This document shows, in pieces, positions 1 to 64,000 of a stretch of 64,000 nt of DNA. Source of the DNA: Convolutriloba macropyga (Eukaryota). The first letter of the stretch is position 1. The number at the start of each line of letters is the position of its first letter. The DNA is taken from contig NC_134477.1 in the NCBI RefSeq assembly GCF_964194025.1, positions 49,600,001 to 49,664,000 on the forward strand, written 5' to 3'. Position numbers and translations under genes: made by a program. The notes beneath the pieces were generated by a model, which worked only from the letters and a program-made list of their open reading frames with translations, did not search any database and was not told the origin of the DNA.

Positions 1-3000
1 TCTTCTTCGCTTGAAATCGAACTGTTTTCACAGTCACTATCCTGTAGTGATGGACAATCCGATTCAAAGGTTACTGTTGGAGTTTGATTGAGGCTGTAGT
101 AGCCATAAGGTAAAGTGTCAACACCGTTATCCAGTATGAATCTTCTGTCATCAAAACAACATAGAGCCGTTTTGTTTGTTGTTGTAACCTTTATTTGATG
201 GTTTGCTGAATGAATTCTTGTCATTGGTGCTCGACTGCTTACTCCGTTCAGAAGACACTCAAGAAACTTGTCATGATGCAGAGTCTTTTTAACCAGTTTT
301 TGCACGCCTTTGGCACTCTGTTTTACTCAACTTTGAAACTTGATGCTGTACATCTTAGATCGAAGAATTACACTCTCTTCCAAAACTGAACCCTTCAACT
401 CGTCAGTCATTGTCAGGGGCACTTTTTTATTACTCACGTCGAACAGAGGATGAGAAGTTGGGTAATCGCTGAGATCTAATAAATGTTTAAATTCGTACAT
501 GTCTTCATACAAGTCTTCGGTTTCTACTCTGTACAGAAGCGAGTCAGTGTCCTTGTAAGTGACCCAAATCCGTTTCCCGTACCTCGGTTTCATTTCCTTA
601 TAATGAAAATGGTACAGAGAAAGTTTTGAAAGGTCCAAGATGGCTGCTCCTACGGGAGTTGGTTTGTCCCATCTAATGTTCGGTACGGAATAACAAACGG
701 AACACAAATTTTCGCTTATAATTTGAAATGACTTGAAACTCGGCCTCGACGTAAGTTTGCAGGCTTTCTCCTCATCAGATACAAACTGGATATTTTTTCT
801 ATTTCGTTTGTTTTCCATTGTTTTGCCAAAGCAAGCGTTCGACATCAGTTTTTAAAAAATCTTTTCAAACGTTTTTGAAGCTTGCTTTCGCATAACCGTA
901 TTTTTTTCGATATAGGGGCGCAACCAGTCAGACTAATTAAATTGCAGAGCGCGATGAAGTCTACCAACTTTCAAACCTTGATCGATGTAAAATAGCAAGT
1001 TTTCAATGTGACATATTTAATTCGGCTTATCGAACGAAATGTCGACAAATTTCTGAACAGCAGATCTGTTAGCCGCTAAGTTTTTGCTGTACGCAGACAA
1101 CCAATCGTCTTGGATAACATGTTTCTCGGGAGCGAAGGGAAAATCAGAGTGGTCGTCGTGAATCTCTCGCGGATATTCTAGATCAATTTTAACGAAGTAG
1201 CCAAAGTCGGTATTTGACCTGTACTTTCCAATTAGCTCATCGATGTTTGAAAACTCGGTCCACTTGTAGCCACCCTTTGTAAGCTTTTTCATCATGATGC
1301 CACCATAGAGTGAGGTAACATCAAAAAAAGCGCCAAAAACGGACTGTTCGTTCCTATCGAAATTCTGAAGATATTTGTTATTAGCTCGAAAATGTCTCAG
1401 CGCTCCCACGCCATTGAGACCACCTCGAATAGATTTTTTGCAGAAAAGCAGCATATCAACGTCGGACAGAAGCCCCAACTCAACATCAGTTGTTACCAGC
1501 ATTGCATCCCAGCTTAGATTAGGAGCACTATAAAAATAAGCAGGATACAAACGATAAATTTTTATGCACACCGAGCGGAACAATTCGAACACATCTGCCA
1601 GCAAGAACACATCTGTCTGCAGATAAGCGTCGTGGTAGTCTCCAAAATTTTTACAACCGAAGAGATGATACATATCAACAGCTCGTGTATACATTTCTTG
1701 AGTAACATCAATTCTACCGGTTAGAGTGTTTTTCCAATGGTCACCGTAGGCAGGAAAGCCAAGTTCAAACTTACGGAATGAGTCTAAATACGAATAAGGA
1801 AAAATTCCCTTTGCTGTTATTTTCTTGAAATCTGAATCACAAAATTGTTTAAAGTGGAATCGGAGTAATTTCAAGTCGGCATCTTGCAAAGTTTGTGCCA
1901 GTGAATCACGGCTCGAGGCCATAAAATTAAAACTGTCCACAAAGCGCAATTCATTGCGTACAAGTTTATCGACACCACATTTGTTTATGTAACTTCTAAT
2001 GGGAACCTGAACTGAGAACGAAATAAACGTCTCTTCTGTCCTAGATATAGCTGAGAGAGTCTCGTTTTCTTCCAGCTTCATGTACTTTATAATATGATGG
2101 GCATCGTAACGAGACAAGTTATGGAAAAAAAACACAGAGAAAACTACCAACCGTAACCAATAAATTGCAACTACTGTGAGCAACGCCAAATACAGTGCCT
2201 GTCAGATGATAGTGATGGACTACTTTTTCATGATCAGACTCGAAGACTTTTTGACATATGCAGCAGGGTTCAAACCAGTTGTTCAATAGTTCCCTATTGG
2301 CAAAACTGGACATCTTTAGGAATCTGTAGCGTTGACGCTCATTGTCTGCCCATCTCAGCCGTTTTCGTAAAGTATGCATAAGAACAGCAATACAATCTTC
2401 GCCTCGGTAAAATTAATCATCTTCACACTTGAACTTCTGCTGTCAACAAGAACAGCTCCAAAGCTACAAAGATACTGATTCTCAGTAACACAGCTAGATG
2501 CTCCACCTATATTTAATCCAGTCTCGAGCAACTCTTCAGCCACTTCGAAATCCTCCGTTCTGACGTCAAGAGCCTCTAGGTCAGCATACACCACAAACGG
2601 GCATTTGAATGTCTTCTGCCAGTTTTAAACTTTACGGTAGAACCCTGTGGCGGCATCTCAAAAACTTGTGGCTGATGGTGTTCGCAAAGCGATTTGTGAA
2701 GCTTAAATTTTTCGCGAGCAACAGTCTGCAGACAACGCTTGCAGAAATTTCGAACGTTACTTTTCAAGCTAGCGGTGGCGGCCAAGCGAAGTAAAACCTT
2801 TAGAACTTGATCCAAGTTCTTTATCAAACAATAGTGCCAATTGTTTTCATCTGACAGCAACAATAAATTGATTCGCTTCGCTGAATTTTTATATTTGCTG
2901 ATGTATGCCGGATACGCTTTGCTACACTCGTAAGCGAACACGTTTATTTTCAGGGGATTGTTTTTCTCGAAAACCGGTATATCAGCTAAAGCCACTGGCA

Positions 3001-3904
3001 TTTTTCGCGGGTTGAAGCGGAGACTGTTTATGTGTTGGCGGTAAATTTGCGGTCTCTCTTGTTTTGCTTAACGGGGAGGAGCGCCGCTAAAACAGAGTAA
3101 ATGAAGCAAAGCACAGATTGGCTTTTAGGTTTTTGACATTCAAGAATGATTTGCGTTGTGTTTCAAGTTCAGGAGGCGTTGCAATGTAAGATCCCGCGCG
3201 AAGAGGGGAAATTTTGAAATCTTCAATTCGACAACATTTAACTTTTCTTTCACGCACCCACTTCCTGCAGTGCAAAACACGTTTATTTTTGTCAATAGTT
3301 TGTCAATATGACCGAAATATTCTTCAGCAGTCAATGATGTGGAGAGGCTCTCCATTGGACTGTGAAAGAAACACAGAGTACTGTCATCAGTTAGAGGCTT
3401 GGTGAACTTCATCTCTATGATTCCGAACTTCGCAGTCACCAAATCGTGAAATTTCGTCGTGATAAAATCTGTAATTTTTTGTTCCTGGAGCACGAGAAAT
3501 TCAAAGGGGTCAAAAATTGAACTGTCGTTTATTTTGAGTCGGAATGACTGGAAGTGCTCGCGAACTGACTTTCTCTCACGTTCCAAAACAAAACGATCGT
3601 CTTGAGAGAAATTGAATGGATCAGTTCGAATAACTGAATCCACCACAGAATGCTCGTCTGCACAATGTTTTCGCAACGCTTGCTCATGTCCGAAAAACGT
3701 TTGACACGAATTACATCTAACATAACGCGCCAATTTTTGGACATTTTTCAAATGCCGAACCAAGTTTTTCGCGAGCGTAAAAGTGTTTGAGCAATGTTCG
3801 TAAACAAAGTTCTAATTCGGGAGGTCAACATGCTTTTGATGCTTATGCAACACGAGTTCCTTTCGTTTAGCGAAGTCCTGATCGCAGAAATTGCATTTGA
3901 ACAT
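1..3904 (-). pseudogene. Protein-primed family-B DNA polymerase (pPolB) of a Polinton/Maverick/adintovirus-type element, pseudogenised; 3' end runs off the window
   Basis: ORF fragments join in order. N-terminus: ATG at 3904, C2H2 fingers (CNFC..HKHQKH; CNSC..HCADEH), GSG / GSYIATP..NLCF, WHYCLIKNL. Exonuclease region: ExoI YADLE, CxxC..HYHLTG..AHSSCNL, ExoII FHNLSRYDAH, FVDSF, KGIFPY, ExoIII YLQTDVFLLADVFE. Polymerase region: motif A DVTSLYG, motif B KLMSNACFGKTMEN, motif C YKDTDS, AKGV, DDRR..TLPYG. In-frame stops (~3812, 1017-1019, ~935, ~852, 327-329) plus about five frameshifts. Confidence 0.93.
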
Positions 3905-4053
3905 GATTCCTAAACCAAATATTAGTTTAGGTTTCCTCGGCTTTCTATAAAGGCTAGGAAATCTGTTGTTGTTCTCAGGAACATCCCAGCAAAGATGCGA
4001 GGCTCCAGTTTAAATAAAACCGGGAACCCAGGCATCTTTGATTTGAAAATACT

Positions 4054-4132
4054 TCAGTTGGAGGATAGTCGGAAAAACAGTCTTTAAAACCTTAGGTTTC
4101 GTAGACTGTTTTTTCGACTATCCTCCACCTGA
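4054..4132. repeat. Long imperfect palindrome/hairpin upstream of pPolB
   Basis: TCAGTTGGAGGATAGTCGGAAAAACAGTCT..AAACC-TTA-GGTTT..AGACTGTTTTTTCGACTATCCTCCACCTGA; arms ~38 bp. A second smaller hairpin CCTGGT...ACCAGG follows at ~4139-4167. Confidence 0.85.
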
Positions 4133-4317
4133 CTTCAGCCTGGTCCCTTCGACGAGAGGTAACCAGGTCTGACAAAGGCCAGAAGGAGGTTTAATGTATT
4201 CTAGTGACGCAAGACGCTACAAAGCAACAAGAAATTTGGAGGCATGCTAATGAGATTTTGATGAGAATCGAATAATTCGTCAAGCAGCTATTCTTGCATC
4301 TCGAGAACTTTTTTAAA

Positions 4318-4398
4318 CAATATAGTTACAGAGTTATACAGAGATATAGTTACTGTTGTTTATACAGAGTTATACAGAGATATAGTTACTGCTGTTTT
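4318..4398. repeat. Short tandem duplication (~36-bp unit TACAGAGTTATACAGAGATATAGTTACTG...)
   Basis: Unit visible twice, plus a partial copy (gives the YRVIQRYSYCC repeat in the ORF track). Confidence 0.8.
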
Positions 4399-5061
4399 AT
4401 ATTGTTTTATAAACGATATAAAACAGCATTGTTTTTAAACAATATGCAATTGCAGGTATATAAAATAATTTTATACCAAAATCTGTAGAGCGCATCTCTC
4501 CTTAGCTTTTCGGTTCAAATTGATATAAACTATGCGAAAATTGTTTTCGCTTATATCCATGATCTAAACATCAATGAGCGGATTCAAAAGAAAACAAGAA
4601 GAGCGCTGCTCTTTTGTAGCCTGGCATATAATTTTTTTTCAATGTTGTGATTTGATACTCGTAATATGATCGAATTAGGTGAATGTAATTGCTGAACTTT
4701 ACTATACTTAGCTAAAGTCAGACTTCATAGCTTATTAATAGTTATATTTCAAAAACTTTAAATAACATTATATCCCATGCATTAGATGATCTATCTTTAA
4801 TGCTAGCGTCCCGTAAAAGTGACTCTAGACAGACCCTCCGGGTGAGGATAAACTTTTGACACTCTGCACAATCTTGTTAAAGGACTAACAAGTTCGTAAT
4901 CTACGCTGGTTTAATAATATTCAATAAAGTGAATAATGCATGGAACATTTAAATATTTAAAAGACTATGCCTTCTATTTGAAAACATCATATAGAGAAAG
5001 TGCTCAGCTTTCGCTTTTTATTGATATTGTCTGTGCGAAAAATAATTAGGCTCTTATCCAT

Positions 5062-5064
<3 letters not shown>

Positions 5065-5112
<48 letters not shown>
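5065..5112. repeat. (AT)n microsatellite
   Basis: Perfect AT dinucleotide run of 48 nt. Confidence 0.98.
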
Positions 5113-5114
<2 letters not shown>

Positions 5115-5736
5115 ATGTGCGGATACAAAAAACAACAAGAAGAGCGTTGCTCTTCACAGAATTTTGACTTGATACTCGAATCATCATAGAAAAATATTGG
5201 AAGCATAAGTAGAAAACAACGAGAGCACAGTTCTTCAGAAAAATCCGGCATACAGTTCCCAAGAGATTTCGACTGAATATTCCTTTCGATCTATAGCAAT
5301 CCCGATATCCTATCAAGTCAAAACTTTTCAACAGTTGCTATGAACGTATATATTAACAGTTTACCTAAGTGGTAAGTTAAAACCAATTGCAATAAAATTT
5401 AATCTGTGTTGCAAGATGAAGGAAAGTAGGGCAGTGTTACCAACTATTTGTCAAGATTTAGATTTATAAAAACAAACCCGAAAACTTAGGAGCCTAATTA
5501 GCTAATCCAACCAATAACGCATGATACAAAACTTAATCAGTGGGGCATAGGTCGTACCATATGAGGCCATTTTCAGGGTATTCAATTGAATTTATTCACA
5601 CAGTTTCTGATAAACTGACTTCAAAAGGCTATACCCGCCCCATTCTCAGCTGATTCCCATGTTCCTCTATGTCAAAAATTAGTTGAAAATAATCTCAACC
5701 TGTTTAGATATTTTTGAGTTATGCACCGATTAGCAC

Positions 5737-5771
5737 TATAAAAAGCACTCAATTTCCCCACAAAATCACTT
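5737..5771 (+). promoter_or_regulatory. Putative TATA box and initiator for the 5785-6555 gene
   Basis: TATAAAA at 5737-5743 and TCACTT ~30 nt downstream, directly before the open frame. Confidence 0.4.
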
Positions 5772-5784
5772 CTGTGAATTTGAT

Positions 5785-6418
5785 TTGATCTACACTAAAA
5801 AAACATCAACCCGCCTAGTAAAGGTGTGGCGAGAAGCTGAATTGGAGGGTTCAAATATTGAAAATGTGCTATACAAATTCTCGAATAACAGAAGATTTGT
5901 CTACCAAACGATAAGCATACCCAAACATCAATTCAAATCAAGGTTGGACAGCATATTGATGGAGGTGGACTTGCTGCGCGTCATCATGGACGGGAGAATA
6001 CACCCAGAGGGCAGACTTGTAGTTCATCAGGAGGCTTGTGAGCGGATGCGGTTGGACTCTAAAAGCTGTGAAGTCATCAGGGACCTCAGAGGTAATATAA
6101 TTCTTCAAATGCTCAAGTTTATTCAGTATTTAAACTTTATCAGAGCAAAAGATATAAGAAATCTAAAATTCTTAACTTTAGGAGTCTATTGCTAAAGATA
6201 GAAATTGATCTAATTAATGTTTCTCTGTTTAGATAACGACAATACGTACTTCCGATTGTCGATGAAGTACTTCGACCCCGAGGACATATTGCTCAGCGTG
6301 TTCTTCCATGTAAAGAGATTTGACAGAAAAAGTGATATGTGGGAGCTGCGCTATGTGTCCTTGGAGTTGAGAGAAATGGCAGCTCTACTGCGATTTAACA
6401 GAGATTACAAGAACTCAA

Positions 6419-6462
<44 letters not shown>

Positions 6463-6555
6463 CAGTTAAGAGAGAAAAACCAACCGCATCCGTTCGACCC
6501 CAGCCTCGGAAAATTCCCAAAGTTCAGGAAACCGCTGATGGTGAAGACGTTATAG
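5785..6555 (+). CDS. Two-exon ORF (5785-6091, 6233-6555), possibly a tandem PC4-like ssDNA-binding protein of the Polinton; start codon uncertain
   Basis: Donor AGAG|GTAAT at 6092, branch CTAAT, acceptor TTCTCTGTTTAG|AT at 6232. The 141-nt phase-1 intron joins the two ORFs in frame (..VIRDLR-D-NDNTYFRLSM..). ISIPKHQFKSRL and YVSLELREMAALL loosely resemble the PC4 GISLxxEQWxxL helix. No in-frame ATG at the 5' end. Confidence 0.45.
6419..6462 (+). repeat. (GA)n microsatellite inside ORF (poly-RE)
   Basis: AG dinucleotide run. Confidence 0.95.
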
Positions 6556-7239
6556 TTTCTTCCCTCAGACGAAGAAAACTATTAAAACTCTAACTATGTA
6601 AATCCTATGTATATAACTTAAATGTATTACCTTGTGAATTTATTCACAATTTTGGTGAAATTTTATAATATTTCTTCAATTTATTATTACCAAAACCGAT
6701 CTCTCCTGCAAGACTAGAAAGTTATCAAAGTTACCAAATACAGCCTGACAAACGGCTGTCAGATTAGTTAATTTTGAGTGGTGGGGCAAAATTGAAACGT
6801 ACCTTGAAAATGAAATAAATTTTCAACCAAAAATTTGTTAACAAATGGCTCAGGGCATACCATAAAAGCAATTCTTTGATACAGTTTTGCGTTACGGATT
6901 CAATAATTCAAAGCACGCACAAGACACGTGATAGCTATTAAAGGCACACAAAACAGAAGCGAAACGGACAGTAAGCAAAATATTCAGTTTGGTATGTGTC
7001 AAACATAAAGATAAATCGGTAATTGATGATCATCATTGGACTCAATGTATGGAGTAACCTTGAAACATAATGGTATAATAATATCCGAAAAAATGTAGAT
7101 CTGATGTCCCTTTGGCACAATGGTTAAGGCACTAAAAGAAGAAAAAATATCATGCATAAAGAACATAGACTGAGGTTCGAGGCTTTAGAATAAAGCGATC
7201 CTTTTTCTGTGCGGTAGACCACCCCAATTTTCAGTACTC

Positions 7240-8230
7240 ATAGTCTTTATAGTCTGGACCATGGTCTGATTTCGGTCTGATCAGAGGGCAATTCGGTCTG
7301 GAAGGTCTGATCATAGTCTTTTGTAGTCTGGAGGAAGTTTTCAGCAAACCACAATTTTTTCAATGTTCATACACCAAAATACATAAATTTGACCTGAAGC
7401 GAATCAATGCCGGTGTTTCTTAGTTTTTTGAGGAAGTTTTTGTTGTGTGAGGGAGTTTTGTTGTGTTTTCGAGAACCCTAGGACAGAAAGGTATTCATGT
7501 TTGCACAAAATTTTCAAGAGAGTATTAGAAATACAAAAAAAAATTATGAAAAGAACAATATTTATTTTCTGATTTTTTTAGCCCTCTATATAACGTCAGA
7601 TAAAACATTTTGCATTGTAGTGAGTTAAATAATTGCAATTAAAGAGAAGACTGTAGAAAAGTTCTCTTAAATTTTTTTCAACAACATCTATTGGTGTTGT
7701 TAGACTAAAGGAATTAAAGTTTGTCTGGAATTTACATTTTAGTCGCAAAACATTTGTTTGGTTTCGTTGCGCAAATCGCTAACCATGCAAAGAAAACAGA
7801 GAAAAGGTGCATTTTCCCAGATTTGGTCTAGATTGAGTCTGATAAGCGGTCAATTTGGTCCTGATGGTCTGATTATAGTATTTTTATAGTCTGAACAATG
7901 GTCTGAGTTTGAGTCTGACCATAAGCGCAGTATAGTCTGGACAAAGGTCTGGGTTCGGTCTGAAAAGCAGTCACTTTTATCTGGAAAGTCTGATCAAAGT
8001 CTGTTTATAGTCTGGACAATGGTCTGAATTTGGGTCTGATCATAAGCGCAGTATAGTCTGGACAAAGGCCTGGGTTCGGTCTGATCAGAGTTCATTTTGG
8101 TCTGGAATGTCTGATGAGAGATCATTTTGGTCTGGAAGGTCTGATCAGAGGTGATTTCGGTCTGGAAAGTCTGATCAGAAGTCATTTCAACCTGAATAGT
8201 CTGATCATAGCTCAGTTTGGGTCTGGACCT
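7240..8230. repeat. TCTGATCAGA/GGTCTG-rich minisatellite blocks (7240-7335 and 7820-8230; ~30-bp units)
   Basis: Repeated CTGATCAGAG..TTT(C/T)GGTCTGGAA; a ~75-bp duplication at ~7885 and ~8005. Confidence 0.8.
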
Positions 8231-8356
8231 AAACCTGGGTACCGAAATGAACCTTCTTTCAATGAAATCCTCTGCGACTTACGGACCAGTTAAAGCTATT
8301 AACTGTAAGTGACTATAGTCCACATTTACAATGTAGTAAGATACAAAAGAGGAAAC

Positions 8357-8556
8357 NNNNNNNNNNNNNNNNNNNNNNNNNNNNNNNNNNNNNNNNNNNN
8401 NNNNNNNNNNNNNNNNNNNNNNNNNNNNNNNNNNNNNNNNNNNNNNNNNNNNNNNNNNNNNNNNNNNNNNNNNNNNNNNNNNNNNNNNNNNNNNNNNNNN
8501 NNNNNNNNNNNNNNNNNNNNNNNNNNNNNNNNNNNNNNNNNNNNNNNNNNNNNNNN
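8357..8556. other. Assembly gap (200 N)
   Basis: Run of N. Confidence 1.
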
Positions 8557-8580
8557 ATTTTTTGCATTGAAAATGATAAA

Positions 8581-8800
8581 ATGTCGGGACAATTGATTTT
8601 GTTAGTTTTTATTTCTTATCAGTGCTTTGTTAATGATGGAAGCAAAGTTGGCATTGATGATTACGATTACAAGGGGGAAGGCTTCGTTGGTCGAATGAAA
8701 GACCCCGATCATCAAACGAGTGGGTATATTTGTACAGTAACTGCTCTGAACAAATTTTACGCAGCTACTACCCACCAGTGTGCAAAAAGTGGTTCGTCAT
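8581..8800 (+). CDS. Gene A exon 1: signal peptide and N-terminal part of a trypsin-like serine protease homologue (catalytic His position = Q)
   Basis: MSGQLILLVFISYQCFVNDG is signal-like. ICTVTALNKFYAATTHQC aligns with the S1 CGGxLIxxxWVLTAAHC motif. Phase-1 donor T|GTAAGC at 8801, the same phase as gene C exon 1. Confidence 0.8.
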
Positions 8801-9669
8801 GTAAGCAGAATTAAACAAATTTATTTGAACTAGAAGTAAATTCAAGACCAATTTTTATTCCCGTTTCGAGGTTTCAGCGCTAAAAATTGCTAAAAGATGT
8901 ATAAGTATTGCGGCAAATGCGGTGAGTGGTGAAACCGGTGAACACGATGAAATAGGTGAAAAGAAATCTTTCACCGCTAAATACCGCAAATCAACTGCAA
9001 AAATTTGCAGCTAAATGTCACAGCAAAAATTAGCTTGCTGTTGGATGCGGTGAAAAATTTTGATTCGTCCATTAAGCGCTGAAGCAATACATACTTTTTT
9101 CTCTGTAAAATCGCGATCAGAGTTACAACAAGAAGATTTTAGGAGTTCTTCAGTAATGATCCCGTATTTCAAAGCAGTAACTTAGAAAGTAGAAAGCCTA
9201 ACCAGGACGAGGTCCGCAACCCCAAAACAGGTGTACGCCAGACGCATTTAGGTGTCAGGACAGGGGGTCCGGACTCAACAAACCGAAAATCAAGAATGGG
9301 TTACACAAATCAGACTTCCATCACCCGTAGCCAGACTGAACGAACGCAAGCCAGACCCTGGTGCAGGCCAGACAGACTTTGATAACACTGGGCAAGGCCA
9401 AACTGAGCCAAGGCAGAGCCTGGGCCAGCGGACTTAAACACATAGAAGCACCACAATAAATTTAAAATTTTTGCTGCTTAATTTTGATTCCAAAAATCAG
9501 TTTAAACAATTTATTTTTTTTTAATCAGAAAACTGTAAATCTTTTTAGAAGAAAGCACTTTTTGGAAGCCGAATGGATGCGTCTGTTCATCAATCTACAA
9601 TGTGTTATTAGTTGCTAAAGAACAGTTGTTGCTTTCAAATAAGGTCAATTCAGCAGAGAATTATCGATT

Positions 9670-12600
9670 TTTTTGAAGTGGAGCGTTATTGTCTTGAACT
9701 GGAATTATGGGCGTTGATCAGTCAAAATAACTTGTGTGGACTCCAATTAGACAACTTTTCTGCTATTACTCTCCACCGAAGTCATAGAACTATAATGTTT
9801 TCTCAGTGGATCCAGTTTTTCATGATAGAGGATCCCGACGACAAGTTGCCAATGACTCGAATTATCTTGAATTAGCTCAAACTACCACAAAATAATCCGA
9901 CAACCGGTGTCTCAGACAAAATTTTAAATTGTCCTGCATGGTTGATACATATGCTATGTTTCAACCATGCAGGACAATTTAAAGTTTCGTGATAATAAAC
10001 CGAAAGTGCGACTATTCAAAACCGTGCAACTATGATCAGACCATTTAATTCCGTGATCAATTTGCTCAGACAAGCAGTTGGCACGATTCAAAATATCCCG
10101 AAATTGTTCGAAAATGCGCAATTTATGACAAACTATGATCCGATGGAACAGACTATGGAAGAATGTGCGACTATTATTCGACAATCCGGACTGTCCGAAT
10201 CTGTGCGACAGATCGGACAAAATTTTTATAACTGCTGATTTTTTTTCTCATTATAAGTTTTTTTCAGGTCGCATCTACCGTGAGAATTACTGAAAAAAGT
10301 AACTTGGAAAATTGTGAGAAAGCTTTTAAAGATAACTGAATAAAATTCAAACAAAAAACAACAATTTTTGTTTTAACTGTTTCAGTTTGTTAAAAAACAC
10401 TCAATGAATAACAACAAATATACCATAACTTAATATAACATTTCAAAATCTTCCGACCAATTTTGTCGATCTAAAAAAATCAAACATTTTTTGGGCAGGC
10501 GTTTGACAATACAGGTGTTGCTTGTGTTAACTTACAGCTCATGCTAATAATTCAGATAAGTCATCTGACCTATCTTCGTTAGTTAGCTTAAAGAATTTAA
10601 ACTTTGAAAAGTGTAAAGTTTTTTCAATTCAGAGGGACTATGAGGCAGAATTAATCAGAGTATAAATCGAATAAGCGCGTTTCCTCACTAATATTTGACA
10701 TAACAAGTCTATGACTCAAAGTGACGAAGCTAGGATTCAAATATGTGGTCTCATGATTCAACATAGCGAAATAAAACATGGTCCAAACAAAAGTATTCTA
10801 GACCATGTAAATAACATCTGGAGGTACTTCAAATCACACCTTAAAACTCTATTCATATACCCACATTTTTCAACCCGGGCTCCACCAAAACTTTTTCTGG
10901 ACTGTGGGTTTGAATTTTTTACAGACCACTTTCTCCACTCCATGTCCGATAGGACCATACCTGTTTTGGTTTGCACACCTCATCCTGGGAGTTTGACTTG
11001 AAAATACTACAACTGGTCTGAAATTCGTGAACAGAGATACCTCATTCACCATCTCATGATCTAGAAATCCCGAGTCGAATTCATCTTTTAACTGTCAACA
11101 ATAGTCTTTCCCATGAAGCTGATCGAACTTCGAACGTTCAAAAAATGCCAGTTTTCAGAATATTGATGTGGTCATATTAATGTCCATGATTTTTTCTGAT
11201 ATTTCAATTTCGTCCGATCTTTTCAACAAGTTTTAAATTTGAAAGTTGAACTTCTCACTAGTTTTTTTGCGTTTGCTTATTTCAATTTTCAGAGACACGT
11301 TATAAATATAGGTTGGGCGACTCTAACTAGGGACATTGCGAGAAACCTTTAAAAGATAACTGTTTAAAATTCAAACGAAAAAAATAAAAAATTTTTTGTT
11401 TTAACTTTTAGATTGTTGAAATTCCTCAAACACTCAATGAATAACAACAAAACTGAATATACAATTTCAAAATCTTCTGACCAGTTTTGTCCATCTAATA
11501 AAAAACTCAATCTTTTTGTCAGAATTTTGGCAATATAGGTGTTGCTTGTGTTAGCTTATCGCTCAAGCTGATAAGTCATCTGACCTATCTTTCTCAGTTA
11601 GCTCAGAAAATTGAAATTTTGAAAACTAAAAAGTTTTTAAATTTCAGCGGGACTCTGAGGCAGTATTTATCAGAGTATGAATCGAATAAGCGTGTATTTT
11701 TTCCTGAGAATTGACATAACAAGTATATGATTCAAATTGACGGCGCGACAATTCAATTAAGTGGTTTCATGATTCAACATAGCGCGCTTATGATTCGAAA
11801 TAATCTTTGGTCCAAAAAAGTATTCCAGACCATGCAAATAACATCTGGGGGCTAACCAATTCCATACCCTAAAATTCTATTCATATACCCACCACTTCAC
11901 TCCGGGTTCTTCCAATGCTTTTTCTGGACTGTGAGTTTGAATTTTTTACAGACCGTTTTGTCCACTCCAAGTCCAATAGGACCATACTTGTTTTGGTTTG
12001 CAGATCTCGTCTTGGGAGTTTGCGATGAAACCCAACAACTGTTCTGAAAAAGGATACCTCTAATTCAGCATCTCATGCTCTAGATATCTTACGCGGAATT
12101 GATCTGTCAACTATCAACAATAGTCTCTCTCATTGAGCTGATTTAAACGAACTTTGAACGTTCAGAAAATGCCCAGCTTTTTTAATGTAATGCCAACCGT
12201 ATTTAAGACAAGCGTGATCTGATAGAACAGACAATGGAAGAATTTGCGACTATTATTTGACAATCCGGACTGTCCGAATCTGTGCGACAGATCGGACAAA
12301 GTTTTTACAACTGCTGAATTCTTTTCCATTATAAGTCTTTTCAGGTCCCATCTACCGGTAATACTCCCCTCTATTGATAATTATTTAAAAAAGTAATTTG
12401 GAATTTGTGAGAAAACTTGTAAAGATAACTGATTAAAATTCAAGCAAAATATAACAACTTTTGTTTTTTTTTTAGTTTGTTAAAAAACACTCTAAATAGC
12501 TTGTGCGGACTCCAATTAGCCAAATTCCCTGCAATTACTCTCCACTAAAAATATAGAACTATAATGTTTTCTAAGCGGATCCAGCTTTTCATGCTAGAGG

Positions 12601-15600
12601 ATCCCGACGAAAAATTTTCCATGACTCGAATTATCTTGAATTAGCGCAAACTACCACGAATTAATCCAACCAATGGTGTTCATGTTTAAGCAATGCAGGA
12701 CAATTTTATAAACCGAAAGTGCGACGATTCGCAACCGTGCAAATATGATCAGACCATTTAATTCAGACAAAAAATGTCCGTTATCAATTTGCTCAGACAA
12801 CCAGTTGGCACGATTCAAACTATCCCGAAGTTTTTCGAAAATGTGAAATTTAAGACAAACATGATCCGACGGAACATACAATGGAAGAATTTGCGACTAC
12901 TATTCGACAATCCGGACTGTCCGAATCTATGCGACAGATCGGACAAAATTTATAACTGCTGAATTTTTTTCTCATTATAAGTTTTTTTCAGGTCGCATCT
13001 ACGGTGAGAATTACTGAAAAAAGTAACTTGCAAAATTGTGAGAAAGCTTTTAAAGATAACTGAATGAAATTCAAACAAAAAACAACAATTTTCGTTTTAA
13101 CTTTTTTAGTTTGTTAAAAAACACTCAATGAATAACAACAAATATACCATAACTTAATATAACATTTCAAATTCTTCTGACCAATTTTGCCGATCTAATA
13201 AAAAAATCAAGGATTTTTTGGGGAGGCGTTTGACAATACAGGTGTTGCTTGTGTTAACTTACAGCTCATGCTAATAAGTCAGATAAGTCATCTGACCTAT
13301 CTTCCTTAGTTAGCTTAAAGAATTTAAACTTTGAGAAGTGTAGAGTTTTTTGAATTCAGAGGGACTATGAGGCAGAATTTATCAGAGTATAAATCGATTA
13401 AGCCCGTTTCCTCACTAATATTTGAAATAACGAGTTTATGACTCAAAGTGATGAGGCTAGGAATCAAATATGTGGTCTCGTGATTCAACATAGCGCGCTT
13501 ATGATTCGAAGTAATGTATGGTCCAAAAGTATTCCGGACCATATAATTAACATCTGGGGTGCATTTTTCAGCCCGGGCTCTACCAAAACTTTTTCCGGAC
13601 TGTGAGTTTAAATTTTTTACAGACCGTATTGTCCACTCCATGTCCAATAGGACCATAACTGTTTTGGTTTGCAGATCTCATCTTGGGAGTTTGCGATGAA
13701 ACCCAACAACTGTTCTGAAAAAGGATACCTCTAATTCAGCATCTCATGCTCTAGATATCCTACGCGGAATTGATCTGTCAACTATCAACAATAGTCTCTC
13801 TCATTGAGCTGATTTAATCGAACTTTGAACGTTCAAAAAATGCCCAGCTTTTTTAATGTAATGCCAACCGTTTTTTGTAATTAATTTAAGACAAGCGTGA
13901 TCTGATAGAACAGACAATGGAAGAATTTGCGACTATTATTTGACAATCCGGACTGTCCGAATCTGTGCGACAGATCGGACAAAGTTTTTACAACTGCTGA
14001 ATTTTTTTTTCATTATAAGTCTTTTCAGGTCCCATCTACCGGTAATACTCCCCTCTACTGATAATTATTTAAAAAAGTAATTTGGAATTTGTGAGAAAAC
14101 TTGTAAAGATAACTGATTAAAATTCAAGCAAAATATAACAACTTTTGTTTTACTTTTTTTTAGTTTGTTAAAAAACACTCTAAATAGCTTGTGCGGACTC
14201 CAATTAGCCAAATTCCCTGCAATTACTCTCCACTAAAAATATAGAACTATAATGTTTTCTAAGCGGATCCAGCTTTTCATGCTAGAGGATCCCGACGAAA
14301 AATTTTCCATGACTCGAATTATCTTGAATTAGCGCAAACTACCACGAATTAATCCAACCAATGGTGTTCATGTTTAAGCAATGCAGGACAATTTTATAAA
14401 CCGAAAGTGCGACGATTCGAAACCGTGCAAATATGATCAGACCATTTAATTCAGACAAAAAATGTCCGTTATCAATTTGCTCAGACAACCAGTTGGCACG
14501 ATTCAGACTATCCCGAAGTTTTTTGAAAATGTGAAATTTAAGACAAACATGATCCGACGGAACATACAATGGAAGAATTTGCGACTACTATTCGACAATC
14601 CGGACTGTCCGAATCTGTGCGACAGATCGGACAAAATTTATAACTGCTGAATTTTCTTCTCATTATAAGTTTTTTTCAGGTCGCATCTACGGTGAGAATT
14701 ACTGAAAAAAGTAACTTGCAAAATTGTGAGAAAGCTTTTAAAGATAACTGAATGAAATTCAAACAAAAAACAACAATTTTCGTTTTAACTTTTTTAGTTT
14801 GTTAAAAAACACTCAATGAATAACAACAAATATACCATAACTTAATATAACATTTCAAATTCTTCTGACCAATTTTGCCGATCTAATAAAAAAATCAAGG
14901 ATTTTTTGGGGAGGCGTTTGACAATACAGGTGTTGCTTGTGTTAACTTACAGCTCATGCTAATAAGTCAGATAAGTCATCTGACCTATCTTCCTTAGTTA
15001 GCTTAAAGAATTTAAACTTTGAGAAGTGTAAAGTTTTTTGAATTCAGAGGGACTATGAGGCAGAATTTATCAGAGTATAAATCGATTAAGCCCGTTTCCT
15101 CACTAATATTTGAAATAACGAGTTTATGACTCAAAGTGATGAGGCTAGGAATCAAATATGTGGTCTCGTGATTCAACATAGCGCGCTTATGATTCGAAGT
15201 AATGTATGGTCCAAAAGTATTCCGGACCATATAATTAACATCTGGGGTGCATTTTTCAGCCCGGGCTCTACCAAAACTTTTTCCGGACTGTGAGTTTAAA
15301 TTTTTTACAGACCGTATTGTCCACTCCATGTCCAATAGGACCATAACTGTTTTGGTTTGCAGATCTCATCTTGGGAGTTTGCGATGAAACCCAACAACTG
15401 TTCTGAAAAAGGATACCTCTAATTCAGCATCTCATGCTCTAGATATCCTACGCGGAATTGATCTGTCAACTATCAACAATAGTCTCTCTCATTGAGCTGA
15501 TTTAATCGAACTTTGAACGTTCAAAAAATGCCCAGCTTTTTTAATGTAATGCCAACCGTTTTTTGTAATTAATTTAAGACAAGCGTGATCTGATAGAACA

Positions 15601-18600
15601 GACAATGGAAGAATTTGCGACTATTATTTGACAATCCGGACTGTCCGAATCTGTGCGACAGATCGGACAAAGTTTTTACAACTGCTGAATTTTTTTTTCA
15701 TTATAAGTCTTTTCAGGTCCCATCTACCGGTAATACTCCCCTCTACTGATAATTATTTAAAAAAGTAATTTGGAATTTGTGAGAAAACTTGTAAAGATAA
15801 CTGATTAAAATTCAAGCAAAATATAACAACTTTTGTTTTACTTTTTTTTAGTTTGTTAAAAAACACTCTAAATAGCTTGTGCGGACTCCAATTAGCCAAA
15901 TTCCCTGCAATTACTCTCCACTAAAAATATAGAACTATAATGTTTTCTAAGCGGATCCAGCTTTTCATGCTAGAGGATCCCGACGAAAAATTTTCCATGA
16001 CTCGAATTATCTTGAATTAGCGCAAACTACCACGAATTAATCCAACCAATGGTGTTCATGTTTAAGCAATGCAGGATAATTTTATAAACCGAAAGTGCGA
16101 CGATTCGAAACCGTGCAAATATGATCAGACCATTTAATTCAGACAAAAAATGTCCGTTATCAATTTGCTCAGACAACCAGTTGGCACGATTCAGACTATC
16201 CCGAAGTTTTTTGAAAATGTGAAATTTAAGACAAACATGATCCGACGGAACATACAATGGAAGAATTTGCGACTACTATTCGACAATCCGGACTGTCCGA
16301 ATCTGTGCGACAGATCGGACAAAATTTATAACTGCTGAATTTTCTTCTCATTATAAGTTTTTTTCAGGTCGCATCTACCGTGAGAATTACTGAAAAAAGT
16401 AACTTGGAAAATTGTGAGAAAGCTTTTAAAGATAACTGAATGAAATTCAAACGAAAAACAACAATTTTCGTTTTAACTTTTTTAGTTTGTTAAAAAACAC
16501 TCAATGATTAACATTAAATATACCATAACTTAATATAACATTTCAAATTCTTCTGACCAATTTTGCCGATCTAATAAAAAAATCAAGGATTTTTTGGGCA
16601 GGCGTTTGACAATACAGGTGTTGCTTGTGTTAACTTACAGCTCATGCTAATAAGTCAGATAAGTCATCTGACCTATCTTCCTTAGTTAGCTTAAAGAATT
16701 TAAACTTTGAGAAGTGTAACGTTTTTTGAATTCAGAGGGACTATGAGGCAGAATTTATCAGAGTATAAATCGATTAAGCCCGTTTCCTCACTAATATTTG
16801 AAATAACGAGTTTATGACTCAAAGTGATGAGGCTAGGAATCAAATATGTGGTCTCGTGATTCAACATAGCGCGCTTATGATTCGAAGTAATGTATGGTCC
16901 AAAAGTATTCCAGACCATATAATTAACATCTGGGGTGCATTTTTCAGCCCGGGCTCTACCAAAACTTTTTCCGGACTGTGAGTTTAAATTTTTTACAGAC
17001 CGTTTTGTCCACTCCATGTCCAATAGGACCATACCTGTTTTGGTTTGCAGATCTCATCTTGGGAGTTTGCGATGAAACCCAACAACTGTTCTGAAAAAAG
17101 ATACCTCTAATTCAGCATCTCATGCTCAAGATATCTTAAGCGGAATTGATCTGTCAACTATCAACAATAGTCTCTCTCATTGAGCTGATTTAATCAAACT
17201 TTGAACGTTCAGAAAATGCCCAGCTTTTTTTAATGTAATGCCAACCGTTTTTTGTAATTAATTTAAGACAAGCGTGATCTGATAGAACAGACAATGGAAG
17301 AATTTGCGACTATTATTTGACAATCCGGACTGTCCGAATCTGTGCGACAGATCGAACAAAGTTTTTACAACTGCTGATTTTTTTTCTCATTATAAGTCTT
17401 TTCAGGTCCCATCTACCGGCAATACTCCCCTCTACTGATAATTATTGAAAAAAGTAATTTGGAATTTGTGAGAAAACTTGTAAAGATAACTGATTAAAAT
17501 TCAAGCAAAATATAACAACTTTTGTTTTACTTTTTTTAGTTTGTTAAAAAACACTCTAAATAGCTTGTGCGGACTCCAATTAGCCAAATTCCCTGCAATT
17601 ACTCTCCACTAAAAATATAGAACTATAATGTTTTCTCAGCGGATCCAGCTTTTCATGCTAGAGGATACCGACGAAAAATTTTCCATGACTCGAATTATCT
17701 TGAATTAGCGCAAACTACCACGAATTAATCCAACCAATGGTGTTCATGTTTAAACAATGCAGGACCATTTTATAAACCGAAAGTGCGACGATTCGAAACC
17801 GTGCAACTATGATCAGACCATTTAATTCAGACAAAAAATGTCCGATATCAATTTGCTCAGACAAGCAGTTGACACGATTCAAACTATCCCGAAGTTTTTC
17901 GAAAATGTGAAATTTAAGACAAACATGATCCGACGGAACATACAATGGAAGAATTTGCGACAACTATTCGACAATCCGGACTGTCCGAATCTGTGCGACA
18001 GATCGGACAAAATTTATAACTGCTGAATTTTTTTCTCATTATAAGTTTTTTTCAGGTCGTATCTACCGTGAGAATTACTGAAAAAAGTAACTTGGAAAAT
18101 TGTGAGAAAGCTTTTAAAGATAACTGAATGAAATTCAAACGAAAAACGACAATTTTTGTTTTAACTTTTTTAGTTTGTTAAAAAACACTCAATGAATAAC
18201 AACAAATATACCATAACTTAATATAACATTTCAAATTCTTCTGACCAATTTTGCCGATCTAATAAAAAAATCAAGGATTTTTTGGGCAGGCGTTTGACAA
18301 TACAGGTGTTGCTTGTGTTAACTTACAGCTCATGCTAATAAGTCAGATAAGTCATCTGACCTATCTTCCTTAGTTAGCTTAAAGAATTTAAACTTTGAGA
18401 AGTGTAAAGTTTTTTGAATTCAGAGGGACTATGAGGCAGAATTTATCAGAGTATAAATCGAATAAGCCCGTTTCCTCACTAATATTTGAAATAACGAGTT
18501 TATGACTCAAAGTGATGAGGCTAGGAATCAAATATGTGGTCTCGTGATTCAACATAGCGCGCTTATGATTCGAAGTAATGTATGGTCCAAAAGTATTCCA

Positions 18601-19092
18601 GACCATATAATTAACATCTGGGGTGCATTTTTCAGCCCGGGCTCTACCAAAACTTTTTCCGGACTGTGAGTTTAAATTTTTTACAGACCGTTTTGTCCAC
18701 TCCATGTCCAATAGGACCATACCTGTTTTGGTTTGCAGATCTCATCCTGGGAGTTTGCTATGAAAATAAAACAACTGGTCTGAAACTCGTGAAGAGGGAT
18801 ACATCTCATTCACCATCTCATGCTCTGGAGATCTCAAGCGGAATTGATCTATCAACTGTCAACCATAGTCTCTACCTTGAAGCTGATTTAATCGAACTTC
18901 GAACGTTCAAAAAAAAGCCAATTTTCAGAATAATGATGTGGTCATATTAATGCCCATGCTTTTTCCCCGATTAATGCAATTTTTTCCGATGTTTTCAACA
19001 CGTTTTAAGTTTGAAAGTTGAACTTTTCACTAATTTTTAAAACGTTCGCTTATTTCAACTTTCAGAGATACGTTAAAAATATAGGTTGGGCG
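9670..19092. repeat. Higher-order tandem array in gene A intron 1: four near-identical 1688-bp units (~11950-18750) flanked by diverged partial copies
   Basis: Identical ORFs recur at 12651/14339/16027/17715 and 13324/15012/16700/18388 (period 1688). Each unit has two copies of a GGAAGAATTTGCGACTA..TGTCCGAATCTGTGCGACAGATCGGACA sub-block. 18750-19092 matches 10990-11321. Confidence 0.97.
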
Positions 19093-19176
19093 ACCCAGAT
19101 AGAGTGGCTCAGATAACCTGGTATTCTTTGAGAACTATCGTGATGATTCAAAGATTAAAGTCCGATTTTCTGCTAG

Positions 19177-19294
19177 TGACTTTTGCGTATAGTCACGAAA
19201 ACTTGATCAAAACTATATTGCACGAATTTTGTTATCCGGCACTCTATATACCAATATCTGGCACTGCAGTAACCTGCGATTTGGAAACTTTCAA
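19177..19294 (+). CDS. Gene A candidate exon 2 (phase 1->2)
   Basis: Acceptor TTTTCTGCTAG| and strong donor AA|GTGAGT. Open in the frame required by exon 1: (L)TFAYSHENLIKTILHEFCYPALYIPISGTAVTCDLETF(K). The acceptor choice is uncertain because the frame is open back to ~19077. Confidence 0.45.
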
Positions 19295-19800
19295 GTGAGT
19301 GTCGCAACTGATTATTCATTATTCTATCTGTGGGAAGTGTTTTTTGAGTTGATTTTGTCAGATCAATCAGTCAACACGTGAAATTAATGTGAAAAGAACA
19401 AAAACAAGAAAATCACGTTAATAGAAATAATACAAAAGATGCATGAATAAGTAACGAAAATTCAACTAAAAGGTCCAAATTTAGCTACTATACGATAGGT
19501 TTTAAAGTAAGACATATTGAGTTTTTTCAGCCGCGACAAAACAAGCCCAAGCGTCAGTTCTCTGCAAACACAACTATAGTGCAACTGCGCCGCTGTCTGA
19601 TTATATCCCTTATACAACCAATTACGACAAAGAAAATCGGAAGGATGACTTCGCAATCCTTAAAAACCAAAAACCAGTATGGGATGGGTGCAGCAATTTC
19701 ACGGGAATCAATTTATGCTCGGATAATAAGCAGGGACAAACAAACATACACACACATCCACATACATACACAAACTCATATACACACAACACACACACAC

Positions 19801-20281
19801 CCCGGGTCGAATATTTCCGCCCAAAAAGATGTAAGAATGGGGCTGCAATTGGATATTTTCTTAGGAAAATGCAGCTCAAAACTCTTACATCTTTTTGGGC
19901 TGCAATGGTCGTCTGCCAATGGGGGGGGGGGTTAAAATGATGTAAGAGTAAGGCGGTAATAGATAAATTGTCCCCTAACTCTTACATCATTTTGCCCCCT
20001 TGACAGACCAAAAAGATCTAAGAGTGGGGGGTTAATATACCTTTTACCCACTCACTCTTACATGATTCCCCACCCCTCCTTAGCCCATTGAAGCCCAAAA
20101 GATGCAAGAGTTTTGAGCTGCAATTTCCTCAAACGTCCTCCCATTGCAACCCCACTCTTACATCATTGTATTCCTCAGATCAAATTACTCTTCACTCTTA
20201 CATCATTTTCCCCGCTAACACAAATTACCCTTCCAATCTTACAAGAAAATGGGGTGTTTTTAGGCAGGTTGTTCGACCCGG
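19801..20281. mobile_element. MITE/foldback element with CC(C)GGGTCGAA termini inserted in a CA-rich tract
   Basis: Left CCCGGGTCGAATA, right TGTTCGACCCGG. Internal inverted arms 19820-19910 vs 20084-20164; repeated GATGTAAGA/TCTTACATC motifs. Confidence 0.75.
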
Positions 20282-21139
20282 AACACTAACATCACACACA
20301 TACAACCCATGAATTGAACAAAAAAGACAATACTGCAATTTTTACTGGATTATATGTTCCTACTGCGACAACCCATACCATCCGCGCCAATTCCATGCCA
20401 GATCTTGGATTTCCACATCCCATTTCCAAACAGTACCATTTTTAAAATCATGAAATATCTTGCGTGATTTTTTCCATCTGGGTTTTTTTCAAAAGTCCAA
20501 TTTCATTCAAATTGGAGCCAAAATCAAGCAAAGCTATAACTTTCATATCAGACCCACAAAATGGTTTCTCAGATCTTGGCAAGATCTTGAAATGATCTGG
20601 CGTGATTTTCTAAGTTACAGGGGCTACCATCCTGGAAAAATAGAATATAAGGAAGATCAGTCAGATAACAAGCACATCCATTTTCATGTTTCAGCATGAC
20701 TGTTGGTGTTTTTTGTAGATTTTGTTTTCTCAGCCCAAATACATTGTTTTTTGTAGATCTTTTGTTTCTCCCAATATATTACTCCAGTTCTGAATCAAAT
20801 GGTTGCAAATGATTTAGCCAATGCAATTTTTTTGTGCTGCTTCTCTATAAAATTAAAATGGCCGTGTCAATAAACTCTTCAAGAACAAAAACAATAATGT
20901 TTTGTCCTGACCAATTGTCTACTTTTTGCTTAATTTGCTTCAACTTGAACGTTGTATCAAAATTTACCAAATTACCGACGGCATTTCCAAACTCAATAAG
21001 TTAGATTTGTTCTGTAAACAAAGAAACATATAAATCTTTGGAGCCAGCATGACCGCTTTTAGCCGAAAGGAGTCCACTCTATTTTTTTAGCTTTCTAAAT
21101 TTATTTTGATTTGACTTGGATTTTTGAATTTGATTTCAG

Positions 21140-21180
21140 ATCACCAGGTTCTCTTGTCATTATTATCAACGGGAGTATAA
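21140..21180 (+). CDS. Gene A candidate exon 3 (41 nt, phase 2->1)
   Basis: TTTGATTTCAG| ... AA|GTGAGT; reads SPGSLVIIINGSI in the required frame. Confidence 0.45.
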
Positions 21181-21524
21181 GTGAGTAAAATCGTTGTTTT
21201 TACGGCAATGAGCTTTTCATCAGTTGCGATATCAATGAATTAACCGTGCAAATTTTCCGTGCTCACTTTTATAATTTAAATTAATAATTAAGTCATCTAA
21301 CACTTTTAAGCGAGTTCTGAAACTGCCCTCAATACTTTAAGCAAAAAATTGATAATTAGATGAAAACCCGTAAAATCTTTCCATGATGCTTTTGATATCA
21401 CTTTTGCTTGAGGCCGTGTCTGCCTCTGGTACATGTCAAACCGTCCACACAGATGTTTTTGGATTTCTGACTCCTTTCCCAATTTATCCATGACCAAACC
21501 TAACCATTTTTATTGTCATGCCAG

Positions 21525-21556
21525 TGGTCTGCAATTTTAGTTTTGTTTGGATCACG
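21525..21556 (+). CDS. Gene A candidate exon 4 (32 nt, phase 1->0)
   Basis: Branch CCTAAC, acceptor GTCATGCCAG|, donor ACG|GTGAGT. Encodes VCNFSFVWIT, matching gene C ECNFTGIEIC, and restores phase 0 for the next exon. Confidence 0.55.
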
Positions 21557-22165
21557 GTGAGTGAGTGCTCATAAGTTATAATAGCGTGGAGTTGTTGAAG
21601 TAAAAACAGAAAAATTTCACAAGTTTTTTTTATAATTAATGGTAGCAAGTATTTATTGGCATTTTTTGATGGCTGGAGTTTTTTATTACTGGCATTTTAC
21701 AGCACTCTAGCAGAACAATAAAGACTAATCTCTTGTTCCGTTGGCCGGGATCATGAACTGAGGCTGTGAATTTTATGCGCTAAAGGTTGTGAATAAAAAT
21801 GTGCTAAAGGTAGAGAAATTGGGCAAGTATTTAAAACTGCAATAAAATCTTCTAAAGTGTGGAAATTGTTTGGTGAGAAATGCGCAGCCAGGTTCAGCAA
21901 CAAGCGGAATAAAATCCAGCGGATAAGTTTTTCATATTTATCTAATTCTCGTTGGCAAAAATTATTCGAGAAATGCTTTGAAAAATCATCACGCTGAGTG
22001 AACAATTAAAATATTTCGTCAAAATTATTTTTTAGCGGTTGTCCGCGCATTTCTTACACCTTTTTCAAAAAAATTTTCAACCCGTTTTTTTTTTCAACAA
22101 AATCCGCATGATTTTAATTAGGGTAATTCTGACAAATACTTTTTGTGTGTCTGTTACGTGAACAG

Positions 22166-22391
22166 GGAGTGATCAAAGTATTCGACTATCCAGGTGATGG
22201 TCCACAATTCTACTTCCGCAAATATGAATTACCTCTGAAAAACAATTGCAGGTTCAGAAATATATCTTCCCTCCTTTGTTTCAAAAACGACGAGAACCAT
22301 TACGTGAACACAAAAAATTCGAATTACAAAGGTGCACCTGTGGTCAGGTACACGAAGGACGATAATGGAACCGAGTCTACATGCCTTATTG
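22166..22391 (+). CDS. Gene A exon (phase 0->1): C-terminal half of the trypsin-like domain, catalytic Ser motif degenerate (NYKGAPVV)
   Basis: Acceptor GAACAG|GGA, donor ATTG|GTAAAT. Roughly one-third identical to gene C exon 48235-48019 (GV..D.P..F.K.EL.L...C..LLCF.ND..G.PVV...K..NGT.S.CL). Confidence 0.85.
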
Positions 22392-25300
22392 GTAAATATT
22401 ACATATTTTAATTTTTTATGATAAAGAAGATTTGTGTCTGCTAGCTATAGCAAAATATTCTTCTGAAGTGTTCAGCTATAAATCATGAACATTATTTTCT
22501 CTCTCTTTTTTGAAGTAAGGCATAATAATCAGGCAATTTTTCAACTGTTACAAGCAAAACAATTGTAAACTGAAATAATTTTTTTGCAGTTTTGAAAATA
22601 GGAGAGAAAAACAACAAAAGTTACATCCATTAGCTCTAATCATTTTTTATGCAATTTACGCTTACTAGTTTAGTATCATATTTTCATAAGATATTAGTTT
22701 CGTAAATAATGCTGTTTTTGTAGTAAAAATGAAGTAGAAAAATGAAAATTTCGTAGAAAAACGGAAACTTAAAATAGTTTTTGTGTTAAACTGTTTTCTT
22801 TTTTTAAATCTATTTTGCCTGAAAGATCTAACAATTTTCTTTTGGATCTATAAGCAATATTTTTCCAGATTACCTGTCAAGTGCTAGTCGACATGCAAAA
22901 AAAAACGGCAAATGAATATTTATTAGCTCTTCTCTCCTTTTGACCAGTAGTTGAATTTGTTCTGGCCCATTGCTCGCTATGATTTTGTCGTTTTCTAAAA
23001 TTTAAAAAAGTATCCTTTTGGTTTTATCACTCTTTTTCTATATAAAAAGGAAAGCTTAAATAAAATTTGAATCGAAGTCTGACGTACTCCCATTAATTTT
23101 TTAAAATTTTTCCTTCTTTTGAACTTTCAGTTAGTTCTTGATAATAGATCTTTTTATATTACAGCTTAGATTTTCTTCTTCAACTCTAGTCCATTTTCAG
23201 AAAACTTCAAAAAAAATCCTATCTTTTTGATTCAAGATTTTGTGTTAGTGTTGTGTGCGAAAAGTTTTCCCGGTTAAATTCCTGGAGTTGCTTTTTTAAA
23301 CATTGTAATCTATTGACCAGGTTATTATCAACTTTTATTTGGTTTCTAAATAGTTTTATATAGCAACAATATAAAAGAAAAAGTTATGAAAAGGGTATAT
23401 AGCAACATTATAAAAGAAAAAAAACAATATGGTAATTAAGTATTCTTTACTTGGCCGATTTTGCAAGAGAACACCAAAACCAGCATATACGTCGCAACTT
23501 TAAGTGAAGTTAGTTATTTTGCAGTCCTTTGGAGCATCATCAGCGAGAAAAAATTTTTAAAGAAGACCCATTTTACCACTTTGCTTCTGTCTATTTTCTG
23601 TGCTCTGAATCCCTTTTTTTTTGTTTCCGTACAGTACTCACAAATTGAACTACTCTCAATTCTACTCAAAAATTGATTTTGTGCATGTGATCTCATTTCT
23701 TTCGTCATTTGAAGCCAGCTAAAATTCGAGTTGGGTGATGAAAATGGTCTCACTATTACAACAAAAATTGAGTTTTCAATTGAGAATACGTACGATGATG
23801 AAGTGCACCTAATGAGTGTATATGTTTTCGGTTTAAATTCTCCATTGTCAATTCTCTTCACGTTTTTAAAGTTTTGGATCCACGAAAACTGACATGAGGA
23901 AACAAGGATTGTAAAAAAATTTTGATGTCGATTTCAATTGAAAACAGAGAGAAACACTTATATTTGTTCTGAGTAGAGTCTCTGAGTTCTTCCACGTAAC
24001 CGTTGAATTTCTAGTTTCTTATGACATCTAGAATTGACGAAAACACTCTTAAATTGTTCGAGAAATACAAAAACAATAAATTTTCCATCACCAATAGTCC
24101 GTTAGTGGAAAATTTTCTACTGTATACTTATGGATTAGGTAATGTTTGCGGTGATGTAAAGTTCAATTAGAGCCAGAATGAATTTCACGAGATTTAAATT
24201 TTCTTTCCTTGAGAAACCGATGTTTATCAACCCTTTAATGGCACAGGTGGAGGATTTTTTGCAAAAAAAAATGTAAGATAAGCTGTAACTAGAGTTGACA
24301 AATTGGAAAAATCGCCGCATTTTTCATACATAATTTTGCGTTGAGTGCATTAAATTTATAGACGTAAACTGATCGCTTTCAATGCAAATTTTTGTAAGAA
24401 AATTGCGGTGAATTTTCCGACTTATCAACGCTAGTTACCGCTTATCTTACATAATTTTGGGTTTCTAAGCGTAGATTTTATATAACTTTTCGTTGAAATT
24501 AGCGCAGAACTTACATAATTTTGCGTTGATCTTACAAAAATTTAACTGGCAAACCTCTGTGTATGAAACTCGAGCCACACTGACCTCCTGCTTGCTTATC
24601 GCTGTTTCTACCACTGTGCCACAGTACCTTAGTTATATCAAGGGACATTCTTTGAAATCGAACTGTAAAATCACGTTGCACATAATTTTGGCGTTTCTAA
24701 GATCGTAGGTCTTACATAATTTTGCTGTTTCTAGGCGTGAATTATAATTAATTTTGAGTTTCTAAGCGTAGTTCTTACAAATATTCAGTACTTATTAGTA
24801 GCAAATAGTCAAATTTTGTGGTTTTCAATGCACCTAACATGAACTTGACAACAAAAATACGTTTAAGACTCTAAAATCACTAACCTAACCCTAACCGGCA
24901 TCCTCCCAAGTACCAAACTACCCCCGCCCGCCCAGTTCAAACACACACACACAAGCCCATACCTAGTCACCCAAAAAATATGTAAAACCAATGCTGATTT
25001 AAACGCAAAATTTAGTAAGATCAACCCCAACAAAATAAACGCAAAATAATGTAAGAATTCTTCTTCTTATAGCAAGATATGATAGATGAGTACTACAGTA
25101 GAATGCTCACATGTATTTTCGTCCAAACACTTCCCAGTGAAAAGAGTTATAAGATCAGATGCACTACTAAAAGAATTTGCGAGATTATCTTCGAAATGAA
25201 TATGATTAACCCGTACTAAGGAGATCATATTGAGCACACCAATTAATAAATTTTCTGCACAGCAAAGACTGCCATCCGTAGAATTTTTTTTAACAAGGAG

Positions 25301-26511
25301 GCTTCTTAATGTGTGTTTGCACATGATGTTCCGACCCGCGATCATCTACAATTTTGACATAAAAGTCAACCAAATGAAGAGATAATCAAAAATAGATATT
25401 TGAGTTTGATAAAGTTGTTACACAATCTACTAAATGAATTACATAATGCCTTGCTTCACTACATTGTTCGGTGATCTCACACCATTATTAAGACTACTGG
25501 AGAAAAAAATAAACAAAAATAAGCAAAAGGAAAGTACGCCAAAAAATCAACATCTGAAATTAAAAGCACCTAGTAACAACGTCAAAATACAATCAGAAGA
25601 AAACCTAACTATAAAAATTTACTTTTTCGTTACTACTAAACTTGTGGGACTTTATATTCATGAGACTAGGTAACAAGTTGACAAAAAGAGGCAATAATGA
25701 GGCGAAATTCAAAAATCAGCCAATATTTTTTAAACCAAATACTTACAAACGTCTTAAAAACCATTACTTTTTAACAAAAAACACTCCTGATAAATACACT
25801 GAAAACTTATTATGAATTCAATATAACCTGTCTTCGAATAGACTAAGCCACAGAAACGGACTAAAGAAAAATTGAAAAAAAATATAAACAATTTGCGAAA
25901 ACACTAATTTTTGAAGCCATTAAAATCTTTCGCTTTATCTGAACATTTTATTTTTTTTTCAAATGTTAATTAAAATATTTCAGTTAAAACTATGCTGAAA
26001 GAATAAGTTAGTTCACTTGGGCCTCATTTGAAAATCATTGGGATCTGTTTTTACGCGAATATGCTAAAAGAAGAGTAAAATGAACACAAATTGTAACGGC
26101 TGCTCTCCTTGTGTTTCACAAAGAAAGTTTTACACCGCCCAGTTCGTTCTGAGTGGTTACAAAATCTGTCCGGATTGTTCGTTTATGCAGTTTGCTGTTG
26201 TAACTGTATATCCGTTCTGCTGTACTTACCGTTGCATTTACTACTCTGTTCGTAATTATTGGCTAATCTTAGTTTTTTCAACTATCAATTTGAACTGGAT
26301 TGCTAGAGATCACACAATACGGGATCTCTTTATGTATACCAGTTCAATCCGATAGAAAAAACAAATCGAAGACAAAGATATATGTCTAAGACCTGTTTGT
26401 GCAAAAATATTTAAATTAAAACTTAAGTTGGCTTTTGCTGTTTGTACTCAAAAGTTGAGAACACCAGAAGTTGGGGTTGTAACAGTTGAATTTCAGTTCC
26501 AATATTTCGTA

Positions 26512-26640
26512 GATACAAGACACAGTAACAGAATTTACTGCTCAAGAATAATATTTCGAATACAAGACACAGTAACAATTTACTGCTCAGGAATATTTCT
26601 AGTTCAAGACACAGTAACACGTTATTTACTGCTCAAGACA
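26512..26640. repeat. ~40-bp tandem repeat (CAAGACACAGTAACA..ATTTACTGCTCA) x3
   Basis: Three visible units. Confidence 0.85.
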
Positions 26641-27047
26641 ATTTGTTTTTTGCAATATTTTGCTGAGTTATACTTTAAGCCGTTTTGTGCTGCTGCTACG
26701 TTGAGTTCTGTATGTTGCTTTTTTTTATTTCCCCCTTTTCTCTTTTTTTCTCACGTGACAAACTGTAACTAGAACTAGAACTATAACTATTAAATGACTA
26801 GGAAAACAGGAAGTGTTTTGTTTCTATTTTCCCGTCTACGCAAGCTTAGCGAGCTCAGCTCCAACACAAATATTGACCACAAACAAAACTTTTATGAAAA
26901 CGCATATTGTTGAAAAAAATAAAGATCAGTTACGATTTAATTTCAGTAGCCACTTTAAATTTCAAACTACAGGGAACTAGAGGGGCCCTCAATTTTGAGA
27001 ATTAGATACAAGGTGACAAATGTAACATTAAAAACAGAAAAGCTTTT

Positions 27048-27530
27048 AATAGCCGCAGAGCGATGGCTGGGGTTATTATTGGCCTTCTCTTGGTTTTTTA
27101 CGATTCAAAAAATCTGAATTGTATTGGGGCGTTGTCCTTTTTTAAGATCTGTTCAAGCATTTGCACGATTTTTGAAGTCAAATTGGAGTAGTCATTTTGG
27201 TCACGCCGAAACAGGAAGTGGAGCGAAGAAGCAAGTGGTTTGCGGCGTGGATGTTTTTGGCTCCAATTTTAATGTAGAGTAAAAAAATAGGTGTTTGAAC
27301 AAAAACTTTCTTTCTTGCAAGTGGTTTTTTGTTTACATCAGGCAATTTCACTTTAATTTTTACTGTTTTTTCGATTTTTTTGGATCGGATTTTTCTCTAA
27401 ATGTTTTTCCCAATTCTATCATAGTCCTTTCTAGGTCTTGATTTTTGTCTGTAGTCAACGAAAACTTTTTGAACTTTACTTCAGGACTTGTCTTGCTATG
27501 TTTTTGTATTTCGTCGTCAAGATTTTTGTT
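27048..27530 (+). repeat. Dispersed repeat copy 1 (~450-480 bp)
   Basis: Collinear with 31671-32120: TAATAGCCGC, GATTTTTGAAGTCAAAT.GGAGTAGT..TTTTGGTCACGCCGAAACAGGAAGTGGAGCGAA, TCAGGACTTGTC. Confidence 0.85.
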
Positions 27531-29859
27531 ACGACCATACGACGTCACAGCAACTTTTTGTTCATTCGTTCATGCAATTTCAACAGAATTGCATGCTCGA
27601 CGTCGTTTTTCGCTCCTAGTGGAGCGAGTTTTTTTGTTCATTCACGTAATTAAATTTCTGGTCACACTTGACTTATCTCACTCTCAAAAATGACTTCCTC
27701 ACTATCATATTGACTTTTTTTACTTTAATTCAAAGAGATAAGGCCAAATGGGTGTGTGTCACTCTATATGAAGGTTATTTGAGAGCAAATAATAGATGCA
27801 GCAATAACTTATACAGATTTTTAATCAAATTATAACAAATCAGCCTTCCATGAAAAGACGACTTTTTTGGTCTGACTTTTTACTTGTTTTTTTGAGACTG
27901 CAGATATACGAATCTATTGCGGCTACTTTCTGGCACTCTGCCAGCTATGTTGAAAAACGTTTAAAAACAAATGATATCACAAACTTTTAGACTAACGCTA
28001 TAAATCTACTGCACTGCGTACCTTCATTTGGTCAAAATTAAGTTAATGGTCAATGAGACCTCTCAGTTCTTTACGACTACATAGAGCATAAAAAACAGGC
28101 ATAAACCGCAAATTGAAAAAAAAAGTTGAGAGAGAAAAGTAACTTTTCGTTTGAAAAAACTCATATTTGAATGATTTTTTAACAACAATGGAAATCCTTT
28201 TTTGCAAGAATTTGACTCCAAAAGACCAAGCAATATGAACCCATCTTTATAACTACGCATTTTTTGTGAAAACCCGGTGGTATCAAACCCATTAAACTCA
28301 AAGGCGTTCAACGAAAATCAACAAAACAATAAGTTATATAAAGTTATTCTTCGATGAGACGGCAACAATTTGTTTCATTTTAAAATTATCAATAAGTCAT
28401 CACAATAAGTCGTATGACTATGAAAACGACAACAAACACAGGCAAAAACCAAAAAAATTAGTAGAAATGTTTGAGAAGACAGTGTCGAAGCCTATAAAGC
28501 CATACATTTTTCTCTGCAAATTTTATCTATGATAGATTGAAAGCCTTTTTATGTCAATGGGAAATTGCAATAATTGGATAATGTGATAAAATTTCAAAAG
28601 AATCCAAATTATGAAAAAGATAACCAGAAATTTAAAAAAATTATGAAAAGTTGTGGCATCCCAGTCATAAAGACAATAGTTAGCAGATAAAACCTCTAAC
28701 CAGATTAATTTTGGTTGCATCAGAAAAGAAGTGGATTTTCTCAGTATTGATGCTGACTTACAGTTCACAGAAACAAGTTTAGGATCGGTTTTTCTCCAAG
28801 AAGAATTTTTTTTGAATTTTTTTTAAAGGTCTCAACAGCCTTAACAGTCTTAGTTGTCCTCTTAAGCGACTACATAGTAGCGCTTACTGCTCTTAAGGAA
28901 ACTTCTTTTACTTTTAGGCAACGGGTCTATCTCATAGTACAACAAAAATTTAATAAACCTCAAAAAAAAATTAACATTTTAGTAAAAATTACGAAAACTC
29001 AGAATCGAAGCCATAAAAATGATTCCTTAAAAAGGAATTATTTGTTCATTGGGCATCATTTGACTGTAATTGAGTTTTGTCTTGAACAGAACATGGATTT
29101 GAAAAGTAACTAGTCTCTAAATGACTTTAGAGAGAAAATAAAAAAAATGAAATGGTTCTTAAAATATCATCTCTGAAATAGAAATCGATTTTTTTGTAGT
29201 AAATTTCCCTATAAGACAAAAACTACTCTTTTATATGGCTTTTGGTCTGTTAGAAACCCAAGGTTGTTTCATTTGTAGCATAAAATGTAACTTTGAACTG
29301 AAATTTTCAAAGAAAAAATCTTAATTTGTGCAAAAAAAAGTGAACAAATTTATGCCAAACATCACTTTTTTCACACAAAATTTTAAACATCTATAACTCC
29401 TCGAAGAACATTCATAAAACTTTTTAATTCCTAATTGTTCTCTGGACGAGCTTTTTAATGATACCACTCACATTTCTCTACGATGACTATATCGATCGGC
29501 CAAAATTGTCGGAACAAAAAAAACCCATTTGAGTATATAGTTCTTTCCCCCATAAGTGGGGTCGGAACAAAAATCAGCTGGCTCTCTGTAAGATTTACTA
29601 TAGCGTCATAGGATGTGCGGCTTATTTTCAAGAAACTGTAAAAGCTAAAATCAGTTTCCAAAATCTTCTGGCACAACCTTGGCAAGTTCAATAAAAACTT
29701 TTGCGGTCCATAAATTGTTAGGATGTGGCACTGCCTCATCTAGACAACTATTAAAGACGACTGCTAATTGAATGCGGTCCGAACCTCAATACCTAATAAC
29801 AGTGGTTCTCTATTCCAGAAGATCTCTAAAAAACAACAACAAATGTAGATTTACTATAT

Positions 29860-30600
29860 TTCAGACCAAACATACAAACAATTTTCCGACAATTTCTTAC
29901 CTTTGAAATCGATTATACCGAAAATTTTGTAAATTTAAATCAAGTCATAGCAATAATTTCTTACGTTTGGAACCCAACAACCAGTTGATTTCCTCTGTTT
30001 GAAACCGAACAAACCAATGACTTCCTACTTTTCAAAGCCGACAAACCAGTGATTTCCTACGTTTGAGACCGATTATACCGACATTTTCCTACGTTTAAAA
30101 CAAACATAGCGATGAACTCAGACGCCGGAAGCCCAACATATCAGTGATTTCCAACTTATTGAACCTATCGTGTCGACAATTCCCTGAATTTGAAACCTCA
30201 ATATGATTTACTCTTTTTGAAACCCAGCGTACCGACAATTTACTACGCTTGAAACCCAACATAGCAATGATTCGCTTCGTTTGAAATACCAACAACCCTA
30301 CAATTTTCTACATTTGAAACCACGCCTACCAAAGATTTCCGATGAAACACAGCTTATCTTACCCCGATGAATTTCTTTGTTTGCGGCCCAACATACCAGT
30401 GATTTACTACAATTGAAACCTTACGTACCGACAATTTCCTATGCTTGAAACCCCTAAGACTTTCTACGTTTGCAACCCAGCTGAGCGATGATTTGTGACA
30501 TTTGAAACCCGACATACCAATATTCCCGCCTTTTCAGATCGAAAAAAACCGACAGTTTTTTTCTGTTTGCAAACCGTTCAAACCGACTATACCAGAGAAA
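29860..30600. repeat. Degenerate ~33-bp minisatellite (TTTCCTACGTTTGAAACCCAACATACCGACAA-like)
   Basis: Regularly spaced TTTGAAACC / ACCGACAATTT motifs over ~740 bp. Confidence 0.75.
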
Positions 30601-31379
30601 ACAATAAAGGTTTTCATTACTTTTGTCTAAGACTGAAGATACCGATGAGTTAATTGCCTTAGAATTTTGAATCGCCCGAAAATCATTTCAAGGCTACCGG
30701 TGGAGCTAATGTGAGAAAGCCCTGACTTTCAGAAATACACAAGTATGCGCAATTGCATGCTTGGCTCTTTTCGCGGCCGAGGCGTCCACCCATATTCCAC
30801 CGTTATTAAGCGAGAATAAGGGTGTAAAACAATTTACAATCTTAAATAGCGGGGAAAAGAGTGTAAGAGTGTAGTTTTGAGGCATTTACGATTTTTACAC
30901 ACTCTTTACACTCTTTACTCCACTCTTTAACACTCTGAAAAATTACACTCTTCAGTCGAATTTTTTGTAGGGAAAAGAGTGAAAGAGTGCAATTTTAAAG
31001 AAATTGCCGCTTAGAAATGCATTATATTTTTAAGGAAAATTACACACTTAGAAATACACTACAATTTTAGAGGATTTTTACACTCTTAGAAATGCAATAA
31101 AATTACACTGTGTTAATCCACTTATTTGAAATCTATCCTTTTTTAATCACTTAGAATAAGATCCTCCCAAACATGTTGACAAAGCATGTTGAACATGTGC
31201 TGACACAAAAAACGAGGTGTGTCAAAAAGAAAAGACCCGTGAACAGTTTTTGGCGAGGAAAAGACCCAGGAAAAGACGAGAACACTTTAGGTCAATCATA
31301 TTTAGATATAATAAGACCGTGGTCGACCTTGAAAAAATCGCTAGTCAGTTCATCAATTCCCAGGTTGAGCTCGAAATTG

Positions 31380-31530
31380 CTTCTGATCAGACCTTCCCAG
31401 ACAAGTGTGGTCTCTGATCAGACCGTCCCAGGCCGACTTGACCTCCGATCAGACGAGTGTGTGCTCGAAGATCATTGTGCGGTCGAAGTGCGCTCGAAGC
31501 CGCCTCTGATCAGACGAGTTCCAGACTGCT
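31380..31530. repeat. TCTGATCAGAC-rich repeat block (same family as 7240-8230)
   Basis: Four (T/C)GATCAGAC motifs, three as the full TCTGATCAGAC. Confidence 0.65.
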
Positions 31531-31670
31531 TCGGACCATTCCTTTTGTTTTTTAATTTGCTATTTTACCGACCGAATCCCATTACTAGCTCAATCTGGTT
31601 GGCCATTTAACTGTCATTATTGCTTTTTTTGGTAAAAACAATATTATCACCTCAATCTATTTATAGTGAT

Positions 31671-32120
31671 TAATAGCCGCCCTCATCTTCTCAGCCGGCT
31701 ATTATTGCGCTCGTATTTTTTTTACAAATAAAAGAATTTGAATTGTATTGTTTCATGATTTTTGAAGTCAAATGGGAGTAGTGATTTTGGTCACGCCGAA
31801 ACAGGAAGTGGAGCGAAAAAGCGAGTGGTTTTGCGGCGTGAAATTTTTTCGCTCTAAATTTAAAGTAGAGTGAGAGAACGGTGTTTGAACAAAATCCCGC
31901 TTTCTCACTAGTGGTTTTTTTTTTCACATGCGGCAATTTCACTTTGATTTTTACAGTTTTTTCGATTTTTTGGATCGGATTTTTTCCGAAATGGTTTTCC
32001 CAATCCATTCATAGTCCGTTCTTGGTCTAGTTTTCTGTTTAGTCAATGAAAATTCTTTGAATTGTGTGTCAGGACTTGTCCTGCTATGTTTTCTACTTCG
32101 TCAAACTTTTCGCTTTACCA
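31671..32120 (+). repeat. Dispersed repeat copy 2
   Basis: See 27048-27530. Confidence 0.85.
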
Positions 32121-32604
32121 TTTTGCCGCTTTTTCGACATTTTGCGTGAAATCTTTTTGACTTCTCTAGGCTAGTTTCTCTCTTCTCTCATTCTGCTAAA
32201 AGTGAATTTGAACATCAGTTGCTAAGCAAAGCAATTCAAAGTGAACAGAGTCGGTATAAAAAATTGAAGTCAGAAATAGAAACGGGATAAACCCATAAAG
32301 CCCAATTTTAGATGCCCGCTATTTGAACGTCGTTCCTATAAGTCTTAGTTACCACCTCTAATGCTTATTGGTGTTGATAGTAGCCCCTGTAGCCTCTCTC
32401 TAAGAAACAGAAGTATGTTCAACTACGAAATGCCATCAAAATAAATCGGACTTAAAAATTATTTTTGTACAAAAATCTTTTTTTTTCAATATATTCTATT
32501 CGTTCAATCCCAATCATGCTTATTGGAATCAACGGCGGCTATTTTCCGGCAATCTGCCGGGTATGTTTTTCTGTTTTGCGCTGTTTAAGTTATTTGCCTT
32601 TTAG

Positions 32605-32927
32605 GTATTTTGGTCAACAACATCGGCAGCGAATTGTACGCAATCAATTTTCTTCACTCCGAGTACTGGCAATGGATTATTAACACCACTGGCGGAAATG
32701 TGTCAGATTCCGATACGTTCGACAGTGGTTCGATTCCAGGTGGGCGCTCAAGTGTGACTATAACAGCAACATCTATCATACCACCATCATCTCTTCGGAC
32801 TGGGTTATTGGAAAGTAGTCTTAGTAGTTGCAATGAAAACTCTGAAACCGTAATTATTTTGCTTTCTTTGATGTTGTTTATATGTTCCATCTGTTCATCA
32901 TTCAATTGCTGTGTTATTATCCGATAG
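32605..32927 (+). CDS. Gene A last exon: end of S1 domain, Ser/Thr stalk, hydrophobic C-terminal anchor
   Basis: Acceptor CCTTTTAG|GT (phase 1). GILVNNIGSELYAINFLHSEYWQWII is homologous to the last exons of genes C and D. Ends VIILLSLMLFICSICSSFNCCVIIR*; AATAAA at 32949-32954. The six-exon model totals 960 nt (319 aa). Confidence 0.85.
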
Positions 32928-33650
32928 ACGTTGAAAAAGTTTTTAAAAAATAAAATTAAAGCTGCAAAAAATAGAATATAGTTTTGGTTTCGAAGTGAAG
33001 ACTCAAGTTCAGAATAGGCTCGAAGAAACTTAAAAACTAAATTATAAATGTTTCATTTTTTATAACAGAAAGCTCGCTTTAAAGGTAAACATTATCTTCC
33101 ATTACGAAAATCGTTTCTTTTGTTGGTACAAAGATCACATTTTTTAATTAAAAAAATATCGGTATTGTAGTGGTGAACTTTCCTGATAACCTGTTTTCAG
33201 GGTTTTATCGTTATCAATTATTTTAAATCTCAGTTTTGCTCACTTTGTGCTATAAGTAAAGTTTGGAAGGTGCGCAAATTGATTTACAAAAACGAACTAA
33301 GGGTCATTTGTTGGTGTAAGGTATTGTTTTCGTCGGACACCTCTGCAATGAGGTCCAATGTTGCATATAAGAAAAGATATAGGGTCGCATCTGCGGGAAA
33401 GTTGTTAACCATGAGTTTACCCCAGTTAACATGATAAAGTCAAAACAAAATCTACTAACACTATTACAGAAAAGTGCTTTATTGTAAAGAATTTGTGAGA
33501 GAAGCTTCGGCAAAAATAGTAAAGCAGATGAAAATCTAGTTTGCGATTATTCTATTAAATTGACCGATCAGAAACAAGGAAGTGCATACTCAGCGATAAA
33601 AAAGCTTTTTGCCTGAATTGGTTTCTTAGTCTTCCAAAAATGTTTGTTAG

Positions 33651-34000
33651 TACACACTAAAAGTAGTTCAGGGGAATTAACTTGGAAAAAAAAACACCTG
33701 AATGTGCCTGAACAGTTCAGGCAGATTTGTCTCACCTGAACCAAAACTGAACAAACCTGAAAATACCTGAAATCGACCTGAAAAACTCAGGTATTACTGC
33801 CTGAATTTTTATCTGAACTTACCTCAAAAACAGCTGAAAAATTTACCTGAACAGTTCAGGTATTTTATGGAGTTCAGGTAAATTTCAGGTATTTTTCAGG
33901 TGTGTTCAGGTATGGTTCAAGTAAGACAGTAAGAAGAACTGTTCAGGTAAGTTCAGGTGTTTTTTTTTTCAGGTAAATTTACCTGAATTTTTAGTGCGTA
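33651..34000. mobile_element. MITE-like element with ~65-bp TIRs and internal ACCTGAA/TTCAGGT repeats, flanked by TA
   Basis: Left TACACACTAAAA..AAAAAAAACACCTGAA..CCTGAACAGTTC; right GAACTGTTCAGG..TTCAGGTGTTTTTTTT..TTTTAGTGCGTA. Confidence 0.8.
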
Positions 34001-34173
34001 GAGGTGCCCATCTGAATCCAGTATCTCTTCTAGGTGTTTTTACAATAAAAGTTATAATTCTATGTTTCTTTACAAGAACAGAGTTGGTTTGTAAAAAATC
34101 ATATTGAAATTGGTAATTCTATTTCGCGCGTAGAAATTAGCAGTACTTAATGGTTAATCATTGAGGCTGTAGA

Positions 34174-34326
34174 CCCGTTTCGAAACTACAACCCCCCCCC
34201 CCCCCCTCCCCTGCCAAACTAATGTACGAATAGGGGGTAAATTGTTAAAATGTCTACGGGAGGTAAAACGATGCAAGATTGGGGGGGGGGGGGGGGGTGG
34301 GGGGGGGGTTTAAAATTCGACACGGG
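34174..34326. mobile_element. Small MITE-like element with CCCGT.TCGAA termini and poly-C/poly-G arms
   Basis: CCCGTTTCGAA..AAC(C)n ... (G)nTTT..TTCGACACGGG. Confidence 0.6.
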
Positions 34327-35014
34327 GAAAGAGCCCTATTAGAATCCGCCTTGGTACTCCGTTTATTCCACTCCTAAGAGTACTCGTAATACTTCCAAAC
34401 TAGACTTTTTCAACTTTTCGTACTTAAAACCAATCATCCGAGCAAAGAAATCATCAGGGGATAAGGTCATGCGAAAATAGTGAAACAGTCTAGATGGCAA
34501 AATCTTAATGCATGCAAATACAGTTGTCAAAAACAGAGTCATGGTTTTATAACCACTTGAGAAGAAACAAAACCAGATTACGACCTCAATTGTTCAACTA
34601 TAGTCCATTCCTAAAATGACTATCTAAACCCAAAATCGGAGTTCGATGAGACCGCCAAAAATCATATGTTAGATAAAATAAAAATGAAAATTTTTCAACC
34701 ATGCGCAAATGTTAGATAAAATAAAATTAAAAATTTCTTAACCCTGAGCAAATGCACCTTCACTCCAGAAAAGTATCAATACTCTCCAATCTGAAGATAA
34801 AAAGACATTGAGACATTGTTACAGTAAAAAAACATTCAAAAAACATTCACAGTATGAAGCTATATTGATTATTTCATTCAAACTTGTGATTTTATGATCC
34901 CCGTATAAACAAACAACTTTTGCGATAAACATATTTAATTAGCGACCAAAATTTGAAGTCAGCTCTTTTTTGTTATCTAGTTCTAAGGCCCGGGCCAACT
35001 GGCTAAATGAAGCA

Positions 35015-38000
35015 AGAGAAGGTTAGTATCAAGAAAATGCGGCTACGACTTTCAGCATTTGTTAAGTACTTCCCGAGATACTGAAAAAAGTTTGAAATGA
35101 ACAATTTTTTTGTATCCGATTACTGACTCATTTGTAAGAAATTGCTCAGAAAAAGCTCCAGAAGATCTTGTAACGTTTTTTTGAGCAACAGTTATGTCCA
35201 TTGCCATTCTTAAAACTTTGATTTCAATGTGCTACATTGAAAACGTTTCTGAGCACAAAGAAATTGTTCAAGAAGCGATCAATTGCAAAAAAAGCGTTCA
35301 AATAACGGGTAAATAACCAATGGGAAGTGTTTTTGTGTGTGTCTGCAGTGTTGAGAAAATTTTTGATATTCATTCTTATTCAGAGTTAATTCAGAAAAGC
35401 GTTCTTGAATTTTCCTATGGTTCAGAGGAATTCAGAGAACATAAGTCCTGAGCTTTGCTCTGATTCAGATGGGTTTTAGAGTCAATACAAAAACTATTAT
35501 GAAAACTTTCTGAATCAGTACCGAAAGATAATATTTTTCTGAAAATGTTCTGATTCAGTTTTGATACTGACTGAATGTAAGGTACGTGTCGCTCTAATCT
35601 TTTAAATTTGACATTTTTAATTATAAATTTTGTTTTATTCTTATTCTGATCTCTCTCTGTTTTTGATGCTACAAGTTTTTAAGATCGAATTTTGGCACCT
35701 TATGAGCACAATTTTTCTGTTTCCCAAACCTTACAATATAACGAAGAAAAATTTTTTGAATCAAGTTCTTGTCATTTGGTTTTTGACTCATGAGTCTCGG
35801 ATACCAGTTGAAAGAATATCTGCAAAAATATGCATACAATCTCTCCTTAGACAATCTTTTTTCAATAATAAAATCAAACCACACTTTTAATATATATTTT
35901 TTTCAAAGACGAAATAGAAGCCACCTGTTTTTTATTTATTTCTTTTCCACCATACAATTGTTAAATTTTGAATGAATAGTTCGTTTCGGAGCTTCTGATC
36001 CTATAAATTTTCTGATCCTAAAAATCTATAAATTTTCTGAATGTAAAGCTTCTGATCCTATAAATTTTCTGAATGTAAAGCTTCTGATCCCATAAATTTT
36101 TTTAACAATGGACATAAAAGCTCCCTCCATTGAAAACGATAAAATTTTACTCTGAATATTGAAGAATTAACTGAATAGGGAGTTTTGAACGTCTCTAAGA
36201 ACTTTAAATTAGATAAAAGGATTGTTTTTTTCTGAATTTGCTCATGTTCATTTGCTTTGTTGCTTATTTTCAAATCAATTTTAATTTGAGTGTTCTTTTT
36301 CTGTTCAGAAAACTTCAGAGAAGAATCAACAAGATTGAAAAACTTTTAGTCTACTCAAATTGCTTAGAAAGAGGAGGTTAGTATTAAGAAAAAGCGGTTA
36401 CGGCTTTCAGTAATTGTTAAAAACTTCCAGAGATTGTGAAAAAAGTTTGAAATGAACAATTTTTTTTGTATCTGATTACTGACTCAGTTCTCAGAAATTG
36501 CTCAGAAAAAGCTCCAGAAGATCTTGTAACGTTTTTTGGAGCAACAGTTAACAGTTATGTACATTGCCAGCCTAAAAATTTTGATTTCGATGTGCTACAT
36601 TGAAAACGTTTCTGAGCACGAAAAAATTGTTCAAGAAGCGATCAATAGCAAAAAAAGCGTTCAAATAACGGGTAAATAACTAATGGGAAGTGTTTTTGTG
36701 TGTGTCTGCAGTGTTGAGAAAATTTTTGATATTCATTCTTATTCAGAGTTAATTCAGAAATGCATTCTTGAATTTTCCTATGGTTCAGATGAATTCAGAG
36801 AACATAAATTTTGAGTTTTGCTCTGATTCAGATAGGATTCAGAGTCAATACAAAAACTATTCTGAAAACTTTCGGATTCAGTACTGAAAGATAATGTTTA
36901 TCTGAAAATGTTCAGATTCAATTTTGATACTGACTGAATGTAAGAAAAGCGCCGCTCTGATCTTTTAAATTTGACATTTTTAGTTATAATTTTTGTTTTA
37001 TTCTTAATCTGATCTCTCTCTGTTTTTGATGCTACAAAATTTTAAGATCCAATTTAGGCACTTATGCGCACAATTTGTCTGTTTCCCAAACCTTACAATA
37101 TAACGAAGAAAAATTTTTGAATCAAACTCTTGTCAATTGGTTTTCGACTCATGAGTCTCGGATACCAGTTGAAGAATATCTGCAAAAATATGCATACACT
37201 CTCTCCTTAGACAATCTTTTTTCAATAATAAAATCAAACCACACTTTTAATATATATTTTTTTTCAAAGACGAAATAGAAGCCACCTGTATTTTATATAT
37301 TTCTTTTCCACCATACAATTGCTAAATTTTGAATGAATAGTTCGTTTCGGAGCTTGTAATCCTATAAATTTTCTGATCCTAAAAATCTATAAATTTTCTG
37401 AATGTAAAGCTTCTGATCCTATAAATTTTCTGAATGTAAAGCTTCTGATCCCATAAATTTTTTTAACAATGGACATAAAAGCTCCCTCCATTGAAAATGA
37501 TAAAATTTTACTCTGAATATTAAAGAATTAACTGAATAGGGAGTTTTGAACGTCTCTAAGAACTTTAATTTAGATAAAAGGATTGTTTTTTTTTTCTGAA
37601 TTTGCTCATGTTCATTTGCTTTGTTGCTTATTTTCAAATCAATTTTAATTTGAGTGTTCTTTTTCTGTTCAGAAAACTTCAGAGAAGAATCAACAAGATT
37701 GAAAAATTTTAATCTACTCAAATTGCTTAGAAAGAGGAACTTATTATCAAGAAAAAGCGGTTACGGCTTTCAGTAAATGTTAAAAACTTCCAGAGATTGT
37801 GAAAAAAGTTTGAAATGAAGAATTTTTTTGTATCTGATTACTGACTCAGTTCTCAGAAATTGCTCAGAAAAAGCTCCAGAAGATCTTGTAACGTTTTTTT
37901 GACCAACAGTTATGTACATTGCTATTTTTAAAACTTTGATTTCGATGTGCTACATTGAAAACGTTTCTGAGCACAAAAAAATTGTTCAAGAAGCGGTCAA

Positions 38001-39018
38001 TTGAAAAAAAGCGTTCAAATAACGGGTAAATAACCAATGGGAAGTGTTTTTGTGTGTGTCTGCAGTGTTGAGAAAACTTTTGATATTCATTCTTATTCAG
38101 AGTTAATTCAGAAAAGCGTTCTTGAATTTTCCTATGGTTCAGAGGAATTTAGAGAACATAAGTCCTGAGCTTTGCTCTGATTCAGATGGGTTTTAGAGTC
38201 AATACAAAAACTATTATGAAAACTTTCTGAATCAGTACCGAAAGATAATATTTTTCTGAAAATGTTCTGATTCAGTTTTGATACTGACTGAATGTAAGGT
38301 ACGTGTCGCTCTAATCTTTTAAATTTGACATTTTTAATTATAAATTTTGTTTTATTCTTATTCTGATCTCTCTCTGTTTTTGATGCTACAAGTTTTTAAG
38401 ATCGAATTTTGGCACCTTATGTGCACAATTTTTCTGTTTCCCAAACCTTACAATATAACGAAGAAAAATTTTTTGAATCAAGTTCTTGTCAATTGGTTTT
38501 CGACTCATGAGTCTCGGATACCAGTTGAAAGAATATCTGCAAAAATATGCATACAATATCTCCTTAGACAATCTTTTTTCAATAATAAAATCAAACCACA
38601 CTTTTAATATATATTTTTTTCAAAGACGAAATAGAAGCCACCTGTTTTTTATATATCTCTTTTCCACCAAAAAATTGTTAAGTTTTGAATGAATAGTTCA
38701 TTTCGGATCAAAATAGGGGCGTAAAGCTTCTGATCCTATAATTTTTTTTAACAATGGACGTAAAAAAGCCCCCTCCATTGAAAATCATAAAATTTCACCA
38801 CTCCGAATTAAGAAAAAAGTAATTGAATAGGGGGTTTTGAACGTCTCTAAGAACTTTATTTTAGATAAAAAGGATTGTTTTTTCTGAATTTGCTCATGTT
38901 CATTTGCTTCGTTGTTTTTTTTTCAACTCATATTTAATTTGAGTGTTCTTGTTCTGTTCAGAAACTTTGAAGAAGAATCAACAAGATTGAAAAAAATTTA
39001 TTCTACTCAAATTGCTTA
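35015..39018. repeat. Tandem triplication of a ~1.36-kb unit between the converging 3' ends of genes A and C
   Basis: Unit starts (TAGTAT.AAGAAAA.GCGG.TACG.CTTTCAG) at ~35025, ~36379 and ~37742. Duplicated ORFs 35630/38347 and 36058/37419. Units end CTACTCAAATTGCTTA. Confidence 0.95.
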
Positions 39019-41335
39019 TTTGTGATTTTTTTTGCTGAGAACAACTTTGTGATTTTTTCTGTTAGAATATTTCTCCTAGTTGAAACGTTGGGTTGAATTG
39101 GAAGATATCACTGCAATTAAATTCTAAGTTTTTTACCGATATAATTAATTAGCGTTTTTGTATCAAAAACTGCTTTATTTATTCTTATTCTAGCTTTCAG
39201 AATAATTCTTTAGTTGTCATTTCAAGGACAATTGAAAATAATTTTTGCGAATATTTTGCATTATAAATTTATCATTTTCTTAATGCTTGTATTTCTGCAT
39301 TTATGAAGTCTTCTCTATGTTAAATTCTGGCCCAAAAGGTTGTCCGCAGCAAATGCAACTATAAGGTTCCTGAAATTTAACCAAACTATCTTTGAAAGTT
39401 TTGGAAAGACACGAGAATTGATCTGCTACTTGAAATTAAGGCATGGTTCCTCATTTGTCAAATAAATCTTAATACGAGGATAAAAGGAAGTGTGTCAGAT
39501 TTTTTCTGTTGCAGACATTTTAAAAGAATTCAAAACTTTTTTGCGAGTTTTTTTCATAATTAATCAGATTTATTAATCTTTTAGTTCAGGAATTCTCTAA
39601 GTTTTTGGCTCTTCTCTAAATTATAAACTCAAAAAGTTCATTTTTTTTCGAAAAATGATGCTCGCATTGTAACCAACTAAAAAATATCTAACATAATTAA
39701 ATTACTTTTGAAAGGTTTTGAAAAACATGACACATGATCACCTACTTGAAAAAGAGAAAGTTTCCCCAATTCTCAAGCAATTCCTTTACCAAGAAGAAAA
39801 ATTGCATATCTTGAAACCGAAGTGTTTTTCCCGCTGTACTCTTTTAATTTTTGAATGCGCTTCAGCTGTTTATGGATAATAGACATTTTACAGGCTCAAA
39901 ACGTTTTTCACAGTTACTTTGTGCAAATTTTGTATTTCGTGAAATTAGAGTTGCTCAAAAATTGAGGAAATATTAATTGCATAAAACACCTCTGTATTTG
40001 TAAGAATCGCCAAACTTGTCCACGGTATTGGTTTAATGACATCCACGGTATTGAAAAACTCTTTTCACGCATGAAATTTTACCGGAAATGAAAGAAAAAA
40101 TTTTGTTGTTTTTGCTCCAGACGCTTGATTTTTTCCTGCTATAAATATCCTCTGAGTAAAAGAATTACAATCTTATCGCCAAAACAAGATATTTATATTC
40201 CTAGTTCTCGGCATAATTGCTTAATTATCGTGTCTCTGCTTAATTATCGTGTCTGCTGGCCAATCAGGAAAACAATTGTGGTCTCAATTCTGAAAACAAT
40301 ATTTTTGTTGCTCAGGAAATCATCTCCCTTCGTTTCCAATACTTTTTGGAGCAACGACAAGATTAAGTTATTTTTTAAAATTTCTTGTTTTTAGTTTTCA
40401 AATTCAAAATCTACATCTGCACTCAGCTTTTACAAAATTGAACACATCTCAGTCATTCTATTTTTTTAAATTTGCAGTACACTGTTTAAAATTATAATAA
40501 TTTATAAGTACACTGTTTAAAATAATAATTTGAAGTACTCGCTCAGACTGAGTTCATTCAGTCACTTTGCGCGATCAAAAAAAAATTTAAAAACCTTGAT
40601 CAGACTGGTCTCAAAATATTTTATGTATTCAGACAAAACAAGATGAACTAAAAACAGCTATAAATTTATGCCAGATTAAGCATCGAAAAAAATTTTGGAA
40701 CACCCATCTTTAAAGAAATCATCAGCTTTTGTTGTTTTTGTTATTGATACCACCTCCACATCTCCAAAAAAAATTGGCGAAAAAAAATTGAAAAGAAGAA
40801 AAAAATTGAAAACGAGAGGTTTTCTCTTGCAGTGTTTTGCATATTTTGCTCAATTTTGGCTACGGTTTTCTTTTTGGCTGCGGTTATTCAATTATTTGCA
40901 TTTTGCTAAAATTATGGTTGTGCTTTTCTTTCAAATGATTTGAAGGTGTCAACCGTATGTATCCAACTAAACATCAAATGGCACGTTTTTGTAAGTTGGG
41001 GTTTTGGAGCTTTACGAAATTACTCGCAATCCTTTTTTCTCATTTTGATGCCTTGTTAGTATTCCTCACAATAATAAGTTCTAAGGCATGCCGTTAAAAC
41101 AGTACTGAAAATTATAATAGCTTTGTCTCGGATAATTTTAACGGATAAATCTGTACCACGATTTTGATCGCAATTTTGTTCACATCATTCTCCAACAAAG
41201 TTCTACGTTATTGATTGTGTGATTTAGTTATTACTTGAGACGCATTTCAGCAAAATAATTTTTCCAAAAGCCGGGGTCTAGATAGTTGCAGAACTGATAA
41301 GCGCTTTAGCATTCTTCTAATACTGATGCGAAGTA

Positions 41336-41454
41336 ATGGTTACGTGACTCTGCTTGAAGTCACTGAGAACTTCTGGCGTTTATCGAGAACCGCGAAGCGA
41401 TTCGAGATATTAAGTCAGAATTTCAAAGTGACTTCTGCAGAGTCACTTAACCAT
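41336..41454. repeat. ~120-bp imperfect palindrome centred on CGCGAAGCG
   Basis: ATGGTTACGTGACTCTGC..GAAGTCACT ... AGTGACTTC.GCAGAGTCACTTAACCAT. Confidence 0.85.
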
Positions 41455-43214
41455 GCTTAGAACACGAAACGCGCACGCTTTAAAATCACGAAAGTTGAAG
41501 AAATTCAACTTCTGGCTAAGTAGCAACTTCTGGCATTTTGACTTCTGGCACTGCAGACTTTCGGCATTTTAAAATGTGCCCGTGAGTGTTTTAAGGACAC
41601 TTATTTTAAGGACACTCGATTACTATTTCTTTTATTTTGGTTTAATTGGCACGTGATCCAAATGAGATACTGTAACCAAGGGCGACTTTGAAAGTTTGTA
41701 CAGCAGTGACCAGTGAACGTGGATAATGGTTAAATATTTTGTCATCGGTTTTCATAGTTGCTCTAAAAGTGCGCCCTAAATAAAATTGTGGGATATTTTC
41801 TATTCTTAAGCAAAGAAAAATTTATGTTTGTTGTCTCAACGGTTACTGTCGTTCCTACAACTTTATAACTATACTGTATAGTCCACACTATAAACTAACT
41901 CAACGGGCTTATATTACTTACATGATCAGCTTACTAGTTTGTCTATTTGAGTTAAAATTAGTTGGTTAATAAAGGTTTGTATTGTAAATGAAATCTAAAC
42001 CTCTTTGCAATTCATTTATTAGTAAAAAAGTGTGAAAAAATTAAAAAGTTTTGGCGTTTTTTCTAATCTGGAAGCTGATGCTCAGTGGAAGCTAACGAGG
42101 CAATCCATTGGTTTAATTGAAATTTAAATATCCAATGTGCCTGCTCCAAACATCATCTCTTTCAGTAACGGAGTGATCAAAAGGGCACAATAATTATTCA
42201 AAGTTGTGAACTTTACTTTTTTTGAAACTTTTTTTGAAACTTTACTAGTTTTTGAAACATTACTTACTAAATAGCTTTTAGGTGAATTTTTCCATTGTTT
42301 TCGTCATTGATTTTTGCAACATGTTAATAAAAGCATATTTGAAAGGGGAAACTAATTAAATAAGAGATCCTCTAACATTTCATTGCGCCTTTAAAACACT
42401 TATTGCTGGTAAACACTTGTTCACATTCCTGCTATTGAGAAATTTTGTCGATATCTCTACTTAACAAGGAAATTTGCCAAAACAATTCATAGGCCAAATG
42501 AACTAGGCCAGAAGCCGTTTTTAGTTTAAAAGCCTTATTTATTATGTAATGAATGTGTTTGTGGATGCCCTATTCTTACTCGTTTTCTTCTGCCTGAGCA
42601 TACTGAAAAAACAGTGCCAAATTCTGACGCCTAAATAAAATCAATTGATTGATAGGTGACACCGAGACCCGTTGCTTCGATTCCCAAAAATTTTGACAAG
42701 GTAGTATTTAAGACTTGGCAACGCGGAGGAAGTCTTGTCAGGAATCTTTAAAATTTTCCGAAGAAATGCAGGTTGTGGTGGCAAATATGTGCAAGTTCTC
42801 ACTCTTCTCAGTGGGAAAATAGAGAACCGTAAGAATCGGAGGCAGAAAATATGAAAGGTGCCGCAAAAAATTTTATTAAAAAATTTTGATGCTGTAAAAG
42901 TTCTCAGTATTAAAAGAGGGTGCAAAGTTTAACCCTAAAAAGGGCCGATTTAAACGGATACGGATATCCTAGCTGAAAATAGTCGCCCCACATTAATTGA
43001 GAGATTTTTTTCAATAAAGTTTTCTTGGCGAGAAATTCAAAAAATGAAAATAAAAGGTTTTTAAACATGATTAATGGGTAATACAGCTGTGGTTTAGATT
43101 ACATTCACATTATAAATTTCTATTAAACAACTAATTATGGGTCAAAACGCAAAAAAAGTAAATGGTTTCATTTTAAATTGATTTCAATATTTTTGAAATC
43201 TTTCATTTAACACT

Positions 43215-43528
43215 TCAATTTACATGTGTTTTCGCCTTTCGAAATGTACAGCACATCACCAACACAATAATGATATACAGCAACAGCACAAAGATTATGA
43301 GCAGCGATGTGAGCAATATTAATATAACTTTTTTATTGATCTCATTGCCGAAATCTGGTTTTTCGGACGGCATCGGTTCATCCGTTGTTGTCATTGTTGC
43401 CGTTGTAATTGGATTTTCATCAGCCTCGATGTCTCGTCCAGCAATCATATCAGTAATCCACTTGTGAATATCCTTATTTTGAACATTGATTGCATATAAG
43501 TCGTTGCCTTTCACTTCAAGCACGATTC
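43215..43528 (-). CDS. Gene C exon 5: end of S1 domain, Thr-rich stalk, TM helix, short Cys-Cys/basic cytoplasmic tail
   Basis: Acceptor ATGACAG|GA (phase 1). GIVLEVKGNDLYAINVQNKDIHKWIT..TTATMTTT..VILILLTSLLIIFVLLLYIIIVLVMCCTFRKAKTHVN*. Confidence 0.88.
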
Positions 43529-46500
43529 CTGTCATTTTGTTATTTTGAACTGTTTTTCCTTTTAACCTACCCAGGTCCAAGTTCCAGACCCAAATCAATT
43601 CTAATCAGACGAGCATTGCCCTCTTCTTATCAAACATAATTCAATACATGTTTGAGTTTTTTTGAACTCGTATAACACGTTTTTGAATATCTTATTTTAT
43701 CTTGTAATTCTGGCATGGACTGTACGAATTCAAATTCTGTGAGCTATTACTTGATTAATATTATAGTGAACCCCGATGTTACTAAAATAACTGAAAAAAT
43801 AAAAGATTGCAAAAGCTTGCAATTTCATAGATAGCATTTTCCATGGGGTTTAATTCGTTATATACATTATGTTACCAAAAATCTACGTACATCTAGAAAA
43901 TTTTCAGAACGCGCCATAAACATCAAATAATACAATTTGAGTATAAATCAGTTCTCTAGTGACCATTCATTAGGCTTTTAGCTTCTTTAACATCTTTTAG
44001 AAGAGTTTTTTTTAAAGCAAGTTTCTAACGACATCTGAGTTGAGCTTCCAAAATTTTATTATTCAAATTTTTTCAATTAACGTTCTGTTTTTGTTATCGC
44101 TGCTTCAAAAATGTCCATAAATTGACACATGGATTCAAATCGAAACTCACTGTTGACCATTTTAGCACATTCCACTCGTTATCTTTGAAGAAATTGGTGA
44201 CAAATTTTGATTTATGCAGGGGCATCATACAGGGGCATCATATTGATGAAACATAAGGAGAAACAATAATTGAAATTTGGTTTAAAATTCCTATTTGTTA
44301 CGCCTTTCTTCAAGCTTTAGCGCAAATCAAACGTTTTGACAATAAGTAATGCTTAACGAAAACAAATAAAGATGCACGTAGCTTTTAGGTAAAATAGTGT
44401 ATTATCGACAATTGCAAAATGTTGAATCGCTTCTCAAACCCCGAATTGTAGTTGTAATCATAATTTTTATCTTTCAGTGGACAAAAACCATACGGCCTCA
44501 GTCCCAAAAGATGGTGATTTTTGAAAGATAAATTCTCTTTGAGATTAGAAATCTTTGAGATTTTTGAATTTAGAGTCATCTTTGATATTCAAAATTCTGC
44601 GCAAAATTTTACAAAATTTTACGGCTTCCAATATTTTTTTCACTATACCAGAGCCAACTATGGACCTATGTCAAAGAAAAACGTGAAATACATACAATTG
44701 GGTGTTCAATGACTTTATCCTGCAATTATGCCTCGTTGTAAAAGTCTCTATTTTTCCACTTTTGATCATATCAATGTAAAAAACAGCATATCTAAGATCT
44801 GTTTACAACGGAAGATTTCTGAAAAGTGAAGAAGGACTACCGCAGTTTTGCCGTATTTTCACAATTGCTTCATCTGGTAAAAATGAACACATTTTAGAAA
44901 ACACATTGGTTCCGCTTGTTAACGAATGAAAACAGCAGCAAAACTGTTTTTCTGCGAAAGAAGCCGCCCAAACTCATCGAAAATTCAAACCACAGATGCA
45001 TTAGCAGAGTTTCAACCCTTTATTTGTTGGATATGAACAAAATTTTGGAAGAAGAATTTTATCGACAGTGTTCAATTTTATTTAGCCAAGCTAGAACAAA
45101 GCTGATGCACGCTTTGCGTTTACTCCCTATACCCTAACCCTCCGGGGAAATCCAATAATCAAAGAATTAACTGAAAAAAGTTGCCTTTTTAAAACTGGCA
45201 CAAAACTCAATTCAATTCCAGGAAAATTAGGAAATCAAAAACTATATTTAAAAGACTCTTCTTTTAGGATAAAAGATTTTCTCATGTTTGAAAGTTTACA
45301 ATGTGCATGTTTACAATTTTATTCTCTTTAATTATGATAATCAACAATTGGCATTGAAATCCAACAATTGCATATCTTTAAAACGGGAGATATAAATTTT
45401 TATGCGTGAAAAAAGCAACATCAATGCTATATGGATCCCTATTTTTCGTAGGGCCAGCGATCAGATTTAAATTTCAAATTTATGTAAGATGAACACTAAA
45501 TGAAACTCTATATTATTGTACGAACAACGCCCAGAATTAATAGTTAAAATTTTGAATTTTCTACTTTAAATGCCAATTTTATGTAAGATCTTCGATAATA
45601 AAAGCCAAAAATGTGCTCGATTCATGCTTAGAAACTCTAAAATTACTTTAAGATCTGCTCTTGGAAAAAAAATCAACAATTAGAAACGGTGATGTTTTCT
45701 ATTCAGCGCGTTTATTGTAGATCTTAAATAATTTCAACGCATTCGCCGCCAATTTGGCATACTCTTGAGTTTTTAGGCGATGACACCTCTTTCCGGGAAG
45801 CTAGAAAACTAATGTGGAACCCCCTATCACAGAATAAATACAGCGGCAATTGTCATTGCTGAGCAATAAAATACTCATAGTCTAGACCTGGATTTATGAA
45901 AGACCTCTTATTTCTAGGTGGGGGTTAACTGTTGAATTAAAATACGCGGTTAAGGACCCTAGTTAAAGTTGACGCTAGTTATGTTTTATAACTCCAGCCA
46001 ATTTGTCTCCAAGGGTCAATTAAAAGTCTTTTTGAGGCGTTTTGAGTCAAGCAAAGTGTTCTCATTGTTATACTGGGTCCTGCGTAGTTATATGGGTCGA
46101 GCAAAAGTCTTTTCTCAAGTCATTTTTTTGACAACAGAAAACTGCCTAACGACCTGAGAATTTTTGCGATTCTTAAGATAAAGCAATTTTTGCAACTGGA
46201 CTCTTGCCACAATAGTTGATTGAATGAAAGTAGGTTGATTTAATTCATGCTTACTACATTATAAGCAACAGTTACCAAAAAATTGCTCGTAAAATATTAA
46301 TTGTTCCAGGGCACGTTTTTCTGTCCAGCCTAATTCCAGGACACGTTTTTGCTGTCCAGCCAAATTACAGGACAGGTATTTTGTCTTGTCAAATTTCAGG
46401 ACATCACGCAAAATCCAGACAAAAATCTGTTGAGGGCAGTCTTTTCATGCCTTAAATTTGTCGAGAACGGTCTTTTAATAGTTCCAGCTCTAGTAGACTA

Positions 46501-48018
46501 GACTGAGCTCTAAAGAAGATCAGCACGAAATATTTAACAACCGTTAAGACCCTAAGTAAAAATGATGGGCTTCATGAGGACTTGGGGAAAAACATTGGTA
46601 TCAGTTATTTAGTATTGTTGTTTTTTTGGATAGTTCAGAACCTCTCTTGTATAGTTTCTAATACTAACACAATTTATCCAATGAATGTATTTATCTGAAT
46701 TCATCCTCAATCTTATTCGCGATCCAATTTATACTCGGCACTGAAACTGAATGTAGCGTCACCCCAAAGTTAGTATTAGAGACTATCCAAAATAGGTTGG
46801 TTCTCAAACATCTAAAGAAAAACATACTAACTGATTGATATCAATTCTATGTTTCACGTAGTGCAATGTTTGCAATGTAAATTGTATGTTAAAATTCTTC
46901 ATTCCATTGCATGTTTTGTTGTAAAAACATCTGTTTTTACGAGCTGATATTCATATAATTCCCTCTCCAGTTTTAGTTTAAAGATTTTATTAAAAACAAT
47001 CATTTATCAATAATTTTATTGAATACCCATTTAATTTTTTTACAGACCCCAACGTTACAATCTTTCAAGTGTTGTAGATTGAATAGTTCCAGAAAGCGAT
47101 GGGCTCCCACATGAAAAGCTCAGTTCTAAATTATTTTAAAACAAGTTATATAGAGGGTTTCTGAAAAAAATATAATGGCCCATACATTGCTGAATGAAAG
47201 ATGGAAAAAATTCGCTATATTGTAAAAACAACCGAAAAAAAAACAACTCGACTTGAGCGCAGGTTGAGGTTCCGTAATTAACTACATTATGTCTGAACAG
47301 GCCCCTTTCAAAAAGAGAAAGAGGTCAGTTAAAAGAAATTTCCTCACTAGAGTTGCATAAAAAAGTGCTAATAACTGGAAATTTTAAAAAAGATTTTCCC
47401 CTTCTTTTCCCCCAATGAATGATAATAAAGGGTAGTCTATTTATTCGTCCTTAATGCTACGTTTATTTTACCAACGGACAGTTGCATCTAAACCCGCATC
47501 TGCCTGAAACGAGGTCTGATGAAATGTCACTTTGATCTAAGATGGAGCAACCATAATTCAATTTGGTCTGGGACCTCCATCTAAGAGCTTCTGGTTTACA
47601 TTATAAAATGCTTTTATAAATCAAAGAAGAGAAGAAAAGCAATTCAAGATACAGAATTGTTTCCTCCCTCTGTGAAAAAGCTTTGTTTTTGTGTTTTTGT
47701 GACCATTTGTGAAAAATAAACGAATGCGTCTTTTTCACGTATATTTCTATGAAGAGGTGGAAGAAGCCACTACAATAAAAAATATGTCGCTATAAAGGTA
47801 TGCGAAAGTATTAACTATAACTATAGGTGAATTTCCATGTTTCAACCTTGCCCCTTTCAACCCCCCCCCCCCCCCCCGGTGTGGTAAACGATAATGGGGG
47901 TGTGAAGGCAATAATTTTTTAATGAGGTGGGGGGAGCCATAAGGAGGCAGGCCCTATAATAGATGGTCAAGTTCAAAACGGCAAGAAAAGGGGAAGGAGG
48001 AAACATTTCCTTATGTAC

Positions 48019-48235
48019 CCATCAAACAGTGAGAAGTAGTCCCGTTAGAATTTTTCACGATCTTCACCACAGGCGATCCTTCCGCTTTCTGTGACTGTAT
48101 TTGCCATCTCATGTCATTTTCAAAACAAAGCAGCTTGGCGCTTTTGTGGACGCACTTTGAACTCAGTTTAAGTTCGTGTTTCGAAAAAATTAGCGATAGC
48201 TTTGCATGCGGGTTGTCGTACGCTTGATACACACC
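48019..48235 (-). CDS. Gene C exon 4 (phase 0->1): GDSGGP-equivalent region degenerate (KAEGSPVV)
   Basis: Acceptor CTAACAG|GGT, donor ATGG|GTACAT; 217 nt; homologous to gene A 22166-22391. Confidence 0.88.
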
Positions 48236-49197
48236 CTGTTAGTCGATCATTTTAAGTGTAATTGTACAAATTCCATCATTCTTTCTTACTGTTGTTTCTT
48301 CCTTAACTGTTAAAAGTTCGAAATAGGTTTTACAAAAATTATTGTTTCTGTGACTTTCATTGAAATTTAAATAGGCTGATTTGTATTGTAATAAATTTAT
48401 TACAATTTGTGTAATAAATTAATAAATGGAACACTCGTCTAGCCTTACTCCCGGAAAAATGAATCATTGACGTTATTAAAATTAACCAGTGGTAAAAAAA
48501 ATTAGCCATAAATGTTAAGCTAATTTATATCATTAAGCCTCCCATTTACTCTTGTGGCCTTCAAACTTTTTTTGAAACATGTAAATTACTTAGATTATAA
48601 CCCTAGGGTTAGATATCTACATGCTCTAAAATGTTAAATAAATTAATCAGCATTGTTATTAATATAATAATATTCAAATTGTGGCTGTTCGTTTTCATAG
48701 GTAAAAATAGGATTTGAAGGCTCCTATTTGTCTATTAACGGGTACTTTCTTGTGTTGATCGAGCAAAAACTCGGTTAAAACATTTTTAAAGCAAGTTTTA
48801 CTGTTAAAAGTTCTTATTGAAGAGGGCAATTTGTTTCATTTTTGAACGCTTTTCAAGATTAACGATTTGTTACTCCACTTCGTTTTCGTTTTCTTTTTCA
48901 TAAAATTTTGATTTGTTCTCTTGTTATGTTCAGCGTTATGGCGACTAGAAAACATTTTAAAATTTTCGGATGCTTCCCATTGTCTTATGTCTGTTTGTAG
49001 CTTCATTAGTGACTATAAGTTTGAAGAAGTCCAATCCTTACATCAAATACCCACATTGACCTTGCATTTACATCTTAGGTTAAATTTTGAGCTCTTACAA
49101 AGTGGAAATTCAGTTTAAGTCTAGCAAATACTCTACCAAATCCATCCAATATCTGGAGGGTTTCGATTAAAATATTGGTTTCAAAGTTTTCACTCCA

Positions 49198-49840
49198 CCC
49201 GTACGGAACGCCAAGTCAATATCAGTACTGGGCAAGTCCAATCACAAGTCTAGGTATCAGTGCTGATTCAAGGCTATATTTATACACGTTTTAGGTTTGT
49301 CAGTCTTCTAAAAGTCTTGGCAAGGAATTGTCAAGGGTTAATCCAAGTCTTGGCCAGGACTTGGCAAGTTCTGATCCTAGACTTCATCAAGACTTGGCAA
49401 GTTCATATCCAATTCTTGGCGGTCAAATATAGCCCAAAAAACACCGATTCACTAAATTTGGCATTTGAAGAATCTGAAAAATTAAAAAAAAATCGGTGAT
49501 TTTGTCTATTTTGAGGCTGTAATTAGGCTGAAAACTGATGAAAATTTCTGGCTTAAAACCCATTAATATGGCCTACTCTGGCCACCCGGGTTGCTTGTTG
49601 ATAGTTTTCATTGGCTGTGGGGCTTTTTCAAAGCACACTGGAGAACTGGCTAAAAATTAAACCCTAAGTCGTTGCACGTTGCAAAATTTTTCGTAATTAA
49701 AAATTCTCACTCGATTTTTTAATGGTTTTGACTTTGGGAATCAACTTGCAAGTAATACGCATCTTGGCCAAGACTTGGAAGACTTGTATAACTTGTATTA
49801 AGACTTGCCCAGTACTGAAAAGGACTTGCCTGTACTGATT
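49198..49840. mobile_element. Foldback/MITE-like element rich in CTTGGCAAG/CAAGTC motifs
   Basis: CAGTACTGGGCAAGTC (~49223) inverted at ~49802 (GACTTGCCCAGTACTG). The same GAACGCCAAGTCAATATCAGTAC start recurs at ~57663. Confidence 0.6.
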
Positions 49841-51054
49841 TAAAATTGTAAAGTATCAAACAATACAACGAGAGCATTGACATAAATAATTCGCTTAGTG
49901 TGCTGAAATTTCAACGAGGTTTTTGAATAGTTTTTCAACAAATTGAGCGGAGAATTGTGAAAAAAATATGCGCTGAACAACACGTTTTTTTTCGTTATAT
50001 GTCGGCGCTAGTTGAATAGTCATCACATTGTTCTTACCAAATTTTCCCAAGTTTTTTTCCGTAAAATCTATTTCCATAAGTTTTGCAAAATCCTTATACA
50101 AAACTCATCACCGCAATTCAATCTCGAAAACCAATCTCTAGAAAAAAAACCTCATCTTCTCTTTCTCGATTGTCAACTTTTCAACTGATCAGGCACAATT
50201 TTGGCTGCATATGAAATAAGAACACATGTATAGCTGTTTGTTATGATTTTTCAACACATTTCTGCCAATCATCCTATAATTTGAGATTTTTTCTTAAAGT
50301 TTTTACACTTTTAGTACATTAAGTTAGCACTTTCCTAACATAATTCCCTCAATTTCAGATCATCTCTTACAAGTTTCTTAGCGCCTCTCTTACATAACTT
50401 GGCCATTTCTCTGACAAAAAAATGAACGCTCTAAATTTTATTTGGTGAATTTTCGCGAGGCTTGCTTTGGAAATGTTTATTTTAACTATTTCTTTTAGAA
50501 GTTTTGACCTAAGTTAAGAAAACGTTGCTGAAACGGTGAAATCTTGATAGAAATTTTAGAAAATATTTGTCAGAAATGTGCCAAAATCGTTTAACTTTGC
50601 CCTGGATTTTGAAAACGAACTGAACTTTTGCTATAATTGTGCGGCGTAAATGTAAGTGACAATCTGAATGTGCTCAATTTTTGCAAAACTAATCTGCTAA
50701 TATATACAAAGTATTGAAGTTATGTAAAAGACGTGCAGGAAATTGTTCTAGTCTTAACATCTTCCTACTCGATCTTGCAATTTTGACATTATTTTGCACG
50801 AATCTTACACGATCCTGCAATTTTAACATCCTTTTGCAAGAATCTTGCAAGATCTTGCGAGTTTAACATCTAGTCTTAACAAGGTTTGGGGGACCAGGAC
50901 GAGTGAAAATAAAGCTTAAATTTGTAATTGGTCTAATGGGAACAAAAACATCAGAAAAAGTTTGCAGTATCATGTTTCAGCTATTTAAAAAATGATAAAT
51001 TTTTCTGTTTAAGTCCGCGAATATTGATGTGCAGGGGGCTGTTAAAATGATCAC

Positions 51055-51247
51055 CTGCTGATTTTCATCGGGGCATATCTCAATCCCGGTGAAGTTGCAT
51101 TCATTTTCATAATCAGACTCTTTGAACATTAGTAATGCCAAATCGTCATCGCGATGAACAACGTTGAAATCGGGTGGATATGGTATGTACTGACCAAACT
51201 GTCTCCTTCGGTAGCTCCTTTCACCGGTCGGTCTCAAACAATAGTAT
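51055..51247 (-). CDS. Gene C exon 3 (phase 2->0): contains the S1 Asp motif DDLALLMF
   Basis: Acceptor TCAATCAG|A, donor CAG|GTGATC; 193 nt. YIPYPPDFN..DDLALLMF..IEICP parallels HPxYN..NDIALLKL..PICLP. Confidence 0.85.
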
Positions 51248-52384
51248 CTGATTGATGTAAAATTCCACGCTAAAATATCATCAGCATGTAGAGCTTGTAT
51301 TCCCAGTAGAACTTGTACAACTGAATTTTACAAAATTTTTGACATTCTAAAGAAATTAAAATTCTAAATTTTTTTTTTGTAAAAATATATTGCTACAGAT
51401 TTTCAACTTTTTGTATCAAGTTTTTGCAATACTTTTCCAACATCTCGAAGAGTGTAAGTTTGCCCCAGTCGAGGTATCATTGCTAAAAAATGCTGAATAA
51501 TCCAAGAATTGTGGTTTTTAGCGCTGATTGCTGTAAAAGCTGTGAATTTAAATTTTTCAAAGCCAGAAAGGTCAAATCTTACAAAAAATATGTGTTGTTA
51601 GATAAAACCTAGTTATATTTTTGTAGCAGCGGTTGTTTTCATCAGTCACATTTTCATTTTTATGGCTCAAATATTAAATTTTCACACCATCATTTTGACA
51701 AAAAATTAACCACGCAAATTTGTCATCGGTGGAGCAGTCTCCAATAATATAAGAGCTGAAGAAAACGTTGGTAGTTCAAACGCGGTTGAAGTACTTATTT
51801 TCTCTAAAGAAGCAAAAATTTAAATGCTCACACAAAGTTTGTCTAACAAAAACTGGTAAATAAAGTTATAATTAACTAAACTTCTTTACAGTACAAGAAA
51901 ATTATTTGCAATGCACAAGAAGGGTGAAGAAACGTGAAGAAACATTCTAATTCAACAGGCTACAATTATATTATTCCTACAATATCTTTTCCATCACTAT
52001 TTAGCTGTCAGTTTTCTTCCCTTCTCGCCAGTTCTTTTTATTATTGTTAGCGTTATATCTGGATAGATTCGAAATGTGAAATTAATGATTCCTCACGTGA
52101 CCGATATCTTGATAATTCTAGCTAATTAGCAACAACAGACCAGATTGAGTTCTTATGATCACATTTGTCTCCATCTAAAAAAAGTGATGTTTGGACTCAA
52201 TAACAGATATTAGTTAGCAATCTAAAAAGCATCGAATCAAAAGCAAAAGTAAAGCATAAAAGGTTGTACAGCTTGGAGGTGCTATAATTTCAATAATTTA
52301 AGTTAAGTGGACTTAGTTCCACTGTAAAAACATTATGCGTAATGAGTAGAAGCAATCTGAACTAAAAAGCTGGAATTACTTAAA

Positions 52385-52719
52385 ACACACCATAATCTTT
52401 TGAGGAGAATAGAAGACGTGATATCTTAAAAGTAAAAATATATTTTTTTGAATAATTTTGCTATGAAAAGGATAACATTTGAAAAATAAAACTGAAATCA
52501 AAACTTTATATTACAAAACTAATCATTTTTCAAAATTACGGTGAAATAAAAAACACAATAATCTTTTGAGGAGAATAGAAGACGTGATATCTTAGAAGTA
52601 AAAATATTTTGTTTTGAATAATTTTGCTATGAAAAGGATAACATTTGAAAAATAAAACTGAAATCAAAACTTTATATTACAAAACTAATCATTTTTCAAA
52701 ATTACGGTGAAATAAAAAA
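52385..52719. repeat. Tandem duplication, 166-bp period
   Basis: ATAATCTTTTGAGGAGAATAGAAGACGTG at 52392 and 52558; near-identical copies. Confidence 0.95.
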
Positions 52720-55700
52720 TTACAATCATAGTAATACTGCGAAAAGTAAAAAATTACAATGAAAAATTACTGTGAAAATTAATTTTTGTAGGATGCAGGG
52801 AATTTTCATGGAGAAACTGCGAGTAAGATAGATAATTTAGGTCAAGTTGGACAAGCTAATTATGGGTTTGAAGTAAGCCTTCTTTCTGAAAAGGCTATTG
52901 TTTGGAAGGCGCCAGAGAGGGGAGTTGAGTGATATATCTTAAACAAACAAATTAAAGAACAAAAGCATTTTGATCTGTCGATATATTTCGTTTACAGCAA
53001 AGTTGCATTTGTGCACCCGGCCAAAGTCGAAATGATTGATTTAAATTTAGAAGAAAACCAGAGAGCGAACATTTGAAGTGAACTAGATATTATGGACAGA
53101 ATTGGAATTTCAATTGGAAGTAGATGTAAGTGTGATTTCAATATTGCAAATTAATGGGCAACCCCAAACCTGGTACTCCCCAACTCTTTAAGTTATTTTC
53201 AGCATTCGACTCTGAAAATTTGTGGAGATGTTCCCCTAGTGATTGTCCATGTATAATAGGGATGTGCGGCCGGTTACACCATTTCGCTCTGAGTTAGTTA
53301 AGTAGAGTTTTGTTGACTTAAAGTAAATAAAAAGGAAAATTTATAAGTTTTTCCATATACCCTGGTTGTAAAAAAGTTGTCCGACCAACCCGGGATGGGA
53401 AGGAGTTATTGGTTGATAACCAGTCAATGATGGTAGGAACCCCTAATGGTCCACTATTGCAAGAATAATTTTCAGGCGAATCCGACCAACCAATCTCATG
53501 TTATTAACACCGGAAATAGTGTGATTTAAAGGTTTTTAGGTATGTTACTGTGAAATATGAGTGTTTGAGTAAGAAATAATGGGATTAATCAGTCGTAACG
53601 TAATGCACGTATGAGTTAAGGTTTTTTGCGTGATCTTGGGAAGGGTTTAGGATGTAAATTGGCGATTTTTGAGTATATTGGTAACTATCACAGGAATGTA
53701 TTTAGCACCTAAATAGAAATTGTTTTTTCTCAAAAAATTGTAGTCTGATTGACCTGAAAATTGGAGGATAGACTAATTTGGGTACAATGAATCCGATTTT
53801 GAGTTCAGATCTGACCCCACACCAACCTGCACGGAACAAGCGCACGCCGGTGCTGCTGAACGTAAAATTTGAATTGCTGGTGGAGTATTGGTAGCAGCCT
53901 TATGATTTTTGGAGGGTTAGTGAAACTTTTCAAGGGATTTCGATTGGTTACATTTTAAACCCCAGATTTTGACCGGAAGTTGGTGCTGAGGGACGACCCG
54001 AGTGCCGAAAACAGGCAATTGGCCTTTTTGAGTTGCCGAATGACTTTGAAATGGTATTAAAATGATACCCTGAGACAGTTAGTGACAAAAAATAACCACC
54101 CCGGTCAATTTTGACGAATTCAGATTTTTCGGGTTTCGGCTCCCACGACTCGTTAAAAACATTTAAATTGCAAACGACTCGCAACTGCTGGTCCGTTGGT
54201 CATGAAACTTGGCAGGCAAGTTAGTGGCACCCTGTAGTTACTAAAAAATTTTACCCGAAGACATTTTGACCACTACTTGGCAAGTTATTGAGTTCTGAAA
54301 TTTGAGTTCATCCGGTGGGCTTTTAGGAATATTAGACTTTTCGGCAGCTTTTAACTGAGGAATTGTATGAAATGATTTCCAAGTTGGAAATTACAAATAA
54401 CCTTTGGTTTAGGGTTGATTTTATTTATTTATTCAACACATGATTTTTGACAGTTATTGATTGCAGCTAGTTAATTTGATAGCGGAAATAGAGGAATAAG
54501 AACTTTTCAGAGTAACGTTCAACGTTTACTAGGCAAACATTGATTGACATGTCATATACGAAATAAAGTGGATTGGGTTTAATTACATATGAGTCCAAAG
54601 GTCGTTTACTTAAGACAAGGAGAAAATTGAAAAATGGTTGGTAGCAGTTGAATGACAGAGCATAAATTGATTTTAGTTTGTTTGCATAGCAAACAAAGCC
54701 CTCCTACAGAATGTGATAATTTCAGGTGTAAGTTGTATTGTTTACTTAAGAGAATAAGGTTTGTTTGCTTAAGATAAGAGCGTATTGGTTGAGTATAAAT
54801 TGAGGTGACACGGTGAGAGAGAGAGAGGGGGAGTGTCGAAACGATTTGCTGAGACACAGCAGAAGTGGGACACAGAAAAGATTTTGGCACAAGCGAGAAA
54901 AGTAGTTGGTTTAGTGGGACTAAACTCTAAAAGATAGTGTGAAAATCAGGGAAGAGATTGAGAGTGAGATTGAACTCTGGAAGTTTGTAATTGCAAGACC
55001 AGTTGGGGATACTGTGAGCGTTTTTGATTTCGTTCATTTGTGAAGTGAACCACGGATATTGACATTATTATTGTAATTACCATTATAAATTGTCTTGAAT
55101 TTGTCTTTTCCAATGATGTGCAAGTAATTGTCTTACCTTCATTATCCATATAACTAGAATTGATATTACGAGCACCATTGTGGATTTACTTATTTCAAGG
55201 CAATCTAATTTGCAACAGCATACAAGAGTGGAAGAGGGGAAATCGCAGAGTAACAAAGTAACATTGCTTCACCAATTCAAAACTTTTGGTTTATTTTATT
55301 TGATCGATCTTCTGGGCGACAGAGTCCCCTCACTGTTGAGCCTAGCAGAAATTCAGAAGACGACAATTTTTAAAAAAAATACAATTAATACTCTGAAAAG
55401 TTTGTGAAAATACTCTTTTACTTTTACTTCAGAATAACATGTGTCATTATTTTTCATCTGACTAAAGTTTTCCTTCGCGAACATAATTAGAATTTCTCCG
55501 AAATTTCAATTATGAAGAGCAAAAAACGCAAAGAAAAGTTTTCGATCAATTTGTGCACAATTTTGAATTCCGCTCGTCTCGTTTATTTGATAGCAAGGTT
55601 CCACAAAATTTGAGAAATTGGGTTTTCTGTTGGAGATATCTGCTGGATAGATATTTATGAGCTGTCTACCAGAACAGCGGATATCCATCAACCCTAAAAT

Positions 55701-56810
55701 AGTTTTTTTTTCGGCAGCAGAATAACTCCTAAATTATTGAGCTTGGGTTTTGCTTGTTAAGGCATTCGTGCTTTAAATGTCTGTAAATGTCTGTAAACAA
55801 TTTTTCATCCATCAGCAGATCTGCAAATGCATGTTATTTGAATTTTCAAAAATTGATTTCTCCAAAGCACACTCAAGCTCACAATCACAAAGTTTAAAGA
55901 AACCAGTCAAGTAATAGCTGCCGAAAGTTTTACATTCATATTTGTATTAAAGATGTGGTGGCAATGATATGTTTGTTTTCCTGCATTTATAGATATTAAA
56001 GGTAGATAGAAAAGCACTCTTACGTTTAGAGGTTAACATACAGATGACACCAAAGAAAAAACGCAAAAAAACATGAAAATAACAAAATACCGTTACATGA
56101 TGAAAAGTTTTATTGAATAACATGATCTAACTCATCTTTTTATGTTGATTGTTAATGGTTGGGAATTTTTTGACATAAATATTCAGCACCTTCTTAATCA
56201 AAAACGCCGAAGAAATGCATCGTGCAAAATTTTTGTTTCTTCCGCTTTTAACGTAAGAAAACCCTCGGTATGTATGGTTTTAAACGTAAGAAATCGTTGG
56301 ATGATCAGATCAGTCTTAGATAGACGAAAAAGACAAAAGGTTTCATACTCATTCATACTCAAATCTTTTGGTATGCTCGCTTTTAAACGAAGCAATTGGT
56401 TCAGTATCTTCTGTTTAAAATTTAGTAAATCTTTACAACCACAAAAAATAACTTCTTATATAATTGTTTTCTGATTTTTTTTCTACCAATACTCCTTGAA
56501 AGTTGAAACGATTTTCCATCAAAGTTCAACAAGTCTGTTACATTTTAGATTCTGAATAAGAACAAAACTCATTTTTAACTTGTTTTGTCAACAAACTAAG
56601 GAAGATGTTTCATTATATTTGCTCATTTGTTCAAAATAATTTATCCTAGAAATGTTTGACTACAATATACACTATTGATTTGAAATTTTGTAATAAAAAC
56701 TGAAGGTTTCTGACATTTGAAACAAAACATAAAGACTGTCTTCTACAATCGAAAGAAAAAAATGTGAAGGCTTTCGTTGTTTTTGTCTCACTTGAATCGA
56801 ACGTACTCAC

Positions 56811-56892
56811 GAGTTTTCTAGGTTTGACGATGACGATTTCTGGACTAGGGCTGTTTGAGCAAACAGAATACTGCAGATACCAGCAGAAAGTG
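56811..56892 (-). CDS. Gene C exon 2 (82 nt, phase 1->2)
   Basis: 66-nt intron after exon 1; acceptor ATTTAAAG|, donor TC|GTGAGT. Open frame ALSAGICSILFAQTALVQKSSSSNLENS bridges the phases of exons 1 and 3. Confidence 0.7.
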
Positions 56893-56958
56893 CTTTAAAT
56901 AACTATTTTAAAATCTCATCGAGATCAAGAATGGGTCTGAGATTACAGTCGATCTTAC

Positions 56959-57160
56959 CGGCCTTTTCAGCGCATGAACGCGTTGTCAAACCAAAGCTTC
57001 GTGACAATCTGGCGGCTGCACAAACTGGCAAGTCAGTCATTGACACCCCATAGCGTAATTCTGCAGCTATTGTATCTTCGGGTACAATATATCCGTCGTT
57101 GAATGATATTTTACGCAACATTAAACAGAATATAAAAGCTATTACGTCTTTGAAAATCAT
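56959..57160 (-). CDS. Gene C exon 1: signal peptide and N-terminal trypsin-like region (catalytic His position = S)
   Basis: MIFKDVIAFIFCLMLRKISFNDG, then IVPE..AELRYGVSM..VCAAARLSRSFGLTTRSC (cf. IVGG..GEFPYQVSL..CGGxLIxxxWVLTAAHC). Donor G|GTAAGA, phase 1. Five exons total 1008 nt = 335 aa + stop. Confidence 0.85.
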
Positions 57161-58510
57161 ATTGGAGCGAATATGTAAGTTGAGCTATCGTAAAAAAAGA
57201 ATTCAAATAGCAAAATAAACAGTTGTTAATGACAGGACTTAAGGATATAAAAGTTACTTGATATTAAAGACAGTCACTTTGTAGTTTCAAAGTTGTTTCA
57301 TATTATCAAAAAGTACGAATAATTACCAAACAAATTAATATTTAGGCAATTTGACAAAACTGTCTATCGCAGAGTCCTTAAGAACTCCCCCGTAAATTAG
57401 GACACTAGTTGAATGATTTTGGTTGAATTTGAAGTTGTCAAAAATGGCTGTCACTTGAAGTGAGTCACATTCAACTCACTTTCATCAAGTTAAACAAAAA
57501 ATTATTGTTCTTGTTAAATTTTGATTCGCGGCATCACAGTTAATAAGAGTGTGTGAAGCGCTTCAGTTGTTTGGTTCATCATTTCAAAGCTACTAGCAGA
57601 GGAACAATGGAATATATGAATTCATAAAAGCCTCTGAAATATGAGACGCGATAACCGTTGTCGAACGCCAAGTCAATATCAGTACAGGGCCAGTGTAAAA
57701 CAGTTGCAAATCGATACTGGAAAATACCATAGCCGAGACCTGAAGATTATCTTGCATGATTGTTGCACAAAAATGATTCCCTTGCAAGATCTTGCAAGAC
57801 AAAGATTTATTTAGCAAGATTCTTGCAAGTTCATTTTGGTCAAGCTCGGCTCTCATTGGTTGTTAGAGACGCATTATCTTTCATTTAATGCAGAAGTGTA
57901 AAAAGTGAAATGATCATAGCTGACTCAGAACTGATTTTAGACTTGATATTAGAAGTTACTTTTTTATTAGTAATAAAACTTTGATAAAAAGAATAAATCG
58001 GTCAGAAACAGCACTCTCGTCCCACGTTGGTCTTGCTGAAGTTTGCTCCAAAAACTTTTTGCAAGATTCTTCCAAGATTCTTGCAAATGGATGTGATTCA
58101 AGAATCTTGCAATATCTTGCAAGATAACCAACCATCCGTAGTTAACTACTGTAAAATGATTGTATTGGCTGATCATGGGAGTAAAAAATGGTAAGCAGAA
58201 AGGATTATATATCTAATGACCCCGGTGAATTAAGCGGTATCATTTTAATAAATACCGCTTATATCATAGTAGTGCTCGTTAGACTCTGTGTTGTAGATTA
58301 GAACACAAAGCTGCGATAATCTAGACATTGGGTATCCCATATGCTTGCGTATACCCAGAAAAATTTCCTCTTAATATTGGAGTCAGGTGAGATAACCTAA
58401 AAACTTGAGATCAAAACAATATACGTTGCTATTTCTTTTATGCAGCTGAGGGTGAATTTCATCTGAGTTAGCGAGGATAAATTGTGAGAAAGCGAGGATA
58501 AAACCGTCAA

Positions 58511-58976
58511 NNNNNNNNNNNNNNNNNNNNNNNNNNNNNNNNNNNNNNNNNNNNNNNNNNNNNNNNNNNNNNNNNNNNNNNNNNNNNNNNNNNNNNNNNN
58601 NNNNNNNNNNNNNNNNNNNNNNNNNNNNNNNNNNNNNNNNNNNNNNNNNNNNNNNNNNNNNNNNNNNNNNNNNNNNNNNNNNNNNNNNNNNNNNNNNNNN
58701 NNNNNNNNNNNNNNNNNNNNNNNNNNNNNNNNNNNNNNNNNNNNNNNNNNNNNNNNNNNNNNNNNNNNNNNNNNNNNNNNNNNNNNNNNNNNNNNNNNNN
58801 NNNNNNNNNNNNNNNNNNNNNNNNNNNNNNNNNNNNNNNNNNNNNNNNNNNNNNNNNNNNNNNNNNNNNNNNNNNNNNNNNNNNNNNNNNNNNNNNNNNN
58901 NNNNNNNNNNNNNNNNNNNNNNNNNNNNNNNNNNNNNNNNNNNNNNNNNNNNNNNNNNNNNNNNNNNNNNNNNNNN
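58511..58976. other. Assembly gap (466 N)
   Basis: Run of N. Confidence 1.
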
Positions 58977-59504
58977 CATTGAAGGTTCTTGTTCAATCTT
59001 TATCAATTATAGCTTTATAAATATTAGCTATACCAATGTGTAAACCAAACTTTGATACAAAGTGGTGAGACGTGCCTGATTTTAGCATATCTTAGGAATT
59101 AGATGCCTGTTGCTAATATGATGAAGCAAGAAAATTTCTCGTTGAATAAATTATTCTGCCAAGATAACGCAAAGAGATTTTCTTGAGGAATTCTTAACAT
59201 ATCTTCCCATCTACATTTCAATTATTTTGCCTAACTCCTTATTTTTCGTACCAAAAACTTCGTAAGCTCACCAAATAGGTGTGAACTGGTAACAGAAACT
59301 AACTGAAAAGAAGAACGCAATAAGGAGTATCAAGTCAGTAATTGAGGAGTAAAATGACGCCAGTGAAGTTTTTCAAATTAATCGTAGTAGACAATAACAA
59401 GCTGGGATAAAAATAAAGAAACTAATGAAGACCTTGTTAGCTTTTTTGGGCTATCAGAAAACCGTTCCATATTCAACAGGAAACAGTCCCAACCTGTTTA
59501 GCAC

Positions 59505-59536
59505 ACTGCCCTCCCTACAAGAGTAGGGAGGGCAGT
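59505..59536. repeat. Perfect 14-bp GC-rich hairpin
   Basis: ACTGCCCTCCCTAC-AAGA-GTAGGGAGGGCAGT. Confidence 0.9.
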
Positions 59537-59629
59537 ATCATCGTTACGAGTTTCAACTTGATTTTTAGTAGTTGTGTATAAGATAACCAGTTTTGAGCAA
59601 TCAAGGAAAGATCTTTTATTCTAGACGTT

Positions 59630-60025
59630 TTTCTCTGATCCAATCATTTTCCATGTTTTGTGTTCTGATCAGATCATTTTTCATTTCTGGTTAGACCATT
59701 TTACGTGCTTTTATCACACCAATTTCCATGCTTTCTTTTACGATAAGCCATTTTTTCTATGCTTTGCCTTCACATCAGAGAATTTTCCATTTGATCATAA
59801 CGATCCTTTGATCATAATATTTTCCATGCCTTTCCCTATCATCAGACCATTGTCCAAATTTTTTTCCCCTCTGATCAGACAATTTTTCATGCGCTGCCCT
59901 CTGATCAGATTTTTTTCGTTGTTTTTCCTACCTGATAACACCAATTTCCAAACTTTGTCTTCTGATTGGACCATTTTCTATGCCTTGACCTCAACTCAGC
60001 CAGATGCATTTGCCCTCGTGTGATC
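59630..60025. repeat. Degenerate CTGATCAGA.CATTTT..CATGC minisatellite
   Basis: Repeated TCTGATCAGA / TTTTCCATGC motifs at ~30-nt spacing. Confidence 0.65.
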
Positions 60026-60157
60026 TTTTTTGGGATACACTTAAACACCCCCCCCCCCCTCCCCTAATTTGGTCCTATCAGTGTTAGCCTTTGGTCTGCA
60101 AACTCAGCTTGAGAAGATACAAAATGTCTCAAAAAACGAGTCCTAATTGATTGTAAA

Positions 60158-60579
60158 TTAAATACATAAACAAAACATTAAAATAGAAACTATGGAACAA
60201 ACCAGCAAGATAAACAATAAAACGATCAAAATCCACAAAACTATATCCAATTTGATCTCAACTTCCTCCAGAAAATCATCCGTTATCGCAATATTGTCCA
60301 TATCATTGGTTTCAACGGAGAGCATTAGCGTTGATTCAGAATTATTGGAAAGACAATTTTGGCTATTGTTTTCTCCATTTGTCGGCGTTAATGTTGTGGT
60401 TTCCAAATTTGTTATTATATTTGAAAAATTTTGAGAGCCCACCGGGTCTCGAAACCGGGTTTGTACGAGAGGACCTTGCGTGAGAGTCTTATATGTCATT
60501 TCCTTGAGCCATTCCCAGATGTCGTAGGCATGCAAGTTGATGACGTACACTTTTTTGTCCGTCACTTCAAACACAACTC
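60158..60579 (-). CDS. Gene D last exon (third paralog; upstream exons not found in the window): S1 C-terminus, long S/T/N stalk, terminal TM helix
   Basis: Acceptor TTTTTTCTACCAG|GA (phase 1). GVVFEVTDKKVYVINLHAYDIWEWL matches genes A and C. Ends IVLWILIVLLFILLVCSIVSILMFCLCI*. Confidence 0.88.
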
Positions 60580-61058
60580 CTGGTAGAAAAAACAGCGATA
60601 TATTTTTTCTTTTCAAAATTGAAAACTTATCAAAAAGAGAAATAATTTTTCCGACGCAATTTGTAAGGGACTAACTCTATGCTCAAGTGGGTTCTTTTTA
60701 ATAGAATCAATTTCGGCTGACCGATATATTTACCGTTCAATTTGCAAAGCCCGTTATGTGCAGATTAAATTTATCCCCAGTCGAAATTAATATCAAGAAT
60801 AGTGATTTTCGCTTAATTTTCAAATGGGGGAAGTAAGGAATCTAAATTGTTACTAATGATGCATTTATTACAGAAATTTGAAAAAATTTGCATTAGAAAA
60901 TGTTCTGAAGATTCGGGAAATTTCAGCTTAAATCTCATTCTTTTTTCAAAAAAAGACACTACGAGCCATGAGGGCGTTTTCATTTTAACGAAAGGAAAGT
61001 TTAACTGCAGTTTCACGCCGTTCAGCCTGGATTTATAGAACAGTTAGTCTTTGTTCAC

Positions 61059-61256
61059 AGTTTTTGACAATACGTTTTGTTAAATTGGGCAATTCTTCTT
61101 GAATTGAAGTTCAGTTTGTATTTGTTGCTTTTGACAAATTATCTCCGGTTACAATATTTTTCATTCATAAAATTTTCGAATTGAAAATATTTTACAAAAG
61201 ATAATATGTCAAAAGCAACAAATACCCAATTTGACAAAACGTATTGGCAAAAACTA
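61059..61256. repeat. Imperfect inverted repeat (foldback)
   Basis: AATACGTTTTGTTAAATTGGG..GTATTTGTTGCTTTTGACA.ATTATCT vs AGATAAT.TGTCAAAAGCAACAAATACCCAATTTGACAAAACGTATT. Confidence 0.75.
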
Positions 61257-61739
61257 CATAAACCTTCTTACAGTAAGTTTGAAATGTACTACAAGAAAAT
61301 TTTTACAGTACAACTCTTGTAAGAAAAAATCATCCAAAAAAATATAGAAATATATAATAAAAACAGTTTTCTAAGAGAGTGAATATTCCGATCAAAACAA
61401 AACAGCCGAAGAACACGTTAACTGTCTCTGCATTACGTGACCAAGGTTTAAAAATTTAAATTTCACTTTTTTTTATTTTGGGGAAGCAAAACCATTTTGA
61501 GCATGTAGTTGGCCTAAAACTTTGTCGCCCAAGCTTTATTAGTAATTGCTTCTGAACAAAATCAAAGATTTTCTTTCTTGAAATCAGGAAATATTAAATT
61601 TGTAGTTTTATATCAATACTAATAATAGCAAATATATACAAAAATTTTTTTGAGACACAGTCCCTTGTTCTTACCGAATATAGAATGCCATTCAGTAATG
61701 TTAAAGTCATCAGAAAGAAAGCTGGACATTGCTGTTCAT

Positions 61740-61965
61740 TGTGCATGAAATGAATGGGAAAATGCATAAAATGAGCAGGATTTGAGCGGACAGTTTGACC
61801 ATATCCTCTCAAATTTGAGCGGAATTTGAGCAGAACAAAAATGCCAGAAATGAGCGTAAATTGAGTGGAATCAAAATGCAAGAAATGAGCGGAATTTGAG
61901 CGGAATAAAAATGCAAGAAATAAGCTGAAATTGATTGGAATCGAAATGCAAAAAATGAAAAAATT
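61740..61965. repeat. Degenerate AAATGC/TTTGAGCGG minisatellite
   Basis: Repeated TTTGAGCGGA and AAATGCA motifs. Confidence 0.65.
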
Positions 61966-61999
61966 TGGGCAGACTAAAGTACAAACAATAGTAGTATCC

Positions 62000-62081
62000 A
62001 TATCTGCCATGTTACTGGAGTGGGGGGGGGGGGGGGGGGGGTGTGTCCGGACCCCCCGCCCTCCAGTAACATGGCAGATAT
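62000..62081. mobile_element. Tiny MITE-like element: perfect 21-bp inverted repeats around (G)n..GTCCGGACCCCCC
   Basis: ATATCTGCCATGTTACTGGAG ... CTCCAGTAACATGGCAGATAT. Confidence 0.7.
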
Positions 62082-62194
62082 CCGCTGTTGAAATGTTCGC
62101 TGTATATAGAATTAGGTGTTACCTAAGTTTTGAACTCTCACCAAATCTTTTTGGTGAAAAACATAAAAAAACCTAATATAAGACACCAGAAGCC

Positions 62195-62650
62195 TAAAAT
62201 TTTTCAAAAAATTTCAAAAATTTTTTCGAAAATTTTTCAAAATTTTTCAAAGTCCTAAAATGGTCTGAAATGGATTTTGCGCTATGAAAGAGCACTCAAA
62301 AGTGACTTTTTGTTGACTTCACTTTTTTCACCTAAGTAGTATAGGGGACGAAACATCAAAATTTCGAATTTTTTGAAAAAAATTTTCAAAATTTTTCAAA
62401 GTCCTAAAATGGTCTGAAATGGATTTTGCGCTATAAAAGAGCACTCAAAAGTGATTTTTTGTTGACTTCACTTTATTCACCTATGAAGCATGGGGGGTCG
62501 AAACATACAAAAATTTCGTTATTTTTCTGAAAAAAAATTTCAAAAATTTTTTGAAGCCCTAAAGTGGCATGAAATTGATTTTTCGCAATGAAGGAGCTTT
62601 CAAAAATGATTTTTTGTGGACTTCATTTTTGTTCAACCAAATAGGACATG
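62195..62650. repeat. ~150-bp tandem repeat x3
   Basis: GTCCTAAAATGGTCTGAAATGGATTTTGCGCTA at 62252 and 62401; diverged third copy at ~62556. Confidence 0.9.
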
Positions 62651-63169
62651 AAAAAACTCAGTTTTTGAAGTAGTCTGAAAGAAGTCAAAGAGCAGTCAGA
62701 AGCAGTTTTTTGTTGACAATACTTTTTGCAAATGTTCAGTGTGATGTGGAAAGCTTGGCTTTATTTTTTTTTATATACATGTGTAACTATGTATATTTCT
62801 ATCAAAACAAGTACGTATATTTGCTTACATGTGTTCAAAATTGTAATGTTTATGTAGGAATGATCAATTGAAAGAAACGAAAGAATGAGAGTTTTATTTA
62901 TATAATTATGCGTATTCATGTGTATAAGGAAAGTATATATGAAAGTGTATATCTGTTTATAAGTAATTTTAACTGTGCTTAAGTTTAGTAATATGTTTCT
63001 ATGAGTATAAGCTGAAGTGTATGTCTGTGGGTTGAAATTGTAAATGTGTGTATATGTCAAAACGTTCTTGGTTTTATGTGTGTATGTTTTTCTATATCTA
63101 TACAGTGAAATGTATGTATATATGTCTGAATGTGTTTATGTATTTATGTATTTATATGTTTGCAATCCG

Positions 63170-63212
63170 ATGAGAGAGAGATAGAGAGAGGGAGAGAGAT
63201 AGAGAGAGGGGG
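63170..63212. repeat. (GA)n microsatellite
   Basis: Interrupted GA run. Confidence 0.9.
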
Positions 63213-63340
63213 AGATAAGTTCCTGGAGGGCAATTTAATTGCATTGAAGAATGTTGTTATTTGTCTCCACGATCCAATAGTATTATATCTTGCACACGGA
63301 TTTTGATCTTCAGCGTAGCTAAACTCTGTTCCATTAAGCA

Positions 63341-63610
63341 TTGGCAAGAAAAATGTCACAAACTAAGACGACAACAAGTTTTTGATGTTCTGAGCATGCT
63401 TTGTTGAAAACTGAATTTTTTACACCTATCTAGCTACCATAATAAAAAACTATTAAGATTTTTCTTAAAAAAACAAATTCATGCTCTTTGTCATTTACTC
63501 CTTGGCAAGAAAATGATAAAATGTTGCAACACAGAAGACAAAAACAACTTTTTGATGTTCTGGGCATGCTTTTTTTTGAAAACGAATTTCTCTATACGCA
63601 TTCAGCTACC
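63341..63610. repeat. Diverged direct repeat (~160-bp period)
   Basis: TTGGCAAGAAAA..TTTTTGATGTTCTG.GCATGCTTT..GAAAAC..AGCTACC occurs twice. Confidence 0.75.
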
Positions 63611-64000
63611 CTTCTAGGATTGAGCAAGATTATTTACAGGAAAAAATTATTTGAGATAAATTGTTGAGAGATAAACAATAAATTGAGCTAAGTAAAAAGA
63701 TTAAATTCTGTAAAAATCCGAAAAATTTGGTGGAAAAACTATGATATGCAGGAGCAGCTGAACGTGTTAGTTAAATAAAGTAGAATGATAGGAATTCGTC
63801 AAGAGCTTGAATCAAACAAATAGTGTAATGTTGTACAAGAAGAGTAGTTTCCACTGGAATTGTAAAAAAAGCTAAATTTTCAAAAGTTAATTAGCCACTT
63901 GATGAATTAAGCAAGAAAGAACACAAGCTTTGTATCTGCGGGGGGTTGCTAGAAACAGCTTCAGTAGCTAATAAGTCTTGTTTGCGTATTGGGATTAAAA

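Follow-up and report, generated by a model that had tools for sequence, protein, structure and literature searches.

A Tandem Cluster of Tethered, Probably Non-Enzymatic Proteins with a Very Divergent Chymotrypsin-Like Fold in the Acoel Convolutriloba macropyga

Results

A Tandem Cluster of Paralogous Genes

The window analyzed here (the whole 64,000-nucleotide stretch at positions 49,600,001–49,664,000 of chromosome OZ077308.1 of Convolutriloba macropyga, a free-living photosymbiotic acoel; identical to locus sequence L007) forms part of a cluster made up of at least four tandem paralogous genes, which spans ~49.54–49.66 Mb of the chromosome and comprises LOC142348636, gene A, gene C (LOC142348638, named "uncharacterized protein" in RefSeq) and gene D. 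LOC142348636, whose coding sequence we reproduced from locus L001, is the fourth paralog and lies 32 kb upstream of gene A. The reading of gene A and LOC142348636 as orthologs of two species was rejected, because the window is placed on the chromosome of LOC142348636 at that distance; the two are tandem paralogs. The features within the window, in window coordinates, are as follows:

8357–8556: N run (assembly gap), ending 25 nt upstream of the gene A ATG
8581–8800, plus strand: gene A exon 1, with ATG, signal peptide ..CFVNDG and Cys-x15-Cys "His loop" (..TTHQC)
19531–19733, plus strand: gene A exon 2, with YIPY..RKDDFAILKN (Asp102 motif) and C..NFTGINLC, followed by an intron start GGACAA
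22166–22391, plus strand: gene A exon 3, LLCF..YKGAPVV..NGTESTCLI, with Lys at the Ser195 equivalent
32605–32927, plus strand: gene A exon 4, GILV..LYAINF..WQWI, Ser/Thr stalk, C-terminal hydrophobic anchor and stop
43215–43528, minus strand: gene C exon 4 (isoform X3), GIVLEV..LYAINV..HKWI, Thr/Pro/acidic stalk, predicted transmembrane segment and 10-aa basic tail
48019–48235, minus strand: gene C exon 3, LLCF..AEGSPVV..NGTTSHCLM, with Glu at the Ser195 equivalent
51055–51269, minus strand: gene C exon 2 (corrected acceptor, 51269), with YIPY..DDDLALL and CNFTGIEIC
56811–56892, minus strand: proposed 82-nt "exon 2" of gene C, absent from all RefSeq isoforms and without a paralog counterpart
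56959–57160, minus strand: gene C exon 1, with signal peptide ..ISFNDG and Cys-x15-Cys (..TTRSC)
58511–58976: N run (assembly gap), intergenic, between the gene D stop (60158) and the gene C ATG (57160)
60158–60579, minus strand: gene D last exon, GVVFEV..VYVINL..WEWL, long Asn/Thr/Ser stalk and C-terminal hydrophobic anchor without a tail

The exon motifs that a first-pass annotation of the window had described as common to genes A, C and D are recovered by similarity searches: between-paralog tblastn within the 64-kb window returned E values of 4e-12 (the LLCF..PVV..NGT exon), 3e-7, 1e-4 and 0.009, and exon HMMs recover exactly the A, C and D copies and no others. Neither the window nor loci L001, L002 and L004–L007 yielded additional family copies. 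The extent shown is four cluster genes and one further type in a sister genome, short of the "expanded family" first suggested. No proposed exon or frame crosses the N run at 58511–58976.

Gene Models and an Intron Outside the GT-AG, GC-AG and AT-AC Classes

The genes are real, and all three RefSeq isoforms of gene C (XP_075256165/166/168) were reproduced exactly from window coordinates. The four exons listed (57160–56959, 51269–51055, 48235–48019 and 43528–43215) encode isoform X3 (XP_075256168.1, 315 aa), and alternative exon 4 acceptors at 43549 and 43600 produce X2 (322 aa, +7 aa) and X1 (339 aa, +24 aa), respectively. The five-exon, 335-aa model of gene C in the first-pass annotation is rejected: its four junctions are all in frame with GT..AG borders, but its 82-nt exon and its acceptor at 51247 occur in no RefSeq isoform. 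We regard this exon, which would follow a 66-nt intron and lengthen the C58–D102 spacing of gene C from 47 to 67 residues, as probably spurious, because none of the RefSeq isoforms contains it and the paralogs offer nothing equivalent.

The four exons of gene A (323 aa) are all open and share identical splice phases with LOC142348636; exon 1 is alignable to exon 1 of that paralog and ends in a phase 1 donor (GTAAGC). The consistent GT-AG splicing previously claimed breaks down at intron 2 of gene A (19734–22165), which reads GG...AG, as it does in LOC142348636, and moving its boundaries without altering the mature sequence never yields GT-AG, GC-AG or AT-AC. A single intron in two paralogs (dS about 1, saturated) that belongs to none of these classes may be of interest to splicing researchers, and our search for literature on noncanonical acoel introns found nothing specific.

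Divergence, Selection and the Standing of Genes A and D

Genes A and C share 29% identity over the ectodomain and 35–38% in their best exon, in line with the initial estimate of about one-third. The pair formed by gene A and LOC142348636 is under purifying selection (dN/dS about 0.28; ectodomain 0.23), which is at odds with the description of the family as rapidly diverging. Searching 1.84 billion representative proteins gave only three matches, one of them unrelated, and a profile search with all exon pieces returned annotated proteins for LOC142348636 and LOC142348638 only. The family is unnamed, as had been proposed, since its annotated members are "uncharacterized" in RefSeq, Pfam gives no match (see below) and so few matches exist among the representative proteins; it is confined to the lineage of this worm.

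Gene A is intact, as is the last exon of gene D, yet neither has a database protein. One alternative, which we consider doubtful, is that LOC142348636 and LOC142348638 are the only working genes and that A and/or D are unexpressed or decaying duplicates, in which case "three intact paralogs" would overstate the functional family. This would account for the restriction of annotated proteins to those two loci and is consistent with the assembly gap that adjoins the start of gene A. It also finds support in gene D, for which upstream exons were found neither in the window nor in the 3.2 kb beyond (none within 6.6 kb), and whose ortholog in the sister genome has TGG>TAG where the anchor begins, lacks single nucleotides at three places and differs by 8 nonsynonymous versus 4 synonymous changes. 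Against it, the open exons of gene A, with phases matching those of LOC142348636, and the dN/dS of 0.28 argue for a maintained gene, and the gene D exon is open in C. macropyga and 96% identical to its sister-genome ortholog, whereas the flanks are about 85% identical. The four read runs that cover the locus are DNA-like, with even depth and without splice joints.

Protein Architecture and Membrane Anchoring

Each cluster gene would comprise four exons over 14–39 kb and encode a protein of 315–341 aa, gene D being known from its last exon. The predicted plan runs from a signal peptide through an ectodomain of ~220 aa and a Ser/Thr-rich stalk to a hydrophobic anchor at the C-terminus, followed by a tail of 0–10 residues; the ectodomain has eight conserved cysteines and, judging from its sequons, is predicted to be N-glycosylated. 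The shared signal-like N-terminal hydrophobic stretch, stalk, anchor and near absence of a tail agree with the architecture first described. Kyte–Doolittle windows exceed 1.6 at the C-terminus of each of the four proteins; only in gene C does the N-terminal signal stretch exceed this value too.

The C-terminal tail amounts to 0–1 residue in A, D and LOC142348636 and to 10 basic residues in gene C. It is possible, although we think it unlikely, that at least A, D and LOC142348636 are GPI-anchored, shed or secreted rather than true transmembrane proteins: their hydrophobic segment reaches the very C-terminus behind small polar residues, Ser/Asn/Cys-rich stretches directly precede the hydrophobic end, and GPI anchoring is established for prostasin and testisin, two S1 proteins tethered at the C-terminus. 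A transmembrane helix is favored by the length of the hydrophobic stretches (25–30 residues, exceeding usual GPI signals), by the basic tail of gene C, which is typical of a stop-transfer anchor, and by Cys–Cys pairs at the inner end that suggest palmitoylation.

Evidence for a Chymotrypsin-Like Fold

The assignment of the ectodomain to the chymotrypsin (S1A-like) fold, in a very divergent form, is supported by the C-terminal barrel of an AlphaFold2 (AF2) model with its Foldseek and VIA matches, by an N-terminal alignment over the His loop and Asp102, and by language-model features, as the first-pass annotation had anticipated from motifs. The AF2 model was built from a family-only alignment and is moderately confident in its C-terminal half (residues 113–220, block-mean pLDDT 51–82), with pLDDT below 35 in the N-terminal barrel. 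The six-stranded C-terminal β-barrel and terminal helix of the chymotrypsin fold are present in the model. Its best 50 Foldseek matches in the PDB are all chymotrypsin-fold proteases (50/50, probability 0.93–1.0), with matches lying over the C-terminal half, and the Swiss-Prot model matches, all over the C-terminal barrel, include inactive PAMR1, PPAF2, Spl proteases and inactive PRSS54. VIA likewise matched chymotrypsin-fold proteases only (Z 8.8–9.9, rmsd 2.5–3.5 Å); for most S1A chains, model residues 110–224 cover chymotrypsin residues 120–245.

The N-terminal half is addressed by sequence profiles. In a PDB profile search its top match, at E = 0.042, was the trypsin Der p 3, granzyme A came third, and the ..TAAHC and NDIALIKL segments of Der p 3 are in register with the family. 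An hhalign comparison with the S1 family of Escherichia coli YdgD, for which the reference profile is narrow (only orthologs of at least 71% identity were returned), scored 26.8, a value that none of 150 column shuffles attained (13.8 ± 2.5); with this narrow profile hhalign matched the His loop alone, and the C-terminal half gave no hhalign signal against YdgD. ESM features assigned the whole ectodomain to trypsin clusters at 0.97 and the C-terminal half at 0.92, and landmark spacings are 44–47 residues for C58–D102 and 41 for P198–W237.

Several searches were negative. No match to Pfam PF00089 or PF13365 was obtained at E ≤ 10 with LOC142348636, the LOC142348638 isoforms, their ectodomains or single exons, whereas the control YdgD matches the Pfam trypsin family at 2e-10. 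Half-profiles and single sequences against the PDB returned noise only, ESM Atlas was uninformative on a 72-aa exon, and AF2 on LOC142348636 with fragment rows gave a pLDDT of 38, a model on which Foldseek is meaningless.

The blank Pfam result, PDB sequence matches of E = 0.04 at best, the N-terminal half that AF2 leaves unresolved and TM-scores of 0.3–0.36 when normalized by full length could together be read as signs of a lineage-specific β-rich domain unrelated to S1 proteases, with coincidental motif matches. We judge this very improbable: a model derived from the family alone matches the chymotrypsin fold and no other over a whole barrel (Z 9–10), independent N-terminal sequence signals hit the His loop and the Asp102 strand in the right order and at S1 distances, and 79–92% of language-model hits are trypsin clusters.

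Loss of the Catalytic Residues

Triad positions were assigned by motif and profile alignment, not by residue-by-residue structural superposition. The Cys42–Cys58 spacing of the His loop is kept as Cys-x15-Cys in A, C and LOC142348636 and aligns with the C..TAAHC segment found in Der p 3, granzyme A and YdgD. Of the eight conserved ectodomain cysteines, six are not obviously at standard S1A positions. The His57 position, before the second Cys, is occupied by Gln in A and Ser in C, and by His in LOC142348636 only. The Asp102 motif, 44–47 residues from Cys58, is retained as DDFAILK (A, LOC142348636) and DDLALLM (C), which align with NDIALIKL of Der p 3. In an alignment on G-x-P-V-V, Ser195 is replaced in every member, by Glu (C), Lys (A, LOC142348636) or Ala (the sister-genome gene), the GDSGG oxyanion motif is lost along with Asp194, and the stretch from the signal peptide to the His loop contains no IVGG-like activation motif in any member.

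In agreement with the original view of the family as catalytically dead, we infer from these substitutions that the proteins would be unable to cleave peptide bonds as serine proteases. LOC142348636, with ..STHHC.. and ..KDDFAIL.. (His57 and Asp102) and Lys at position 195, is the candidate for a member that is still a hydrolase with an unconventional nucleophile; such activity is extremely unlikely given that Ser195, Gly193/Asp194 and the activation N-terminus are missing in all members and that His57 is also lost in A and C.

Discussion

Overall, the data are probably best explained by a tandem cluster of tethered, catalytically dead and very divergent S1-fold proteins that serve as non-enzymatic surface modules. 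We hypothesize that they lie on the cell surface or on the lumenal face of a membrane and act as binding modules by way of the degenerate substrate cleft; because they could not signal on their own, they may function as adhesion, decoy, cofactor or co-receptor molecules.

The family is an ordinary kind of pseudoprotease, unnamed and very divergent, and the find is modest because dead S1 proteins are common: one report on Tenebrio gives triad substitutions for 125 of 269 S1A genes (PMC11172050). S1A pseudoproteases such as inactive PRSS54, PAMR1, protein Z and insect SPH/PPAF2 likewise combine the chymotrypsin fold with replaced catalytic residues, and the best structural matches of the acoel family include several of them (inactive PAMR1, PRSS54, protein Z). 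However, these homologues are recognized by Pfam PF00089, and for the most part they are secreted proteins or have clip, CUB or EGF modules, whereas the acoel proteins consist of a bare domain, a mucin-like stalk and a C-terminal anchor. Our literature search on acoel pseudoproteases found nothing specific.

Tethering at the C-terminus is known from gamma-tryptase (type I transmembrane) and from prostasin and testisin (GPI), which likewise have one S1 domain behind a signal peptide and end in a C-terminal anchor that leaves scarcely any cytoplasmic tail. These enzymes are catalytically active and have a complete triad and a pro-peptide/IVGG site, which the acoel proteins lack, and unlike them the acoel proteins have a Ser/Thr stalk between domain and membrane; database and profile searches gave no link between the two groups, and the family is too divergent for a tree. 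The scabies-mite SMIPP-S, multicopy dead S1 proteases that act as complement-binding decoys, are similarly lineage-specific paralogs whose triad substitutions differ per copy, but they are gut proteins that a parasite secretes, and their copies number in the dozens, whereas the acoel family numbers about 4–5 membrane-tethered copies.

One specific role would be that of acoel-specific surface recognition molecules whose disabled cleft binds ligands on the surface of algae (Tetraselmis) or microbes, in symbiont uptake, sorting or tolerance, a proposal to which we attach very little probability. The find would become weightier only if expression or binding data were to link the proteins to symbiosis, immunity or gamete recognition. 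As it stands, two RefSeq "uncharacterized" loci and two unannotated acoel neighbors gain a putative fold and a likely mode of action, and the family suggests that a trypsin-derived domain can drift past Pfam detection under purifying selection.

Gene Models and Tandem Duplication

The window carries three paralogs (genes A, C and D), and a fourth, LOC142348636, lies outside it. Features are listed in window coordinates:

8581-8800, 19531-19733, 22166-22391 and 32605-32927, plus strand: the four exons of gene A, encoding 323 aa without an internal stop
57160-56959, 51269-51055, 48235-48019 and 43528-43215, minus strand: the four exons of gene C (LOC142348638), translating exactly to XP_075256168.1 (isoform X3, 315 aa)
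43549, minus strand: acceptor of gene C isoform X2, located 21 nt before the conserved acceptor (322 aa, 7 additional residues)
43600, minus strand: acceptor of gene C isoform X1, located 72 nt before the conserved acceptor (339 aa, 24 additional residues)
60579-60158, minus strand: last exon of gene D, the sole gene D exon present in the window
8357-8556: N run ending 25 nt before the gene A ATG
58511-58976: N run between the gene D stop (60158) and the gene C ATG (57160), crossed by no exon or frame

The second exon of gene C is entered through an in-frame acceptor at 51269, giving a four-exon gene. The first-pass annotation had proposed five exons, and its in-frame GT..AG splicing holds, but its 82-nt second exon has no counterpart in the paralogs and would increase the Cys58–Asp102 spacing from 47 to 67 residues. 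Among the isoforms of gene C, X3 alone keeps the junction used by all paralogs; the 24- or 7-residue insertions of X1 and X2 fall inside the predicted C-terminal barrel of the modeled protein, and these two isoforms (43529-43600, minus strand) probably represent splicing noise or variants that do not fold. That three isoforms are annotated in RefSeq suggests transcript support for LOC142348638, whose locus sequence (L007) reproduces window 33215-64000 in reverse complement without a mismatch. This match places the window at OZ077308.1:49,600,001-49,664,000, so that adding 49,600,000 to a window coordinate gives the chromosome coordinate.

Gene A and LOC142348636 are tandem paralogs. The latter lies at 49.538-49.577 Mb, 32 kb upstream of gene A and on the same strand, and shares identical exon–intron structure and phases with it; its coding sequence was rebuilt exactly from its locus (L001) as XP_075256164.1 (341 aa). 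The two proteins are 59% identical overall and 62.5% identical in the ectodomain, with dS of about 1.0. Because dN/dS is 0.28 overall and 0.23 in the ectodomain, the pair has been under purifying selection since duplication, which contradicts the rapid divergence originally proposed for the cluster.

Consistent GT-AG splice sites had also been claimed, and this is accurate for the junctions of gene C but not for intron 2 of gene A (window 19734-22165), which, like that of LOC142348636 (L001 30197-43360), runs from GGACA to a terminal CAG. The RefSeq protein of LOC142348636 is obtained solely with the GGACA...CAG junction, and in neither gene does any boundary shift that preserves the mature sequence give GT-AG, GC-AG or AT-AC. 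Gene C has an ordinary GT at the homologous site. Intron 2 of this pair looks like a non-canonical (GG-AG) intron retained across a dS of about 1.

Several other elements occupy the window. At its left edge (327-3763, minus strand), a run of open reading frames from a protein-primed type-B DNA polymerase (Pfam DNA_pol_B_2, E=5e-7) is a fragment of a Maverick/Polinton-like element. Intron 1 of gene A contains a tandem array of period 1688 bp (approximately 9900-18720), at least four units of which carry the same 110-aa minus-strand open reading frame (at 13324, 15012, 16700 and 18388), for which no Pfam match was found. Intron 1 of gene C contains a very high-copy repeat (52800-55400), where contig word depth ranges from thousands to >100,000 against 10-90 in the flanks; the high depth recurs in all four DNA runs, and a copy with 77-80% identity is present in a contig of the sister genome (ENA assembly ERZ25071359; L002 15115-17775). 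In DNA runs X2-X4, gene C shows an alternative haplotype across intron 1 and exon 1 (55970-57131), with approximately 3% differences and seven SNPs in the exon (three nonsynonymous, four synonymous). This looks like general high heterozygosity and not a gene-specific feature.

Evidence for a Probable, Catalytically Dead S1 Fold

The ectodomain very probably adopts the S1 fold that the first-pass annotation had read from its motifs. Pfam returned no match for the family proteins, even at E<=10, but structural comparison recovers the chymotrypsin fold over the C-terminal half. When the gene C ectodomain was modeled with AF2 from an alignment of family sequences only, the model was poor in its N-terminal half and reached block-mean pLDDT of 51-82 over residues 113-220; all of its 50 best Foldseek matches in the PDB are chymotrypsin-fold proteases, and its matches among Swiss-Prot models include inactive PAMR1, PPAF2, Spl proteases and inactive PRSS54. 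VIA on this model gave Z of 8.8-9.9 and rmsd of 2.5-3.5 A, and in most S1A chains model residues 110-224 cover chymotrypsin residues 120-245, the whole C-terminal barrel.

For the N-terminal half, a PDB profile search placed the trypsin Der p 3 first (E=0.042) and granzyme A third, and the Der p 3 alignment sets the Cys..TAAHC loop and NDIALIKL in register with the family Cys-x15-Cys and DDFAIL/DDLALL. Alignment by hhalign to the S1 profile of Escherichia coli YdgD scored 26.8; the 150 column shuffles scored 13.8 +/- 2.5 and never reached that value. Language-model features assigned the whole ectodomain (0.97) and the C-terminal half (0.92) to trypsin clusters, and landmark spacings agree with S1A.

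Catalytic positions were assigned by motif and profile alignment, not by residue-level superposition. On this basis, the His57 equivalent is Ser in gene C, Gln in gene A and His in LOC142348636; the Asp102 equivalent is Asp in all three; and the Ser195 equivalent, set by the conserved G-x-P-V-V, is Glu in gene C, Lys in gene A and LOC142348636, and Ala in the sister-genome gene. No family member has Asp194 or the IVGG N-terminus.

Distribution of the Family

The acoel Convolutriloba macropyga harbors Tetraselmis algae. When every exon piece was combined in a profile search, two named proteins were recovered, both from this species. With the best exon as query, HMMER scanned 1.84 billion representative proteins exhaustively and matched only three: LOC142348636, one open reading frame of the ENA contig and one unrelated repeat protein. 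For gene A, protein database searches, including the profile of all exon pieces, found no database protein. This very divergent family has no name and has so far been seen only in C. macropyga and one related genome.

In that genome, a contig is collinear with the gene D region (about 85% identity, 96% inside the exon). The orthologue of the gene D exon (L006 10001-10500) carries three 1-nt deletions in the stalk, through which 14 codons are re-read in another frame before the frame is restored; in addition, TGG>TAG turns the first residue of its hydrophobic anchor into a stop. No further gene D exon turned up in the last 3.4 kb of the window or in the 3.2 kb beyond it. The sister genome also holds a fifth family type, whose exons 3 and 4 are separated by 13 kb and which shares the phase-1 junction, stalk and anchor of the cluster paralogs. 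Upstream of a family exon 3 there (L005 7840-11740 / L002 1-2114) lies a Maverick-like insertion encoding an rve integrase and an adenovirus-type Peptidase_C5 protease.

Topology and Putative Function

Family proteins have an N-terminal hydrophobic signal, three to six N-glycosylation sequons (one, NGT, conserved), eight cysteines common to A, C and LOC142348636, a stalk of 16-42% Ser+Thr and, at the C-terminus, a hydrophobic stretch that has Cys-Cys at the inner end and is followed by a tail of 0-10 residues, an arrangement compatible with transmembrane or GPI anchoring. They are predicted to be membrane-tethered, non-catalytic S1-like proteins, a kind of protein that is already known, since animals commonly carry dead S1 homologues (PMC11172050). 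A receptor or recognition role, as first proposed, is a possible, unsupported candidate idea. These proteins would most likely act as binding modules without signaling capacity of their own.
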